Part shown: in pieces, positions 1 through 64,000 of the stretch | How positions within the stretch are numbered: the stretch's first letter is position 1 | How the letters are laid out: every line of letters starts with the position of its first letter | DNA from: a virus | Virus record (IMG/VR): IMGVR_UViG_3300017917_003893 | Coordinates: 32,001-96,000 of that record | Length of the DNA stretch: 64,000 nt | Reading direction: 5' to 3' (one strand) | The notes under the pieces: model-generated | What the model was told of the DNA's origin: nothing | What the model saw: only the letters and a program-made list of their open reading frames with translations | Database searches by the model: none | Position numbers and translations under genes: made by a program

Positions 1-15
1 AAATTTTGTATTTGA

Positions 16-3000
16 TTATCCGTTGATGAATCCACCTGCTGCGATAGCACCAGTTCTCAAGATAGTAATATTGTTTACAATAATACCCATACCCTTGATT
101 GGCTCAACATATGTATCAAGAACACCGATTTGGTTATCTATGATTTCATTAGTGTTGTTTTCTTCATCCATCTTATTAAAGTAGTTGTATAAACCATTTC
201 TACTTACATAAGTTTCACAGATAACGTCTGCTCTAAGTTTAATTTCAGCTCTCACATCAGGAGTATTAAATTTCCATTGGAAGTCTAATAACATTCTTGA
301 TAATTCTCTTTCAAGTTCGATAAGAACCTCTCTAACGTGTATGTAAGAAAGAGCCGATCTATAAAGAGTTTGACCTGTATTTTCTGTTTCGATAACATTT
401 CCTCTATTTCTCTTGAACACAATTGGGTTCATTTGAGCTTGATTGATGAATTCGATATCAGTAGCTGTGAAGTCCATTTCAGTTGATACGATATTGGTAA
501 TTCTACCATTTGTAACACCTGCTGCGATTGTCCAAGGAGTCATACCACTTATATTTGAAATATGCTTTCTCATATATGTTGTTGCTACCCAAGCTGCTGG
601 TGGAACATCAATTGGTCTACCGTTGTCATTTACAGTTAAGTAGGGTAAGAAGTATGCTACTGAAGTTGAACCTGCTCCGTCACCGAATGAGTAAAGGAAT
701 GCTGGAGAACTTTCAGGGTCACCACCTTTAGCTACATATTCTAACTGAAGAACACCTTCAGCGTTTACGAAGCTTGGAGATGATGAGTTCTTAAATGACT
801 TCATAGAAGGCATGTTTAAGATACCAAGAGCATCTAATCTATCACCACAGATATCTACTAGTTGTTGTTTAGATCTTTCAGTTAATCCTAATCCAAATGA
901 GTCAACTAAATATCTGAAGTCGATAGCTTCTTTGTTAGTTATAGCTTTGAATAAAGGAGTTCCTTTAGCAACTAAATTTAATATCTGATTTTGTCTTGCT
1001 TCAGTTCCATCAGGTAATGAAGCATTTCTTACTCTAAATCCTTTTAGAGATATACCTTTATAAGTAACTGCGTAGTTATCAATACTTGTGTATCTTGTAG
1101 TTTGATAGTCACCACTATAGTTAACTTTATCAATTCTAGCATCACAAGTTATTTCAACTAAAGTCGCATCACCAGTATAAGCCTTTTTAGAAAGAATTCT
1201 TGTAAGTTTTCTAGCAACTTCACCTGGTTGAAGAGTTACAGTTGGGTCTACATATGCTGCTAAATAGTCGCCTACTTTAACTTCAGTGTATCTAGCACCA
1301 TTTACTAATATCTTATTAGGAACTTGAGTGTAACCAGTTGGTAACTCTATCTCTACAGTTTGCTTAAAGTTTGATTTAGCAGATTGTATAAAGAATGTGT
1401 TATTTGCTATAGTATCAACTGCTTCAGTTGCTGTATATGTTTCATCCATAAATGCAACATCTAAGTCACCATTGTTAGATAAATACATCTTTAAGTAATG
1501 TTTCTTTAAGAAGTTATAGATTGTGCTAACATTTAAAACTTCTTCATAAACAACTTCTTCTGATACTTCATATGCCCAGAAGTAAGATCCTGTTGAGTTT
1601 ATATAACCCATAGAGGATGCTAGTGCTGCTGGATTAGAAGCATCGATTATTGTAAATGAACCAGCGTTTCTAGCAGAATCTGGAACTATAATTTGGTCAT
1701 ATACTATCCAAGGATCATTTATATCAAAAGTTGGATTTGTATTAGAAGATGTTTCTATTATAATATAGTTTTTACCAGCAAATGATGATGTTACACCCAT
1801 TTGAGAGTTACCATCAGTGTTGTCTTCACCATCTATAAAGATAACGTTTACAGTTTCTTCGTTTTGAATTATTGACTGAGGTATTTTATTAGCATAGAAG
1901 TAGTCTCCTGTATTAACAACACCATCATAGAATTGATTGTATAGTTTTGAGTATTTAGAAACAACACCATCTGTAGAAGATGCTACTGCATTTGTTGTAG
2001 AAACTTTATCTGTTCCTAATATAAACTCATTGTCAGTTGTATATAGAACAAAGTAACCACCAATTACATCAACTAATTCAGCATTTGTTAAACCAGTGTT
2101 AAGTACAAATGATTTATTCAAAGTAGAAGAAGTAACAATATTTGATATTGTCATAGTTGATAAACTTGCTTTATTGTAGCCATTTGATGCTCCTAAACAT
2201 AAAGTCATTTTATCTTTATTTACTGAGTCAATTAAATCTACTAATCTGTTGAACATCTTAAATCTTCTATATTGAGCATAGTTTGAAGTAGATGGTACAG
2301 TATTAGTATTTTGGAATTCAACCTTAATAGAACCAGTAGTACTTTGAGTTGCTATATAATAATCATCATTTGCTCCAGTACCAAGACTAAAGTCTATGAA
2401 GCCAGCACTATCAACGCTTACATCTGTTACTGCAACACTAGCTGTTGCGAAGTAACCATCTTTCATATCAAATTCAATGTAACCTAATACTATATCACTA
2501 GCTGCAACTTGAGGTTTTGTTGGAGTTGAACCATAAGCTACACCAGTTGTGTTGTTAACAACATATATAGTACCTGTTGAATCCATTGCGAATGCTGATA
2601 CATATGACATTGTTCCATAAGAAGCAGCATAGTCAGTTGAACTTAAAGTTAATGTTTTTGAAACCACAGGAACTTTTGTTCCGTTTATTACCGCAAAAGC
2701 ATCTGATGTTGCTGTATAAGTTTGAGCAATAGATACTGTAGATGAAACTAAAGAACCTTTTGTTACATCAAAAGTAAATCCTTCACCAAACCAAGCAGTT
2801 CTGTTGTTACCATTTGCTACAATACCTGATTCAACTGGAACACCAGAACCATTATCAAATGCGTGTGCTAATGCACTACCGTTAACGTGTCCAGCATAAT
2901 CAAAACCACCACCTAACATAGCAGTTACGTTTCCAGGTAAGTCAAGTGGAACTGCTGTTATAGAAACAGACTCAGCTATTGTTTCTTTATATGAAAGAAA

Positions 3001-3966
3001 CTCAATAGAAGCCTCATTTACACCAGCTATTGTTTGACCTACTATGTCTAATAAACCATTGTAGTAGTCAGTCTCAACTAAATCTGAGTTGAAAGCACAA
3101 AATACTCCAGTTCTATCTGTATCTCTGTTAATTACCGTTTCAATAAAAATATTAGTACCGTTGGCATCTCTAAAATATGGTATTAATGACAATCCTTCAT
3201 AATAAGCTAACAATGTAACATTTCTATCGTTAGCGAAGTTTCTAATTTGACTCTTAATCAAACCAGATGTATTGAAGTAAGCACTCCATCTAGTGTCTAT
3301 TGCTAAAGTTTGATAGTCTGACCAGTCACCACCAACTACAACAACATCAACCATGTAGTCAGACGCATAATCATTTGCGTTAACGTATGGTGGGAGTTTC
3401 TCTTGAGAACCGTACCATTCGATTAGTGTTCTGTCAAATCCTGTTCTAGCACTTTTAACAATAAATACTGTAACAAATCTATCAGACAAGTTAGTTATGC
3501 TGAAAGCTCTTTCAGTATAGCCAGTATTATTTTTTGTTAAATTAATGAAAGATTCAGTATCTCTTTTCCAGAAACCTGTTGTGTCAAAGAATCTTCTATA
3601 AGGTCCTTCTCTTTCTATATCATTTGTGAATCCAGATGAAGATGACAATGATTTATACTCAATGACATCTAAAGTATCGTCTGTATTTAAAAGATTGATA
3701 GCGAATACAGGTGATGTTTCCAACATTTTTTGAATAGTTCTGTGGAAAAATGAACCTTTTCTTTCCAATCCTCTATCAAGTTGACCAAAGATAGATTCTA
3801 AGTCATTGACAGTTGTAAGTCTAATAGGGGTGTTAACTGGTCCTTTTTTAGAAACACCGATAACCATATTAGTAATACCCTCAACAACAGGAGTAGTTAT
3901 GATTGAATTATCAAACTCTTCTATGAAGATTCCTGGTCTTTTGTATTTTCCAATTTGAATTGCCAT
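16..3966 (-). CDS. gp18: Contractile tail sheath protein (T4 gp18-like), enlarged
   Basis: N-terminal RPGIFIEEFDNS/GVSKKGP and C-terminal AGVTNG, NPIVF, IHVREVLI, WKFNTPDVR, MDEENNT..IIDN, VEPIKGM are typical sheath motifs; 1316 aa. Confidence 0.93.
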   Translation of the reverse strand: MAIQIGKYKRPGIFIEEFDNSIITTPVVEGITNMVIGVSKKGPVNTPIRLTTVNDLESIFGQLDRGLERKGSFFHRTIQKMLETSPVFAINLLNTDDTLDVIEYKSLSSSSGFTNDIEREGPYRRFFDTTGFWKRDTESFINLTKNNTGYTERAFSITNLSDRFVTVFIVKSARTGFDRTLIEWYGSQEKLPPYVNANDYASDYMVDVVVVGGDWSDYQTLAIDTRWSAYFNTSGLIKSQIRNFANDRNVTLLAYYEGLSLIPYFRDANGTNIFIETVINRDTDRTGVFCAFNSDLVETDYYNGLLDIVGQTIAGVNEASIEFLSYKETIAESVSITAVPLDLPGNVTAMLGGGFDYAGHVNGSALAHAFDNGSGVPVESGIVANGNNRTAWFGEGFTFDVTKGSLVSSTVSIAQTYTATSDAFAVINGTKVPVVSKTLTLSSTDYAASYGTMSYVSAFAMDSTGTIYVVNNTTGVAYGSTPTKPQVAASDIVLGYIEFDMKDGYFATASVAVTDVSVDSAGFIDFSLGTGANDDYYIATQSTTGSIKVEFQNTNTVPSTSNYAQYRRFKMFNRLVDLIDSVNKDKMTLCLGASNGYNKASLSTMTISNIVTSSTLNKSFVLNTGLTNAELVDVIGGYFVLYTTDNEFILGTDKVSTTNAVASSTDGVVSKYSKLYNQFYDGVVNTGDYFYANKIPQSIIQNEETVNVIFIDGEDNTDGNSQMGVTSSFAGKNYIIIETSSNTNPTFDINDPWIVYDQIIVPDSARNAGSFTIIDASNPAALASSMGYINSTGSYFWAYEVSEEVVYEEVLNVSTIYNFLKKHYLKMYLSNNGDLDVAFMDETYTATEAVDTIANNTFFIQSAKSNFKQTVEIELPTGYTQVPNKILVNGARYTEVKVGDYLAAYVDPTVTLQPGEVARKLTRILSKKAYTGDATLVEITCDARIDKVNYSGDYQTTRYTSIDNYAVTYKGISLKGFRVRNASLPDGTEARQNQILNLVAKGTPLFKAITNKEAIDFRYLVDSFGLGLTERSKQQLVDICGDRLDALGILNMPSMKSFKNSSSPSFVNAEGVLQLEYVAKGGDPESSPAFLYSFGDGAGSTSVAYFLPYLTVNDNGRPIDVPPAAWVATTYMRKHISNISGMTPWTIAAGVTNGRITNIVSTEMDFTATDIEFINQAQMNPIVFKRNRGNVIETENTGQTLYRSALSYIHVREVLIELERELSRMLLDFQWKFNTPDVRAEIKLRADVICETYVSRNGLYNYFNKMDEENNTNEIIDNQIGVLDTYVEPIKGMGIIVNNITILRTGAIAAGGFING

Positions 3967-4027
3967 ATTTTTAATATTTTTTTTTATGTTATAGAGTATA
4001 TATAAAATGTAAAAAATGATATTTTTT

Positions 4028-4582
4028 CTATTTTGATGAGTTACTTGCTATTTTCTTTATGTTATCCATCATATTTTTTTCTATATCTATCATTTTCTTT
4101 TTCAGTGATGATTCAGCATCTGATATTTCTTTTGATAAAGATGCTATTTCAGCTGTTTTAGTTGATATTCTATTAGTTATATCAGTTATTTTAGCACCAA
4201 CTGCTTGTTTAATGCTACTTTCTTTTGATAAACTTAATTCTTGTGTAAAGTCGTCTTTTTTAAGTTTATCTGTAGTTATATCTTTTTGAGTCTTATCAAC
4301 TTTCCTTTTAAGATTAGCAACATGTAAGTAGTCAACTAAAAAGGGATTTCTATCAGTTCCTGCTTTTCCAACTATCTGATCTACTTTAGCTTGTAAATCA
4401 GCATCTGTGCTTGATTTTAGATAAGCATTATCAATTAGTGGCTTTTTAGTATTAAAGTCCACAATTTGTTTTTTTAACTTAGATAACTCTTCTTTAGCCG
4501 TCCTTATATCAGGACTGTCAGTAGATTGAACGTCAAACTCAGCTTCTTCTAAGAAGAGTTTATATGACTTAATATGACCCAT
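4028..4582 (-). CDS. Coiled-coil hypothetical protein, putative virion internal protein
   Basis: 184 aa ORF; N-terminus MGHIKSYKLFLEE fits the recurrent leader motif. Confidence 0.6.
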   Translation of the reverse strand: MGHIKSYKLFLEEAEFDVQSTDSPDIRTAKEELSKLKKQIVDFNTKKPLIDNAYLKSSTDADLQAKVDQIVGKAGTDRNPFLVDYLHVANLKRKVDKTQKDITTDKLKKDDFTQELSLSKESSIKQAVGAKITDITNRISTKTAEIASLSKEISDAESSLKKKMIDIEKNMMDNIKKIASNSSK

Positions 4583-7374
4583 TACTGTTTTTTCATTTCT
4601 GTTTTAGTTATACCGTCAGTTGATGATATTTTTGGAAATCCTCCAATATTATTTATTTGATTTGATATATCTTTATTTAAAACAAACCTAGTTTTACCAG
4701 ATGTAGTTTCAACATCTTTGGTATTTTGATATAAAGTATAACAGCTTTGTATATTAACAACTTCTGGTTTTTCAGATAACGTAGCTTTTGTATTCACATT
4801 ATTTGATTTACCATCATGTTTTGTTAGATGTGTTATGTCATATCCACCACTTAATTTGAATACACCGTCTTTTCCTATTAGATTTTCTATCTTCTTTTTT
4901 GTTGCTTTCAATCTAAAGTCACTTGCTTTCTCAGTTCCCTCTCCTGATAATCTATCTTTATTTAATCTGGGTAAATCTCCTTTTTCAAGTTTATTTGATA
5001 CACCTGATTGACTAATATACTTTTCAAAGAAATAGAAAGTTCTTGAGTATACTATGTATGCTGTATCACCTACTACATCTTGTATGAAGAAGTAGTATAC
5101 TTTACCATCTTTTGTAAGTGCTGAAAAGAAAGTTTTTTTCAAATTATCATTTGATTCAAACTTTATAGGATCTTTTGTGAAAAGTAAATCAACTGTTTTT
5201 ATACTATTGGCATTGCCACTAATTTCTTCAGCTTCTTTTTCACCACCAAATGTTGTATCTTGTGATATTTTATTAGGATCTGATTCTGTATAGCCAAAAT
5301 ATTTATCTAAGAATTTTGCTTGTTGTCCCTTGTCATCTTTGCCTGTTTTATATAGTTCATCACCATCTAGCATATCTGACATAAATTTTCTAAGATTAGA
5401 TCCGGCTTTTTCTATTAGCTCATCACCAACTTTTATTTTAGTTCCAACATTAAAAATAGGTTGATACTTTTTTTCTTTCATTATATCAAGAACTGTATTT
5501 TCCCATTGATTGAATATAGCATTATTTCTATAAGGACCACCTCCTGAACCAGCATTTGCTGGTGTTCCACCTCCAAAAGAGGTATATTCCATAAATGTTT
5601 TATTTGATACTTTACCGCCTGATCTACCAGAAGGTATTACTTGAGTTGTGTGTATTTTATATGCTCTATTAAAACATTTAACTACATCTAATACAGGATC
5701 CATTCCGTTTATTACAATAGAATCTTTCTTTTCTTTCTCAAGTTTATCAAACTTTTCTTTCATTTTAATAACTTCTGTTTTCTCCATAACAAAAGCTTTA
5801 ATATCTATTTTTTTCTTCCAATAGTCTTTAATCTTTTGTGATGTAGTCATAACATCAGGTGCTCCTACTTCATCACTTTTTTCTTTATCTTCTTCAGCTT
5901 CTTTTACTAATTTAATAAAGTTATTATATCTAAACAAAGACGATTCTTTTTTAGCTACAGTGTCAACTTCTTTTTGAGTCTCTTCTTTTTTAGGCTCACT
6001 AGGAACCATTCGCATTATTTGCTTAATAGATTCAACAAAATCTTGTAAAGGTTTAGTTAAGTCACCTAAACCACCGTATAATCCTTCTTTATCAAATTGT
6101 AAAGCTCTTTTAGAAAATCTAGCTATTTTTTCTGCAACTATAATTCTTTTGTTTTTATCAGATATAATCTCAAGACTCTCTTTATATAAAGGATCTTTCT
6201 CTTGTATTGTAGATTTTTTATCTCCAACTAAATATCTGTTTATTTCTGTATAAAGAGATTTTATTTGATTTTTGGCATTTGTATCTACAGACTTAGAAGT
6301 TATGTCATTTATAAAAGCAACATCAACACCTATTCCTTTTTCTTTAGATGATATTAATACTTCAATATCTCTTTTTAATTTTGAAAAAGCTTGAGTAAGA
6401 TGGTCTTCACCAGACTTTATATTTCCTCTATCTTGAGACCCACCAGGTTGATTAGTAGTACCAGGTACTGCTTCAAATATTGAAGATTCCATAACAAGTG
6501 CTAAGCCTGCTGGTAAAGTTTGGTTGTCTTTCGGATATTTTTGAAGTATTTTAGAATTTTTTGTTCTAATATCAGCTAAAGACATTTTTTTCTTATTTAT
6601 ATTTACATCTTTCTGTATTTTTTCAATCGTATCACCTTCTTTAGTTTTATAAGGCTCAATAGATGATGATTTAGCAACTGGTGTAGATGATTGGATTTTA
6701 ACTCTTTTATAAGCGTCTAATATAATACCTAATGATTTTAGGTTTTTAATCATAACTGGATAAAGAGATTCTGATGTTTTCCCTGATTCGGATCCTTTTT
6801 CAGATCCTTCTTCGGATCCTTCTTTGCCTTCACCTTCCTCTTTATCTTTGTCGGCCTCAGATTTACCACCCTCATCATCTTTGAATTGTTCTAAGAACTT
6901 TAGAAATTCTTCTAGTTGACTTATTAAATTTTCCTTATTTTCAAAATCTTCAAAATTCTTAATATCATTTATAGCCGCTCTTGTAAGATTTTTTATCTCA
7001 CCAACATTTGCTCCTTCTTCAACCGCCTTCTGTAAACTATCAATAAATGAGAATACTATAAGTCTTCTATATTCTTTTCTATCCTCTTCTGATAACTCAG
7101 CAGCAGTTGATGTTCCTAATAGTTCGTCAAAGGTGTCTCTTAATCTTCTAGCGACTCCTTTAATTCTAACTAAGTTGGCGCCTATTTTGGCTTTTCTTAT
7201 TGTAGAGTTTATTAATCTTCCTAGTAAAGAATCACCCCAAGGTATATCATTTGCAAATGGACCACTATTTTCAACGTCTTCATTTATTGAATACAAATCA
7301 TCGTATTTTTTGTACTCGTCTATTTTACTGATACTTCTTTTAAGGAATTCTTCTCTGTTATTAAGGTATTTCAT
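4582..7374 (-). CDS. Large putative virion protein with LysM-like segment; partial paralogue of 60636..62843
   Basis: YKTKEGDTIEKI...IRTKN...LPAGLALVM is LysM-like; shared block with 60636 ORF; ATG at 7374 preferred over TTG 7395 given TAATATATA at 7398-7406. Confidence 0.6.
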   Translation of the reverse strand: MKYLNNREEFLKRSISKIDEYKKYDDLYSINEDVENSGPFANDIPWGDSLLGRLINSTIRKAKIGANLVRIKGVARRLRDTFDELLGTSTAAELSEEDRKEYRRLIVFSFIDSLQKAVEEGANVGEIKNLTRAAINDIKNFEDFENKENLISQLEEFLKFLEQFKDDEGGKSEADKDKEEGEGKEGSEEGSEKGSESGKTSESLYPVMIKNLKSLGIILDAYKRVKIQSSTPVAKSSSIEPYKTKEGDTIEKIQKDVNINKKKMSLADIRTKNSKILQKYPKDNQTLPAGLALVMESSIFEAVPGTTNQPGGSQDRGNIKSGEDHLTQAFSKLKRDIEVLISSKEKGIGVDVAFINDITSKSVDTNAKNQIKSLYTEINRYLVGDKKSTIQEKDPLYKESLEIISDKNKRIIVAEKIARFSKRALQFDKEGLYGGLGDLTKPLQDFVESIKQIMRMVPSEPKKEETQKEVDTVAKKESSLFRYNNFIKLVKEAEEDKEKSDEVGAPDVMTTSQKIKDYWKKKIDIKAFVMEKTEVIKMKEKFDKLEKEKKDSIVINGMDPVLDVVKCFNRAYKIHTTQVIPSGRSGGKVSNKTFMEYTSFGGGTPANAGSGGGPYRNNAIFNQWENTVLDIMKEKKYQPIFNVGTKIKVGDELIEKAGSNLRKFMSDMLDGDELYKTGKDDKGQQAKFLDKYFGYTESDPNKISQDTTFGGEKEAEEISGNANSIKTVDLLFTKDPIKFESNDNLKKTFFSALTKDGKVYYFFIQDVVGDTAYIVYSRTFYFFEKYISQSGVSNKLEKGDLPRLNKDRLSGEGTEKASDFRLKATKKKIENLIGKDGVFKLSGGYDITHLTKHDGKSNNVNTKATLSEKPEVVNIQSCYTLYQNTKDVETTSGKTRFVLNKDISNQINNIGGFPKISSTDGITKTEMKKQ

Positions 7375-7501
7375 GTTTTTTGAAAATTTTTTCAATTTAT
7401 ATATTAAAAATTATTAGCCAAAAATAGACTAATTAGAAATTATCCGTACATTTGTGTATGTAAATAAATAAGATAGTAAAAGTCAAAATAATAAAATAAA
7501 T

Positions 7502-7532
7502 TTTGTTATTTACGATTTTATCCTTATATTTG
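7502..7532 (+). promoter_or_regulatory. Bacteroidota-type housekeeping-sigma promoter
   Basis: TTTG (7502-7505), 19 nt spacer, TATATTTG (7525-7532) upstream of ATG 7564. Confidence 0.75.
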
Positions 7533-7563
7533 TATAACAAATCCACTACAAAAACAAAAAGAT

Positions 7564-8034
7564 ATGGCAACTCTAAACTTAAATAAAGTAATCTGTGTAA
7601 GTCTAAAGTCTCACAATGAGTCTCAACTTGATGCAATTGGTGCTACTTACAATATTAGCCTTGATTCATTAATGAAGGCAAAAAATGATGGTTGTAAGAA
7701 GTTATGGGTTCATATCGGCGGTGGTATTGTAATTGCTGGTTTAGACACAGACAACATCGATGATGTTTATTTTTCTCCAGAATATTTACCAATGACTGCT
7801 AAAGTTCGTAAAGCTATCTTAGCTATCAAGCCTGTAAAAACTCCTAAGATGCCAACTAAAACTAAAGTTAAAGTTGATAATGTAGATGTTGATAACTTTG
7901 TCGATATCACTAGCTTAATCGATGAGGCGTTTTCTAACCTTGATGTTGATGCTATTCTTGATAAGATTTCTGCTAAAGGAATGAATTCTTTGACTAAAAA
8001 AGAACTTGAATTCTTGAAAAACTCTAGTAAATAA
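7564..8034 (+). CDS. Hypothetical early protein with C-terminal DUF6576-like helix pair
   Basis: C-terminal VDAILDKISAKGMNSLTKKELEFL resembles the tail of Bacteroidota rhomboid proteins. Confidence 0.6.
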   Translation: MATLNLNKVICVSLKSHNESQLDAIGATYNISLDSLMKAKNDGCKKLWVHIGGGIVIAGLDTDNIDDVYFSPEYLPMTAKVRKAILAIKPVKTPKMPTKTKVKVDNVDVDNFVDITSLIDEAFSNLDVDAILDKISAKGMNSLTKKELEFLKNSSK

Positions 8035-8054
8035 TCATTTTTTTCCAATAACAT

Positions 8055-8083
8055 AAAAAACCGAGTCTTATCTCGGTTTTTTT
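8055..8083 (+). terminator. Intrinsic terminator
   Basis: A6-CCGAG-tcttat-CTCGG-T7. Confidence 0.8.
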
Positions 8084-8195
8084 ATTTTAAAATAAATTTA
8101 TTTTTTTAACATTCGAAATTTTTAAAAAATCCTCGATTTGATTTTTGACGTAAAAAAACTCAAATATATAAGTCATATAAATTCATATTTTTTAT

Positions 8196-8489
8196 ATGAG
8201 ATACTCTGAATTAAATCTTCATGGAAAGACTTACACAAGTCAAAGGGAAATAGAAGAAATACTTACTAAACACAAATTCTATTGGCTAATAGATTCTGAA
8301 ATTGAGAATGCTAAGATAGAAATAGTTAACGACACAATTATATGGCATGATGGTAGTTTCTACACAGGAGACTGGCATTATGGTATTTTTAAAAATGGTA
8401 GTTTCTACGGAAATTGGGAAAATGGTATATGGGAAAGTGGTAATTTTGGCGGAAAATGGCAAAGCGGTATCAATCTTAAACAGATATAA
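8196..8489 (+). CDS. Hypothetical protein with G-x-[FW]-x-x five-residue repeats
   Basis: GSFYT GDWHY GIFKN GSFYG NWENG IWESG periodicity. Confidence 0.65.
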   Translation: MRYSELNLHGKTYTSQREIEEILTKHKFYWLIDSEIENAKIEIVNDTIIWHDGSFYTGDWHYGIFKNGSFYGNWENGIWESGNFGGKWQSGINLKQI

Positions 8490-8505
8490 AAAATAAACAA
8501 TTACT

Positions 8506-8976
8506 ATGAAAAGAAAAAGAATTACTCTTGAATCACAAGAAAAAAAACAAGAGAAGGAAATTTTCAATCAGAGAACGGGTGCGGCGGTTATTAAGGAAGG
8601 TGACGAGTATTTTTTTGAAATTGGCTCAGAAATGACAACAGATGTAGCAGAGGCGGTTTCGATATTTATGAGAAATATAGACTGGAATGACCCTATTTGG
8701 AATACGGCAGTGAATGAAAAAATGATATACGAAAATATAACACCTGAGAAGTCTCTCTATTGGTTAACAGGTGGTGTTAAAGAATGGAGTTCATTAAATC
8801 ATTATAACAGACCTTGGTGTGATTGTTATTTAGACTTCCAAGAGGAATTTGGTTTTCTAATAGTAAACATTGTAAAAAAATCAAAAACGTTATTAGATAT
8901 TAGAAACTCTTTTATGAAGTATCTTAACTTACCGATACTATATAATTTTGCAATTAGTAAAAATATGATTAAATAA
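8506..8976 (+). CDS. Hypothetical protein
   Basis: 156 aa ATG ORF followed by terminator. Confidence 0.65.
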   Translation: MKRKRITLESQEKKQEKEIFNQRTGAAVIKEGDEYFFEIGSEMTTDVAEAVSIFMRNIDWNDPIWNTAVNEKMIYENITPEKSLYWLTGGVKEWSSLNHYNRPWCDCYLDFQEEFGFLIVNIVKKSKTLLDIRNSFMKYLNLPILYNFAISKNMIK

Positions 8977-8995
8977 ATAAAAATAAACTTAATAT

Positions 8996-9027
8996 AAAAT
9001 CCCATCACAATGATGGGATTTTTTTTT
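8996..9027 (+). terminator. Intrinsic terminator
   Basis: AAAATCCCATCA-caa-TGATGGGATTTT plus T run. Confidence 0.8.
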
Positions 9028-9039
9028 AATATATAATCT

Positions 9040-9321
9040 ATGGAACAATTAAAAACAGTTTGTAGAAACCCTTGGTGTAAAGCCACTTTCTTTTATAAAG
9101 AAGAAGACATGGTTGTTTTATCACAAGATATTAGAAAAAATAATATTGATGCTGTTTTAGATGAGGTTCAAAAAGTTCCACCAACAGTTTGTCCAAAGTG
9201 TAAAAGTTTTGATACAGAGCTTAGTGGTGGTGTTCAGTGGAAAACAAAAGATTACGAAGGTAGTAGGTTTGATGGTTCTCCACATGAAATTAGATATAGA
9301 GTAACAAATTATAAATTATAA
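9040..9321 (+). CDS. Small putative zinc-binding protein
   Basis: CRNPWC and CPKC pairs. Confidence 0.6.
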   Translation: MEQLKTVCRNPWCKATFFYKEEDMVVLSQDIRKNNIDAVLDEVQKVPPTVCPKCKSFDTELSGGVQWKTKDYEGSRFDGSPHEIRYRVTNYKL

Positions 9322-10166
9322 TGAAAGCACATTTTTTTGATATAGATTCTATTTTAGAAGTTAATGCTAAGGTTTGGATTGTTGATAAAACTATTCCTAA
9401 TATACCTATTATGAAGATATCTCAGTCTGATTTTAATTTAATCAAAAATGGTATCTATAGAAGTCAAGGCAATTCTATTAGTTTCAGTGGACACAACTAT
9501 TGGTTACCAACTGATTTGTTTGAAAAGTTAAAGATAAAATCAAAAAATCATAGAACTGATATTTCTAACTTGTCTTTTTCTATGCAAGAGTTTATGAACA
9601 AAGAGTTAATTGAAAACTTAGACTATGATATAAACTTTGATAATATATCACATCTTAAAAATACTGATGATGATATTTATGTTATATGTTCAAAGAATAC
9701 TAAAAGAAACTACGAACTTATGATATCTAAGATAGAAGATAAACTAAAAGATAATGGTTTATCTATCAAAAAGTATTATTATATATCAGAAACATTTTAT
9801 AATAGAAGTGAAGATGATATATCACATAAAAAAGTGAGACTATTGTTACAACATCTTATAGGCTATAAAACAGAGTTAGATAAGTTTATAGATGAAAAAA
9901 TAGAAAAGTATGACGAGTTATATTTCTATGATGATGAAATATCATCTATTAAGTTATCTATTGATTGTAATAAGTTATTAATGTATTTACTTTCTAATAC
10001 AGATTCTTCTATAAAAGATATAATAAAACAAGATATAAAACAAAGTGAGCCTTTATTAGTTGTTAATCAAATAACTGGAAATAAAGTTAATAGATTTATA
10101 TCGACAGATGTTAAAATTCAATTTAGCAATCTTATAAAAGTTTTTGAAAGTTTTAAGTGGAAGTAA
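9321..10166 (+). CDS. HAD-fold hypothetical protein
   Basis: FFDIDS motif I and LYFYDDE motif IV. Confidence 0.55.
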   Translation: MKAHFFDIDSILEVNAKVWIVDKTIPNIPIMKISQSDFNLIKNGIYRSQGNSISFSGHNYWLPTDLFEKLKIKSKNHRTDISNLSFSMQEFMNKELIENLDYDINFDNISHLKNTDDDIYVICSKNTKRNYELMISKIEDKLKDNGLSIKKYYYISETFYNRSEDDISHKKVRLLLQHLIGYKTELDKFIDEKIEKYDELYFYDDEISSIKLSIDCNKLLMYLLSNTDSSIKDIIKQDIKQSEPLLVVNQITGNKVNRFISTDVKIQFSNLIKVFESFKWK

Positions 10167-10799
10167 TTACTTATCCTTCTCTTTGTTTATCATAGCGTTT
10201 TTAATAAGCTCATTTAACTTTCTATTATCCATTATTGACCCACCTGTATCTACATCGGATTCTGTCATAGCCTCGTTTTGAGCTTTTACCACATCTGGAT
10301 TTTCAATTTCATTTAGACCTAAGTCTTTTCTTAGATTCTTGTAAAACTTTTCAAGTTCGGTTCTTTGAGTAGATGAGAATTTAGAGTTTTCTCTAATTTG
10401 ACCAATTGTTTGATTAACAACTTCATGCATTCTTGCTGAGTTGTCACCGTTGTCAACTTGTCTTAATTGTGATAAGAAGTTTTTTCTAGTCATTTTTTGT
10501 AAAAATATTGTTTCAGCGTAGACTTTAGCATCTTCTCTCATCTTGTTTCTTATATATGGGTGTTCTTTTAATTGAGGCACATCGCTTAAATATAAATCAA
10601 TAAGAGATTCTAATACTTCCATAGACTGTTGACTGGCAACTGTCATATCTGAATCATAATCATATATTTCAATTTCACCTAAATCTGGTAAATCTTCAGG
10701 TCTGGCTAGGTGTTTACTTATATCAAATTCACCATTTTCTGATTGAATTTCATCAAATTCATCCTTTATTCTATTTCTTTCATTTTCAGTTTTTGACAT
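10167..10799 (-). CDS. Putative terminase small subunit (gp16-like)
   Basis: SARMHEVVNQTIGQ resembles gp16 PRxxEV helix; divergent neighbour of large terminase. Confidence 0.5.
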   Translation of the reverse strand: MSKTENERNRIKDEFDEIQSENGEFDISKHLARPEDLPDLGEIEIYDYDSDMTVASQQSMEVLESLIDLYLSDVPQLKEHPYIRNKMREDAKVYAETIFLQKMTRKNFLSQLRQVDNGDNSARMHEVVNQTIGQIRENSKFSSTQRTELEKFYKNLRKDLGLNEIENPDVVKAQNEAMTESDVDTGGSIMDNRKLNELIKNAMINKEKDK

Positions 10800-10815
10800 A
10801 GAAGACGGTTTTTTA

Positions 10816-10827
10816 CAATATATATTA
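10816..10827. promoter_or_regulatory. Overlapping bidirectional late-type promoter
   Basis: CAATATATATTA reads CAATATATA on + and TAATATATA on - between the divergent terminase genes. Confidence 0.55.
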
Positions 10828-10846
10828 AAAAATATGTTTTCCTAAA

Positions 10847-12982
10847 ATGGCATTTGCACCACAACAAGAGAGACAAATGGTCTTTACGACCAAGTTAGTA
10901 GATGAGGCAACTGATAAGATTAATGATGGTATTGTTATAAAACGATATCAAAATCCTTGGCTTAAAAGTGAAGTTGGTTTGAGAAGAGCTGGTGTTTCAT
11001 TTAGAATGTCGGCTGATGAACAACAAGAGTACGTTAGATGTGCTTTAGACGTTCATTACTTCGTAGAAAAATATTGCAAAGTAAAGAGAGAAGATGGTTC
11101 TGTTGGTTCTATTAAACTTAGAGATTACCAAAAGGAAATTCTGGATAATTTTGTTAATAATAGATTTAACATTCTAATGGCGTCCCGTCAGGTTGGTAAG
11201 ACAATATCATCTGCTATTTTCATGTTACATAAGATATTATTTGATAATGATAAGAATATAATGATTGTTGCTAACAAAGGTGATACCGCTGTTGAGATTG
11301 TAGATAAGATTAAGTCTATTTATACTTTACTACCTTTCTTTTTGAAGCCAGGTATTAAAACATGGAATCAAAAATCATTAACATTTGAAAACGGTTGTAG
11401 AATTAAAACATCTGCTAGAACAAAAACTCCAGCTATTGGTTTTACCATTGATGTTCTTTATCTTGATGAGTTCGCGCACATTCCTTCTAATATTATTGAG
11501 CCTTATTATACTGCGGCTTTTCCAACAACTGCGGCTGTTCAAAATTCAAAGATTATTATCACTTCCACTCCGAATGGTATGAACTTGTTTCATAGGCTTC
11601 TAACAGATGCTGAAAGACCTGAGGGTGATCCACTAAAGAACAACTATAAACCCATGAGAGTTTATTGGTATCAAGTTCCTGGTCGATTTGTTACTTACAT
11701 AAGACTTAATTCTCATAAAATGTATGAGCATGGTGTTACTAAAGAAGAAATATTTAATTTAGTTAATGATACTTGGGGTTCTCAGACTAAGGTCTTTATG
11801 GAATATAACATGGATTTACTCAAAGATGTTATTAATGTATTCAATAATGATTCTTGTACAGATGAAGATGTTAAAAAGATGACCTTTATAGATAATAAAG
11901 GATTTGAAGTCCCTATAATGGCTATAGCCGAAGTTACAACATGGAAAGAAGAGGCTATTAAAGATATTGGTGGTGAGGATGCTTTTAACCAAGAGTATGG
12001 TTTGAGATTTATTAACGCATCTAAGTCATTATTAAATGAGGCTATTATAGATGAATTATTAAAAGGTAAAAAGAACTATGTTTGGGAACAAATACCCGAA
12101 CTTGATAGAAGATTGAAGTTTAGTTATCAAGACTTGAAATGGGTAGATGATGACAATATATTTATACCTATAATGAGAAAAGATTATAAATTTGTTATAT
12201 CTGTCGATATATCTGAAGGTTTGGGTCAGGATTACTCTATCATAAATATATTTAAGATATCTGAAAAGCCAAAAGATTTAATAGAAATACAAAAGCCTTC
12301 ATATAAATCAATAGTTGACTTTTTTAGGCTTGAACAGGTTGGTATTTATAGAAACAACTACATATCTGTTAAACAATTGGCTGAGTTGCTTTATATGATT
12401 GTATTTGAATATCTAAATCCTGATAATTGTAAAGTTGTTGTTGAGTTAAATAACTATGGTAATACTCTATTTGCGGAATTACCACACGTTTTTGATGGAA
12501 ATAACAACTATGGATCTTCAGTATTTGTTAGATATAAACATAGAGCAGATGCAACTGAAGAAAAAGTAGGTCTTAAAGTAGGTGAAAATAAGAATCTAAT
12601 GGTTAAAGACTATCAAGACTTAATGCAGTCTAAAGGATTTATTATAACAAATGAAGATAATATTAGAGAAATTACAACATTTGTTAAACATACAACATCA
12701 GCAGGTAATACGAGATATGCGGCAGATGTCGGACATGATGATACTGTAATGACTATAGTTAACGCCACTACTGTTTTTGGTCGTCATGATTTTAGTGAAA
12801 TGGTTGAAGAATGGTCTTCTAAATTTGTTGATAAAGAATTTATGAACTATGTTCAAGAATCTCTTAGAAACATTGACTATGTTGAGGGTGTTGACTATGG
12901 TCAAGTTCTAAGAGTTCGTAGACAACAAATGAATAGAAATAAAGGTAAAAACTTAAATAGTGGTGGTTGGTTTAATAATTAA
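10847..12982 (+). CDS. gp17: Terminase large subunit
   Basis: LRDYQ, ASRQVGKT Walker A, LYLDEFAH Walker B, TSTPNG, nuclease VDISEGLGQDYS and GHDDTVM. Confidence 0.96.
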   Translation: MAFAPQQERQMVFTTKLVDEATDKINDGIVIKRYQNPWLKSEVGLRRAGVSFRMSADEQQEYVRCALDVHYFVEKYCKVKREDGSVGSIKLRDYQKEILDNFVNNRFNILMASRQVGKTISSAIFMLHKILFDNDKNIMIVANKGDTAVEIVDKIKSIYTLLPFFLKPGIKTWNQKSLTFENGCRIKTSARTKTPAIGFTIDVLYLDEFAHIPSNIIEPYYTAAFPTTAAVQNSKIIITSTPNGMNLFHRLLTDAERPEGDPLKNNYKPMRVYWYQVPGRFVTYIRLNSHKMYEHGVTKEEIFNLVNDTWGSQTKVFMEYNMDLLKDVINVFNNDSCTDEDVKKMTFIDNKGFEVPIMAIAEVTTWKEEAIKDIGGEDAFNQEYGLRFINASKSLLNEAIIDELLKGKKNYVWEQIPELDRRLKFSYQDLKWVDDDNIFIPIMRKDYKFVISVDISEGLGQDYSIINIFKISEKPKDLIEIQKPSYKSIVDFFRLEQVGIYRNNYISVKQLAELLYMIVFEYLNPDNCKVVVELNNYGNTLFAELPHVFDGNNNYGSSVFVRYKHRADATEEKVGLKVGENKNLMVKDYQDLMQSKGFIITNEDNIREITTFVKHTTSAGNTRYAADVGHDDTVMTIVNATTVFGRHDFSEMVEEWSSKFVDKEFMNYVQESLRNIDYVEGVDYGQVLRVRRQQMNRNKGKNLNSGGWFNN

Positions 12983-13263
12983 CCATTTGCTTCCATAGTA
13001 GCACTTAGACCAGCACTTCTTAGTTTGTCTTTCATTGTTGAAATAGTATCTAAATCACCATATTTTACATCACATTTTCCGCTAAAATGTACAATATGAG
13101 CACACTGAGTAGCTTGTTCTTCTTCGTGTTTACAGATTTTCATCAAACATGTTATTACCCAATCAAAAGTATTATGATCGTCATTGTGTAGAACAAGTTT
13201 GTATGGTTTAGATAGTATTTCTTCTACTTTTGAAGATGTTTTCTTTTTAGTAATTGTTGCCAT
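12979..13263 (-). CDS. clpS: ATP-dependent Clp protease adaptor ClpS
   Basis: LVLHNDDHNTFDWV...QCAHIVHFSGKC signature. Confidence 0.9.
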   Translation of the reverse strand: MATITKKKTSSKVEEILSKPYKLVLHNDDHNTFDWVITCLMKICKHEEEQATQCAHIVHFSGKCDVKYGDLDTISTMKDKLRSAGLSATMEANG

Positions 13264-13288
13264 ATAATAATATTATATATTTTTATTT

Positions 13289-13807
13289 TTAATATGTTGA
13301 TTCTGTTTTGTTGATAACATCAATAACTTTAACACTTACATGATGTTCAGCTGCCCATTCCTTAAATCTTACAAGATGCTCATGTCTATCATCATACATG
13401 ACAAATTCGTCTACTCCAAGCTCTTCAATTTTTTCTTCAAATAACTTAGTTTTAAAGTTATAAGTATCACCACCCCAGTTTAGATGGATTTCATCAAATG
13501 ATAGATTGTGTTGATTTAAAATTTTCATCACGTTTTCAAGCATACCTTCTTTTTTTCTAAGTCTTCCGGTTGCTAAAATAACGTAGTTTTCTGGATCAGA
13601 AACAGCTTCTAAATACTTTTTATAAACCCATTGATTTAGTGGTATGTAGAATATATCAGGATCGATACTTTCAGAGCGACCCCACCAGCCATTATAAGGC
13701 CAATCTGTACCAGTTTTTTCCTTCCATATTAGTTCGCCTTCCTCTGGTTTAGGTGTGTGACAAAGAGTGTCATCAAAGTCAAATGAAATAAGTCGCTTAT
13801 AAGCCAT
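13289..13807 (-). CDS. HAD-superfamily phosphatase (RNA-repair-type)
   Basis: FDFDDTL, LATGR, MYDDR; TATCTTTG element at 13832-13839 (-). Confidence 0.75.
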   Translation of the reverse strand: MAYKRLISFDFDDTLCHTPKPEEGELIWKEKTGTDWPYNGWWGRSESIDPDIFYIPLNQWVYKKYLEAVSDPENYVILATGRLRKKEGMLENVMKILNQHNLSFDEIHLNWGGDTYNFKTKLFEEKIEELGVDEFVMYDDRHEHLVRFKEWAAEHHVSVKVIDVINKTESTY

Positions 13808-13908
13808 ATATAGTTTTTTCTTTTTATTTTACAAAGATATATATAAATTTTCGAAAATAAAAGGGTCAGATTATAAAATAATATATAATTACAAAAATTA
13901 TAAGTTTT

Positions 13909-14325
13909 ATGAAATTAGACACTAAATCTATCTTAATTTTAGCTTTGCTCGGACTATCTTTATTTTTTGGACTAAAATGGTTTTGGAGTGGAGATAGCGC
14001 ATCAAAAGAAAGAGTTAAACAACTTGAACAGGAATTCAAACAATTGGAATCTCAAAAAAAAGTAGTCGATTTGGAAATAATAGCATGGAAAGCTAAGTCT
14101 GATAGCCTAAGGTTGTTAGATGCTAAGTTACAAAAAGAGATTGAGAATCAAGAAATGTTAACTAGAAAGGCTGAACAAGAAGCTAAAAATTCAAGATCTA
14201 ACTTAGAAAAAATGAAAAAAGAACTAGCAGAGACTAGACAAAAAATAGATGAAATTAAAAGTAATCCGCCTAATAGAACAGGAGATGCTCTTTTAGAATC
14301 ATTAAAAAATAAAACAAAAAATTAA
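13909..14325 (+). CDS. Membrane-anchored coiled-coil protein
   Basis: N-terminal hydrophobic helix then heptad-rich region. Confidence 0.6.
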   Translation: MKLDTKSILILALLGLSLFFGLKWFWSGDSASKERVKQLEQEFKQLESQKKVVDLEIIAWKAKSDSLRLLDAKLQKEIENQEMLTRKAEQEAKNSRSNLEKMKKELAETRQKIDEIKSNPPNRTGDALLESLKNKTKN

Positions 14326-14326
14326 T

Positions 14327-14836
14327 ATGAAAAGATTTTTATCACTAATCGTTGGTTTGATATTGAGTTTTAGTTCATTTGCTCAAGTTTCTAACCCTAT
14401 AGAGTATCCTAAATATGACACGGATTCAAATGGTCAACAAGTTCTTGTTATGACAATTCAACAAGCTCAGGCACTTGATAATTCAACTGATTTATTAGCT
14501 TTACTTGAAAAACTAAATACACAGATGAGTGACTATGATTCTATATGTGTTAAAGTTATAAATGATAAAGAAGTTGTTATTGCATCTCAAAAGATTGAGA
14601 TATCAAAATTAAAACAGTCTTTAGATAATAAAGATGAACAAATTAAGTCATTACAAGGTGAAGTTGCATCATATTTGAAGAAAATATTGATATTAGAAGA
14701 TCAACTTGCTAATAGACAAAAAGTTATAGATGAAAAAAATATACAATTGAGAAAAGCCAAGACTAAAATGATTTTTGGTGGAATAGGTGGTAGTGTCATT
14801 ATTTCTGTTTTAGTGGGACTATTAATAGTAAACTAA
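14327..14836 (+). CDS. Secreted coiled-coil protein with C-terminal TM helix
   Basis: Signal peptide ending SFA-Q; C-terminal IFGGIGGSVIISVLVGLLIV. Confidence 0.6.
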   Translation: MKRFLSLIVGLILSFSSFAQVSNPIEYPKYDTDSNGQQVLVMTIQQAQALDNSTDLLALLEKLNTQMSDYDSICVKVINDKEVVIASQKIEISKLKQSLDNKDEQIKSLQGEVASYLKKILILEDQLANRQKVIDEKNIQLRKAKTKMIFGGIGGSVIISVLVGLLIVN

Positions 14837-14895
14837 TTGAAAAAAAATGACTTTTTTAGTTTAATATATAACTTATAAAAAATATTCAAATAAAA

Positions 14896-15504
14896 ATGAA
14901 GCATATTAGAACATTTGAATCATATCGTGTTAAGAAAAACAGAGAAGAGATAATTAAAGAATCTGTTCTTCAGGTAAACGATATCTACAAAGTAAAGACT
15001 ATGATTGATATTCCTCAGTCATTGATTAACGCTTATGTTAAAAAAGTAAAAGACACAACTGGTAAAAACTTACGTCAATTTTTTGGTGATGTTGACATCG
15101 CTGAAGAAATTGTTAAGTATATCAATATGAATAATCTTGATGTTGAAAAGATTCCTGGTGGTGCTTTAATGGGTGGTGGTCAATCACAGGCTCAAACACA
15201 ACCTCAAGCTCAGCCTCAAGTTCAAGTTGAAGGTGAGACTCAAGCTCAAACACAAGCTCAAACACAAGAAGCTCCTCAAGCTCAACCTCAAGCTCAAACA
15301 CAAGAAGCTCCTCAAGCTCAGGCTCAAACACAAGAAGCTCCTCAAGGAGAATTTGAAGAACCACAAGCTCAAGCTCAAACACAAGAAGCTCCTCAAGCTC
15401 AAGGACAAGCTCAAACACAAGAAGCTCCACAAGCACAAGGTCAAGGTCAGGCTCAAGAAGAGGAAGAAGAAACTGAAGAAGGAGAAGAAGAATTACCGCT
15501 TTAA
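14896..15504 (+). CDS. Putative virion protein with Q/A/T/P low-complexity tail
   Basis: MKHIRTFESY leader; late motif at 14862-14870. Confidence 0.65.
   Translation: MKHIRTFESYRVKKNREEIIKESVLQVNDIYKVKTMIDIPQSLINAYVKKVKDTTGKNLRQFFGDVDIAEEIVKYINMNNLDVEKIPGGALMGGGQSQAQTQPQAQPQVQVEGETQAQTQAQTQEAPQAQPQAQTQEAPQAQAQTQEAPQGEFEEPQAQAQTQEAPQAQGQAQTQEAPQAQGQGQAQEEEEETEEGEEELPL
15180..15460 (+). repeat. Imperfect coding tandem repeat (QAQTQEAPQA)
   Basis: Repeated caagctcaaacacaagaagctcct units. Confidence 0.85.
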
Positions 15505-15533
15505 TTTTTGAATATTAAATATGAATATACAGA

Positions 15534-15558
15534 GCCCATCAGAAATGATGGGTTTTTT
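15534..15558 (+). terminator. Intrinsic terminator
   Basis: CCCATCA-gaaa-TGATGGG-T run. Confidence 0.8.
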
Positions 15559-15574
15559 ATTTAATATATAGTTT

Positions 15575-16186
15575 ATGAGATTCCTTAAAACGTTTGAAAG
15601 TTATGGTAATGAAACATTAATTATTGTTGATGTTCAAAAGTCATTCAAGAAATTCTTTTCGGAAATGTATTTGAATGAGTTGAAAAAGTATTGTAATAAC
15701 TTCCAAAGTGTTTACCAAATATGGGATAACCATATCGATGGTAAAAAAGTGGATAAAGATTATCTATATGATAATACACCAGAGATTCCAATTCATGATG
15801 ACCTTTATCATTTTCCTAATCAAAAAGACTTGATTGAGAAGAGATATAACTATGATGTTGATGCTGATTTTTATAAAAAGATATTAAGTAAAGAAGTTTA
15901 TAAAGAAATTAGTGATAAGGAAGATAAAAAAGAACTTAAAAAAGGCGATATTTTCTCTACTAAAGAAGGTACAATAATAACTTACATTGGTAATAACCAC
16001 GTTTGGTTTCACGTTCCTATCAAATTGTATGAACTATTACAATCATTAAAAGGTAAAGAAGTTACAATAGTTGGTGGTGCTGACTCTGAATGTCTTGAAG
16101 ATATAGTAACAACCGCTGAGAAATTAGGTGTTAAAATTAAAAGAGATTATAAATATATTTATACTGCTAGTAGTTGTCCAATTTAA
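15575..16186 (+). CDS. Isochorismatase/nicotinamidase-like cysteine hydrolase
   Basis: LIIVDVQ and VTIVGGADSECL motifs. Confidence 0.65.
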   Translation: MRFLKTFESYGNETLIIVDVQKSFKKFFSEMYLNELKKYCNNFQSVYQIWDNHIDGKKVDKDYLYDNTPEIPIHDDLYHFPNQKDLIEKRYNYDVDADFYKKILSKEVYKEISDKEDKKELKKGDIFSTKEGTIITYIGNNHVWFHVPIKLYELLQSLKGKEVTIVGGADSECLEDIVTTAEKLGVKIKRDYKYIYTASSCPI

Positions 16187-16680
16187 CCTTCATCAGGCAT
16201 ATCAAAACAAATTCTTAAAACATCTCCGTCAAATCCAATTGAACATTGTTCAAAATTAGAAAAAACTTGAAACCTTGGAACAATTTCTTCTTGGAGTAAT
16301 TTAAATATTTTCTTAATTTTATTATTATTAGCCATAATAATATCTAAATTGTTTCTTAACTTTTCTAGATTTTCAATCTGATTATCAACTGAATAGTTTA
16401 ATGAAGTATAATATGATTCTATATTTTCTGGACCATCTGTTGGTGGTAAAGCATCTGTTAAATATCTAGCAGTTAAGTATGTTCCTTCTTCATCAATCTC
16501 TTCATCACTTATTTGAGGTATTGTTAATTCGCAGTCATAGAAATAATCTTCATCTGTATAATCATGAAATACACATTGGAAATAATCAGATAATTCCATC
16601 ATAATTTCTTTGAATGTCTCAAAATCACATTCTTCATTTGAAGCCTCATTGAACTTCTTTAGATATACTAACTTTTTCAT
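16183..16680 (-). CDS. Hypothetical acidic protein
   Basis: Coupled to upstream ORF by ATGA overlap; leader YLKKFNE. Confidence 0.6.
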   Translation of the reverse strand: MKKLVYLKKFNEASNEECDFETFKEIMMELSDYFQCVFHDYTDEDYFYDCELTIPQISDEEIDEEGTYLTARYLTDALPPTDGPENIESYYTSLNYSVDNQIENLEKLRNNLDIIMANNNKIKKIFKLLQEEIVPRFQVFSNFEQCSIGFDGDVLRICFDMPDEG

Positions 16681-17768
16681 ATATTACTTATAAATTTATA
16701 TAATTTTTTTATATATTCTCTTCTTTTATATTCTGGATTTGTCATACAATAAACAACAAAAGCAAAATATTTAACTTTTTCTATAAGAACCTCTCTTTCA
16801 ATTATACCACCAGCATATCTAAATTCGCAATAGTTATCAGAAAGCTTTGTTATATTAAATCCAAGATTTTTAAATCCTATTTGATTTACCTTCTTTGTTA
16901 AGAAGCTATTTAATACCTCTTCGGATTCTTCAAGATTATTAATATCAAGTCCTTTGATTATATTTTTTTCTTTATCACTCATTTCTTTAAGATATGGTAT
17001 TAATGATCCGCAAAACTTGTTATTCATTCTCCAAGTCATATCTTTGAATGTGTATGGTGTTGAATCTTTATCAGAAAAGTCATTTAATATTAACAATCCT
17101 TTAATTGGATTCCATTTAACCTTTTGATTGGAACCTAGATTTATATGTATTCCAGTTCTTTCTGAAAAGTGCCAGTAATCCTGTTTTTCTAAATCATTGT
17201 AGAAGTCATTTATCATTTCAATAGATTCTGATAAACTAGGTATATAAGTCTTTGGTTTTATTTCAATTCCTCTTTCAAGAGTTGCATCTCCAACAAAGTC
17301 AATCTTTCTATTCCATTTTCTAACAAAATTAGGCATATGTGTTCTTACCATTCTTTTTAGATATGTATAGTCTTCTTCTATAATAACTGATTTTAATGAG
17401 TTTTTCAAATGAGATACTATTTCTATTTGTCTCTCATCTGTATATTTGCTTATGTCAAATATTCTATCAAATGTGTTTTCATTGACATTTTTAGATTCCA
17501 CTTCATCATATAATGAATATGCTAGATTGAATATTAATTCCTTCTCTGATTTCTTTCTAATTTTAAAGTCTTTAGTTACTGTTTCTAAAACATCTTCAAT
17601 AGTTTCTTCATCTAAATCTTTGTATTTATACTTTAGATTACCTTTGTCTAATGTTTCTATTTCAAACTCAAATGCCACTGTAAAGTAGTTATTTAATTCA
17701 GATTCTATGAATGCTATATCTCTTGGGTTAACCTCTTCAAATAGAGAAAATTTTACTAAGTATCTCAT
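16677..17768 (-). CDS. Putative amidoligase (COOH-NH2 ligase, GS-like fold)
   Basis: FEFEIE, DATL..GIEI, TGIHINL, CEFRYAGG motifs. Confidence 0.7.
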   Translation of the reverse strand: MRYLVKFSLFEEVNPRDIAFIESELNNYFTVAFEFEIETLDKGNLKYKYKDLDEETIEDVLETVTKDFKIRKKSEKELIFNLAYSLYDEVESKNVNENTFDRIFDISKYTDERQIEIVSHLKNSLKSVIIEEDYTYLKRMVRTHMPNFVRKWNRKIDFVGDATLERGIEIKPKTYIPSLSESIEMINDFYNDLEKQDYWHFSERTGIHINLGSNQKVKWNPIKGLLILNDFSDKDSTPYTFKDMTWRMNNKFCGSLIPYLKEMSDKEKNIIKGLDINNLEESEEVLNSFLTKKVNQIGFKNLGFNITKLSDNYCEFRYAGGIIEREVLIEKVKYFAFVVYCMTNPEYKRREYIKKLYKFISNI

Positions 17769-17811
17769 AAACTATATATAAAATTAATATATAAAAAAAC
17801 TAAATATAATT

Positions 17812-18054
17812 ATGCCAGCTCGTTCAAAAACACAACAAAGATTAATGGGATTAGCTTATGCCTATAAAACAGGTGAGATAAAAGCTAAAGATTTAAATCC
17901 AGAATATGCTGATGAAATTAAAAAATTAGCTAAATCAATGACTGAGAAACAACTAAGAGATTTTGCTAAAACTAAACATAAAAACCTTCCTGAAAAAGTA
18001 GAAGAAAGTAGAATAATGAATTTTAATTCATTTGTAAATAACAGTTGTTTGTAA
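17812..18054 (+). CDS. DUF3008-like small protein
   Basis: MPARSKTQQR...AKSMTEKQLRDFAKTKHKNLPEK. Confidence 0.7.
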   Translation: MPARSKTQQRLMGLAYAYKTGEIKAKDLNPEYADEIKKLAKSMTEKQLRDFAKTKHKNLPEKVEESRIMNFNSFVNNSCL

Positions 18055-18429
18055 TTAAGTTATAGTTGCGTAAACTTGATAATCAGATACTTCAAAATAT
18101 ACTTCCATGTATTCTTGATATCGTTCAGGATCCTCAAATATATTTACACTCAAAGTATAAGTTAGAGATTCTAACTCTGGTATATACTGTCTTATTTGAC
18201 CTCTTAGAGACGACTCTATTGTCTCAGCTGATAGTCTTGTTTCATGTAAATAAACAGGTAAATCTCCACCAAAATTTGGATCGTAAAATAGTTCACCTTT
18301 ACTAGTGAATACTATCATTTCCCACTTTTGTACAATAACTCTTATAAGCTCATCCTCAATGATTTTTGCATCATTAAATCTTGGATGACCTGGGAAACAA
18401 ATATAAAAGTCTGAAAAATCAAAAGCCAT
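18055..18429 (-). CDS. gp25: Baseplate wedge/sheath initiator (gp25-like)
   Basis: TSKGELFYDPNFGGDL...IRQYIPE. Confidence 0.75.
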   Translation of the reverse strand: MAFDFSDFYICFPGHPRFNDAKIIEDELIRVIVQKWEMIVFTSKGELFYDPNFGGDLPVYLHETRLSAETIESSLRGQIRQYIPELESLTYTLSVNIFEDPERYQEYMEVYFEVSDYQVYATIT

Positions 18430-18462
18430 AACATATATATTAATATATTATGGCTTCTTTTA

Positions 18463-19425
18463 TTAGAGAAGAATTTCTCTAAACTTACCTATTATTGTAA
18501 GTCCTAGTATTATAGGGTCTGTGTTTGTTTCTAATTTAGATGAATAGTCAGCTATTATAAAATTACATTCAAATAGTTTATCTACATTTTTACCTTCGGA
18601 TATTGACCAGTCTATAAAAGGTTTTCCTAATAATCTAATCATTACGTCAATCTTTTCAGCGCCAAAATTTGTCATTAAAAAGTGATAAATTTTCTCATAA
18701 TCTAAAGATTTTTCATATATGCAGTTGTATAAATCTAGTTTTACTTTATTTGATACATTGGATGTATTACTACCAAGACTTCCGGTTTCTAAATAGTTTT
18801 GAACTTCAACCATTATAGATCTAAAGTCTGGAAACTTCTTAGTTATTATTGAAATTAGGTCTTCTTTAGGTATCTCTTTGTTTTCTTTAGGTAGAATTAC
18901 ATTATTAATTCTTTTGTAGATTTCTTGTTTAAGATATTTTTCTTCATCTAAGCTCTGACAATCAAAATTTATTTGAGGTATTCTAGATTTAATACCGTCA
19001 GATATTTTATTAATATGATTTGTTGTTATAATAAATCTTACATTTTTATTGTATTTCTCAATAAAAGCTTTGAACGCATCTTGGAACTGAGGAGAAACTC
19101 TTTCAAATTCATCTAAAAAGATAAATTTTATATCGGAATCAGTCTCCATCATAGGTTTAAACTTACAGAAGTCCTCTATCTCACTTCTTAATACATCAAT
19201 AGATGTGTAAAGTGATGAGTTTAATTCTAAGAAAGGCTTATCTTTTGTATATCTACCTATTAATATTCTAGCCAGACTTGTTTTTCCGGTTCCAAAGTGA
19301 CCGTAAAATATAAAATTTTGATTTATACCACTCTCAAAGTGTTTTCTAATTCTTGGTAAAAGAATAACATCGTCCATATTTTTTGGACGCCATTTTTCCC
19401 ATAAAAGTAATGAATTAACAGACAT
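18463..19425 (-). CDS. gp44: Clamp loader ATPase subunit (gp44/RFC-like)
   Basis: WEKWRP, GHFGTGKT, IFLDEFE, IKSR, FPDFR. Confidence 0.92.
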   Translation of the reverse strand: MSVNSLLLWEKWRPKNMDDVILLPRIRKHFESGINQNFIFYGHFGTGKTSLARILIGRYTKDKPFLELNSSLYTSIDVLRSEIEDFCKFKPMMETDSDIKFIFLDEFERVSPQFQDAFKAFIEKYNKNVRFIITTNHINKISDGIKSRIPQINFDCQSLDEEKYLKQEIYKRINNVILPKENKEIPKEDLISIITKKFPDFRSIMVEVQNYLETGSLGSNTSNVSNKVKLDLYNCIYEKSLDYEKIYHFLMTNFGAEKIDVMIRLLGKPFIDWSISEGKNVDKLFECNFIIADYSSKLETNTDPIILGLTIIGKFREILL

Positions 19426-19491
19426 ATTAATATAATTATTATTAGGTATATAAACTTATTAAGAGAAAGTTTATTATTAATATATACTCAT

Positions 19492-20445
19492 ATGATAGGT
19501 GAAAGATTTAATTTTGAAGACGTATTTTTTAGAGATTTAACAGTCTGTGTTCTTGATACTTTAGAAGGTCAAGTCAAATGGATAAATAGATTCTCATCAG
19601 GTGATGTTTTTGTGCAAGTTCCTTTTTACTATTCTTTAACTGGTGATGAGAGATTTTTATTAGATTCATTTGCAGATGATATAGTTTCTGAAAATAGATT
19701 CGTTGAGTTAAACACTGATATGATACCAAGAGGTCATCTTACTATGACTGGTTTTAATATTAGGTCTGATGAATTTGCAAATCCTAATGTTTGGCTAAGG
19801 ATGGTTGTTGAGAATGAGGTCGAGATTAGAAAAGTTATAGCTAAAGTTAGAGCTGTTCCAATTACGGTAAATTATGACTTAGAGATATTATTAAGTTCTG
19901 AAATCGATACATTTAAATGTAGTCAGGCTATAATGGATACATTATGGCTTTATAAGTTCATGTATTTTGAGTATAATTTTATGAATATTGATGCTGTTAT
20001 ATTAATGCCTGATAGTAATTCTATTGAGATGTCAAGAGAGAAAAATCTTACAAGTGATAATAATATAAAGATGAAAGTTTCTTTTACAGTTGAGACTTAC
20101 TATCCAGCATTTAGAAGTGATAGAGTTAACTCTACCGGTTATCCTCAGTCTTATGGTTCTGGTATGTCAGACCTAAATGGATTTGCTTTTTCAGGTGGAT
20201 ATTCTGACTTTTTTAATCAACCAGGTAAAGCAACACCTTATGGACAAACAGGTAGTTTCTATAATACTCAAGGTGCAGCATCGCCTACTGACCCATATGG
20301 AAGTTCTACAAATTCAGACTATCTTATTGTAGGACCAAAACGAACTAGATGGTTTAATAATATACTTAGGGCAAGAGAAAAAGCCAGTGGAAATATTAAT
20401 AATCCAAATGGTATAAAAAGTCCAAGAGACTCGTCAAATCCTTAA
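19492..20445 (+). CDS. Tail terminator/neck protein (gp15-like)
   Basis: VPFYY, IPRG, AVPITVNYDL, SFTVETY pattern; late motif at 19478-19486. Confidence 0.6.
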   Translation: MIGERFNFEDVFFRDLTVCVLDTLEGQVKWINRFSSGDVFVQVPFYYSLTGDERFLLDSFADDIVSENRFVELNTDMIPRGHLTMTGFNIRSDEFANPNVWLRMVVENEVEIRKVIAKVRAVPITVNYDLEILLSSEIDTFKCSQAIMDTLWLYKFMYFEYNFMNIDAVILMPDSNSIEMSREKNLTSDNNIKMKVSFTVETYYPAFRSDRVNSTGYPQSYGSGMSDLNGFAFSGGYSDFFNQPGKATPYGQTGSFYNTQGAASPTDPYGSSTNSDYLIVGPKRTRWFNNILRAREKASGNINNPNGIKSPRDSSNP

Positions 20446-20530
20446 TAATAAATAATTTTAAAAAGTGGTAAAAAATGACTTTTTGCCATTAATATATAGA
20501 GTATATAAATAAAAAAAAATATTTTAAAAT

Positions 20531-21814
20531 ATGAAGAATCTTAAACTTGAGTTATTTAACTTCAAAAAGAATCTTACTCTTGACCAGGAGGAAGTTTCTG
20601 TGATAGTTGAGGGACATATGAATGCTTGTAACGAATTATCGGAAAAGCAAGTTATCGTTTCTCTTAATGAAAGACTTAAACCATACACATACGATAAGGA
20701 TGTTAAATCACTTTTGGAAAGTCTTAATGATGATATGAAAAACTATGAATTGTTATATGAATTGAAAAATTTATATAATGTTCTTAATTCTAAAAATCAA
20801 GGAGAACTTTACAGACAACCATTAAATGTTGTTCTTCAAACAATTAACTTAGAAAGTGACCAAGATAGAATGTCTAAAATTCTTAACGAATTAGCAGTTT
20901 ATGATTGGGTTCCTGAAGTTAAATTATTTGTTCATAACTTAACAAAATCACCAGAAAAGAAAACAAATCTTTTAAGTGGTGGTAAAGGTGAATCTACATT
21001 CACTATAGTTGAACAAGTAGAAGATGGTCATGTTGCTTTAGTTAAAGATTCTTGGTTCTTATTAAGTGAAAATGCAATTGAAAAAACATTATTAGAAAAT
21101 CATGTTAAAGATGAGGAAGCTCTAAAATCTTTAAGAATGTTGGAAACAGCAATGAAGTATGCTCAAGTTACTGAAGATAGAGTTAATTTTAGAATTTCTG
21201 AATACTTAACTGTTGGTTTATCTGTTGGTAAAAAATCTGGTCTATATATCAACGATGATGAGTTAAATGAAGATACAACATTAGAATCTTTATTCTCTTC
21301 TCCAATAGTTCCTATTGTTAATAAAAATTTCTATCCAATTTTAGTTGAAGTTTCTAAGAACTTAGACAAATTTGTTGAGTTAGATGTTGTTAAAAGAGTT
21401 AACAATTTAATTAATCCTTATTTAGAAGTTTTTGCTTTCAATTACAAAAACAATGTATTTGTATACAGATGTGATGAGAGATATGGTAATTCATTCTTCA
21501 AATATGAATCAGCTCTTGAATTAGTAAATGAAGTTAGAAATGAATTAAACTATGATTTAACTTATTTCTATGAGAATTCTTTATCTAAAGAATTAATCGT
21601 TAAAAGAAAACTTGAAGATAAAGAAAGAGAAATCACTCTTAAATTAGAAGATGTTAACTTTAACATTTCTAAAGTTAAAGGTTCTATAAAAATGATAGGT
21701 GAGTCTGAAGTATTAACAACAGCTCTTAAAAACCTAGAGAAGAGAAAGCAAAACTTAGATACTGAGTTAAATGCTACTAAAGAACTTCAATATAAAGAAA
21801 GAGTTAAACTTTAA
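20531..21814 (+). CDS. Hypothetical late protein, probably structural
   Basis: 427 aa; late promoter and own terminator; C-terminal coiled coil. Confidence 0.6.
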   Translation: MKNLKLELFNFKKNLTLDQEEVSVIVEGHMNACNELSEKQVIVSLNERLKPYTYDKDVKSLLESLNDDMKNYELLYELKNLYNVLNSKNQGELYRQPLNVVLQTINLESDQDRMSKILNELAVYDWVPEVKLFVHNLTKSPEKKTNLLSGGKGESTFTIVEQVEDGHVALVKDSWFLLSENAIEKTLLENHVKDEEALKSLRMLETAMKYAQVTEDRVNFRISEYLTVGLSVGKKSGLYINDDELNEDTTLESLFSSPIVPIVNKNFYPILVEVSKNLDKFVELDVVKRVNNLINPYLEVFAFNYKNNVFVYRCDERYGNSFFKYESALELVNEVRNELNYDLTYFYENSLSKELIVKRKLEDKEREITLKLEDVNFNISKVKGSIKMIGESEVLTTALKNLEKRKQNLDTELNATKELQYKERVKL

Positions 21815-21828
21815 TATTAAATATTAAT

Positions 21829-21861
21829 AAAAATCCTCAAAGAAATTTGAGGATTTTTTTT
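21829..21861 (+). terminator. Intrinsic terminator
   Basis: AAAATCCTCAAA-gaaa-TTTGAGGATTTT plus T run. Confidence 0.8.
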
Positions 21862-21953
21862 ATTTTAAATAAACTTACATGTTACATGATTATATAACAT
21901 GAAAGGTTAAAGAATTTAATTTTACTAAATTCTTAAAAAATAAGAGCCTATGA

Positions 21954-22319
21954 ATGTATTTAAATAATAAAGACCTGTATGTTGAAATTATAGTTTCTAA
22001 AGCACAGGGAAAACTAACAAGAAATGCCGAAAAAATGTTGGAGTTATTGGCTAAAAAAACAATCAAAAAAATGAGGTATTGGTCAAATGATGATAAACTT
22101 GATTGTTATCAATCCGGACTTCTTGATATGTTTCAAAATTGGTATAACTTTAACGAAGATAAATCTGTAAATGCTTTTGCTTATTTTACTGAAGTCTTCA
22201 AAAGAGGAATAGCTAAAGGTTATAATGAACTGTATAAAAAGAAAGGTGATAATGAACATCAAATTAGATTAATTTCAATTGAAGGTTCTAATGATGGACA
22301 AGGATTACACTCTTTATAA
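21954..22319 (+). CDS. gp55: Late-transcription sigma factor (gp55-like)
   Basis: YLNNKDL and NFNEDKSVNAFAYFT match T4-like gp55 motifs. Confidence 0.8.
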   Translation: MYLNNKDLYVEIIVSKAQGKLTRNAEKMLELLAKKTIKKMRYWSNDDKLDCYQSGLLDMFQNWYNFNEDKSVNAFAYFTEVFKRGIAKGYNELYKKKGDNEHQIRLISIEGSNDGQGLHSL

Positions 22320-22337
22320 TAAAAAGAACTTTAAAAT

Positions 22338-22366
22338 AAAAAACCCACTCAATGAGTGGGTTTTTT
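22338..22366. terminator. Bidirectional terminator
   Basis: A6-CCCACTC-aat-GAGTGGG-T6 between convergent genes. Confidence 0.8.
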
Positions 22367-22387
22367 ATTCTTCATCTTCATCTATTT

Positions 22388-23476
22388 TTATGCTTCTGTT
22401 GATACTTCAACTTCACTGTATACTGTTTTAAGCATTCTAAGTGCAACTTGATAAGGGTTGCAATTTGAAGCCGGTCTTCTATCCTCAAAATATCCTTTTC
22501 CTTCAACGATTGCCTGAGCTGGAATTCTTATAGAAGTATCTCTTGTGCTATATCCAAAACTAAACTCGTGAATTCCTGATGTTTCGTGAGCACCTGTTAA
22601 TCTTTGTTCATTATGAAGACCATAAACTTCTATGTGTTTCATATGATTCTTTTCCAATTTAGCCATAGTTTCTTTAATTAAATCAAGACCACCTTCTTCT
22701 CTCATCTCTTTTGATGAAAAATTAACATGACATCCTGTTCCATTCCAGTCACCTTTGATTGGTTTTGGGTGTAGAGAAACGTTTACATTATGTTTTTCAG
22801 CAACTCTATCTAGAATATATCTTGAAATCCATAATTGGTCAGAACCTTCTAAAGCAGTTACTGGTCCAATTTGATATTCCCATTGACCTAATAGAACTTC
22901 AGCGTTAATTCCTGAAATATCTAAACCTATTTCCATACACATATTCATATGCTCTTCAACTATTTCACGTCCAACAACTGTGTCGGCTCCAATTCCACAA
23001 TAGTAATCTCCCTGAGCTCTAGGTGTTTTGTCTATTTGAAATCCTAAAGGTAAACCAATTCCTTCGCCAAATGGCATATGTGGTTTATGAGTTAGAGTAT
23101 ATTCTTGTTCCCATCCAAACCAAGGAAGACTATTTTTGTCACCTTTCTCATCTAGTTTCAATTCATTTAGTTTATTAACTAATGATCTTCTATGATTTGT
23201 TTTATGTGGTGTTCCATCTGGGTTAAGAACTTCACAAAAAACTAATCTATTTGGAAATCCTCTGAATGGATCAGTTACTACAAAAACAGGATTCAAAAGA
23301 CAATCTGTGTTTTTTCCTTTACCAGCTTCAGCCTGTAAAGTTGAACTTCCATCAAATGACCATATTGGATAACTATCTGGGTCATTGGAGTGAATCTCTT
23401 TTGCTATTTTAGTTTTACTTCTTAATCTTTGTGGATTTGATCCATCAAGCCAAATGTACTCTAATTTAATATTCAT
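22388..23476 (-). CDS. glnII: Glutamine synthetase type II
   Basis: EYIWLDG, WSFDGSST, EQEY, NAEV..GQWEYQ, DWNGTGCH, RLTGAHET, YFEDRRPASN. Confidence 0.95.
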   Translation of the reverse strand: MNIKLEYIWLDGSNPQRLRSKTKIAKEIHSNDPDSYPIWSFDGSSTLQAEAGKGKNTDCLLNPVFVVTDPFRGFPNRLVFCEVLNPDGTPHKTNHRRSLVNKLNELKLDEKGDKNSLPWFGWEQEYTLTHKPHMPFGEGIGLPLGFQIDKTPRAQGDYYCGIGADTVVGREIVEEHMNMCMEIGLDISGINAEVLLGQWEYQIGPVTALEGSDQLWISRYILDRVAEKHNVNVSLHPKPIKGDWNGTGCHVNFSSKEMREEGGLDLIKETMAKLEKNHMKHIEVYGLHNEQRLTGAHETSGIHEFSFGYSTRDTSIRIPAQAIVEGKGYFEDRRPASNCNPYQVALRMLKTVYSEVEVSTEA

Positions 23477-23560
23477 ATATGTTGTTTTTTTTTTAATTTT
23501 ATATCATTTACTAAACTTTGTTTATTCGTTTTAATAAAATATTTATCTAAATTTAAAATA

Positions 23561-23860
23561 ATGAATAAGGTACTATTACAACTCTGGGAAGAATCTAATA
23601 ACAATAATGATTTTTTAAGTGATGGTTGTTCTTTACATATAGATTTAACACAAAGAAATAATTATATATCATCTATTTATGGTGATAGAAGTCATAATAG
23701 TGAAGGTTATGATAGAATAGTTGGCGACTGCGTTGAAGTTTTTGTAACTGATAAGTTATATGAGATGATTAAAAATGATAAGAGTGTTAAACTACCAGAG
23801 TCTTCTTTTCAAAATTTATTAACTTTTGAAGATATAATCTATAATAAGTCTATAGTATGA
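23561..23860 (+). CDS. Hypothetical protein
   Basis: 99 aa ATG ORF. Confidence 0.55.
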   Translation: MNKVLLQLWEESNNNNDFLSDGCSLHIDLTQRNNYISSIYGDRSHNSEGYDRIVGDCVEVFVTDKLYEMIKNDKSVKLPESSFQNLLTFEDIIYNKSIV

Positions 23861-24195
23861 TGTTTTATTTACCCATAATTCTCTTTATTTGGTCAGAGAT
23901 ATACTATGTTTACAATAAGTCTAAATTAGATGTTAGATTTAAAAATAAAGATATTTCAAACTCATCTAAATATGATTTACTCTATTATTTTAGTAGGGTA
24001 TTTTACTACATTTGGTTATCTTTTGGAATTTTTACAAGTCAATCAGATATATTTATCTTTTTATTTATTTTAATACTATTAAAATTACCTTTTTATTTTA
24101 TTAGTAAAAGAGTTTATTTTATATGGAATAATATACTACCTAGTATTTCAGTTATCTTTATGATAATTGCACTTGTTTATTATATTAAAGGTTAA
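23857..24195 (+). CDS. Hypothetical multi-pass membrane protein
   Basis: Several hydrophobic segments; ATGA overlap with previous ORF. Confidence 0.55.
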   Translation: MMFYLPIILFIWSEIYYVYNKSKLDVRFKNKDISNSSKYDLLYYFSRVFYYIWLSFGIFTSQSDIFIFLFILILLKLPFYFISKRVYFIWNNILPSISVIFMIIALVYYIKG

Positions 24196-24712
24196 ACTTT
24201 TTTAAGTGATGTTCTGTTATTATGATAAATTCATAACCTTTTCTATTACACCAATTTATCATAGTTTCCCATTTTTGCTTATTCTTATAAGCCATTTTTA
24301 AGTCATATTCAAAGTTTTTTAATTTCTTCATACCCTTTTCTGGTACTTCTAATTTACCTTCATTTAAGTCTTGTACCATTTTGTATTCTTTAAATGGTTT
24401 AACTTCAACTACAACTTGCTTTAAAACACCTTCAGAGTTTCTCATTTCGTAATAGAAATCTGGATAGTAACAGTGTTCTTTTACTTTTGTATCACCATTT
24501 TCAAAATGTGTCATTTGGTAAGGTATTATTAAACATTCCGCGCCCCACTTTGATATACTCTTGTTATTATCTAACCATGTCATTATTTTTCTTTCCCACG
24601 AGCTTCTGTAATATACACCACCTTGTGTATTTAATTTGATTACTTTGTCTTTGTATTTTGGTATATAGTTACCTTGACTATAATTTGCGTTATTTGGTCT
24701 TGAATTTAACAT
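24185..24712 (-). CDS. gp4: Head completion nuclease (gp4-like, TnsA fold)
   Basis: YRSSWE, IPY, YYPDF, VEVKP, KW...FIIITE. Confidence 0.88.
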   Translation of the reverse strand: MLNSRPNNANYSQGNYIPKYKDKVIKLNTQGGVYYRSSWERKIMTWLDNNKSISKWGAECLIIPYQMTHFENGDTKVKEHCYYPDFYYEMRNSEGVLKQVVVEVKPFKEYKMVQDLNEGKLEVPEKGMKKLKNFEYDLKMAYKNKQKWETMINWCNRKGYEFIIITEHHLKKFNL

Positions 24713-24757
24713 CTCTGTAGATTTGTTTCTTTTATATATAAAAGAAAATTTATTTCC

Positions 24758-25453
24758 ATGGGAGAATTAGTTGATAGAATTGGATTAAGAATGTTGGTCG
24801 ATGGTAGTGGTTTAGCTGATAACTTTAAAAATAATACACTATATTTTTATGATAAATATCAAAAATCCGATGAGTTAGTTACAGCTATAGGTATAAATGA
24901 CATACTTCCTGGTATGTTTTATCATTTTCACTATTTAGATAGTTCTAATTGGATGCAATACTCTCCAGTTTTTGTAACAAATTATAAAAAAGTTTCTAAT
25001 AAAATAATAATATTCGGTGTTAATTTTAATTTTATTCCTTTGGAAGTTAGAGCCTATTTATTTGATAAGTTTATGATAGAAGAAAACTTTGAAAAAGAGT
25101 TACCTTTAAAAGTTGATTACAAGGGAATGTATGACGAACTTAAAAAGTATGGATTTGAGTATGCTTTAGTTGAATATAACGCTTCTCAGATTAAATTAGT
25201 TCACAGAATTAAAATGGATGTTGTTCCTAGGTTTTTAATATCATCTCATCCAAAAAATAAATATGATCCGGCTAAATTATTTAGCATATGGCAAGTTAAG
25301 ATAAAAGATAGAGATAAAAGAGACCAAGAGATTATGCAATCAACTATTGATGATTTTTTTGATGTTAAGGATCAAATAAATGAGAAGTATGTTTTACTAA
25401 AAGACCATATTAAAAGAATTCAAGCCAATATGAAAAAATATGGAAATAGATAA
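24758..25453 (+). CDS. DNA end protector-like protein (gp2-like)
   Basis: PGMFYHFHY...GVNFNFIP..R resembles gp2; adjacent to gp4. Confidence 0.55.
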   Translation: MGELVDRIGLRMLVDGSGLADNFKNNTLYFYDKYQKSDELVTAIGINDILPGMFYHFHYLDSSNWMQYSPVFVTNYKKVSNKIIIFGVNFNFIPLEVRAYLFDKFMIEENFEKELPLKVDYKGMYDELKKYGFEYALVEYNASQIKLVHRIKMDVVPRFLISSHPKNKYDPAKLFSIWQVKIKDRDKRDQEIMQSTIDDFFDVKDQINEKYVLLKDHIKRIQANMKKYGNR

Positions 25454-25487
25454 TAATATATACATTAATAAAAAAACATCATAATAA

Positions 25488-25961
25488 ATGAGACATTTAA
25501 GAAAATTTGAAGAACTTGACTATTCAACATATATGAGTGCTGCTGATAAGATGGCATCTTATGGTCAAACATCTAAAGCTGAAGAGGTTAGAAAACACGC
25601 TCTTTCTATGGCTAGAAGAGTAATTGATGATATGAATTTTGGAATTTTAGTCGGTGGTGTTAGAACTTTTCCTAATGCTAAATTTGAAAATGCTAGAATA
25701 TTTAAATCTGGTAATGCTTGGTCACTTCAAGTAATACTTAAATCTGATGAAAATACACACAGTGTTAACTGTAAAGTTTTAGAGAATGGTGAGATTTCTT
25801 GGGCTGATGGAAATAAGTTTATGGATAGAGGTTCTGTTCTTAAATTTCAACAATTAGTTAAACAACTTGCTAAATTTCAACCAGACTTTTTAGCATTTAT
25901 AAAGGATAATAACTTAACACCTGAAGATCTTAAAGTTGTTTTAAGAACTTTTTATAATTAA
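25488..25961 (+). CDS. Hypothetical, putative virion internal protein
   Basis: MRHLRKFEE leader; late motif at 25454-25462. Confidence 0.6.
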   Translation: MRHLRKFEELDYSTYMSAADKMASYGQTSKAEEVRKHALSMARRVIDDMNFGILVGGVRTFPNAKFENARIFKSGNAWSLQVILKSDENTHSVNCKVLENGEISWADGNKFMDRGSVLKFQQLVKQLAKFQPDFLAFIKDNNLTPEDLKVVLRTFYN

Positions 25962-26062
25962 TTATCTGTAAAAAACCTATCTTCTTTACTAGCTTGACTT
26001 TTGGTTAATTATGGAGGAAGATGCGTTTTTTAATATATAATCTAAATACTAATTAAAAATAA

Positions 26063-27781
26063 ATGGCATCTTATAATCAATTTAGTGCTGGTTCAAATCA
26101 AACAAATTTCGCCTATACAAATGGTGCAGTAGAAAATAAAGGACTATTTAGTAGAATTTTAAGAGGTCTATCATCATATGGTATGAATTATGATGATATG
26201 ATTATCAGAAACCAAGTTGGTGTTGGTATAAACGAAGATCCATTTGCTGCTAGAGGAAATTCAATGTATGACTTTTTCTCACAAAGAGCAGTAGCCTCTG
26301 TGTTAAATAGAAAGTCTATTCCTTATCTTGATAAAGCATATGCTGATAAAAGAAGAATACTTAGAGAATATTCTATTAAAGATGAAATTAGAGACTTTGT
26401 TAGCTCTATTGCTGATGAATCTATTATTTATAATGATGATAAAGACTTTTGCTCACCAAAACCACTTTCTAATGACTATTCACAAGAAGTTAAGGACAAG
26501 TATCAAGAATTTTTTGAAAAAATATATCATAAATTTGGATTTTCAGATAGTATAACCGCTTGGAATATGATGAAGGATTTCTTAATTGATGGTTATATTG
26601 CACTTGAAATTATTTATGATGATAAGAAAAAGAATATTATTGGATTTAATAGATTAAGACCAGACACTTTAGTTCCGGCATTTGAGCCTAGTATTGGTCA
26701 CCTTTGGATTCAGTTTCCAGAAGATCCTCAATTAAGAAGAATATTCCTTGACTCTCAGATAGTTTATATATCATACTCTAGTCAGAATGATTACTCAGAG
26801 ACTTCATATGTTGAAGGTTTAATTAAGCCTTATAACCAGTTAAAAATTCTTGAGCAAACAAGAATTATGTTTAACATTATCAATGCTACTGTTTATCAAA
26901 AGTTTACTATTCCTATCAAAGGTTTATCAAGACAAAGAGCTGAAGAACAAATAGGTCAACTAATTAATGATTATTCTGAAGAAGTTGAATGGGATGATAC
27001 TTTAGGTACATTGACTATTAATGGCGCTAAACACTTACCTTATAATAAGCAAATATGGTTTCCTGAGGGAGATGCTGGTACACCTGCTATGGAGTTAGTA
27101 TCACCAGAAGGTCACAATCTTAATGAGAATGATATGTTAACTTGGTTCTACAATGCTTTGAAAAGAGCATCTAGAATTCCTTTTCAAAGATTTGATAAAG
27201 AAAATGGTGGTGGTAACTTGATTAATGACTCTGCTGATATGACAAGAGATGAGATTAAGTTTTATAGTTTCATAAGTCGTTTAAGAGCAAATTTCAAAGA
27301 ATTGATAGTTAAGCCACTTAAACTACAACTTTTAATTGAATTTCCAGAACTTAAAGAAGATGAGATATTATTAAATCAAATTGATATATCATTTAATTCT
27401 AATCAAGTATTTGAAGAATGGAAAAAATTAAATAACTTATCTAAAAAGGCTGAAATATTTGGAACTTTAGTTGGTGTTATGAACGGTGATAAACCTTACT
27501 TCCACGTTGAGTACTTAATGGATCATGTTTTCAAACTAAGTCCAGAAGATAAAGCTGAAAATCAAAAATATTGGGCTAAAGATGCCGCTGGTGTTGCTGC
27601 TGGTGGTGCCGCTGGAGCTGAGGGTGCTCCTGCTGAAGGTGGTGAAGCGCCTGTTGAGGGTGGTGAAGCACCAGCTGAAGGTGGTGAGACTGCTGCACCT
27701 GAGGCACAAGCCGCTCCTGAGACTCCTCCTGCTGAAGGTGGTGGAGAGGCCGAAGGTGGTGGAGCTGAATTTGAGTTCTAA
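26063..27781 (+). CDS. gp20: Portal protein
   Basis: FLIDG, KPYNQLKILE, RASRIPFQR, TRDEIKF..FISRLR; flexible AEGGEAP C-terminal tail. Confidence 0.93.
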   Translation: MASYNQFSAGSNQTNFAYTNGAVENKGLFSRILRGLSSYGMNYDDMIIRNQVGVGINEDPFAARGNSMYDFFSQRAVASVLNRKSIPYLDKAYADKRRILREYSIKDEIRDFVSSIADESIIYNDDKDFCSPKPLSNDYSQEVKDKYQEFFEKIYHKFGFSDSITAWNMMKDFLIDGYIALEIIYDDKKKNIIGFNRLRPDTLVPAFEPSIGHLWIQFPEDPQLRRIFLDSQIVYISYSSQNDYSETSYVEGLIKPYNQLKILEQTRIMFNIINATVYQKFTIPIKGLSRQRAEEQIGQLINDYSEEVEWDDTLGTLTINGAKHLPYNKQIWFPEGDAGTPAMELVSPEGHNLNENDMLTWFYNALKRASRIPFQRFDKENGGGNLINDSADMTRDEIKFYSFISRLRANFKELIVKPLKLQLLIEFPELKEDEILLNQIDISFNSNQVFEEWKKLNNLSKKAEIFGTLVGVMNGDKPYFHVEYLMDHVFKLSPEDKAENQKYWAKDAAGVAAGGAAGAEGAPAEGGEAPVEGGEAPAEGGETAAPEAQAAPETPPAEGGGEAEGGGAEFEF

Positions 27782-27799
27782 AATTTACTATAAAAAATT

Positions 27800-27825
27800 A
27801 AACCTCTCGATTGAGAGGTTTTTTT
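27800..27825. terminator. Intrinsic terminator between convergent genes
   Basis: AAACCTCTC-gatt-GAGAGGTTT plus T run. Confidence 0.75.
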
Positions 27826-28264
27826 ATGATGTCATTTTCGGATAAGTGAAGTAGAATGACTTAACTTGGTTATCTATAATTCTTTGGTTAATATCAATTT
27901 GAACTTTAGATTCTAATAAGTCGTTAATTATTTTACCCCACTCTGTTGTTAAAGTCTTTATTTTAATTTCTAATTCTAAAACATTGTTTTCTTTTAGAAT
28001 GAATTTCATAAATTTTATACTTGCTGATGCTTTTGTCAATACATCAAAATCATTTTCATCTATTACTGTGTTTACATATAATACACCAAATGAGTGGGAT
28101 GATATATCTAAAGTAAATTCTATTTTTTTATCTTCTAAAAGTGAACTTAATTTAATTTCTCTCTTGTATTCCGGCCAATTTTTAAAATTAGATAATATAC
28201 TCTCATATTGATCAAGAGTATTATTATCTAGATTTATATTAAATTTCTTTAATAACTCACTCAT
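27824..28264 (-). CDS. Degenerate prohead-protease paralogue (probably inactive)
   Basis: GVLY..VLTKASASI..KENN..KTLTTEWGK..INQR aligns by eye with GVVY..SLSRASHII..KESN..RLLNTYWGK..VSSR of ORF 30725. Confidence 0.55.
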   Translation of the reverse strand: MSELLKKFNINLDNNTLDQYESILSNFKNWPEYKREIKLSSLLEDKKIEFTLDISSHSFGVLYVNTVIDENDFDVLTKASASIKFMKFILKENNVLELEIKIKTLTTEWGKIINDLLESKVQIDINQRIIDNQVKSFYFTYPKMTS

Positions 28265-28265
28265 T

Positions 28266-30143
28266 TTAGAATAATGTGAAATCTATTTGTTTCTTTTCTA
28301 AATCAACTGACTTAACTACAACTTTAATAGGATCACCTAATCTGATTTTATCACCCATTTCATTAGTTATAGTATAGTTGTTTGTATCTACTAACCATTT
28401 TCCTTCAAGTGACTGGTATCTAATCATACCTTCACACTTACTTTCAATTAATTCAACATACATACCCCAATCAGTTACACCTGAAACAATCCCGTCAAAT
28501 ACTTTCCCAATTTTATCAAGTAAGTATTCAGCTTGTTTATATTTAATTGAATCTCTTTGTGCTTTCGCTGCTACTAATTCTCTTGATGAACACCATTTAG
28601 ATTGGTCTTCAATTTTACTTGGATTTCCTTGTTTACCTTTATTTAAGAAATCAAAAAGAATTCTATGTGTAATTAAATCTGGATATCTACGGATAGGTGA
28701 AGTAAAGTGAGAATAGTGAGTAAAACCTAATCCATAGTGTCCAATATTCTTAATTGTATAAGTTGCTTTAGACATACATCTTGTAACTAATGTTTCAATC
28801 ATATTTTCTTCAGGAGTTCCTTTTATTTCTTTTATTAATTTATTTAATGCTTCTTTTATTTGATTAGCATCATCGTTGATAGTTAACTCGTGTTTGAATG
28901 TGTTACAAATATTTACTAATTCATTTAATTTATCCATGTTTGGTGTATCGTGTACACGATAAACATTTGTCCATCCAGCTTCTGATAAAGTTTTAGCTAC
29001 CGACTTGTTAGCAAGTAACATAAACTCTTCAATTAACTTATTAGCTTCTTTTTGTTCTTTGAAATAAACTCCAATAGGTTTCTTATTATCTTCGGCTAAT
29101 TTGAATCTTACTTCAATACCACCCATTTCAATTGAACCTTCTTTAATTCTTTTCTTGCGAATTTTTTTAGCCAATTGGTCTAATAATCTAATCTCACTTG
29201 AATAATCACCATCGTTACCTTCAATTATTTCTTGAGCTTCTTCATAAGTGAATCTTCTATCCGAATGAATAACTGTTTTGCCTTGCCAAGAATCTAATAT
29301 GTTAGCATCTTTATCTAAAGTAAAGATTACAGAAAATGCTAATCTGTCTTCATTTGGTTTTAATGAGCATATACCATTACTTAATCTTTCTGGTAACATT
29401 GGTACACATCTATCGACTAAGTAGACAGAGGTTGCTCTTTTATAAGCCTCTTTATCTAATTCTGAATCTGGTTTAACATAGTGACCTACATCTGCTATAT
29501 GAACACCAACTTCTATTTTATCTCCTTTTACTTCTATTGAAAGTGCGTCATCAAAATCTCTAGCATCTACTGGGTCAATAGTCAATGTTGTAATACTTCT
29601 CATATCTTTACGAGATGATATTTCTTTTTCACTAATAACTTCAGGAACCAAAAATGATTCATTGATAACTTCTTGTGGAAATTCAACAGGTAAACCATAC
29701 TCAATCATAATTGAGTTCATCTCTGTATTGTTATCTCCAGAGTTACCTAAAATCTTTGTAATTTTTCCTTGAGGTGATTTTGAGTCTTCCCATTTTGTTA
29801 GTTCGACTACAACCTTTTGGTCGTTTTCAGCTTTTAACCCACCTTTGACGTAAAAGTCTACTGGAATTTTATTACTATCCGGAACAACAAATATAGTTTT
29901 TTTACCTATCTGTACTCTACCAACGAACTCTTTTTTAAATCTTGAAATAACTTCAATTACTTTTCCTTCTAATTTTTTTTCAGCTTTAAATATTTCTATT
30001 TTAACTTTATCTAAATGTAAAGAAGTGTGAGTATTTTTTTTATAAATGAATATTTCTTTTTCTTGTACTGTTAGAGATGCGTTACCGTTCGTTGAAAACT
30101 CTATTTGTCCTTCAAACACATCTCCCTCTTTTAATTCTATCAT
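28266..30143 (-). CDS. rnr: Ribonuclease R
   Basis: TIDPVDARDFDDA, IEEFMLLAN, HYGL...HFTSPIRRYPDL..HR, C-terminal S1 domain. Confidence 0.95.
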   Translation of the reverse strand: MIELKEGDVFEGQIEFSTNGNASLTVQEKEIFIYKKNTHTSLHLDKVKIEIFKAEKKLEGKVIEVISRFKKEFVGRVQIGKKTIFVVPDSNKIPVDFYVKGGLKAENDQKVVVELTKWEDSKSPQGKITKILGNSGDNNTEMNSIMIEYGLPVEFPQEVINESFLVPEVISEKEISSRKDMRSITTLTIDPVDARDFDDALSIEVKGDKIEVGVHIADVGHYVKPDSELDKEAYKRATSVYLVDRCVPMLPERLSNGICSLKPNEDRLAFSVIFTLDKDANILDSWQGKTVIHSDRRFTYEEAQEIIEGNDGDYSSEIRLLDQLAKKIRKKRIKEGSIEMGGIEVRFKLAEDNKKPIGVYFKEQKEANKLIEEFMLLANKSVAKTLSEAGWTNVYRVHDTPNMDKLNELVNICNTFKHELTINDDANQIKEALNKLIKEIKGTPEENMIETLVTRCMSKATYTIKNIGHYGLGFTHYSHFTSPIRRYPDLITHRILFDFLNKGKQGNPSKIEDQSKWCSSRELVAAKAQRDSIKYKQAEYLLDKIGKVFDGIVSGVTDWGMYVELIESKCEGMIRYQSLEGKWLVDTNNYTITNEMGDKIRLGDPIKVVVKSVDLEKKQIDFTLF

Positions 30144-30156
30144 ATGAGTATTCTAT

Positions 30157-30552
30157 TTAAGAAATCTCATTTTGTTTATCTCTCTTTGATATATTATCAA
30201 CCCCATACTTCTCTATAAGAGTCTTTTTCATCTTATTTAAGACTTTTTTATTTTGTATTGGGTAGTCAACTCCAAAATTTTTTCTTAAAGTTTGTTTTCT
30301 TTTAGATTCTGAACATTTTCTACAATAGTATTCTCCCCATGGGTTATCATATTTTACATAATTTTTAAAGATAACTTCTTTTTCCACACCACAACTATCA
30401 CATTTACATTTTATTTTATAGTGTGATCCTTTAGACATTAATTCGATAGGTATTTTTACAATCTCTCCTATTGACACGTCATATCCTAAATCATCATAGT
30501 ACTGATAATTTGATTCATTTATTTTAATTTCTATCTCTCTAGTAAGGATCAT
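30157..30552 (-). CDS. Zn-ribbon protein with xxKYGVxN-type repeats
   Basis: CDSC, CRKC; KNFGVDYP and EKYGVDNI repeats; no nuclease motif seen. Confidence 0.55.
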   Translation of the reverse strand: MILTREIEIKINESNYQYYDDLGYDVSIGEIVKIPIELMSKGSHYKIKCKCDSCGVEKEVIFKNYVKYDNPWGEYYCRKCSESKRKQTLRKNFGVDYPIQNKKVLNKMKKTLIEKYGVDNISKRDKQNEIS

Positions 30553-30724
30553 AAAAAACCGCTCAATTTCTTTTATTTATTAATTTTTTCTTTCTTCCTC
30601 ATGGTTTTTATAGAATATAGTTCCCGTTTGAAACATGAGTTGTCTATAAAAAATCCATCTTAAAAAAAAGGCGGTTTTTCATCGAATATATATACTCTAT
30701 ATTTTAAAAAATAAATACATTTAA

Positions 30725-39780: not shown

Positions 39781-40513
39781 TATTATAAAAGATTTCAAAC
39801 AAAGAGGTGATATTATTAAAATTTATGATTGGATGAAAATTAATAAGAATCTAAATAATTTTGATAAGAAACAAGTTTCTATGAAAAATAATTCAGGCAT
39901 TGGTACTGCTTTTAATATAGATGTTACAAGCATTGTTACTAGTACACTTATCAATGAATTAAATCAAGATTTAATTAGAACTATTTTGAAATCAATGTTT
40001 AATACTCAAAATTTTGATTATTTAGATTTAAGACCAGATGGTTCTCTAATGACTGGTAGAGTTCATCTTGAGAGGTTAGTACAAATGATTTATCAAAGCG
40101 GTTATAAAAATGTTATCACAACTGGCATGATAGCTTCTGAACTTATGGATAGTGCTTACTTTTTATCCAATGGGTTTAAAAATGCTAGTATGAGTGCTAC
40201 TTCAACATTTTATAATTCAGGTAGTTTAAATGGTGTTAAAGTTTGGGTTGATCCATATATGAAATTTAACGATGGTAGATTATGTCTGTTCAATGAGGTT
40301 GATATCAACATTGAAGACGTTGACTTAGTTGAATTTATTGACCCAGTTGATGCACAGTCCACATTCAAGATTCAGTATAAATCCGACTTTATTGTAAATG
40401 ACTCTAAATTAATATTTGTAATTGAGAATGAAAACTCCGAGGCATATATTCAATATAAGTCGTTACAAAGAGATATAAAAATAGATAATATTTTAGATGG
40501 CAAATCTTTCTAA
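39773..40513 (+). CDS. Truncated major-capsid-protein paralogue
   Basis: LINELNQ, ITTGMIASELMD, GSLNGVKVWVDPYMKFNDGR align with MCP LVNELSQ, ITNGGLAAALQD, GSIGDISIYVDPYMKYNDNR. Confidence 0.75.
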   Translation: MNNIIKDFKQRGDIIKIYDWMKINKNLNNFDKKQVSMKNNSGIGTAFNIDVTSIVTSTLINELNQDLIRTILKSMFNTQNFDYLDLRPDGSLMTGRVHLERLVQMIYQSGYKNVITTGMIASELMDSAYFLSNGFKNASMSATSTFYNSGSLNGVKVWVDPYMKFNDGRLCLFNEVDINIEDVDLVEFIDPVDAQSTFKIQYKSDFIVNDSKLIFVIENENSEAYIQYKSLQRDIKIDNILDGKSF

Positions 40514-40715
40514 TACATTTCAAATAAATAGTACCTGTGGTTCAAGTGCTTTAACGATTGATTCTGATGGTAATACGGTTGTAAATAAGCTGGTTCTTTT
40601 GGATGAAAAAACAGGAAATAAATGGGAAGTTAAAATATCGCATGGTGAACTAGTGGTTGAGCCTTTAGAATTAGAAGATAAAAGAGAATTTAAATTAAAT
40701 AAAATATTGAAATGA
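40497..40715 (+). CDS. Small hypothetical protein ending REFKLNKILK
   Basis: 72 aa ORF coupled within operon. Confidence 0.6.
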   Translation: MANLSNTFQINSTCGSSALTIDSDGNTVVNKLVLLDEKTGNKWEVKISHGELVVEPLELEDKREFKLNKILK

Positions 40716-41257
40716 AATACACAGTCTCAGTTTATGGCTATGGAGCCGAAGTAACTATTGGTTCTGTTAATGAAGAATTAAAACAGATACTAAGTAATCC
40801 AGAAAAAGAGTTGATAGATATTGTCACTGAAGATATTGAAGATTTTGGTAGTTGGTATGAAATAGATGACCAATATCACAAATGGAGTGCCGCTGGAAAT
40901 TTTACAATTTTAGTTGAAGATGAAAATGGAAACGAAGTTTGTAAAATAGATTCAGAAAATATGCACAAACATGATACAGATAATTTTGAATTAGTAGAAT
41001 ATGATTGTATAGAAGTTGATGATTCTAAAGATTTGTTAATGTGTGTAGCCTATGAAAAAGGTTCATTTTTTGAAGGAGATATTGAAACTGATAGATTTGA
41101 AATATCAAAGTTAAAAATTAAAATAGATGGTGAGATAGGTATTGAAGAATGTTACTTTGGTGATATTATATCTGGTATCTATTATGATGATGAAGAAGTT
41201 GATAACTATGGTGGTGGTACCGATGGTAAATCATTTGAAGTTTATAAGAACTTTTAA
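40712..41257 (+). CDS. Acidic hypothetical protein
   Basis: 181 aa; ATGA overlap. Confidence 0.65.
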   Translation: MKYTVSVYGYGAEVTIGSVNEELKQILSNPEKELIDIVTEDIEDFGSWYEIDDQYHKWSAAGNFTILVEDENGNEVCKIDSENMHKHDTDNFELVEYDCIEVDDSKDLLMCVAYEKGSFFEGDIETDRFEISKLKIKIDGEIGIEECYFGDIISGIYYDDEEVDNYGGGTDGKSFEVYKNF

Positions 41258-41261
41258 AAAG

Positions 41262-41292
41262 AAAAAACCTCAGAGAAATCTGAGGTTTTTTT
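41262..41292. terminator. Bidirectional terminator
   Basis: A6-CCTCAGA-gaaa-TCTGAGG-T7. Confidence 0.8.
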
Positions 41293-41299
41293 ATTTATT

Positions 41300-41764
41300 T
41301 TACTCTTCAGTATATATTTTAGCTGAGAACTTTGGTGACTTATAATCAACATCAGTTGTGTTTGTAACACAACTATCATCATCAGCCTCACCACTCTTTA
41401 CTATTCTCAAAGCCTCCTGCTCATTTTTTGCTTCTATGATATATTCACGATATGCTCTTACTGGATAATCAATAGTTACTATATAAGTTTCATTGCTTGA
41501 TTGACCTTCATTAGTGCCTTCTAATTCTTCAATTGCATCAATTTTATCTTCAATCTCAGCAGGACTTAAATCATCCATCTTACGAGTTACTTTATTGAAT
41601 TTATATCTTGAGTTAGCAAAATTCTTTTGATACTCATCAGAATTAGGCTTATTTTGTCTATTCATTTTCTTTAGTTCATCTTTCTCAGAATCTGCTGAGA
41701 AATCCTTAAAGTTTACTACTTTTCTATTTACATTGAATGTAGGTTGATTATCTTTATAAGTCAT
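41300..41764 (-). CDS. Hypothetical late protein
   Basis: TAATATATA at 41785-41793 (-). Confidence 0.6.
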   Translation of the reverse strand: MTYKDNQPTFNVNRKVVNFKDFSADSEKDELKKMNRQNKPNSDEYQKNFANSRYKFNKVTRKMDDLSPAEIEDKIDAIEELEGTNEGQSSNETYIVTIDYPVRAYREYIIEAKNEQEALRIVKSGEADDDSCVTNTTDVDYKSPKFSAKIYTEE

Positions 41765-41872
41765 TTTATAGAATTACTTTTTTGTATATATTAAATTCAA
41801 TATTTCATTTATTTTATTTCAGAGACCTGGTTTTTTATATATACTTATGATGAAAACAAAAATCAAAAAGTA

Positions 41873-43219
41873 ATGTATAATAAAGACATGAGTAAGTTAA
41901 TAACACTAAATGGTAATAATGACCAAGAATTATTGAGTTCTATATTCGACAATGAAATAGTAGTATTTGAAGATGTACAAGGCTCAAAGATATGGGTTAA
42001 TTGGGATGGTAAAGAGTTTACTATAAAACCTAAATCAATGAATAGCGATCCTATAAATTTAATTGATTTGGCTATGCAAAACTATTATAATCCAGCAATT
42101 ATTTTTTTTAATTCACTTGATGTTAGAGTTAAGTCTTTATTGAATAAAAAATGGTGGTTTTGTTTTGAATATTTTCCTGATAATCAACCAGCTAATATTG
42201 AGTACTCTAGAGTTCCAAAAAATAATTTAGTTTTAATTACAGTTAATAAATCTGGAAAATATGATTTTGGTGTTGATGAACTAGATGAATATGCTAGACT
42301 TTTTGATGTGGATATGTTGCCTATTGTTTTTCAAGGTAAATTGACCGAAAGAATGATAGAGGCAATTAGATATTTTATAAACACAAGTGAAGAGGATTTA
42401 GAATATGTTTTTGGTGAAAAATCATTTGCTTTTTTCTTTTATAAAATATTGAATCCTAGTTCAAAGAATTCATTTTTAATGGAAACTGATGATTTTCAAA
42501 ACAATGTAGAAAAATTAATAGTTAGAACTGCTAAAGGTGATATTTCATTTGAAATATTAAATCCTTTATATAAAAGAATAAGTGATAATAATTCAACAGA
42601 ATTTGTTGAGATATACACTTTAATTCTAGTTAATTTCTTGAATTTCTGTCAATCATTTAACTTAGAAGAAATTAAGTTAAAGGGTGATAAAAGAGATGAG
42701 GTTTATATTTATTTAATGTCTAAGTTATTTAATGTTTATGTATCTGAGGTTAAGCAAGATTTATTAGACTTTGAATTTATAGTTCCTGAATTTTTCGACA
42801 AAGAGAAGTTTAAGATTAATATTGAATTAATACCAAATAAATTAACTAAAGACTATATTAAAGAATCAGATAAATTAGAATATATTTTCAAAGTTATTTT
42901 AGGCTCATTTAATAAAAAAAGAAAGAAGCCAATTGGTGTATTTACAGAAAATACAGTTATTCTTTTCAATGGATTTGTAACTGATATTAATAATTATATT
43001 GATAAATATTTAAATAAATTACACGAAGTTGAGTTAACAAGAGCTGGTCTTTTAGACTTTGGTGATTTCTTTGAAATTCAATATGATACAGACGGTGAAG
43101 GTGAAGTTTATCCAGATGTTTATACTGAATTTGAAAAAGGAGTTCCTTCTGATAAGAAGAAAAAAGGAAAAGGTGGTAAAATGTTACCAGTTGAAGAAAC
43201 GCCTAAATCTCCTAAATAA
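41873..43219 (+). CDS. RNA-ligase-like nucleotidyltransferase fold lacking catalytic Lys
   Basis: FEDVQGS (for EKxDGS), FCFEYF, LPIVFQG, VEKLIVR. Confidence 0.5.
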   Translation: MYNKDMSKLITLNGNNDQELLSSIFDNEIVVFEDVQGSKIWVNWDGKEFTIKPKSMNSDPINLIDLAMQNYYNPAIIFFNSLDVRVKSLLNKKWWFCFEYFPDNQPANIEYSRVPKNNLVLITVNKSGKYDFGVDELDEYARLFDVDMLPIVFQGKLTERMIEAIRYFINTSEEDLEYVFGEKSFAFFFYKILNPSSKNSFLMETDDFQNNVEKLIVRTAKGDISFEILNPLYKRISDNNSTEFVEIYTLILVNFLNFCQSFNLEEIKLKGDKRDEVYIYLMSKLFNVYVSEVKQDLLDFEFIVPEFFDKEKFKINIELIPNKLTKDYIKESDKLEYIFKVILGSFNKKRKKPIGVFTENTVILFNGFVTDINNYIDKYLNKLHEVELTRAGLLDFGDFFEIQYDTDGEGEVYPDVYTEFEKGVPSDKKKKGKGGKMLPVEETPKSPK

Positions 43220-43419
43220 TGAAATCTGTTAATCTTAATATAAAATCTGTCGAGGTAAAAGCAAGTGTAAGACCACTTAGAACTAAGTGGACTCGTGAAA
43301 TGGTCAATGATATACAAAGCCTTAGTGATATGGATTTAAGTTCTTTTGAGAGATATTTTACAAAAGAGTTAAGAAGAGAAAATAGGAAAAATTCTATAAA
43401 TAAAATCTTTAAAAAATAA
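43219..43419 (+). CDS. Mini-protein resembling a T4-type MCP segment
   Basis: IKSVEVKASVRPLRTKWTREMVNDI resembles gp23-family IEK..V.AKSR.LKA.[YW]T.E..QD. Confidence 0.55.
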   Translation: MKSVNLNIKSVEVKASVRPLRTKWTREMVNDIQSLSDMDLSSFERYFTKELRRENRKNSINKIFKK

Positions 43420-43450
43420 AAACATAGAACCGTTTTCGAGGTATAATTGT

Positions 43451-44689
43451 ATGACGGTTTCGAGTGTAGTTAAATTAAGTGATATTGAATCATACTCTTC
43501 AATTAAGAAGAGCTTAGAAAATAAAAAGTGCAGTTTACAGTTTCTTCCATTATCTATGGAGTCCTTATCCAAGGAAAAGAATTTTACCTATAAAGGTCAA
43601 AAGTTAAAGACATCATATCTTATTGATATAGTTCACAATCTTATATTAAAATACTATTTTAAGAAAGAGAATAAGTTTCATCTTATGTCTCCAATATTAA
43701 AAGAAAAGTATGGTTATTTATATAATTATTATATGGACTATCTTATTGAGAATAAGGTATTAATTTTACTATCTAAGCATCAAAAAGGTAAAAGTTCAAG
43801 AGTATATGCTATTAATGAGTTTATATTAAGAGGTACTATAATTCGATATAATAATTTTGACAAAGTTTTATTAAAAAAATACAAGAGTAAAGTTTCTCAA
43901 CTTAAAGAAGAAACTAAGTTTGAAAATTTACTGATTGATAATGATATTAAAATCAAACTTGTTGACGATTTGTTCAAGATTCAAATAGAATTTGATAGGT
44001 CTATATTCTATTTAGATTCACTAAAAGGAGATGATGTTGATATTTACAATAGAAATAAATATTCCGTTGAGTGTATAAATGATAAACACATATTCTATCA
44101 CTTTGATAACTATGGTAGAATGCACACAAACTTTACTATCCTAAAGTCTTTCATCAGAAAGAACTGTTTACTTATAAATGGTGAAGAAACACATGAGATT
44201 GATATTAAAAATAGTCAACCTTTGTTCTTAGCAAAGTTAATTAAGGATTCTGGAACTAAGTGGGTCAATGAAGATGAGTTTGAATTATTCAAAGACTTAA
44301 CGCTTAGTGGTAAGTATTACAACTACTTTATGGATTCTTGTGGTATTTCTGATAGAAATACTGCTAAAGAGTATACATATAAAGTTCTTTTTGGTAGAAA
44401 TGGTTCAAATAGTAAAGCAGATAAAATGTTTATTAAATTATTTCCCACTATACACAATTTTATCAAATTATATAAAAAAGAAAATGGTGATTATAAAGTT
44501 CTTGCCTATGAGTTACAGAAATCAGAAAGTAATCTTATATTTAACAAGATAATTAGACAAATTATGACATTATATCCTGAAATTAATTTAGTAACTGTAC
44601 ACGATAGTATAATTGTTCAAAGGTCTTATAAAGACTCTGTTTGGGCTATATTTCAGACTAAACTTTATGAAGAGTTTGGACTTATTTAA
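43451..44689 (+). CDS. Family-A polymerase-palm-like protein without exonuclease domains
   Basis: GRMHT, EIDIKNSQP, RNTAKEYTYKVLFG, LQKSES, TVHDSI; start may be M at about 43556. Confidence 0.65.
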   Translation: MTVSSVVKLSDIESYSSIKKSLENKKCSLQFLPLSMESLSKEKNFTYKGQKLKTSYLIDIVHNLILKYYFKKENKFHLMSPILKEKYGYLYNYYMDYLIENKVLILLSKHQKGKSSRVYAINEFILRGTIIRYNNFDKVLLKKYKSKVSQLKEETKFENLLIDNDIKIKLVDDLFKIQIEFDRSIFYLDSLKGDDVDIYNRNKYSVECINDKHIFYHFDNYGRMHTNFTILKSFIRKNCLLINGEETHEIDIKNSQPLFLAKLIKDSGTKWVNEDEFELFKDLTLSGKYYNYFMDSCGISDRNTAKEYTYKVLFGRNGSNSKADKMFIKLFPTIHNFIKLYKKENGDYKVLAYELQKSESNLIFNKIIRQIMTLYPEINLVTVHDSIIVQRSYKDSVWAIFQTKLYEEFGLI

Positions 44690-44713
44690 GAATAAATTTA
44701 AAATATATAAGAT

Positions 44714-44866
44714 ATGAAAATGTTCTATTTAACCGTTAACGGAAACAAGAAAGATGTTATATCTAAGGTCATGACAGAGACATTAGAACAAGCAGTTGTT
44801 TACTTCTCGGAAATTAAAAATCTGTCAATTGATGCTCTACTAAAAATCTATACCATTACTGAATAA
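44714..44866 (+). CDS. Small hypothetical protein, 50 aa, not in ORF track
   Basis: ATG 44714 to TAA 44866 (MKMFYLTVNG...KIYTITE), preceded by AAATATATA. Confidence 0.6.
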   Translation: MKMFYLTVNGNKKDVISKVMTETLEQAVVYFSEIKNLSIDALLKIYTITE

Positions 44867-44894
44867 GTGTTGTATATTTTTAATATATACAATT

Positions 44895-45434
44895 ATGATT
44901 GGATTAGAACATCAAAATGCAACCTTCATCTTACTATCTTCAAAAAGACTTGAAGATATGATTTCTATACTTTATGCTAAAGAATATACAGTTGTGCCAA
45001 TAAAGGGTTACTACAGAGGTCAGTTTGAAGACTCTGTTATGGCTTATGGTATGGTTGATAATGATACTTTAAGAAAAGATGTACTTTTTCTACTTAATCA
45101 TTTTGATGAAGAGTGTGCTATAATAAAATATCAAGGAGAATCTAATGCTAAAAAGATATTTAAAGATGGTTCTGAAAAACCACTTGGTATAGTTATGTAC
45201 AATACAGATGCTGACAATATGTCTTATCTATACAATGGTACTTCATTCTCATTCGTAGAGTCTAAGAGATATTGGAAGCCAACTAAGAAAGAAGATTTTA
45301 GAGTAGGTATGTTAGTTGAATACTTCAACAATAATAAATGGTATGAAAAACTTGTTGAGAATCCTAACGATGAATATGAAAAACTTTATAAGTTACTTAT
45401 AAAGTATGATAAAGTTAGAGTTGCTTCTAAATAA
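44895..45434 (+). CDS. Hypothetical protein
   Basis: TAATATATA at 44881-44889. Confidence 0.65.
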   Translation: MIGLEHQNATFILLSSKRLEDMISILYAKEYTVVPIKGYYRGQFEDSVMAYGMVDNDTLRKDVLFLLNHFDEECAIIKYQGESNAKKIFKDGSEKPLGIVMYNTDADNMSYLYNGTSFSFVESKRYWKPTKKEDFRVGMLVEYFNNNKWYEKLVENPNDEYEKLYKLLIKYDKVRVASK

Positions 45435-46203
45435 TTTCAAACCAATTTATTATTTTATGCCAATTTGGTGTTTCTTTTAAGAAGTATCTCATATCATTTG
45501 GACAATTTATTACATTCAATCCGTTTTCAGTTTTTTGAACATTTCTCATCATAATAATCTTATTTGATTTAATATAAGGAGAAGTTATAACATTTATTCC
45601 GTTAATATTTCCAGTTACAACACCGTTATTACTAGACACAATCATTCCATTAGATAATAGAAGATATTTATAAGCATCTAAACCAACTATAATTGTATTA
45701 GCTGGTCCGGTTCTACCTGATGATGCTATTAAGCTACTAACCATCATTATTCTAGTTATCACTCTTCTCGATAAAGCTATTTCGTTTTCAGAATCTGTTA
45801 AGTTAGAATCTTTTTGATAAATAACATTTAGATTTTGAGGAACACCCATTGGGTTTGATGTTAGTGTCTCTAATGTTTTCATAATATCTGTATAGATATC
45901 TGTTAAATCTAAATAGGTTTTACCTTGAACATTAATAGAATTTATTTTAGGAGAAATAACTGACATATAACCTTCATTATCCAAAGGGTTTGAAAATGTT
46001 TCTCTGTTCTTGAACTCTTCTACTTTACCATCAACGATAGCGTCAATAGCAAGATCTCTATTCTTTCTTTTTAATTCTCTTTGATATTCTTCGTTTGGTT
46101 CTTCAATCCAATCCATATATGTCATTACAACTTGAGGTAAAGAAGGTTTGGTAGATTCTACATAATTACAGATAGCAATTAAGTCATTATTAGAAATTAT
46201 CAT
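45427..46203 (-). CDS. Degenerate major-capsid-protein paralogue
   Basis: RRVITRIMMVSSLIASSGRTGPA vs MCP RKLITKIAHASNFIATEGRVGPA; VISPKINS vs VIGPKISS; start chosen at MIISNND. Confidence 0.75.
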   Translation of the reverse strand: MIISNNDLIAICNYVESTKPSLPQVVMTYMDWIEEPNEEYQRELKRKNRDLAIDAIVDGKVEEFKNRETFSNPLDNEGYMSVISPKINSINVQGKTYLDLTDIYTDIMKTLETLTSNPMGVPQNLNVIYQKDSNLTDSENEIALSRRVITRIMMVSSLIASSGRTGPANTIIVGLDAYKYLLLSNGMIVSSNNGVVTGNINGINVITSPYIKSNKIIMMRNVQKTENGLNVINCPNDMRYFLKETPNWHKIINWFEII

Positions 46204-46951
46204 ATTTATTCTTCCATCCAATTTTTGGCATTTGGTTTAATATAACCTTCTGTAATTGTTCTTTATTCATAGTGGATGTTTTTTGTAACAATTGTAGATT
46301 TCTTTGATACCACTTCATGTCAGGTTGAACTCTTTCGTGGTATAAATGAAAGCATCTTGCTTGTAGTTCGGTCCAAGTTAAAAAGTTTTTAACTTTCATA
46401 GTTTGAAAATCATCTTCTCCACCCCAACCAATGAAGTCTTCATTCCAACCACCAATCTTTTGAATAGCTTCTCTTCTAAACATTGCTATACCACCAGAGA
46501 TGTTAATTTTTTGATTATCTGTTTCTCCTCTACCTGGTCTATTTATACTAATCATTTGTTCTAATTGTAGATTACTTTCTTGTTGGGTTAAATCTACAAC
46601 TGAATGATACGGACTCACCATATCATAACTTTGTAAAGCGTTTAAACCAGCTATGAATTGATTAGGTTCCATAATTAAATCAGAATCACCAAAAACAATA
46701 ATATTTGAGTTTGCCCATTTCATTGCTACATTAAATGCCCAGGATCTGTTGTAGGGCATATCTGATTTTGTAAATATGTGTTTGGCTTTTAAGTTTAGGT
46801 GAGATATTTTAGAGTGAGTATCTTGTTCAATTAGTAGCACTTCAACTCCTCCAAATCCGTTAATCCAATCGAGAACTCTTCTTAAATTTTGTAATCTTTC
46901 TAGATTGTGTCTATAACCTATTACATAGGTGAATGAATAGTTTGAACTCAT
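46190..46951 (-). CDS. Glycosyltransferase (GT2/GT7-like)
   Basis: YNRSWAFN, DSD, GGWNEDFIGWGGEDDF. Confidence 0.88.
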   Translation of the reverse strand: MSSNYSFTYVIGYRHNLERLQNLRRVLDWINGFGGVEVLLIEQDTHSKISHLNLKAKHIFTKSDMPYNRSWAFNVAMKWANSNIIVFGDSDLIMEPNQFIAGLNALQSYDMVSPYHSVVDLTQQESNLQLEQMISINRPGRGETDNQKINISGGIAMFRREAIQKIGGWNEDFIGWGGEDDFQTMKVKNFLTWTELQARCFHLYHERVQPDMKWYQRNLQLLQKTSTMNKEQLQKVILNQMPKIGWKNKYDNF

Positions 46952-46995
46952 TAATGAATATTATTTTTTATTTATATTAAATATAATGAGTTTGT

Positions 46996-47610
46996 TTATA
47001 CTATATATGTTTTCCATTTATCATCTAATTCATCAAAATCAAACTGATATTTAAACATCTCAAAATCATCTTCCCAATAGCTATTTATATCGTGATTCCA
47101 TAGTAAGCACTTTTTAAGAGGATCTTTACCTCCATACTTTCTTTTAAACCAATTGTATGGATTATTTGGAATATTACATTCAATATTATTAAATGTGTGT
47201 CTTTTTAGAGGATATATCTCTTTTTCGGTTAGCTCTGATAGTCTACCATATGTTTCATCTTCAGTTCTTTCTAGAAAGAATATATCCACTCTTGGTTTGT
47301 AAATACTATACTCACCCTCATGTACTCTATATAATCTAGCATCAACATTAGAAAACGTCACATTAAGATTCATGTCTATGTTAAGAAAGTTTTCCAATTC
47401 ACTCCAAGGTATACATATGTCTATATCATCATCCCAAGGTATAAATCCGCCGTGTCTTATAGATCCAATTAGTGTTCCATATCCTAACCAGTATGTTATA
47501 TTGTTTTTTTCTAACTCATATATTAAGTCTTTGAGTATTCTCAAAGACTCTCTTTGTCTATTCACTAAATCAAAATCACATATTTCCTCAAGTTTAGTAT
47601 TTATGTTCAT
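46996..47610 (-). CDS. licD: LicD-family phosphotransferase
   Basis: YWLGYGTLIGSIRHGGFIPWDDDIDI. Confidence 0.9.
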   Translation of the reverse strand: MNINTKLEEICDFDLVNRQRESLRILKDLIYELEKNNITYWLGYGTLIGSIRHGGFIPWDDDIDICIPWSELENFLNIDMNLNVTFSNVDARLYRVHEGEYSIYKPRVDIFFLERTEDETYGRLSELTEKEIYPLKRHTFNNIECNIPNNPYNWFKRKYGGKDPLKKCLLWNHDINSYWEDDFEMFKYQFDFDELDDKWKTYIV

Positions 47611-47981
47611 AGTATTTTTTTAATTTCCGTTGAACTTACATTTTCAGTTCTTTTTAAGTAGATAACTTTACAGTTTAAGTCATCAAATTTGCCTTTCCAA
47701 TCATCCCCAATTACAAATATGTCAATTTTGTAATTCTCTATGTCTGTATTTTTTTGTTGCCAGTTTTCTTCCGGTATTATCTCATCAATATATTTGATTG
47801 ATTCTAACCACTCTTTTCTTTTATCATAGTTGAACTTACTTTCTTTACCTTTTATTCTATTAAAGTTATCAGTTGATAGTCCAACAATAAGATAATCACC
47901 TAGTTCTTTAGATCTTCTCAAAAGTTCTAAATGACCATAATGAAATGTGTCAAAAGTTCCATACGTTATTACTTTAGTCAT
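47607..47981 (-). CDS. tagD: Glycerol-3-phosphate cytidylyltransferase
   Basis: VITYGTFDTFHYGH, GDDWKGKFD, RTENVSST. Confidence 0.92.
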   Translation of the reverse strand: MTKVITYGTFDTFHYGHLELLRRSKELGDYLIVGLSTDNFNRIKGKESKFNYDKRKEWLESIKYIDEIIPEENWQQKNTDIENYKIDIFVIGDDWKGKFDDLNCKVIYLKRTENVSSTEIKKIL

Positions 47982-50900
47982 TGATTGAATCTACTTTTTT
48001 AAGTTTATCTGAAATAATATTAAATTTCAAATTCTCTATTATTTCAAAATCTTGAATATCTCTGTTGTCAATTAAACCATCTCTACTTTCAAACTCATTC
48101 ATATCAAGTCTTTTTACTTCATAGAAACAAGGTTTTTCATATCTCATTGATATTGATGTGTTTGCGTATTCTCTGTCAATATATTCACACCTTTCAGCAT
48201 CTACCCATTTAACACCTTTCAATAAACTAAAAGATCTATACTCATCATAATATGAATCTGTGTTTATATACATTTCATTATCTTGTGTTATAAAAAGAGT
48301 TTCTCCGCTAAACCAAAGGGAAAACTTATCATCTCTATTAGAGATATCAAATTCTTTAATCATATCTGATAGATTTTTCCTGTTTGCTATAAAATCCGCA
48401 TCCCATTTTATAATTGTTGATTTTGTTGCTTTGCTTAAACAGAAATTATAATAACTTGATAAGCTGTTTCCTACTATCTTAATGTTTTTTGTATAATTTG
48501 GACCAGCTTTCGGTACCTCCTTGGTGTATTTGAATACCTTTATGTTTTCGTATTTTTTACTTAGTTCAAATGCTATTTCATATGTTTTATCTGTTGATAA
48601 ATGATCTACAAATATTACCTCATCGGCTATGTCAACTATAGATGTTAGACATTGTTCTACATTTTTTTCTTCATTTCTTGCTCTTATTATAAAGCTAGTT
48701 CCTTTTTTATAACCACCATATAAGTAATCAAGATAGTATTTACATTTCTCGTAACTTCTGTTGTATTTTATCTGGTCTTTTATTTTGTTTTTATCTAAAA
48801 CACCAATTTTGTAAAGTTTTTTTATTTCATTAACAAATATTATAATTTCGCCATCTCTGAATCTATTAAAAATGCAGTTATCTTTATCATTTATGTCAAA
48901 TGATTTTCTTTGATTTATGTTTACAACAGAACCATAATTATTTAAAACCATTGGTATTTCACCATGTGATGGATAAACACAATGAACTCCACAAGTCATT
49001 TGTTCAAGAAGTGATATTGGTAAGCCTTCACTGGGTGATGTGTTTAGTGATATACTAAAAGTAGATATGTATTTGTAAACATCACTGTTATTAACATAAC
49101 CTGTTATTATAACTTTATCTTCTAAGCCTAAATCTTTAATATAATCTAAAACTTCTTTTTTATAAGGTAGTGCTTCCGTTGTTTTTGGTGCATCACCTAC
49201 AATTAAGAGTTTGGCATTTTCAATATTTAATTCACTTAGTATTCTTATTGAATCAAGTATATTTTTATCAGGTGATATTCTGGTCACCATTCCTATTACA
49301 AAATCATCGTCTTTTATTCCAATTTTATTTTTGATTTCAGTATTGTCAAAATTTTGTATGCTGTTATCTATTGATTTATAATCTATAAAATTAGGAATAG
49401 TTATTATTCTTGTATTGCAAACTCCTTTTTTATTAAACTCATCTCTTATTTTGTCATGTATCACTACATACTTGTCTGTTATCTCGTCATATTCAAATAT
49501 AGAGTTAACTACCCATTCTATATCAGAATGGGCAATTGTGTAGTATTTAAAGTCTCTTAGTTCTTTGAGAGTTTTTATGTGTGGCGTTATTCCGAAATAG
49601 TTACAATTGTAAACTATTTCACAGTCATTTGATAGATTGTATAGTATGTCTATTAGTATATTGATATCAATATCATATAGCTTTGAATAATACAAATCAA
49701 CATCAAGATCTTTTATTTTATTAAAAAACATTCCTTTGTCTGCTGATAGTACAACCGGATGATATCCAAGTTCTTTACAAGCTTTTATATGTTGATAGGA
49801 TACATATTCGGCACCACCTATGTCATTTAGATACATTAAAAATAGTATCTTCTTGCCACCTTTATTTGATGATATATTAATAACCTCAAAGTGATTTGAA
49901 TTCTCATCTAAAGGCTTATTATATTTATTTATTTCATTAGATTTTTTTTCACCTTGTAAAAGAATATCTACAAACTTCTCAGTTTTTCTTCCTGTCCAGT
50001 TTTGATTAGTTGGTCCTAAGTGAACAACATAAGTGTCTAATTCTTTTTTAGATTTAAACATGTCTCTAAACTCTAAGTCACTAAAACTAGCATCATTATA
50101 ATTTTCAGGAAAAATATTTCTTTTGTTAAAGTTTCTAATATTAAATAGATGAAAAAAACCATAACCCTTAGCCCTTTCCATATTACCAACGTTTTCACCA
50201 TTTTTCCACTTTAAAAAATCATCATGATTATCTACAACAAGTCTTTTTGAAATAAAAAGATCTTTATATGTTAGATTTGTCGAATTTACTACATCTAAAA
50301 AATCATCTTTTAAATAAATATCAGCATCTAAAAGTAGTATCCAATCTGGATTTTGAATCGTTTTTATTCCATCATTTATGGCTTTACCTTTGTTAAATAC
50401 AGCTCCGTTTTCGTAAATTCTACTAGATATTACACAATTTACTCCAAATGATTCACAAATTTTTTGACACTCAGTATCTTTTTCGGTTGTTACTACAGTA
50501 ACTTTTATTTCTTTAGGTATATTACTCAGAGTTATAGGTAGTATATCATTATAGTCTACCGAAACCATAATAATATCTATTTTTGGTATTTTTTTATCTT
50601 CTTTTTTCTTAGATAGATAATTGCTAATTCTCTCTTTGTTTTTTAAGGATATCTTTGGTCTATTAATTACCATTTGTGTGTTATCCTCTTTAGTCCAAAT
50701 ATTTTTTTTATTAACTATTATTTTATTATTTGTTTCAAATGATTCAAAAATAGAATTAACATCTTGATTGTTATTAAATTGGTAGTTTCTATTAAATATG
50801 TAATAGTCTTCAGATTTTATAACACTTTTAAAATTTTTGTCAATGTGTATTAGACTATTGTTAAATATTGCAAATGGGTTGGCAAATATGAAAACTTCAT

Positions 50901-51123
50901 CATTATAAATTCTTTTACAGTATTCAATTATTTCTTTATCTGTGTAGCCATTTTTAACAACTAAATTAACTTTATTGTTTTTTGGTAATACAATATTTGT
51001 ATTATTATAAAAAACAACTATGTTGCTAATAAATCCAACGTCAGAGTTTTTCAGTAAGCATTCCATTAAATCTTTTTGAAATGCTTCGTTTAATAGCGGT
51101 GTTAATTTATTTATTAGAATCAT
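47974..51123 (-). CDS. Multidomain glycosyltransferase (GT-A, GT-B/GT4, GT-A)
   Basis: FNKGKAIN..LLLDAD; GGAE..PDKNI..SEGLPISLLE; ARNEE..DHLSTD..WDAD. Confidence 0.85.
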   Translation of the reverse strand: MILINKLTPLLNEAFQKDLMECLLKNSDVGFISNIVVFYNNTNIVLPKNNKVNLVVKNGYTDKEIIEYCKRIYNDEVFIFANPFAIFNNSLIHIDKNFKSVIKSEDYYIFNRNYQFNNNQDVNSIFESFETNNKIIVNKKNIWTKEDNTQMVINRPKISLKNKERISNYLSKKKEDKKIPKIDIIMVSVDYNDILPITLSNIPKEIKVTVVTTEKDTECQKICESFGVNCVISSRIYENGAVFNKGKAINDGIKTIQNPDWILLLDADIYLKDDFLDVVNSTNLTYKDLFISKRLVVDNHDDFLKWKNGENVGNMERAKGYGFFHLFNIRNFNKRNIFPENYNDASFSDLEFRDMFKSKKELDTYVVHLGPTNQNWTGRKTEKFVDILLQGEKKSNEINKYNKPLDENSNHFEVINISSNKGGKKILFLMYLNDIGGAEYVSYQHIKACKELGYHPVVLSADKGMFFNKIKDLDVDLYYSKLYDIDINILIDILYNLSNDCEIVYNCNYFGITPHIKTLKELRDFKYYTIAHSDIEWVVNSIFEYDEITDKYVVIHDKIRDEFNKKGVCNTRIITIPNFIDYKSIDNSIQNFDNTEIKNKIGIKDDDFVIGMVTRISPDKNILDSIRILSELNIENAKLLIVGDAPKTTEALPYKKEVLDYIKDLGLEDKVIITGYVNNSDVYKYISTFSISLNTSPSEGLPISLLEQMTCGVHCVYPSHGEIPMVLNNYGSVVNINQRKSFDINDKDNCIFNRFRDGEIIIFVNEIKKLYKIGVLDKNKIKDQIKYNRSYEKCKYYLDYLYGGYKKGTSFIIRARNEEKNVEQCLTSIVDIADEVIFVDHLSTDKTYEIAFELSKKYENIKVFKYTKEVPKAGPNYTKNIKIVGNSLSSYYNFCLSKATKSTIIKWDADFIANRKNLSDMIKEFDISNRDDKFSLWFSGETLFITQDNEMYINTDSYYDEYRSFSLLKGVKWVDAERCEYIDREYANTSISMRYEKPCFYEVKRLDMNEFESRDGLIDNRDIQDFEIIENLKFNIISDKLKKVDSIND

Positions 51124-51160
51124 AGTTTATATATAAAGAAACTTTGTTTTTGTCACAAAA

Positions 51161-51562
51161 ATGAGAAAAAAGATAGGAAGAACTGAAATTATATCATTAC
51201 CTGATTTTGGAATATTCGGGTTATCAGCAAAAGTTGACACCGGGGCCTATGGTGTAGCTTTACATGTTGATACTATAAAAATAGATAATGATAAGCTTTA
51301 CTTTACTATTGATAATAAAGAGTTTATATATGACAAGTTTAAAATGGTGTCCGTTAAAAGTTCTTTTGGTAAAGTTCAAAAAAGATTTTCTATTATGACT
51401 AAAATATTAATCGGTGACAAGATATATAAATTTTATGTATCTTTGACCAATAGAAAGAACATGAGATATCCTATTCTAATAGGTAGAAGATTTTTGTATA
51501 AATTTGACTATTTAGTAGATGTTAAGAAAAAGAATATAAATGATACAGTTAAAAAGATGTAA
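51161..51562 (+). CDS. Retropepsin-like aspartic protease (RimK-associated family)
   Basis: IGRTE, AKVDTGA, LTNRKNMRYPILIGRRFL. Confidence 0.85.
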   Translation: MRKKIGRTEIISLPDFGIFGLSAKVDTGAYGVALHVDTIKIDNDKLYFTIDNKEFIYDKFKMVSVKSSFGKVQKRFSIMTKILIGDKIYKFYVSLTNRKNMRYPILIGRRFLYKFDYLVDVKKKNINDTVKKM

Positions 51563-52079
51563 TTATATTACGGGTGATCCAAATGAATTAGGATTTGCTG
51601 TTTCTGATATCGTTAAGTTTCTTGAAACTGATGGTAGAAATGCTCTATTGTTTACTCCACCAAGAGCTACAACTGAAGATAAAAAAGGAGTTTCTACATC
51701 TATAAAATATATTTTTAGTAATCAATTCACTTTTGATAATTTTAATCAGTTTTCAGAGATAATTGCCAATAGGTCTAATTTATTTAGAGTTGATTTATTA
51801 GTCTTTGATTTTTATCACCTTTCTCCTTGGCAAATTTCTGATTATAAGAAATTAATAGATGAATTAAATATAGACCATATTATAATAGCCAAAGAATATC
51901 ATTACAAAACTTCTGATGATGTTAATGATTTTCGTGTTAGAAGAGAATACAAAGACCTAAATAAAAGTGAAACTCACATAACTGATAATATAAATAAGTG
52001 GACTTCTACACTTAAATCTTTATCTGTATCTTATATAAGAGATAAAAAAATCGACAATATATTTGGTAGTGATGAATAG
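51540..52079 (+). CDS. Hypothetical, possibly degenerate P-loop fold, ending RDKKIDNIF
   Basis: NYITGD start, VDLLVFD Walker-B-like strand, no intact Walker A. Confidence 0.5.
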   Translation: MIQLKRCNYITGDPNELGFAVSDIVKFLETDGRNALLFTPPRATTEDKKGVSTSIKYIFSNQFTFDNFNQFSEIIANRSNLFRVDLLVFDFYHLSPWQISDYKKLIDELNIDHIIIAKEYHYKTSDDVNDFRVRREYKDLNKSETHITDNINKWTSTLKSLSVSYIRDKKIDNIFGSDE

Positions 52080-52093
52080 TATTACTATATTTG
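52062..52093 (+). promoter_or_regulatory. Bacteroidota-type promoter
   Basis: TTTG 52062-52065, 20 nt spacer, TATATTTG 52086-52093. Confidence 0.7.
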
Positions 52094-52121
52094 CTTCATT
52101 AGCAATATAATATAAATATTA

Positions 52122-53222
52122 ATGAGAATTAGAAGAAAGTTTCTACAACTTACACGGTATACATATCCTTATGGTACCGAATCATTCCTTAAATCATACT
52201 TACCTGAAGGTATTAAAAAAGACCAATATGGTAACTATTACTATGTTATTGGTGATAAACCAACAACAATGTTTACCTGTCACTTAGATACGGCTTGTGG
52301 TAAACAAGATAAGGTTAAACACGTTATTAATAATAACATAATTAAGACAGATGGTAAAACTATACTTGGTGCTGATGATAAGGCAGGTATGGTTGTTTTG
52401 CTTTATATGATTGAAAATAAAATACCTGGACTATATTATTTCTTTATTGGTGAAGAAGTTGGTTGTATAGGTTCTGGTAATTTATCATCTACTTGGGCTG
52501 ATACTGAATTTAGTTATTATGTATCAAAAGTTGTTTCATTTGACAGAAGAAGTACTTGTTCTGTTATCACTCATCAATGGTATGGTCGTTGTTGCTCTAA
52601 TGAATTTGCTGAAGAATTGTCAAGTAGACTAAATGGTGCTGGTTTTAATCTTAAATTAAAGCCAGATGATACTGGTGTTCTAACAGATTCTGCTCAATTT
52701 ATGGATATTGTTCCAGAGTGTACAAATATATCAGTTGGTTACAATTATGAACACACAACATCTGAATATCAAGATATTGATTATTTAAGTAGACTATGTA
52801 AGTCAGTGTGTTTAATTGACTGGGAAACACTTCCTGTTGAAAGAGATCCCTATGAAGAATCTATTTTTAGTGATTCACCAGGTTGGGATGATGATATTAA
52901 TCACTCAAATGATTCTGAATTTGTAGAAGATTTCTATTCTTATTTTTCAGTAGATGGTGAGACTAAAAAGATGTATATTTCCAAGGATGTGATTACTAAA
53001 GAAATTGAATTAATTACTGATTGGCTCAAATCACAAGATGGATATAGTGATGTTTCAACTATTAACTGGAATGGAAATACTCTTTATGTCGATAGTGAGT
53101 CCGGTGGTTATAATTTTATAGGTAGTCGAACTGATATTATGGAGTTTATTACTGAATTATGTTCAGTTTCCAATTCAAAAGTAACTGATAAAATTAAGAC
53201 CAAGAAGAATATGGTTTTTTAA
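52122..53222 (+). CDS. M28/M20-family metallopeptidase, paralogue of 35127
   Basis: CHLDT, GADDKAG, GEEVG, SFDRR, LTDS, YEHT. Confidence 0.85.
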   Translation: MRIRRKFLQLTRYTYPYGTESFLKSYLPEGIKKDQYGNYYYVIGDKPTTMFTCHLDTACGKQDKVKHVINNNIIKTDGKTILGADDKAGMVVLLYMIENKIPGLYYFFIGEEVGCIGSGNLSSTWADTEFSYYVSKVVSFDRRSTCSVITHQWYGRCCSNEFAEELSSRLNGAGFNLKLKPDDTGVLTDSAQFMDIVPECTNISVGYNYEHTTSEYQDIDYLSRLCKSVCLIDWETLPVERDPYEESIFSDSPGWDDDINHSNDSEFVEDFYSYFSVDGETKKMYISKDVITKEIELITDWLKSQDGYSDVSTINWNGNTLYVDSESGGYNFIGSRTDIMEFITELCSVSNSKVTDKIKTKKNMVF

Positions 53223-53383
53223 GACAATCTTGGTTTTTTATATGAGTCCTGAGAAACTATCTCTAGCATTTGTCTAGTTGATAGTTCTTTTGGATTCCAT
53301 CCTTTTTTTCTTGAATATTGATGGATGAATTTTTCTCTAAGCAGAGAAACTTCTTCTTTTGTGAGTCTTATTTTATTGTTCAT
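53219..53383 (-). CDS. Small hypothetical protein, 54 aa, not in ORF track
   Basis: MNNKIRLTKEE...KKPRLS; ATGA overlap with upstream ORF. Confidence 0.6.
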   Translation of the reverse strand: MNNKIRLTKEEVSLLREKFIHQYSRKKGWNPKELSTRQMLEIVSQDSYKKPRLS

Positions 53384-53808
53384 AGTATAAATAAATAGAT
53401 AAATATTTGAAGTAGTAAACCAACTGACATTCCAATTGTTCTTCTTTTATATGTAGTTAATAGAGAAAATGGTGGAAATGTTTTTGATTCATCTGACCAT
53501 CTTTTAGGATATAAGTTACTATCAAGTTTATTTCTTGTGTAGTAATAAGTTCCATTGTGAAAGAAAGGAAACATTATAACCATACAAAACAAACTTAAAA
53601 GTGAGTAGGTCCCTAATGTGTAAAAAAGAAATCCGCTGGTTAGCAGTAAAACAAGTAATCTTTGTAAATTAAATATTCTATTTAAGTTAAAATCACAAAC
53701 TCTTTTACTTTTATTTTCATAGTTCCAGTAAAAACCTTCTCTAATACCTTCAGTTAGTGAGTATCCTATCCAGATAATATTTGTTATTAATAATGTTAAT
53801 AGAATCAT
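53380..53808 (-). CDS. Hypothetical membrane protein
   Basis: Three to four hydrophobic segments. Confidence 0.6.
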   Translation of the reverse strand: MILLTLLITNIIWIGYSLTEGIREGFYWNYENKSKRVCDFNLNRIFNLQRLLVLLLTSGFLFYTLGTYSLLSLFCMVIMFPFFHNGTYYYTRNKLDSNLYPKRWSDESKTFPPFSLLTTYKRRTIGMSVGLLLQIFIYLFIL

Positions 53809-53823
53809 TGTTTTTCGCTATTT

Positions 53824-53855
53824 TTTGTATATATTAATTTTTTATAGTATCTTTG
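53824..53855 (+). promoter_or_regulatory. Bacteroidota-type promoter
   Basis: TTTG 53824-53827, 20 nt spacer, TATCTTTG 53848-53855. Confidence 0.7.
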
Positions 53856-53859
53856 TTCT

Positions 53860-54333
53860 ATGTTAGAAATGAAAGGTATATTAGAATTTGACCCAGTTAA
53901 CGTAACTAGGAAGCACTTAGCACAGTCTTCTTGGAAGAGAACTGCTATGGTTCGTTTTGATTGTGACCTTTGGGCATACTACGCTTGGTTTATTGAAAGA
54001 CGATTCAACTTAAAGTTAAATAAACCTTTAAGAGGAACTCACTTGACTGTCATCAATGATAGATTTGAAAGTGATGAGCTTTACGCACAAGCCCGTCAAT
54101 TATTTCACGGTAAAGAAATTACTGTAAAATATGATCCTACTCTTATTCGTGCTAATAATAAAGGTCACTGGTGGATAAATGCGGATAGTGATGATGCTAG
54201 AAATATCAGAAGTGTTATTGGATTAGATCCTAATCCTTACTTTGGCTACCACATCACTATTGGTTTGGCTACTCACTTACAATTAGAACACTCTAAATAC
54301 ATCTTAGACCAATGTATAAGATTCAATCTTTAA
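53860..54333 (+). CDS. 2H phosphoesterase family protein
   Basis: Two HxT motifs: GTHLTV and YHITI. Confidence 0.7.
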   Translation: MLEMKGILEFDPVNVTRKHLAQSSWKRTAMVRFDCDLWAYYAWFIERRFNLKLNKPLRGTHLTVINDRFESDELYAQARQLFHGKEITVKYDPTLIRANNKGHWWINADSDDARNIRSVIGLDPNPYFGYHITIGLATHLQLEHSKYILDQCIRFNL

Positions 54334-54803
54334 TAGACCATATTGAGAAAGTATATGGATTTGAAATTGTCCCTTGTTCAATACCAAGGGGCAATTTTCA
54401 ATATTTTAAAAGATATATCTACCTATTTATACTTCATAAAGTAAGTGAAAAGTTATTTTACTTTTTAAGAGATAAAGTCTCACCTATTAAATATTTAGAT
54501 GAAAGACCGGATAAAGAACTTTGGTTTCGTAAAAGAAACTCAGAGGGTAGAGTATCTATTGAAGTTGAAATAAGACCAGTTCCTGTTGAAGCTTGTATTT
54601 ATTTAAGTCATGATTCTGGTTTATTTAAGACTATGGATGAAAACTATAAAGTTAAAATATATTGTCAACTTAGTGATGTTGAACATATATCATTTCCATT
54701 AAATCACATCAACGGTAATGAACAGATTGATTATTACTTTTCTAAAATTAATGAACTTAAAGAAGAGTTGAGAAATTATAAATTAAATAATATTTTAAAG
54801 TGA
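54312..54803 (+). CDS. Hypothetical protein ending RNYKLNNILK
   Basis: 163 aa ORF. Confidence 0.55.
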   Translation: MYKIQSLIDHIEKVYGFEIVPCSIPRGNFQYFKRYIYLFILHKVSEKLFYFLRDKVSPIKYLDERPDKELWFRKRNSEGRVSIEVEIRPVPVEACIYLSHDSGLFKTMDENYKVKIYCQLSDVEHISFPLNHINGNEQIDYYFSKINELKEELRNYKLNNILK

Positions 54804-54986
54804 TTTATTTTTCTTAAACTTAAATAGTTTAAATTTTCTTCTTTTCTTCTTCTTTTCTTCTTTCTTTGTAACTGATTTACTATAAAGACTGTCTATACTT
54901 GAGGTTATTTTTTTATCTATAACAATGTTTTCTTTTTCACATGAAGTAAGCAATAAAGTAAGTAGTATTATTATAAAAAATCTCAT
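54795..54986 (-). CDS. Small putative lipoprotein with basic tail
   Basis: Hydrophobic leader and LTSC lipobox. Confidence 0.55.
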   Translation of the reverse strand: MRFFIIILLTLLLTSCEKENIVIDKKITSSIDSLYSKSVTKKEEKKKKRRKFKLFKFKKNKSL

Positions 54987-55054
54987 AATTCTTATATTTA
55001 ATTTAGTGGTAAAGGTTCTTAAACTAGATTATATATTAGACATATAATGATTAT

Positions 55055-55405
55055 ATGGATGATTTTTTTGATAGCTTTAAGGGTAAACCTAAATACGACC
55101 ATAAAGTGAGAGTAGTTCACTTTAAAAAAGAACCATATGACATTTACATTGGTCGTCTTCCGAATGGAAAATATAATAAGTGGGCTTATCCAAAAGAGTT
55201 AAGAGAAAGTTTTCCAGAAGGCACACCAAGAAAAGTTATTGTTGATGCTTATGAAGAATATCTTACTAATAATGAAGAATTGATGAATTCACTTTGTGAG
55301 TTAAAAGATAAAGTTCTTGGTTGTTGGTGTAAAAATCTAGGTGGTGGTGGAAAGTCATGTCACGGTGATATTTTAGTTAAGTGGGTTAAGAAAACTTGTA
55401 ATTAA
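55055..55405 (+). CDS. DUF4326 family protein
   Basis: VVH..YDIYIGR...LKDKVLGCWC...CHGDIL. Confidence 0.85.
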   Translation: MDDFFDSFKGKPKYDHKVRVVHFKKEPYDIYIGRLPNGKYNKWAYPKELRESFPEGTPRKVIVDAYEEYLTNNEELMNSLCELKDKVLGCWCKNLGGGGKSCHGDILVKWVKKTCN

Positions 55406-55435
55406 TTTTTTATATAACCTACATAATTTAATAAT

Positions 55436-56221
55436 ATGCCAGAACTTGCAGAAATAAAAATAATGTCAGATTACATCAACGAAAATTGTAAAAATAAAAC
55501 TTTTACAAAAGCATATCACGTTGAAAAAGGCAACAATCCTGTTGACTTTAATTTAATTGAAAACTTTAATGTTGAAGCCGAATCCAACGGTAAAGAACTC
55601 ATAGTCAAAATGTATCATGATGATACATGTATTAATCTATCAGTTTTTATGGGTATGTCTGGTAATTGGTTATTTACTCCAACTGAAACTTGGTCAGAAA
55701 GAAAATTCACAAGATTTAGATTAGATACAACTGATGGCAATTCACTACTTCTTTATGGTCTTTATATGGGTCCTAAATATAGAGTAGGTGGATTTACAGG
55801 AGTTAAAAGAGGCGTAGATCCTACAAAAGATTTTGAAGCATTTAAGAATACTGTTTTAGATAATCTAGATAAGAAGATATTTGATAAACCTATCTGTGAG
55901 GCACTATTAGACCAAAAGTATTTTAATGGAATTGGCAACTATCTTAGAAGTACTATTCTTTATTATTTAGATGTTAATCCATTTGAAACCGCTAGAACAG
56001 TCATTAAATCAAATACACAAGTTTTAGATATGTGTAGAGATATTCCTATGAAAGCATATGAACTAAACGGTGGTCAACTACAAGACTGGAAAAATCCATT
56101 TGATACTGATTATGAAGAATTTCAAAAATGGGTTTTTTATCAAAAAGGAATTTCTTGTAAAGATAAAACAGGTAGAACCTTTTGGTATAATGAAAAATGG
56201 AAAGAATATTGTCCTTACTAA
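55436..56221 (+). CDS. nei: Fpg/Nei DNA glycosylase, NEIL1-like (zincless)
   Basis: MPE start, GKEL, GMSG, H2TH ICEALLDQKYFNGIGNYLR, GRTFWY. Confidence 0.88.
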   Translation: MPELAEIKIMSDYINENCKNKTFTKAYHVEKGNNPVDFNLIENFNVEAESNGKELIVKMYHDDTCINLSVFMGMSGNWLFTPTETWSERKFTRFRLDTTDGNSLLLYGLYMGPKYRVGGFTGVKRGVDPTKDFEAFKNTVLDNLDKKIFDKPICEALLDQKYFNGIGNYLRSTILYYLDVNPFETARTVIKSNTQVLDMCRDIPMKAYELNGGQLQDWKNPFDTDYEEFQKWVFYQKGISCKDKTGRTFWYNEKWKEYCPY

Positions 56222-56251
56222 ACCATATTTAATTTATTTATATAATGTATA

Positions 56252-56734
56252 GTGTTTGATTTAAATTTTAATACTATACATGGTGATGATAAAACTGGTA
56301 GAACTAGATTTCTACTAGAGTTATCGTCTATTTTAAAATCATATGGTTTTAAAATATTCTTTTTAGGATGTACAAGTGAATTTGAAAACGCAAAAAGAAG
56401 TGGTGATTTATCTTCTTTTGATGACTTTAGAATAATATCAACAAGTGATGATTTTAATAATCTAAAAATAATTGAAGTTATAAATGAAATAACTGATACA
56501 AAAAGTTATGATTATCTAATAGTAGATGATATTGATTATTTATCAGATAACTGTATAAATTCAATAATTAAAACAAAAGTTAAAAAAGTTATTACTTGTT
56601 TAAGTGATAATAAAAAAAGATTACCAGAAAGTTCAACATTTTATAATATCACTGATATTAAAGATATGACTAAGATTAATGATTATATTAAAACTTTAGT
56701 CAGAGACCAAAAAATTAATTCTATACTTAAATGA
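56252..56734 (+). CDS. Degenerate P-loop ATPase-like protein ending RDQKINSILK
   Basis: GDDKTGRT Walker-A variant; YLIVDDID. Confidence 0.55.
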   Translation: MFDLNFNTIHGDDKTGRTRFLLELSSILKSYGFKIFFLGCTSEFENAKRSGDLSSFDDFRIISTSDDFNNLKIIEVINEITDTKSYDYLIVDDIDYLSDNCINSIIKTKVKKVITCLSDNKKRLPESSTFYNITDIKDMTKINDYIKTLVRDQKINSILK

Positions 56735-57564
56735 TAAAAGCAGACAAGTACTATATAGACAATCTAAAAAGAATAGTCTATGGTGACGGAACTTGGGATG
56801 AAAATCCTAGACCAAAATATGCAGATGGTCAACCGGGTCACAGTAAATTTATAACTCAAATTTTTGAAGAGTATGATATCTCAAAAGGTGAGTTTCCAAT
56901 TACGACATTAAGAAATACAGCAATAAAAACAGGTATCAAAGAAGTTCTTTGGATTTATCAAAGACAATCTAACTCACTATCTGTGGCTCGTGAAATGGGT
57001 ATTAATTGGTGGGATGAATGGAATGTTGGTGATGATACAATTGGTCAAAGATATGGAGCCACTATTAAAAGATATGACTTAATTGATAAGTTACTTCATA
57101 ACCTAAAGTATGATCCATTTGGTAGAAGACATATTATGAATATGTATCAATATGCTGACTTAGAAGAGACTAATGGTTTATTTCCTTGTGCCTTTGAGAC
57201 TATGTGGTCTGTTAGAAGAGTAGATGATGATTTTTATTTAGACTTGACACTTAATCAAAGAAGTAATGATTACATCATGGCTGGTTATATAAACAAAGTT
57301 CAATATGTGGCTTTACAAATGATGATAGCTTCTCATTTAGAGTATAAAGTAGGTAAGTTTTGTCATTTTGTTCAGAACCTTCATGTTTATGATAGACATT
57401 TTGATGCTGCATCTGAATTATTGAATAGAATGCCATTAGATAAACAACCAAGGATTGAGTTGGTATCTAATAAATCTTTCTATGAATTTACAGTAGATGA
57501 TTTCAGAATTATTGATACTGATGGAATTAAGAAAATAGAAAGTAAGCTAGAGATAGCTATATAA
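56731..57564 (+). CDS. thyA: Thymidylate synthase
   Basis: FPITTLR, WDEW, LFPCAF, NQRSND, QNLHVYDRH. Confidence 0.93.
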   Translation: MIKADKYYIDNLKRIVYGDGTWDENPRPKYADGQPGHSKFITQIFEEYDISKGEFPITTLRNTAIKTGIKEVLWIYQRQSNSLSVAREMGINWWDEWNVGDDTIGQRYGATIKRYDLIDKLLHNLKYDPFGRRHIMNMYQYADLEETNGLFPCAFETMWSVRRVDDDFYLDLTLNQRSNDYIMAGYINKVQYVALQMMIASHLEYKVGKFCHFVQNLHVYDRHFDAASELLNRMPLDKQPRIELVSNKSFYEFTVDDFRIIDTDGIKKIESKLEIAI

Positions 57565-57577
57565 AATAATTATTGAT

Positions 57578-58057
57578 ATGGGAAGATATGATAGCTTATT
57601 AGAACAAATAAAAACAATTGATACTGAAGTTGTTAAAGATTGGGATTCAAATACAGATCCATCTATGAAAGTTGTAGAGGAACAAAAAGTTTATATTTGG
57701 ATAAGACTTTATTTGAAAAATGAATCTAACTTAGAGATTGGTGATGATATATTCATTAACTATACACCAAGTGGAGAGAAATTAGAGACTAAGTTTATTT
57801 GTTATGATAAAACTAGTTTAACAAAAGATCACGATGACTTAGAAAAAATAGTTAATTTCAATCCTGAAGATGATAAGAAAGTTCTTTGTCTTATGGTTGA
57901 CCAAGACAGAATCAACAAAGGAAATGATATACCTTTTATTAGAACACTGTTTAAATCAGGAATTCATTATCAACATCAACTTGTAAGAAGATCTGAACTT
58001 TTATTTGTGAATAGTAGAACTGGTGAGTCTTTAGACTATTTTGACTGTGATTATTAA
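57578..58057 (+). CDS. Hypothetical protein
   Basis: 159 aa ATG ORF. Confidence 0.6.
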   Translation: MGRYDSLLEQIKTIDTEVVKDWDSNTDPSMKVVEEQKVYIWIRLYLKNESNLEIGDDIFINYTPSGEKLETKFICYDKTSLTKDHDDLEKIVNFNPEDDKKVLCLMVDQDRINKGNDIPFIRTLFKSGIHYQHQLVRRSELLFVNSRTGESLDYFDCDY

Positions 58058-58120
58058 AAAATAAAAAAAATGAGTTTTATAATGTAATATATACATTATA
58101 AAAAATTAACCTAAATAGAC

Positions 58121-58678
58121 ATGAGATATTTAAAAACTTATGAATCATTTTCAACAAACGAAGAGTTCTTAGGTGGACTTTGGAATAAAATTACCGCTGC
58201 GTTTGCTAATTGGAAAAATGAAAAAATGAAAAAAGCTGGTGAGACACTAGCTAAATCAATCGAAGAAAAAAAGGATGATCCTAAAATGCAAAAGGCTCTA
58301 GCTGACTTAAAGGTAGCTTATGATAAATTAGCTCCAGAAGATAAGGCTAAAGTTCAATCATTTAAAGATGAAAAAAATATTCCAGTAGAAACTGAAGTAA
58401 ATGCTGAAGAAGAAGTTATGGCTGAATCTTTACTTTTAGAAGAAGAAGGTATGGTAGCTAAAATTATCTCTTACCTAGGATTTACAGCAGGTGCTGCTTC
58501 ATTTGTTAGTCTAATTGTAACAGTTATTCAAATCGCTATGGCTGGTTCTGGTTATCCAACTACTTTATTTGGATTATCATTGGGTACTTTTGGTGCTATC
58601 TGTATGGTTGCTGTATTAGTATTTGGTGTTGGTGGAGCTATTGCTCAGTCTGTTGACCAAGGTGAATTTTCAAAATAA
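58121..58678 (+). CDS. Putative virion internal protein with two C-terminal TM helices
   Basis: MRYLKTYESF leader; hydrophobic hairpin; late motif at 58085-58093. Confidence 0.65.
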   Translation: MRYLKTYESFSTNEEFLGGLWNKITAAFANWKNEKMKKAGETLAKSIEEKKDDPKMQKALADLKVAYDKLAPEDKAKVQSFKDEKNIPVETEVNAEEEVMAESLLLEEEGMVAKIISYLGFTAGAASFVSLIVTVIQIAMAGSGYPTTLFGLSLGTFGAICMVAVLVFGVGGAIAQSVDQGEFSK

Positions 58679-58695
58679 TAATAAATTTATAAAAT

Positions 58696-58728
58696 AAAAA
58701 GGAGATAATTAATTATCTCCTTTTTTTT
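58696..58728. terminator. Bidirectional terminator
   Basis: A5-GGAGATAATTAATTATCTCC-T8 palindrome. Confidence 0.75.
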
Positions 58729-58939
58729 GTTCCTTATTTTTTAGCTTTTCAAATTCCGCATCTAAGCCACTTTTTCTCAAGCCAAAGTTTGAAGCAAAGT
58801 AAGCAGTTCCTAAAACAAGAATGCAGAATAGTGGATTTTTCATTTCATCACCAAAACCTGTTAATAGGAAAATGCCAAAAGTGATTGCTATTCCGATTAG
58901 GTGAAAAATTGCTTTGTAGTTGTTAACGATGAATTTCAT
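58709..58939 (-). CDS. Small membrane protein (early)
   Basis: Two hydrophobic helices; ATG 58939 lies downstream of host-type promoter. Confidence 0.6.
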   Translation of the reverse strand: MKFIVNNYKAIFHLIGIAITFGIFLLTGFGDEMKNPLFCILVLGTAYFASNFGLRKSGLDAEFEKLKNKEQKKGDN

Positions 58940-58966
58940 ATGTGTAGTGATTAATTTTATATTGAA

Positions 58967-58997
58967 CAAATATAATACTTTTTATTTAATATCCAAA
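58967..58997 (-). promoter_or_regulatory. Bacteroidota-type promoter
   Basis: TTTG, 19 nt spacer, TATATTTG on minus strand. Confidence 0.7.
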
Positions 58998-59055
58998 ATA
59001 AAATAACTTTTTTCTAAAAAATATCTATAACTCATGTAAAAATAAATATGAATAG

Positions 59056-60582
59056 ATGTTAGTTGAAACACAATATTTAACAAATAGTAAGAAATTAGTA
59101 GTTAGTTACGTTGATAAAACCGGTGATATAAAGCTTAAATATTATAATTGGGATAATCCAATGAAGTATGTTGCTTGTGAGGACAACGATCCTCAAAGAC
59201 ACCCTGAATTTAGATCTTGGGATGGTAAATCAGTTAAACAAGTTGAAGTTAATCAACCTGATAGATATGCTATCTATGAATTCTTAGATGGCTTACCAGA
59301 ATCTGAAAAAAATGAAATATTTGAATTTAATCTACCTAAGATTTACTTTATAGATATCGAGACTGAAATCGTTGATGGTTTCCCTGAGGCGGCTGATGTT
59401 AAAGACCAAGATGGTAATATAACTAAAGAAGGAGCTTCAACACAAGTTCTTTCTATCTCTATTGTTTATGATGATAAAATCATTCTACTTGGTTTGAAAG
59501 AAATGCCTCAAGATATGCAGGATAGAATTATTACAAATACTAATAAGTATTTTGAGAAGTTCGGAACTGAATACAAGTTTAAGTATATTAAGTATGATGA
59601 TGAGTTTGATATGCTTTATGCTTTCTTCTATAAGATGATTCCTAAGATGCCAATTTTAACTGGTTGGAACTTCTTACAATATGACTGGTTGTATTTAGTA
59701 AATCGTTCTAGAAAGATTTCTAAGTGGGTAAATGGTAGAGAGTATAGAATTGATCCTGCTGTTTCATCTTTAACAAAAAGAATGAATAAGATTTGGTCAA
59801 CAGACTTTGAAGTTCCAGCACATAGAATGATTTTTGACTATATGCAACTTTATGAAATCTGTGATACTTCTATCAAAGTAAAAGAATCTTCATCATTAGA
59901 CTTCGTATCTAATAAATTAGTTGGTGTTGAAAAGATTAAGTATAATGGATCTTTACAAAAGTTATATGAAGATGATTTTGAGACATTTATGTACTATAAC
60001 GCAGTCGATAGTGTTCTTGTTCAAAAGATACACGATGCTCGTAACTACATTTCAATTATCTATGCGATTTCATCACTTGCTCAGATTAGAATCATTGACG
60101 TTGTTTCTCAAATGAATAATGCGTTAGGTTCCTTGGCTATTACAGAAGGTGTTTTAAGAAACAGATTTCGTAAGATGGACAATATTGTTCTATTCCGAGA
60201 TGAGCGAGGAGATGCAGAATCTACAATTGCAGGTGGTTGGGTAAAAGACCCTGTAGTTGGTATGAATCAGTGGTGTGTTACTTATGACTTTGCTTCACTT
60301 TATCCAACAACACAAAGACAATTCTTTATAGCACCTGAAACTTTTGTAGGTGTTCAAGATGAAAAAGATAAGTCTAAATGTACAAATGGTAGACCTATTG
60401 ATTTAGATAAACATGTTTTATGTGTAAATGGTGTAGTATTTGAAAAAAGAAAGTCACCAACGCTTAATATGCTTGAGGATGTTTATGCTGATAGAAAAAA
60501 AGCAAAGAAAGTGATGATGCAAAAGAAAGAAGACTTAAAAAAAGTTCTTGATGAGATTAAACAATTAGAGGCAGAAATATAA
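59056..60582 (+). CDS. gp43: Family B DNA polymerase, N-terminal subunit of a split enzyme
   Basis: ExoI DIETE, ExoII TGWNFLQYD, ExoIII YNAVD, motif A YDFASLYP; ends after RKKAK without motifs B and C. Confidence 0.88.
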   Translation: MLVETQYLTNSKKLVVSYVDKTGDIKLKYYNWDNPMKYVACEDNDPQRHPEFRSWDGKSVKQVEVNQPDRYAIYEFLDGLPESEKNEIFEFNLPKIYFIDIETEIVDGFPEAADVKDQDGNITKEGASTQVLSISIVYDDKIILLGLKEMPQDMQDRIITNTNKYFEKFGTEYKFKYIKYDDEFDMLYAFFYKMIPKMPILTGWNFLQYDWLYLVNRSRKISKWVNGREYRIDPAVSSLTKRMNKIWSTDFEVPAHRMIFDYMQLYEICDTSIKVKESSSLDFVSNKLVGVEKIKYNGSLQKLYEDDFETFMYYNAVDSVLVQKIHDARNYISIIYAISSLAQIRIIDVVSQMNNALGSLAITEGVLRNRFRKMDNIVLFRDERGDAESTIAGGWVKDPVVGMNQWCVTYDFASLYPTTQRQFFIAPETFVGVQDEKDKSKCTNGRPIDLDKHVLCVNGVVFEKRKSPTLNMLEDVYADRKKAKKVMMQKKEDLKKVLDEIKQLEAEI

Positions 60583-60635
60583 TTTCTGTCTTTTTTATTT
60601 TAATATATATTGTTGTAAAAAAATATCTTCTTCTA

Positions 60636-62843
60636 ATGAAAATTGAAAAATACTCAGATTTCAACAATCAAAATATATCCGAAGAAATAGATTGGGAAAA
60701 TATAAAATATAAACTAGGTAAACTAGGATCTATTACTAAAGGTGGTAAATTTTTTGGTAGAAAAAAACAAGATGCTAAGGCTAAAGAGGAAATTGAAGCC
60801 TTACTTAAAGATGCTAATAATAAATTTATTAGCGATATGGATAAAAAACTAAAAGAGGTAGCACCTGAGTTTCCAAACAATAAAAGTAGAGACCAGTTCT
60901 TAGAAGCACTTTCAATAATTTCAGCTACATATGACTCAATAATTCAAGCTTGTCATAAAACATACGAAATACACGCATACTCAAGTAGTCGTGAAGATTT
61001 AAAAGATGAAGATAATAAAGGTTTTTTGAAAACAGATAAAGATGGTAATATAATTACCACTCTTAAACCAGGTGATGAGAATTATATGACAATTGAAATG
61101 GCTAATGCTTTAATTCAGTCATTACAAAAATATATGAAAAAACTAATAGACTATGATTTATCAACATCTTACACAGTTTTTGAAAAAAATACTATAACAG
61201 AAGAAGAAGCTGAATATTTAATTAATAAGTTAAATGAAGAGATATCATTAAATCCTTTTAATTGGTTTAAAAAGAAACAAGAATCACCTGCTCTTACTTC
61301 AGGTACTGATACGGCTACTAAAAAAATGGTACACTCTACTAAATATGAAAAGATATTTGGTGGTTTAGGTGTTGCTTTAGGTGTATTTGGTTGGGTTGTT
61401 CAAACAGAATGGTTTAGAACAATGATGGAGTCTTGGTTGAATAAACCAGAAATAACAAAAGATGTTATAAGTAAAGATATTAAAAATATAGGAATGGAAG
61501 TTAAAGATGGTGAAGGTTTAACTCAGGCACTTAACAGAACATTAGGTACAGATTTTAATAAGAATACACCCGTTTCAGAATTTGTTAGTACTCTTAGAGA
61601 TAAGGGATTTGGTAATAATCCTACTGAGATATTTAATAATTTAGGTATTGATTCTTTATCACCAAATGCTAATTTTAATGCAGATGCTGTTACAGCTTTA
61701 AGTGGTGGTGGTAATTTACAAAATGCTTTTTCAGGAATTTTTCACGGTAGAGGTGGTACTTTATTGGCTCTTAATCCAGGGGAATTTTTAGCAAAACAAA
61801 TAACAACACAAGTAACAAAGGTTGTTGTTCAACAAGCTGTTAAAGTAGGAACAACTATTGCTACTGGTTTAGCGGCAGCAGGTCCTTTTATTACTGGTTT
61901 AGGTATAGCTATGGTTGCTGGTGCTATAACATCTTGGTTGTTAAAAAGAAAGGCTAAGAAATCTTCTAGATATAAAGACTTACAAGAACTTTTAGAGAAA
62001 TTCAAGCTAATTGAGTTACAACAAGGTTATAGAAAGAGTCCTATTAAATATGAAGATGGTGAAGAGTTTACACCAATTGGTAATGATGAAACTGGTGGTA
62101 CTGTTGAGTCATCTGGTGTTAGTGAGAAGTCAATTTATTCTTTAATGATTAAAAACTTAACTCAGTTAAGAAGTTTAATTAGCACTTCAGAAGGTGTTAG
62201 ATTAGAAGGCGAAAAAGACTCAATTAAAGGTGCTGAACTTGGAAAATCAAAAAGACAAAAAGAAGTATCTAAAAGAAGAGTTAATAAACCAGCACTTGCT
62301 GAAAATTTAATATTAAGATATAATGATTTGATAACTGAGGAAGATAGATTTGGTCAGCAACGTAATGTTGAGATAATGAAGACTGAAGAATATTTAACTC
62401 AAGCTTTCACTAATATTAGAAAGTCTTTAAAGTCATTAAAAGATGAAAAAGATAAAGGTATTGGAGTTACATATGATTTCATAGGTGATATTCTTGATAA
62501 GAAAATGGATTCTGGCACAAAAGAACCAATTAAGAACTTATATTCTGAAATATATGATTATCTATATGGTTCTAAATCTAAAACTGTAAGTGATTTAGGA
62601 GCTTTATATAAAGAAAGTGTTGAAGTTATTTCTAATAAGGCTAAAAGACAAGTTGTTGCTGAAAAAATAGCTAGATTCTCAAAAAGATCTTTACAGTTTG
62701 AAGGTGAAGGTTTTTATGGTGGTATGGGTCAGTTTGGATCAGACTTACAGGATTTTAATAAATCACTTAAAGATATAATGAATTACTTTAAAGAAAATAG
62801 TCAAGTAAAAGAATCTAAAATACAAAGATTCAAAGATATGTAA
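60636..62843 (+). CDS. Large putative virion/ejection protein with hydrophobic segments
   Basis: MKIEKYSDF leader; TM-like GGLGVALGVFGWVV and GLGIAMVAGAITSWLL; paralogous block with 4582 ORF. Confidence 0.6.
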   Translation: MKIEKYSDFNNQNISEEIDWENIKYKLGKLGSITKGGKFFGRKKQDAKAKEEIEALLKDANNKFISDMDKKLKEVAPEFPNNKSRDQFLEALSIISATYDSIIQACHKTYEIHAYSSSREDLKDEDNKGFLKTDKDGNIITTLKPGDENYMTIEMANALIQSLQKYMKKLIDYDLSTSYTVFEKNTITEEEAEYLINKLNEEISLNPFNWFKKKQESPALTSGTDTATKKMVHSTKYEKIFGGLGVALGVFGWVVQTEWFRTMMESWLNKPEITKDVISKDIKNIGMEVKDGEGLTQALNRTLGTDFNKNTPVSEFVSTLRDKGFGNNPTEIFNNLGIDSLSPNANFNADAVTALSGGGNLQNAFSGIFHGRGGTLLALNPGEFLAKQITTQVTKVVVQQAVKVGTTIATGLAAAGPFITGLGIAMVAGAITSWLLKRKAKKSSRYKDLQELLEKFKLIELQQGYRKSPIKYEDGEEFTPIGNDETGGTVESSGVSEKSIYSLMIKNLTQLRSLISTSEGVRLEGEKDSIKGAELGKSKRQKEVSKRRVNKPALAENLILRYNDLITEEDRFGQQRNVEIMKTEEYLTQAFTNIRKSLKSLKDEKDKGIGVTYDFIGDILDKKMDSGTKEPIKNLYSEIYDYLYGSKSKTVSDLGALYKESVEVISNKAKRQVVAEKIARFSKRSLQFEGEGFYGGMGQFGSDLQDFNKSLKDIMNYFKENSQVKESKIQRFKDM

Positions 62844-62849
62844 AAAAAG

Positions 62850-62878
62850 AAAACCTCTGATAAATCAGAGGTTTTTTT
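62850..62878. terminator. Bidirectional terminator
   Basis: AAAACCTCTGA-taaa-TCAGAGGTTTT. Confidence 0.8.
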
Positions 62879-63527
62879 AATTTATTTTAATAGGTTCCCA
62901 AATTACTTCAGGCATTTTTTCTTTAACAACTTTAGTTGCTCTTTTTAGATATTTTGGATTATCATCATAAAAAATAGCTTTTTTGAAACCGGTTTCTTTT
63001 AATATTTCAACTATTTTTTCACCTTTCCAAATTCCCAAATTTCTTGAACCTTTAGGTGCCATATGTAATCCATATTTAGGTAGTTTTAGTCCTAGTTGTA
63101 ATAATCTATCAACTATTTTACCTCTTATAGTTTCTTCTCTTGCTGTAACAATACATTTATTTTCAACTGATTTGTATAAGTCTGATACTTCTTTTAATGT
63201 ATTAGGTAAGCTTATGTTTGATGTGTGAAATAAATTAGGTGTTGTTAAATACATTCTATCACCTTTTCTAACCCAGTTTCCGAACTCTTTAATTTGTTTA
63301 TTTGGATCTGGTATATAAATTCTATTATCCTGCCATTTTAAGTCATTTAATGATACGCCAATTCTATTAACTGATTGTATCAATAGGTCTTTAATAGTTA
63401 CATCTTCTTTTAAATATTGAATAGCTAGTTCTTCAAATGATGGTGAATTTACAAGTGTGTCATCAAAATCAAATACATGAAGCGTTTCTTCATCACTTGT
63501 AAATTCATTATAGGTTTTAATTTTCAT
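62877..63527 (-). CDS. HAD-superfamily phosphatase
   Basis: FDFDDTL, IVTAR, KG, FYDDN; ATG gives MKIKTYNEF. Confidence 0.75.
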   Translation of the reverse strand: MKIKTYNEFTSDEETLHVFDFDDTLVNSPSFEELAIQYLKEDVTIKDLLIQSVNRIGVSLNDLKWQDNRIYIPDPNKQIKEFGNWVRKGDRMYLTTPNLFHTSNISLPNTLKEVSDLYKSVENKCIVTAREETIRGKIVDRLLQLGLKLPKYGLHMAPKGSRNLGIWKGEKIVEILKETGFKKAIFYDDNPKYLKRATKVVKEKMPEVIWEPIKIN

Positions 63528-63705
63528 TGACTTCAAAAAATATATCTATTATATCTTGAAACTCTTTACCAAAGTGTTCAACACATAATGTATATATTTC
63601 TTCTTTCAATTCAAAACCTTGCTCAAAGAGCTGTTCTACATAATATTCAACATCATCTACTGATGTATAAATATTAAACTCATCATAATCTGGTACTAGC
63701 AACAT
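63517..63705 (-). CDS. Small acidic hypothetical protein
   Basis: TAATATATA at 63727-63735 (-). Confidence 0.55.
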   Translation of the reverse strand: MLLVPDYDEFNIYTSVDDVEYYVEQLFEQGFELKEEIYTLCVEHFGKEFQDIIDIFFEVNEN

Positions 63706-63814
63706 AAAATGGAAGATATTTTTACTTATATATTATTAAAAACCTTTGAAAATTCAATTTTTTCAAACAATTTTGAAAAAAATAATATAAATTTTACAAA
63801 AAGTTTAAAGAAAT

Positions 63815-64000
63815 ATGTCTCTAAAAAAAGATCTTGCTAAATATAAGCCCCGTAAAGAACAAAGAGAAGCTCTCGATTTTATAGAAAGTGAGTATCTAAA
63901 GAATAAAATGAACAAGTTTTTTTTATTAAATCTTCCAGTTGGAAGTGGAAAATCACACTTAGCATTAATGATTGCTGACTGGTATAAAAAGAATGTTAAT
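63815..64000 (+). CDS. SF2 (DinG-like) helicase, 5' part truncated by window end
   Basis: YKPRKEQ Q-motif and LPVGSGKS Walker A. Confidence 0.75.
   Translation, partial: MSLKKDLAKYKPRKEQREALDFIESEYLKNKMNKFFLLNLPVGSGKSHLALMIADWYKKNVN

Follow-up and report, generated by a model that had tools for sequence, protein, structure and literature searches.

A short N-terminal leader shared by many unrelated proteins of an uncultured T4-superfamily megaphage is a candidate capsid-targeting tag

The 64,000-nucleotide stretch of DNA analysed here (the window) is part of a 143-kb fragment (the contig) of an uncultured megaphage of the T4 superfamily. It encodes a gp55-like late sigma factor (21954..22319, + strand; phrog_234, E 1e-6), a gp20-type portal protein (26063..27781, +; Pfam Portal_T4, E 1.5e-57), a gp21-type prohead protease (30725..32869, +) and a gp23-type major capsid protein (MCP; 32950..34623, +). 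The original prediction had listed about 13 unrelated proteins of the window that begin with a common peptide. All 13 N-termini lie exactly where they had been placed, and the proteins are indeed mutually unrelated, save for two local domain sharings. Our tag model is a PSSM trained solely on the contig (163 genes/ORFs), and we call a leader robust if it scores at least 7 or fits a broad T4-like pattern. Eleven of the 13 are robust in this sense; another (4582..7374) is weak yet conserved in its orthologue, and the last (35127..36533) is doubtful. The tag has the consensus M-[KR]-[YH]-[LI]-[KR]-[KT]-[FY]-[EN]-[ES]-F, occupies about 10-14 residues at the extreme N-terminus, and also exists in a looser form, aromatic-x-x-aromatic-[IL]-x-E; the two aromatics at i and i+3 are the strongest columns of the PSSM.

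The first gene of the sheath operon (4582..7374, -; 930 aa) bears the weak variant (PSSM 2.2), and its pattern M-K-Y-L...E-[FY]-L-K is kept in LR745206, a related genome of 635 kb. Also in the sheath operon, a gene for a protein of 184 aa (4028..4582, -) has the aromatic-x-x-aromatic-L-x-E form (broad pattern; PSSM 4.3), which the orthologue keeps with changed residues. A 202-aa protein with an acidic C-terminal tail (14896..15504, +; PSSM 21.3, possibly as a member of the training set) shows a weak SSB-like match (phrog_6015, E 3e-5), and its leader is kept in the orthologue, as is that of a 165-aa protein (16183..16680, -; PSSM 26.3). Proteins of 157 aa (25488..25961, +; PSSM 23.3) and 185 aa (58121..58678, +; PSSM 23.6) also carry leaders, as does an acidic protein of 151 aa (36533..36988, +; PSSM 24.5), whose orthologue has kept a leader although the next 30 or so residues are unalignable. 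The largest robust carrier, at 735 aa (60636..62843, +; PSSM 8.6), and the 930-aa protein of the sheath operon have a domain in common (BLAST E 5e-36 over 143 aa, with a longer alignment in a further comparison).

The functional labels proposed for the remaining carriers stand on unequal ground. The NFACT-R protein adjoining the MCP gene on its 3' side (34703..35092, +; 129 aa) is firmly assigned (Pfam PF05670, E 9e-17, residues 24-119, with the domain starting near residue 17), and its leader, of the broad pattern, is kept in the orthologue. The isochorismatase/nicotinamidase-like cysteine hydrolase (15575..16186, +; 203 aa) is supported by its fold and its D-K-C triad, the leader taking up residues 1-11 and the fold beginning at residue 12. 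The amidoligase label of a 363-aa protein (16677..17768, -; PSSM 22.3) is only a lead, from atlas neighbours (Amidoligase_2 clusters at 0.94-0.95); a Pfam search with this protein gave no match. The HAD label (62877..63527, -; 216 aa; PSSM 21.8) comes from the motif and weak Pfam matches (HAD/DUF2608); here a 14-aa leader, with a core nearly identical to that of the T4 capsid-targeting sequence, precedes the DxDxT strand, and the HAD paralogues of the same genome start right at the strand, with no leader. The M28/M20-like peptidase (35127..36533, +; 468 aa, with an extra N-terminal region of 143 aa) is similar to phrog_4191 (E 2e-64; its Pfam M28 match is weak), and it is the weakest cargo case because the tag (PSSM 1.1) is not conserved: the orthologue lacks it and the paralogues are leaderless.

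The tagged set turns out to be larger than had been listed. PSSM scores of at least 7 occur at 21 of the 163 N-termini of the contig, with none expected, and at 84 of 904 in LR745206, where 2.2 are expected. For the strict pattern, M-[KR]-x-[LI]-[KR]-x-[FY]-x-x-[FY], the count is seven of the 163, whereas its internal frequency predicts 0.06 and shuffled N-termini predict 0.1. In all, about 33 of 163 contig genes and about 137 of 904 in LR745206 are tagged; the tag is on some 10-20% of the phage's proteins, and tagged genes are dispersed genome-wide. On the other hand, the similar strings said to end ORFs 9321, 17812 and 60636 score -9.2, 5.6 and -5.2, no better than chance.

Could such a leader be a non-functional by-product of AT-rich codon bias, of a codon preference after the start, or of the translation of near-leaderless late mRNAs? 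It is true that AT-rich codons encode K, F, Y, I, N and E. However, shuffled N-termini and internal-Met controls yield about 0-2 matches where 21-84 are seen, and phages that are equally AT-rich show no enrichment: PTm1 (30% GC, same head module) has 2 of 302 N-termini tagged, with 1.2 expected, and Lak-B1, which has a T4-type head, 0 of 388. (Syn19 and Atu_ph07 likewise have no tagged N-termini.) De novo motif enrichment is in line with these comparisons. Moreover, synonymous codons are used in the tag just as in non-leader N-termini, the aliphatic column drawing on six codons of different families, which argues for selection on the peptide and not on the RNA.

The promoter data bear on the same question. 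The most enriched upstream 8-mer is AATATATA, with 31 copies in the window; an example at 15563..15570 (+) lies 4 nt before the ATG of a leader gene. It had been proposed that the leader genes sit behind this motif directly or within an operon, and this holds: AATATATA lies no more than 30 nt upstream in 10 of the 13 (at 23 nt for 4582..7374, 25 nt for 25488..25961 and 27 nt for 58121..58678), and the others lie in an operon or behind a close variant. In the contig, 67% of leader genes have the motif within 30 nt upstream, against 23% of other genes (p 9e-5), and in LR745206 43% against 16% (p 5e-8). AATATATA also heads the portal, TerL, protease-MCP and sheath operons and was not found before the polymerase, thymidylate synthase or clamp loader genes; the host-type TAnnTTTG motif is depleted. 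Given this promoter common to the structural operons and the gp55-like sigma factor, we infer that the leader genes belong to the late class. In many tagged genes no more than 4-6 nt separate the motif from the ATG, and genes of this class carry the tag somewhat more often (43% vs 28%), as a translational by-product might predict; yet 62 tagged genes lack the promoter, and since they abut or overlap the gene upstream they are internal operon genes. We consider that the controls have already largely refuted the by-product explanation, which is now very improbable.

The tag behaves as a module and forms a disordered stretch that is not part of the fold. Among homologues of the cysteine hydrolase, 33 begin at the domain and 73 have a short extension, mostly leader-like; 10 have a long unrelated N-terminal region, and most of these still open with a leader-like N-terminus. 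In an AlphaFold2 model of the same protein, residues 1-10 have a pLDDT of 47 and lie outside the confident fold. Another reading is that the leader is some other N-terminal address or regulatory signal, such as a Clp degron, a membrane-binding amphipathic helix or a site recognised by a modifying enzyme. In its favour, the tag pattern is amphipathic, a ClpS-like gene lies at 12979-13263, and one of the tagged proteins of LR745206 is ClpP. However, methionine aminopeptidase leaves Met in place before K or R; residue 2 of the tag is one of these, so that the N-terminus keeps its Met and exposes no N-end-rule residue. Nor is any enzyme linked to the tagged genes, which are dispersed. For this reason, and because radical-SAM (PF04055) has no match in the contig, we rejected a radical-SAM/SPASM-linked shared leader (LR745206, at 635 kb, has a single match). 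Signals of this general kind would also leave unexplained the specific match to the T4 internal proteins and the motif shared with the scaffold, both described below, and we regard them as quite unlikely.

The likeness to the capsid-targeting sequence (CTS) of T4, on which the original prediction was built, proved real and specific: an independent scan of T4 itself, the gp21-type protease encoded here, the association with late-type promoters and the modularity of the tag all support it. In T4 the CTS is carried by the internal proteins IPI, IPII and IPIII, is found also as the short propeptides of Alt and gp24, and is removed by gp21. With the contig-trained PSSM, IPI, IPII and IPIII score 10.8-11.2 and rank second, fourth and fifth of 409 T4 ORFs. 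In both phages the signal lies at the extreme N-terminus, spans 10-19 residues and has a K-T-[YF]-x-E-F core with aromatics at i and i+3 and then a Glu; in both it is borne by otherwise unrelated proteins, with genes clustered in cassettes, alongside a gp21-family protease, a gp20 portal and a gp23 MCP. Targeting in T4 is determined by the aromatics at CTS residues 4 and 7, and processing by the I-x-E at residues 8 and 10 (PMC9026906); the conserved columns of the megaphage tag correspond to these positions.

There are differences as well. The megaphages have about 100 or more tagged proteins (10-15% of genes) and T4 only 3-4; the tagged share goes far beyond any known packaged set. Most megaphage tags, unlike the T4 CTS, have extra residues (Y/H-L/I-K/R) before the core, and many lack the canonical [LI]-x-E site: a Glu is present within residues 6-16 in 98% of tags, [LIVMF]-x-E in 70% and [LI]-x-E in 40%, and most leaders of the main K-T-F-E-S-Y type are without the latter. 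Many tags may therefore be targeted yet uncut, or cut by a different rule. Finally, intermediate T4-like phages do not have the tag, so that its resemblance to the T4 signal may have arisen by convergence.

The head machinery offers a further parallel. Residues 1 to about 170 of the 30725..32869 product are a gp21-type protease (phrog_207, E 8e-33), fused to a scaffold-like C-terminal part. The Pfam S77 score of 20.5 bits is below the 27-bit cut-off; tblastn finds annotated gp21s with E down to 6e-23, H73/S128/D150 align with H85/S140/D168 of T4 gp21, and the protease groups with gp21/S77, not with S80. The scaffold part contains a tandem array (31499..32074, +) of about 12-13 units of 14 residues (42-nt period), each with aromatic-x-x-aromatic-[IL]-A-E, in which the Y/E/Y/A/E columns are invariant in 39 homologues; such repeats, bearing the tag motif, are absent from T4 gp22. 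Six genomes have 11, 11, 14, 2, 0 and 0 repeat units, a series that matches the expansion of the tag, with n=6 phylogenetically non-independent points. A unit [ILF]-x-E followed by S/N/A/G occurs in the leaders, in the MCP propeptide (where the conserved I41-N42-E43 is a candidate maturation site), at the protease/scaffold junction and in every scaffold repeat, as well as at the T4 gp23 maturation site. Since the scaffold repeats carry the tag motif, the tag may be an extended protease recognition element, or a mimic of one scaffold repeat.

This suggests a more modest reading, namely that the tag is only a propeptide recognised by the prohead protease or core, and that its carriers are transient core or inner-body parts, or zymogens, and not injected effectors. 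A motif found also in the scaffold repeats and at the T4 gp23 cleavage site may simply mark substrates. The acidity of the cargo agrees with this: the median pI of tagged proteins is 4.9 (other proteins, 5.5), and 74% are below pI 6. In being acidic they are like scaffolds and unlike the T4 internal proteins, which are small, basic and DNA-associated. The cargo is also diverse; in the window it reaches 735 aa, and many tagged proteins are enzymes, some of them large. A few, ClpP and an M50 membrane peptidase among them, are surprising for a capsid interior, which counts against the capsid-targeting explanation. Short terminal peptides that lead diverse enzymes into an HK97-fold shell are familiar from encapsulins; there, however, the peptide is C-terminal and binds the shell itself, in a bacterial compartment rather than a virion, with no protease and no DNA. 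Among the giant phages, phiKZ and SPN3US have many head-internal proteins cut after Glu by a gp21-related protease, with propeptides thought to act in targeting, and not all of the processed head proteins are ejected (PMC5694885). Protease family and cleavage motif are different from those of the megaphage: S80 proteases (gp175/gp245) cut the head- and ejection-protein propeptides of phiKZ, 201phi2-1 and SPN3US after [SAG]-x-E (PMC5694885). Those propeptides are mostly longer than 100 residues, paralogue-specific and devoid of a short consensus, on some 8-19 processed proteins; we rejected this type for the present tag, which has only about 10-14 aa, with the domain beginning at residue 12-17, and goes with a gp21/S77 and not an S80 protease. 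Against the propeptide-only reading, many tagged enzymes (among them the cysteine hydrolase, the NFACT-R protein, RNA ligase, Acb1 and NUDIX) have folds that are complete without the tag and no obvious role in building a head. Furthermore, the T4 signal of the same kind does deliver cargo (PMC9026906). We thus think this reading unlikely.

To sum up the observations, the tag co-occurs with T4-type head machinery and a late-type promoter, shows selection on the peptide, is modular and matches the determinants of the CTS. We think that the best explanation, and a reasonably probable one, is that a T4-type tag for capsid targeting and processing has here undergone a huge expansion. Late proteins made from AATATATA promoters would bind, through the two aromatics of the tag, to the prohead core that the gp21-type protease-scaffold fusion would assemble. 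Cleavage after a Glu by the protease would then remove the tag, leaving the cargo in the head with the DNA. On this sequence evidence, a large set of preformed proteins probably travels with the phage genome. An extension that we put forward tentatively, and hold to be rather unlikely, is that the repeat array acts as a multivalent loading rack: each 14-residue repeat, itself CTS-like, would pair with a single cargo tag and be cleaved at the same site, and repeat number would set the cargo capacity of each head. The clade would then deliver with its DNA a starter proteome of more than 100 proteins, including RNA-repair/anti-defence enzymes (Acb1, RNA ligase, CCA-adding enzyme, NUDIX and an antitoxin-like protein).

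Among the papers searched, we found none linking the CTS to jumbo, huge or megaphages. The aromatic-x-x-aromatic-[IL]-x-E unit common to tag, scaffold repeat and capsid propeptide provides a testable model of CTS recognition, and the natural variants of the tag could serve for loading proteins into T4-type capsids. Should the tag function as its T4 counterpart does, it would give a readout, from sequence only, of the packaged and probably injected proteome of uncultivated megaphages. The implication would be that a tenth or more of their genes are devoted to proteins acting before any phage gene is expressed, which would change our understanding of the coding capacity of megaphages and of their counter-defence strategy.

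The stretch under study lies on a viral contig of 143 kb (29.5% GC, completeness estimated at about 25%), of which it represents bases 32001-96000, and the records nearest to this contig come from uncultured megaphages with genomes of 462-735 kb. Its capsid protein (MCP) shares 73% identity with that of LR745206, 54% with LR756501 and 35% with LR756500, and remoter matches are Tenacibaculum phage PTm1, Lak phages and T4-like cyanophages. The T4-superfamily part comprises a tail sheath (16-3966), the large terminase (10847-12982), a gp55-like late sigma factor (21954-22319), a gp20-type portal (26063-27781), a gp21-type prohead protease fused to a long C-terminal part (30725-32869, hereafter the protease-scaffold) and a gp23-type capsid protein (32950-34623). 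The enrichment of a TAnnTTTG motif upstream of contig genes points to a Bacteroidota host. The same region encodes a ClpS-like adaptor (12979-13263, minus strand; phrog_27368, E 2e-9), and in LR745206 short ORFs near 291407 and 207176 match only pieces of the MCP (residues 8-173 and 334-527).

The original prediction was that unrelated ORFs share a short N-terminal peptide (the tag) resembling the T4 capsid targeting sequence (CTS). All 13 N-termini listed do exist at their positions, and the pattern proposed occurs at 7 of the 163 N-termini of the contig, where 0.06 are expected from its frequency inside proteins and 0.1 from shuffled N-termini. Eleven of these tags are robust and the one at 7374 is a weak but conserved variant; that at 35127 is doubtful, because the orthologue lacks it, and the three copies proposed at C-termini score at chance level. 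Apart from two locally shared domains, BLAST gives no matches between the tagged proteins, which are thus mutually unrelated, as had been claimed, and are not one paralogous family. A position-specific matrix, derived in iterative rounds from 16 contig N-termini and calibrated on pseudo-N-termini at internal Met residues, gives scores of at least 7 to 21 of 163 contig genes, none being expected (a count that is in part built in, the matrix having been trained on contig N-termini), and to 84 of the 904 genes of the complete relative LR745206, a genome outside the training set, against 2.2 expected. With a looser T4-like pattern admitted as well, about 33 of 163 genes in the contig and about 137 of 904 in LR745206 count as tagged, numbers that miss further cases hidden by start-codon miscalls. 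In LR745206 the tagged genes are dispersed along the entire 635-kb genome; tagged genes also form cassettes (46 adjacent pairs versus 20.5 expected). One of those in the window, a 735-aa gene (60636-62843), follows a DNA polymerase ORF (59056-60582) that aligns to no more than the N-terminal half of its family's profile (positions 109-504 of 856), so that the polymerase may be split.

Does the tag really resemble the T4 sequence? On the megaphage-trained matrix, T4's three internal proteins (sequences from NC_000866) reach 10.8-11.2, a level attained by about 0.03% of control positions, and rank second, fourth and fifth among 409 T4 ORFs. Mutagenesis of the T4 CTS maps targeting to residues 4 and 7, the two aromatics, and processing to residues 8 and 10, I-x-E (PMC9026906). 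Like the T4 CTS, the megaphage tag has aromatics at i and i+3, its most conserved columns, and a sizeable subset runs on into [IL]-x-E; the canonical cleavage site is absent from many tags. A less likely, rival explanation is that the tag is some other sorting signal or a degron. T4 itself encodes a further CTS-like N-terminus, ending I-K-E, on gp61.1 (NC_000866 18966-19130, L044), a 54-aa hypothetical protein adjoining the primase gene, whose score of 11.1 is level with the internal proteins.

It could also be argued that the pattern reflects composition, or a signal acting on RNA or translation. Synonymous codon usage is, however, the same in tags and in untagged N-termini, and the conserved aliphatic position uses TTA, CTA, CTT, TTG, ATT and ATA. 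PTm1 and Lak-B1, both AT-rich and equipped with the same module of portal, protease-scaffold and capsid protein, do not show the tag (2 of 302 in PTm1, with 1.2 expected, and 0 of 388 in Lak-B1); neither cyanophage Syn19 nor Agrobacterium phage Atu_ph07 is enriched for it, and looking de novo for N-terminal patterns that are over-represented gives a concordant result. The tag is present with both spacings of the promoter-like motif described below, and on 62 genes abutting or overlapping their upstream gene. These observations establish that the tag is a peptide under selection; codon usage, the tagged operon-internal genes and the AT-rich controls rule out a signal at the RNA level, and a composition or translation artefact is largely excluded. 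Since PTm1 lacks the tag, its virion annotation is unusable as a stand-in for proteomics. In Lak-B1 (MK250020), 6-7 N-termini share another motif, around L-E-S-L-F-D-D (0.3-0.5 expected), which may be this clade's own tag, and one 386-aa ORF of Syn19 (GU071106, near 150377, plus strand) has the CTS-like start M-K-K-F-S-A-F-L-N-E-A and may be a lone cargo of the internal-protein type.

The tag behaves as a module. Orthologues keep its pattern with different residues, next to a diverged linker. In the family of the product starting at 15575, 33 homologues have the domain's first strand at their very N-terminus, 73 possess an extension of 9-25 residues that is tag-like in nearly all, and in 10 a long, unrelated region stands at the N-terminus, most of these 10 still having a tag-like start. 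The AlphaFold2 model of this product (pLDDT 87.6) has residues 1-10 disordered (pLDDT 47) and the fold starting at residue 12. Similarly, the domain of the tagged NFACT-R protein begins near residue 17, and untagged paralogues of the tagged HAD-like protein begin at the DxDxT strand.

A phmmer search of the protease domain of the protease-scaffold against solved structures found no gp21 match, and the comparison uses instead an alignment with the T4 gp21 ORF, in which H73, S128 and D150 stand opposite T4 H85, S140 and D168; an L-N-E site behind the domain takes the place of the T4 I-T-E. The stretch of residues ~259-450 is made up of about 13 tandem repeats of 14 residues (42-nt period), every one holding aromatic-x-x-aromatic-[IL]-A-E. 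The protease-scaffold contains 11 copies of this unit; the first 16 residues of 1,067 proteins together contain 33, and the 213,303 internal positions elsewhere just 48. The maturation site of T4 gp23 is a unit of the same kind, and the megaphage MCP propeptide has a conserved I-N-E. Unit counts (11 in the contig, 11 in LR745206, 14 in LR756501, 2 in LR756500, none in Lak-B1 or PTm1) parallel the expansion of the tag, although six related genomes are no independent test. On a less likely, rival reading the tag would mark protease substrates or core components, without cargo delivery. That the tagged proteins are polyproteins jointed at [LIV]-N-E can be rejected, such sites not being enriched inside them (ratio 0.7-1.0). 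As to related proteins, an 83-aa protein of LR745206 (near 460435) is made up of free scaffold repeats and, behind them, a C-terminal peptide of the R-x-x-K-I-x-x-[IL]-[LF] type, a peptide carried by many proteins at 39773-56734 in the window. The protease-scaffold has 4,731 homologues, and the contig that carries one of them, P0173, is 816,658 bases long and thus exceeds the 735-kb record.

The 8-mer most enriched upstream of genes, AATATATA, precedes 48 of 163 contig genes (59 copies in the contig; 31 in the window, 15.4 expected). It is found upstream of the portal, terminase, protease-capsid and sheath operons, and not upstream of the genes for DNA polymerase, thymidylate synthase, methyltransferase and clamp loader. 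Tagged genes have it much more often than others (67% versus 23% in the contig, 43% versus 16% in LR745206), and the host-type motif is depleted at tagged genes, indirect evidence that they are probably expressed late. Its spacing to the ATG is bimodal, 4-6 or 17-29 nt (for example 15563-15570, 34691-34698 and 26032-26039), the shorter class implying near-leaderless late mRNAs.

What the cargo does is suggested for a minority. Most tagged proteins have no match in Pfam searches, and only about 20 of 136 in LR745206 belong to a Pfam family, the named ones being Acb1, T4-type RNA ligase 1, a CCA/polyA-polymerase head domain, 2H phosphoesterase, NUDIX, RNase T, DHH, a MazE-like protein, nucleotidyl cyclase, GH108 and GH16 hydrolases, ClpP and M50 peptidase. 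Among the labels first given to window proteins, NFACT-R is firm, and nicotinamidase/isochorismatase fold matches together with an invariant D19-K89-C173 support the cysteine hydrolase; the HAD label rests on a motif and weak Pfam matches, and amidoligase is no more than a lead. Taken as a whole, the cargo is acidic. A linkage of tagged genes to radical-SAM genes was looked for and none was found. A glutamine-synthetase-like gene (22388-23476, minus strand; Gln-synt_C, E 9e-18) is untagged. The M28/M20-like peptidases number at least 5 or 6 paralogues per genome (52122-53222, 35127-36533 and four in LR745206), and only the copy behind the capsid gene (35127-36533) has an extra N-terminal region.

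Our literature search found no paper describing such an expanded tag of T4 type. We think, with moderate confidence, that a T4-type capsid-targeting and processing tag, borne by 3-4 proteins in T4, has been extended in these megaphages to about a hundred, and that repeats with the same motif in the protease-scaffold go with it. The tagged proteins would then bind the core, be cleaved, and be packaged and ejected.

What the first reader, a model, noticed from the sequence alone, without database searches (positions are those of the whole stretch)
27824..56734. Family of degenerate copies of core phage proteins sharing an R-[DEN]-x-K-[IL]-x-x-[IL]-[LF] tag: candidate decoy/adaptor system
Seen: eight dispersed small ORFs carry the same short motif or a close variant: 27824 (REIKLSSLL), 39773 (RDIKIDNIL), 40497 (REFKLNKIL), 43219 (RKNSINKIF), 45427 (RDLAIDAIV), 51540 (RDKKIDNIF), 54312 (RNYKLNNIL), 56252 (RDQKINSIL). 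In six it is at the C-terminus. By-eye alignment makes their bodies broken relatives of essential proteins: three MCP-like, one protease-like, two P-loop-like. I did not see the tag in the intact MCP, protease, portal or terminase. Established: some bacterial immune sensors recognise conserved phage structural proteins (CapRel binds an MCP; Avs bind terminase/portal). Inference: modular bait plus a common docking helix, either soaking up host sensors and routing them to a shared partner such as a protease, or poisoning assembly of competing phages. I do not know of a described system like this.
Basis: partly seen in the sequence, partly recalled or inferred. Interest (0 to 1): 0.9.

Follow-up and report, generated by a model that had tools for sequence, protein, structure and literature searches.

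The report
Shared C-terminal address tag, huge phage
About one protein in seven of this roughly 600-kb-class uncultured phage, nearly all of them small, fast-evolving and not made late in infection, ends in the same nine-residue helix (R-D-x-K-I/L-N/D-x-I/L-L), which behaves like an address label read by one partner that is still unidentified; the phage's own Clp protease is the best lead.

Summary
All eight strings are where stated, and six lie within 5 residues of a C-terminus. In the 143-kb contig, 14 of 175 ORFs carry the tag in their last 16 residues against 0.09 expected. In the complete relative LR756502 it is 153 of 1004 against 2.6 expected.

- **Level of selection:** it acts on the peptide. 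Arg codons follow genome usage, and orthologues at 23-58% identity keep the tag.
- **Who carries it:** small, unrelated, lineage-specific proteins. It excludes the N-terminal T4-like capsid-targeting tag, and tagged genes rarely sit behind the late promoter TAATATATA.
- **Bodies:** B, D and E are MCP-like; B folds as a compact HK97 protein. A is weakly protease-like and H weakly P-loop-like. These are a handful among more than 150 unrelated bodies, so "decoys of core proteins" is not the general rule.
- **Reader:** not identified.
  - All three tag-bearing complete genomes encode a ClpC-like ATPase with a ClpP-docking VGF loop plus two true ClpP. Five of six tag-less relatives do not; Lak-A1 has Clp but no tag.
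  - Sliding-clamp docking is unlikely, because PolB and the gp55-like sigma end differently.

Sister lineages carry other shared C-terminal tags.

The parts
39773..40513 (+). B: 246-aa compact HK97-fold (mini-MCP) protein with C-terminal tag RDIKIDNIL (40469-40495)
   Evidence: BLASTP against the window MCP gives E=4e-10. AlphaFold pLDDT 86.8, with a C-terminal helix at 223-241. Foldseek matches T4 gp23/gp24 and other HK97 capsids at prob 1.0. 18 aligned orthologues keep the tag; R233 and I237 are invariant.
40497..40715 (+). C: 72-aa small beta protein with C-terminal tag REFKLNKIL (40683-40709)
   Evidence: 16 aligned orthologues keep the tag and R63 is invariant. AlphaFold: beta core at pLDDT 85-91, then helix 62-71 at pLDDT about 51. 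No family match.
43219..43419 (+). D: 66-aa fragment matching the strand and spine-helix region of gp23, ending in a variant tag RKNSINKIF (43384-43410)
   Evidence: Pfam Gp23 E=1.2e-5, 25.4 bits against a 24.4-bit cut-off; phrog_138 major head protein. Orthologues end in ..RKKSINKIF.
51540..52079 (+). F: 179-aa protein of unknown family with tag RDKKIDNIF (52038-52064)
   Evidence: The LR756502 orthologue (45% identity) ends ..RDKKIDGII. P-loop likeness not supported.
54312..54803 (+). G: 163-aa protein of unknown family with tag RNYKLNNIL (54771-54797)
   Evidence: The LR756502 orthologue (48% identity) ends ..RDYKLKKLF.
56252..56734 (+). H: 160-aa protein with degenerate Walker A/B-like motifs and tag RDQKINSIL (56702-56728); its stop overlaps the start of thymidylate synthase
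   Evidence: Sub-threshold AAA_24 and Sak4 matches. The LR756502 orthologue ends ..RELKINNVL. ThyA lies at 56731-57564.
27824..28264 (-). A: 146-aa protein with the motif used internally (REIKLSSLL, residues 35-43; 28136-28162) ahead of a weakly prohead-protease-like body
   Evidence: In 15 aligned sequences (the window's A plus 14 orthologues) W30, R35, I37, L39 and L43 are invariant. BLASTP against the protease N-domain gives E=6e-4.
45427..46221 (-). E: MCP-like body preceded by a degenerate, internal copy of a B-type tail (RDLAIDAIV, 46033-46059); a likely fusion relic rather than a working C-terminal tag
   Evidence: E against the MCP gives E=3e-7. E residues 39-66 align to B residues 217-244 at E=3e-4.
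32950..34623 (+). Intact gp23-like major capsid protein, untagged; reference for the MCP-like bodies
   Evidence: Pfam Gp23 E=8.6e-29. Late promoter motif upstream.
30725..32869 (+). Prohead protease fused to a scaffold-like region of 13-residue repeats, untagged
   Evidence: phrog_207 E=7.7e-33; repeats visible in the sequence.

Best explanation
The motif is a lineage-specific C-terminal address tag. It is a short amphipathic helix, hydrophobic-R-[D/E/N]-x-K-[I/L]-[N/D/S]-x-[I/L]-[L/F/G], followed by 0-7 residues.

**Shown:**
- It is appended to roughly 10-15% of the proteome of this clade of huge T4-like (Mahaphage-type) phages.
- Its bearers are small, unrelated, rapidly evolving proteins encoded in tightly packed operons.
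- Those operons mostly lack the late promoter.
- The tag is under purifying selection as a peptide.
- It is kept off virion-targeted (N-tagged) proteins and almost entirely off large proteins.

**Inferred (about 0.75):** one shared partner reads the tag and so handles all these proteins as one class.

**Most likely reader (about 0.3, a lead and not a finding):** the phage's own ATP-dependent protease, a ClpC-like unfoldase with a ClpP-docking VGF loop plus two ClpP paralogues. The tag would act either as a degron that clears early/middle proteins, or as the tether of SspB-style adaptors that bring bound targets to the protease.
For: **Enrichment.**
- Own contig: 14 of 175 ORFs against 0.09 expected.
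- LR756502: 153 of 1004 against 2.6 expected. LR756504: 64 of 957 against 1.4, with a variant that mostly ends ..I-x-x-L-L-COOH.

**Peptide-level selection.**
- Codon usage for the tag's Arg matches the genome.
- Positions the search pattern left free still show strong preferences: K at position 3 in 63 of 95, N/D/S at position 5 in 71 of 95.

**Conservation.** Orthologues at 23-58% identity keep the tag.

**Unrelated, fast-evolving bodies.**
- 95 tagged proteins fall into 87 BLAST clusters.
- Only 2 of 153 tagged proteins have a homologue in three other huge phages, against 139 of 641 small untagged proteins (p=3e-12).

**Exclusive of the N-terminal capsid-targeting-like tag.** 2 of 127 against 119 of 772 (p=1e-6).

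**Timing.** The late motif heads the operon of 79% of N-tagged genes, 23% of C-tagged genes and 38% of other genes.

**Structure.** The tag is a terminal helix in the models of B and C; in C it has low confidence (pLDDT about 51) beyond a confident beta core.

**Clp lead.**
- LR756502, LR745206 and LR756504 (tag-bearing) each have two ClpP with E 1e-55 to 1e-78. In LR756502 and LR756504, the two that were scanned, both paralogues keep the catalytic Ser and His motifs.
- Each also has a ClpC-like ATPase with a VGF loop.
- LR756501 (no tag, equally distant) has no ClpP. Its ATPase keeps Clp_N but lacks the VGF loop and the M-domain.
- LR756511, LR756500, PTm1 and PAU have neither the tag nor a true Clp system.
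Against: **The Clp co-occurrence is weak evidence.**
- It rests on nine genomes that are not phylogenetically independent (3/0/1/5, Fisher 0.048).
- Lak-A1 has ClpP and a Clp ATPase but no RD tag and no obvious shared tail in 400 kb.
- 65 of 1004 LR756502 proteins share the 'present in LR756504, absent in LR756501' profile.

**Points against a pore-read C-degron.**
- In the A family the motif is internal yet invariant.
- The ClpC-like N-terminus is not conserved between LR756502 and LR756504, so no common docking site is evident.

**Timing is indirect.** The promoter-based timing is an inference from motifs, not from expression data.
Confidence: 0.6

Rival explanations
1. Capsid or shell cargo-loading peptide. 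The tag would dock on the inner face of an HK97-fold shell (the prohead MCP or the mini-MCP B), as encapsulin cargo peptides do, so that tagged proteins are packaged and injected.
For: HK97-fold proteins are at hand: the MCP and B. The tag is a short C-terminal helix. One variant ends ..L-G-I, which from my memory recalls encapsulin targeting peptides. A, which carries the motif, sits next to the portal gene.
Against: Tagged genes are depleted of the late promoter (23% against 79% for N-tagged genes). The tag and the T4-CTS-like N-tag are mutually exclusive, and the N-tag already marks about 13% of genes as probable head cargo. B itself carries the tag. Tag-less relatives have homologous MCPs.
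Confidence: 0.12
2. Sliding-clamp (PIP-box or T4 gp45-type) binding tail. Tagged proteins would ride on the phage clamp.
For: The hydrophobic-x-x-hydrophobic-hydrophobic spacing near a C-terminus resembles T4 gp43's ..SLDFLFG. A gp44-like clamp loader and a gp55-like late sigma are encoded.
Against: The expected clamp clients in the same genomes end differently: PolB ..VVMDIFGGSGF and gp55-like ..NDGxG[LFM][HY]x[LFI]. The loader, the sigma and the split PolB are present in tag-bearing and tag-less genomes alike. No recognised replication enzyme carries the tag. No clamp gene was found by PF02916, PF09116, PF00712, phrog_223 or T4 gp45, so the hub itself is unidentified.
Confidence: 0.07
3. Decoy system. 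Degenerate copies of core proteins would act as bait for host sensors or competing phages, joined to a common helix.
For: B, D and a 61-aa LR756502 protein are MCP-derived and carry the tag. H is weakly P-loop-like and tagged. E (MCP-like) and A (weakly protease-like) carry the motif internally.
Against: These are a few among more than 150 tagged proteins with unrelated bodies. E's copy of the motif is an internal relic. The B-like protein of LR756501 has no tag. Nothing links any body to a host sensor.
Confidence: 0.06
4. Membrane-targeting amphipathic helix of the MinD/FtsA type.
For: The tag is a C-terminal amphipathic helix with basic residues (R0, K3, often K9) flanking a small hydrophobic face.
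Against: The conserved acidic or amide residues at positions 1 and 5 and the invariant Arg point to specific recognition rather than lipid binding. There are only three hydrophobic positions. The tag sequence changes as a unit between lineages (R-D in LR756502, R-K in LR756504, none in LR756501).
Confidence: 0.05
5. Artefact of composition or of a nucleotide-level signal, such as an A-rich translation-initiation region or a promoter for the next gene.
For: Genes are tightly packed (median gap -1). Some tag positions are enriched in A-ending codons: K as AAA 81% against 64%, and Ile at position 7 as ATA 77% against 49%.
Against: Shuffles give 0.01-0.09 expected copies. In the six-frame scan 6 of 8 strict-motif hits are in the reading frame of a called ORF. 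The distance from tag to next start codon ranges from 1 to about 260 nt. All Arg codon families are used in genome proportions.
Confidence: 0.02

Closest known systems
C-terminal degrons and adaptor tethers of Clp proteases (ssrA tag; MuA C-terminal signal; the ClpX-binding tail of SspB) - compared from my own knowledge of these systems
   Same: A short peptide at or near the C-terminus is shared by unrelated proteins and read by one AAA+ machine. A cognate unfoldase with a ClpP-docking loop and ClpP genes are encoded in every tag-bearing complete genome examined. The LR756504 variant mostly ends in a non-polar ..LL-COOH.
   Different: The sequence differs: an invariant Arg followed by Asp/Glu/Asn. 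The tag is genome-encoded on 10-15% of ORFs. It tolerates up to 7 trailing residues and is used internally in the A family. No degradation or binding has been shown. Lak-A1 has a Clp system without the tag.
Clamp-binding tails (PIP box; T4 gp43, gp33 and gp55 C-termini binding gp45)
   Same: Extreme C-terminal position, hydrophobic-x-x-hydrophobic-hydrophobic spacing, and many clients for one hub.
   Different: The phage's own PolB and gp55-like proteins do not carry this tag, and no clamp was found.
T4 capsid-targeting sequence and encapsulin cargo-loading peptides
   Same: A short terminal peptide that sorts unrelated proteins.
   Different: This genome already has a T4-CTS-like N-terminal tag on late genes. 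The C-tag is exclusive of it and lies on non-late genes.
Other lineage-specific shared C-terminal tags noted by this scan in phages (e1-4772764 in T4-like Vibrio phages; e1-831089 in viruses probably of DPANN archaea; e1-5405666 in freshwater phages)
   Same: Many unrelated small proteins of one virus end in one peptide. The tag is uniform within a lineage and differs between lineages.
   Different: The tag sequence differs. Here there are also data on promoter class, exclusivity with an N-terminal tag, and co-occurrence with a Clp system. Those earlier notes were not re-tested here.

Membership tests
Clp-type C-terminal degron or adaptor tether | Short shared peptide at or near a free C-terminus of unrelated proteins | tested here: met
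   0-7 residues follow the motif, most often 1. 95 tagged proteins fall into 87 clusters. However, the A family uses the motif internally.
Clp-type C-terminal degron or adaptor tether | A cognate unfoldase able to dock ClpP, and an active ClpP, are available | tested here: met
   ClpC-like ATPase with a VGF loop in the three tag-bearing relatives, and two ClpP each; the catalytic Ser/His motifs were scanned and found in LR756502 and LR756504. Neither gene lies on the window's own 143-kb contig (about 25% of a genome).
Clp-type C-terminal degron or adaptor tether | The tag binds the unfoldase or an adaptor and causes degradation or delivery | not testable with these tools
Clp-type C-terminal degron or adaptor tether | Tag and protease co-occur across genomes | tested here: inconclusive
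   Tag+/Clp+ 3, tag+/Clp- 0, tag-/Clp+ 1 (Lak-A1), tag-/Clp- 5. The genomes are not phylogenetically independent.
PIP-box / T4 gp45 clamp-binding tail | Carried by the replicative polymerase and, in T4-like phages, by the late sigma | tested here: not met
   PolB C-half ends ..VVMDIFGGSGF and gp55-like ends ..GSNDG[QM]GLHSL. Neither fits the tag.
PIP-box / T4 gp45 clamp-binding tail | A sliding clamp is encoded | tested here: inconclusive
   A loader was found. No clamp was found by four families and T4 gp45.
Capsid-targeting or encapsulin-type cargo peptide | Bearers are co-expressed with, and packaged into, the shell | tested here: not met
   Only 23% of C-tagged genes lie in operons headed by the late motif, against 79% of N-tagged genes. 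Packaging itself is not testable here.
MinD/FtsA-type membrane-targeting sequence | Amphipathic terminal helix conserved in pattern rather than in specific polar residues | tested here: not met
   Arg is invariant. D/E/N fill 91 of 95 at position 1, and N/D/S 71 of 95 at position 5.
HK97-fold capsid protein (for body B) | HK97 fold and sequence relation to gp23 | tested here: met
   Foldseek prob 1.0 to T4 gp23/gp24, TM 0.55-0.58. BLASTP against the window MCP gives E=4e-10. Pfam Gp23 itself is below its cut-off (15.5 bits).
P-loop NTPase (for bodies F and H) | Significant profile match and an intact Walker A motif | tested here: not met
   H: AAA_24 at 17 bits against a 27-bit cut-off, with Walker A-like GDDKTGRT (Arg in place of Lys). 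F: no match. F against H is not significant.

The most novel reading that the evidence does not exclude
The tag would be the common tether of a phage-encoded targeted-degradation system. More than 150 rapidly evolving early proteins would each bind a different host (or phage) target through their variable body and dock through the shared helix on the phage's own ClpC-like/ClpP1P2 protease. The mini-MCP B would then deliver capsid-sensing host defence proteins to destruction.
Probability: 0.1. Interest if true: 0.92.

Novelty: new variant of a known kind. Interest (0 to 1): 0.7.

Why it matters
If one partner reads this tail, about a seventh of the otherwise unannotatable genes of the largest known phages fall into one functional class that can be read from sequence alone. 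Together with the N-terminal capsid tag, roughly a quarter of the proteome would be sorted by two labels.

This gives a direct experimental handle.

Sister lineages carry different shared tails: DPYGEE.W in LR756501, NADDFGFFD in LR756500, and an R-K variant in LR756504. Terminal address tags may therefore be a general organising principle of very large phage genomes. I found no description of such a tag in the papers I searched.

Tried and rejected
**Nucleotide-level element (promoter, initiation region).** Rejected on frame consistency, shuffles and codon usage.

**Hyper-diverged paralogue family.** Rejected: 87 clusters for 95 bodies, and different folds for B and C.

**Search for a sliding clamp.** Nothing found with PF02916, PF09116, PF00712, phrog_223, T4 gp45 by the genome search, or local phmmer. 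PDB sequence searches with two neighbours of the clamp loader also gave nothing useful.

**tmRNA with a tag-like peptide.** None in LR756502 or in the own contig.

**Flanks of 80 IMG/VR ClpC loci.** Few tags there; uninformative, because tagged genes cluster elsewhere in the genome.

**Pfam on the ten largest tagged proteins.** No family above threshold.

**Phyletic profile 'present in LR756504, absent in LR756501'.** It left 65 candidates. Of the ten I annotated, eight are metabolic or nucleic-acid enzymes and two have no family, so the profile does not single out a reader.

**My early idea that E's and D's motifs are simply the end of the gp23 spine helix.** Dropped for E, whose motif aligns with B's C-terminal tail. 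Still possible for D.

**Literature.** Searches found phage ClpP/ClpS/ClpA/ClpX noted in jumbo phages (PMC7824862) but no tag.

Full report
**Setting.** The window is bases 32001-96000 of a 143,336-bp IMG/VR viral contig with 29.5% G+C, estimated at about 25% of a genome.
- It encodes a T4-like portal (26063-27781), a prohead protease fused to a scaffold-like repeat region (30725-32869) and a gp23-like MCP (32950-34623).
- It also encodes a large terminase (10847-12982), a gp44-like clamp loader (18463-19425, minus strand) and a gp55-like late sigma (21954-22319).
- The nearest complete genomes are the 635-735-kb uncultured phages LR756502, LR745206, LR756504 and LR756501. From memory these belong to the 'Mahaphage' group of Al-Shayeb et al. 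2020 (PMC7162821 is in the library; I did not re-read it for these accessions).

**Observation.** All eight motif strings exist in the named ORFs.
- Six lie 1-5 residues from a stop codon; A and E are internal.
- In the six-frame scan, 6 of the 8 strict-motif hits are in the frame of a called ORF and 5 of those are at its C-terminus.
- On the 175 ORFs of the contig, the strict motif falls in the last 16 residues 7 times against 0.01 in residue shuffles. A relaxed form does so 14 times against 0.09.
Seven or eight more tagged ORFs lie beyond the window.
- I fetched the complete relative LR756502 in full. There, 81 ORFs match the first pattern.
- About 45 more carry a second variant, R-[D/N]-x-K-L-x-x-[L/I]-G-[I/L]-COOH. 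With a pattern covering both, 153 of 1004 ORFs are tagged against 2.6 expected from the internal rate.

**Shape of the tag.** The logo is hydrophobic(-1), R(0), D/E/N(1), x, K(3), I/L(4), N/D/S(5), x, I/L(7), L/F(8), then 0-7 residues, most often one. On a helical wheel R0, I4, I7 and L8 share one face; this is my inference.

**Peptide, not DNA.**
- Arg at position 0 uses AGA, AGG, CGT, CGA and CGC in genome proportions (p=0.23).
- There is only a mild excess of A-ending codons, as expected next to downstream start codons.
- The distance from tag to next start varies from 1 to about 260 nt.

**Selection.**
- Orthologues in LR756502 at 35-58% identity keep the tag.
- Among 80 IMG/VR relatives found with the MCP, all but one of the 24 full-length B-family hits, at 23-47% identity, end in the tag. 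All 20 C-family hits carry it, two of them in weakened form (..VI..II).
- In the B alignment only four columns are invariant, and two of them are R233 and I237 of the tag. In C, R63 is invariant.

**Who carries it.**
- The bodies are unrelated: 95 tagged proteins fall into 87 BLAST clusters.
- The ten largest have no significant Pfam family, only two sub-threshold matches.
- Median length is 117-120 residues. Only 2 of 156 LR756502 proteins over 300 aa, and 0 of 164 in LR756504, are tagged.
- Tagged proteins are almost never conserved between lineages: 2 of 153 have a homologue in LR756501, LR756504 or LR756511, against 139 of 641 small untagged proteins (p=3e-12).
- No protein with a recognised core, replication or metabolic function carries the tag.

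**Relation to the N-terminal tag, and timing.**
I re-derived it from the ORF list (M-[K/R]-x-[L/I]-[K/R]-x-[F/Y]-[N/E]..).
- The two tags are mutually exclusive: 2 of 127 C-tagged proteins against 119 of 772 small untagged ones (p=1e-6).
- The portal, protease, MCP, terminase and N-tagged genes share an upstream motif, (T)TAATATATA(C), about 25-35 nt before the start codon. I read this as the late promoter.
- That motif heads the operon of 79% of N-tagged genes, 23% of C-tagged genes and 38% of other genes. It occurs in 3.4% of random 80-mers (p=4.5e-24 and 1.5e-4).
- C-tagged genes sit in long, tightly packed operons with a median gap of -1. In the window they lie among nucleotide-metabolism and DNA-modification genes: thymidylate synthase (by family match), a probable Fpg/Nei-type glycosylase (from its N-terminal sequence only), DNA methyltransferases and NADAR.
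- The tag therefore marks mostly non-late, probably non-virion proteins. This is inferred from motifs, not from expression data.

- **B** aligns to the MCP from the spine helix to the C-terminus (E=4e-10). It folds with pLDDT 86.8 as a compact HK97 protein matching T4 gp23/gp24 and other capsids. It is a mini-MCP rather than a broken fragment, with a 19-residue C-terminal helix whose second half is the tag.
- **E** is MCP-like (E=3e-7). Its N-proximal motif aligns with B's C-terminal tail (E=3e-4). E therefore looks like a fusion relic with a degenerate internal tag.
- **D** is a 66-residue piece of the gp23 strand and spine-helix region, just over Pfam's cut-off.
- **A** is weakly similar to the N-domain of the prohead protease (E=6e-4). 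In A the motif is internal, yet W30, R35, I37, L39 and L43 are invariant in 15 aligned sequences. The helix therefore also works away from a free C-terminus.
- **H** has only sub-threshold P-loop matches, and F has none.
- **C** is a small beta domain (pLDDT 85-91) followed by a low-confidence terminal helix.

They are a small minority of the tagged set.

**Distribution between lineages.** Whole-genome counts:

| Genome | Tagged / ORFs | Note |
|---|---|---|
| LR756502 | 153 / 1004 | R-D type |
| LR756504 | 64 / 957 | variant K-x-E-x-R-K-x-[I/K]-I-[E/N]-[E/D]-L-L, ending at the last L in 40 of 64 |
| LR756501 | 0 / 1056 | |
| LR756511 | 1 / 1111 | chance level |

- LR745206 has the tag in the 50 kb sampled.
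- LR756502, LR756501 and LR756504 are about equidistant: median identity 35-37% over roughly 190 shared proteins each. LR756511 is remote.
- LR756501 instead has D-P-Y-G-E-E-x-W in 39 tails, and in 54 further proteins internally. In the 50 kb read by eye it sat on proteins that also carry the N-tag.
- LR756500 has ..N-A-D-D-F-G-F-F-D on about 12 genes.
- Shared terminal tags therefore recur in this group, but the sequence is lineage-specific. That argues for a co-evolving, phage-encoded reader rather than a conserved host hub (inference).

- The spacing of the tag recalls PIP boxes and T4 gp43's ..SLDFLFG.
- However, the split PolB's C-terminal half ends ..VVMDIFGGSGF, and the gp55-like sigma ends ..N-[D/E]-G-x-G-[L/F/M]-[H/Y]-x-[L/F/I] in three lineages.
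- The loader, the sigma and PolB occur in tag-bearing and tag-less genomes alike.
- No clamp gene could be found.
- I rate this explanation unlikely.

- LR756502, LR745206 and LR756504 each encode two strong ClpP (E 1e-55 to 1e-78) and a third weak ClpP-like protein in LR756502 and LR756504. Both strong ClpP of LR756502 and LR756504, the two genomes scanned, keep the Ser and His motifs.
- Each also encodes a ClpC-like double-AAA ATPase. It has the VGF ClpP-docking tripeptide and lacks a Clp_N domain; in LR756502 and LR745206 it also has a UVR-type middle domain.
- LR756501 has no ClpP, and its ATPase has Clp_N but no VGF and no middle domain.
- LR756511, LR756500, Tenacibaculum phage PTm1 and Sphingomonas phage PAU lack a true Clp system and lack the tag.
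- Against the link: Prevotella phage Lak-A1 has ClpP (8e-72) and a Clp ATPase, but no RD tag and no obvious shared tail in 400 kb read with TAG=Q.
- The table is 3/0/1/5 (Fisher 0.048 by hand), and the genomes are not independent.
- 65 LR756502 proteins share the crude profile 'present in LR756504, absent in LR756501'. Of the ten I annotated, eight are metabolic or nucleic-acid enzymes.
- Iyer et al. 2021 (PMC7824862) note patchy ClpP, ClpS, ClpA and ClpX in jumbo phages and suggest use against the host. They describe no tag.

**Verdict.**
- **Shown:** a real, peptide-level, strongly selected, lineage-specific C-terminal tag on 10-15% of the proteome. Its bearers are small, fast-evolving, mostly non-late proteins, and it excludes the capsid-type N-tag.
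- **Inferred (about 0.75):** it is an address or docking helix read by one partner.
- **Lead (about 0.3):**
it survives only for a few bodies and as the boldest version of the adaptor reading.
- **Elsewhere in this scan:** analogous shared C-terminal tags were noted in other phage lineages (e1-4772764, e1-831089, e1-5405666), also without a reader. I did not re-test those.

Noticed in passing
window upstream of 26063, 30725, 32950, 10847, 34703, 35127, 25488, 58121, 14896, 15575: A shared motif, (T)TAATATATA(C), lies about 25-35 nt before the start of the portal, protease, MCP, terminase and N-tagged genes. It is probably the late promoter read with the gp55-like sigma. It heads 79% of N-tagged operons against 3.4% of random 80-mers.
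   Followed up: partly
LR756501.1 (L105 and whole record): The 735-kb relative has no RD tag. It has a different shared motif, D-P-Y-G-E-E-x-W-[D/E], in 39 protein tails and internally in 54 further proteins. In the 50 kb read by eye it sat on proteins that also carry the N-terminal capsid-targeting-like tag.
   Followed up: partly
LR756500.1 (L308-L327): The 462-kb relative has yet another shared C-terminal tail, ..N-A-D-D-F-G-F-F-D, on about a dozen of 560 ORFs.
   Followed up: no
window 30725-32869: The prohead protease is fused to a long run of 13-residue repeats (consensus near Y-S-E-Y-L-A-E-N-L-D-K-N-I, about 12 copies) and then an acidic Cys-containing stretch. This is presumably a built-in scaffold.
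   Followed up: no
window 59056-60582; LR756502 120483-121907 and 253853-255391: The family-B DNA polymerase is split into N- and C-terminal halves encoded more than 130 kb apart in LR756502. Only the N-half lies on this contig.
   Followed up: partly
window 35127-36533 and 52122-53222: Two paralogous peptidases (phrog_4191; the second resembles peptidase T/tripeptidase of the M20 type). One carries the N-terminal capsid-type tag and the other does not.
   Followed up: partly
LR756502 440544-442667 and IMG/VR loci L111-L186: The phage ClpC-like ATPase lacks the Clp_N domain. In LR756502-like phages it starts with a conserved short segment ending in an Asp/Glu run (..[K/R]-A-[S/A]-x-x-D-D-D-D..). 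The LR756504 version has no such extension. More than 570 relatives exist in IMG/VR.
   Followed up: partly
window 21954-22319 and orthologues in LR756502, LR756501 and LR756504: The gp55-like late sigma keeps a conserved C-terminal ..N-[D/E]-G-x-G-[L/F/M]-[H/Y]-x-[L/F/I]-COOH. This is a candidate clamp-binding tail for a clamp that no profile found.
   Followed up: no
window 28266-30143 (minus strand) and 30157-30552 (minus strand): A full-length RNase II/R homologue (RNB, CSD2 and S1 domains) lies downstream of an HNH-type homing-endonuclease-like gene and is apparently co-transcribed with protein A.
   Followed up: no
LR756502 373-405 kb and 420-436 kb (L008, L009): Arrays of about 44 tRNA genes, and no tmRNA. 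The own contig has a single tRNA-Cys (L023 3184-3256).
   Followed up: no
LR756502 277261-277446: Another tagged mini-protein (61 aa) whose only homologue in LR756504 is that phage's MCP (43% over 35 residues). MCP-derived fragments therefore recur among tagged proteins.
   Followed up: no
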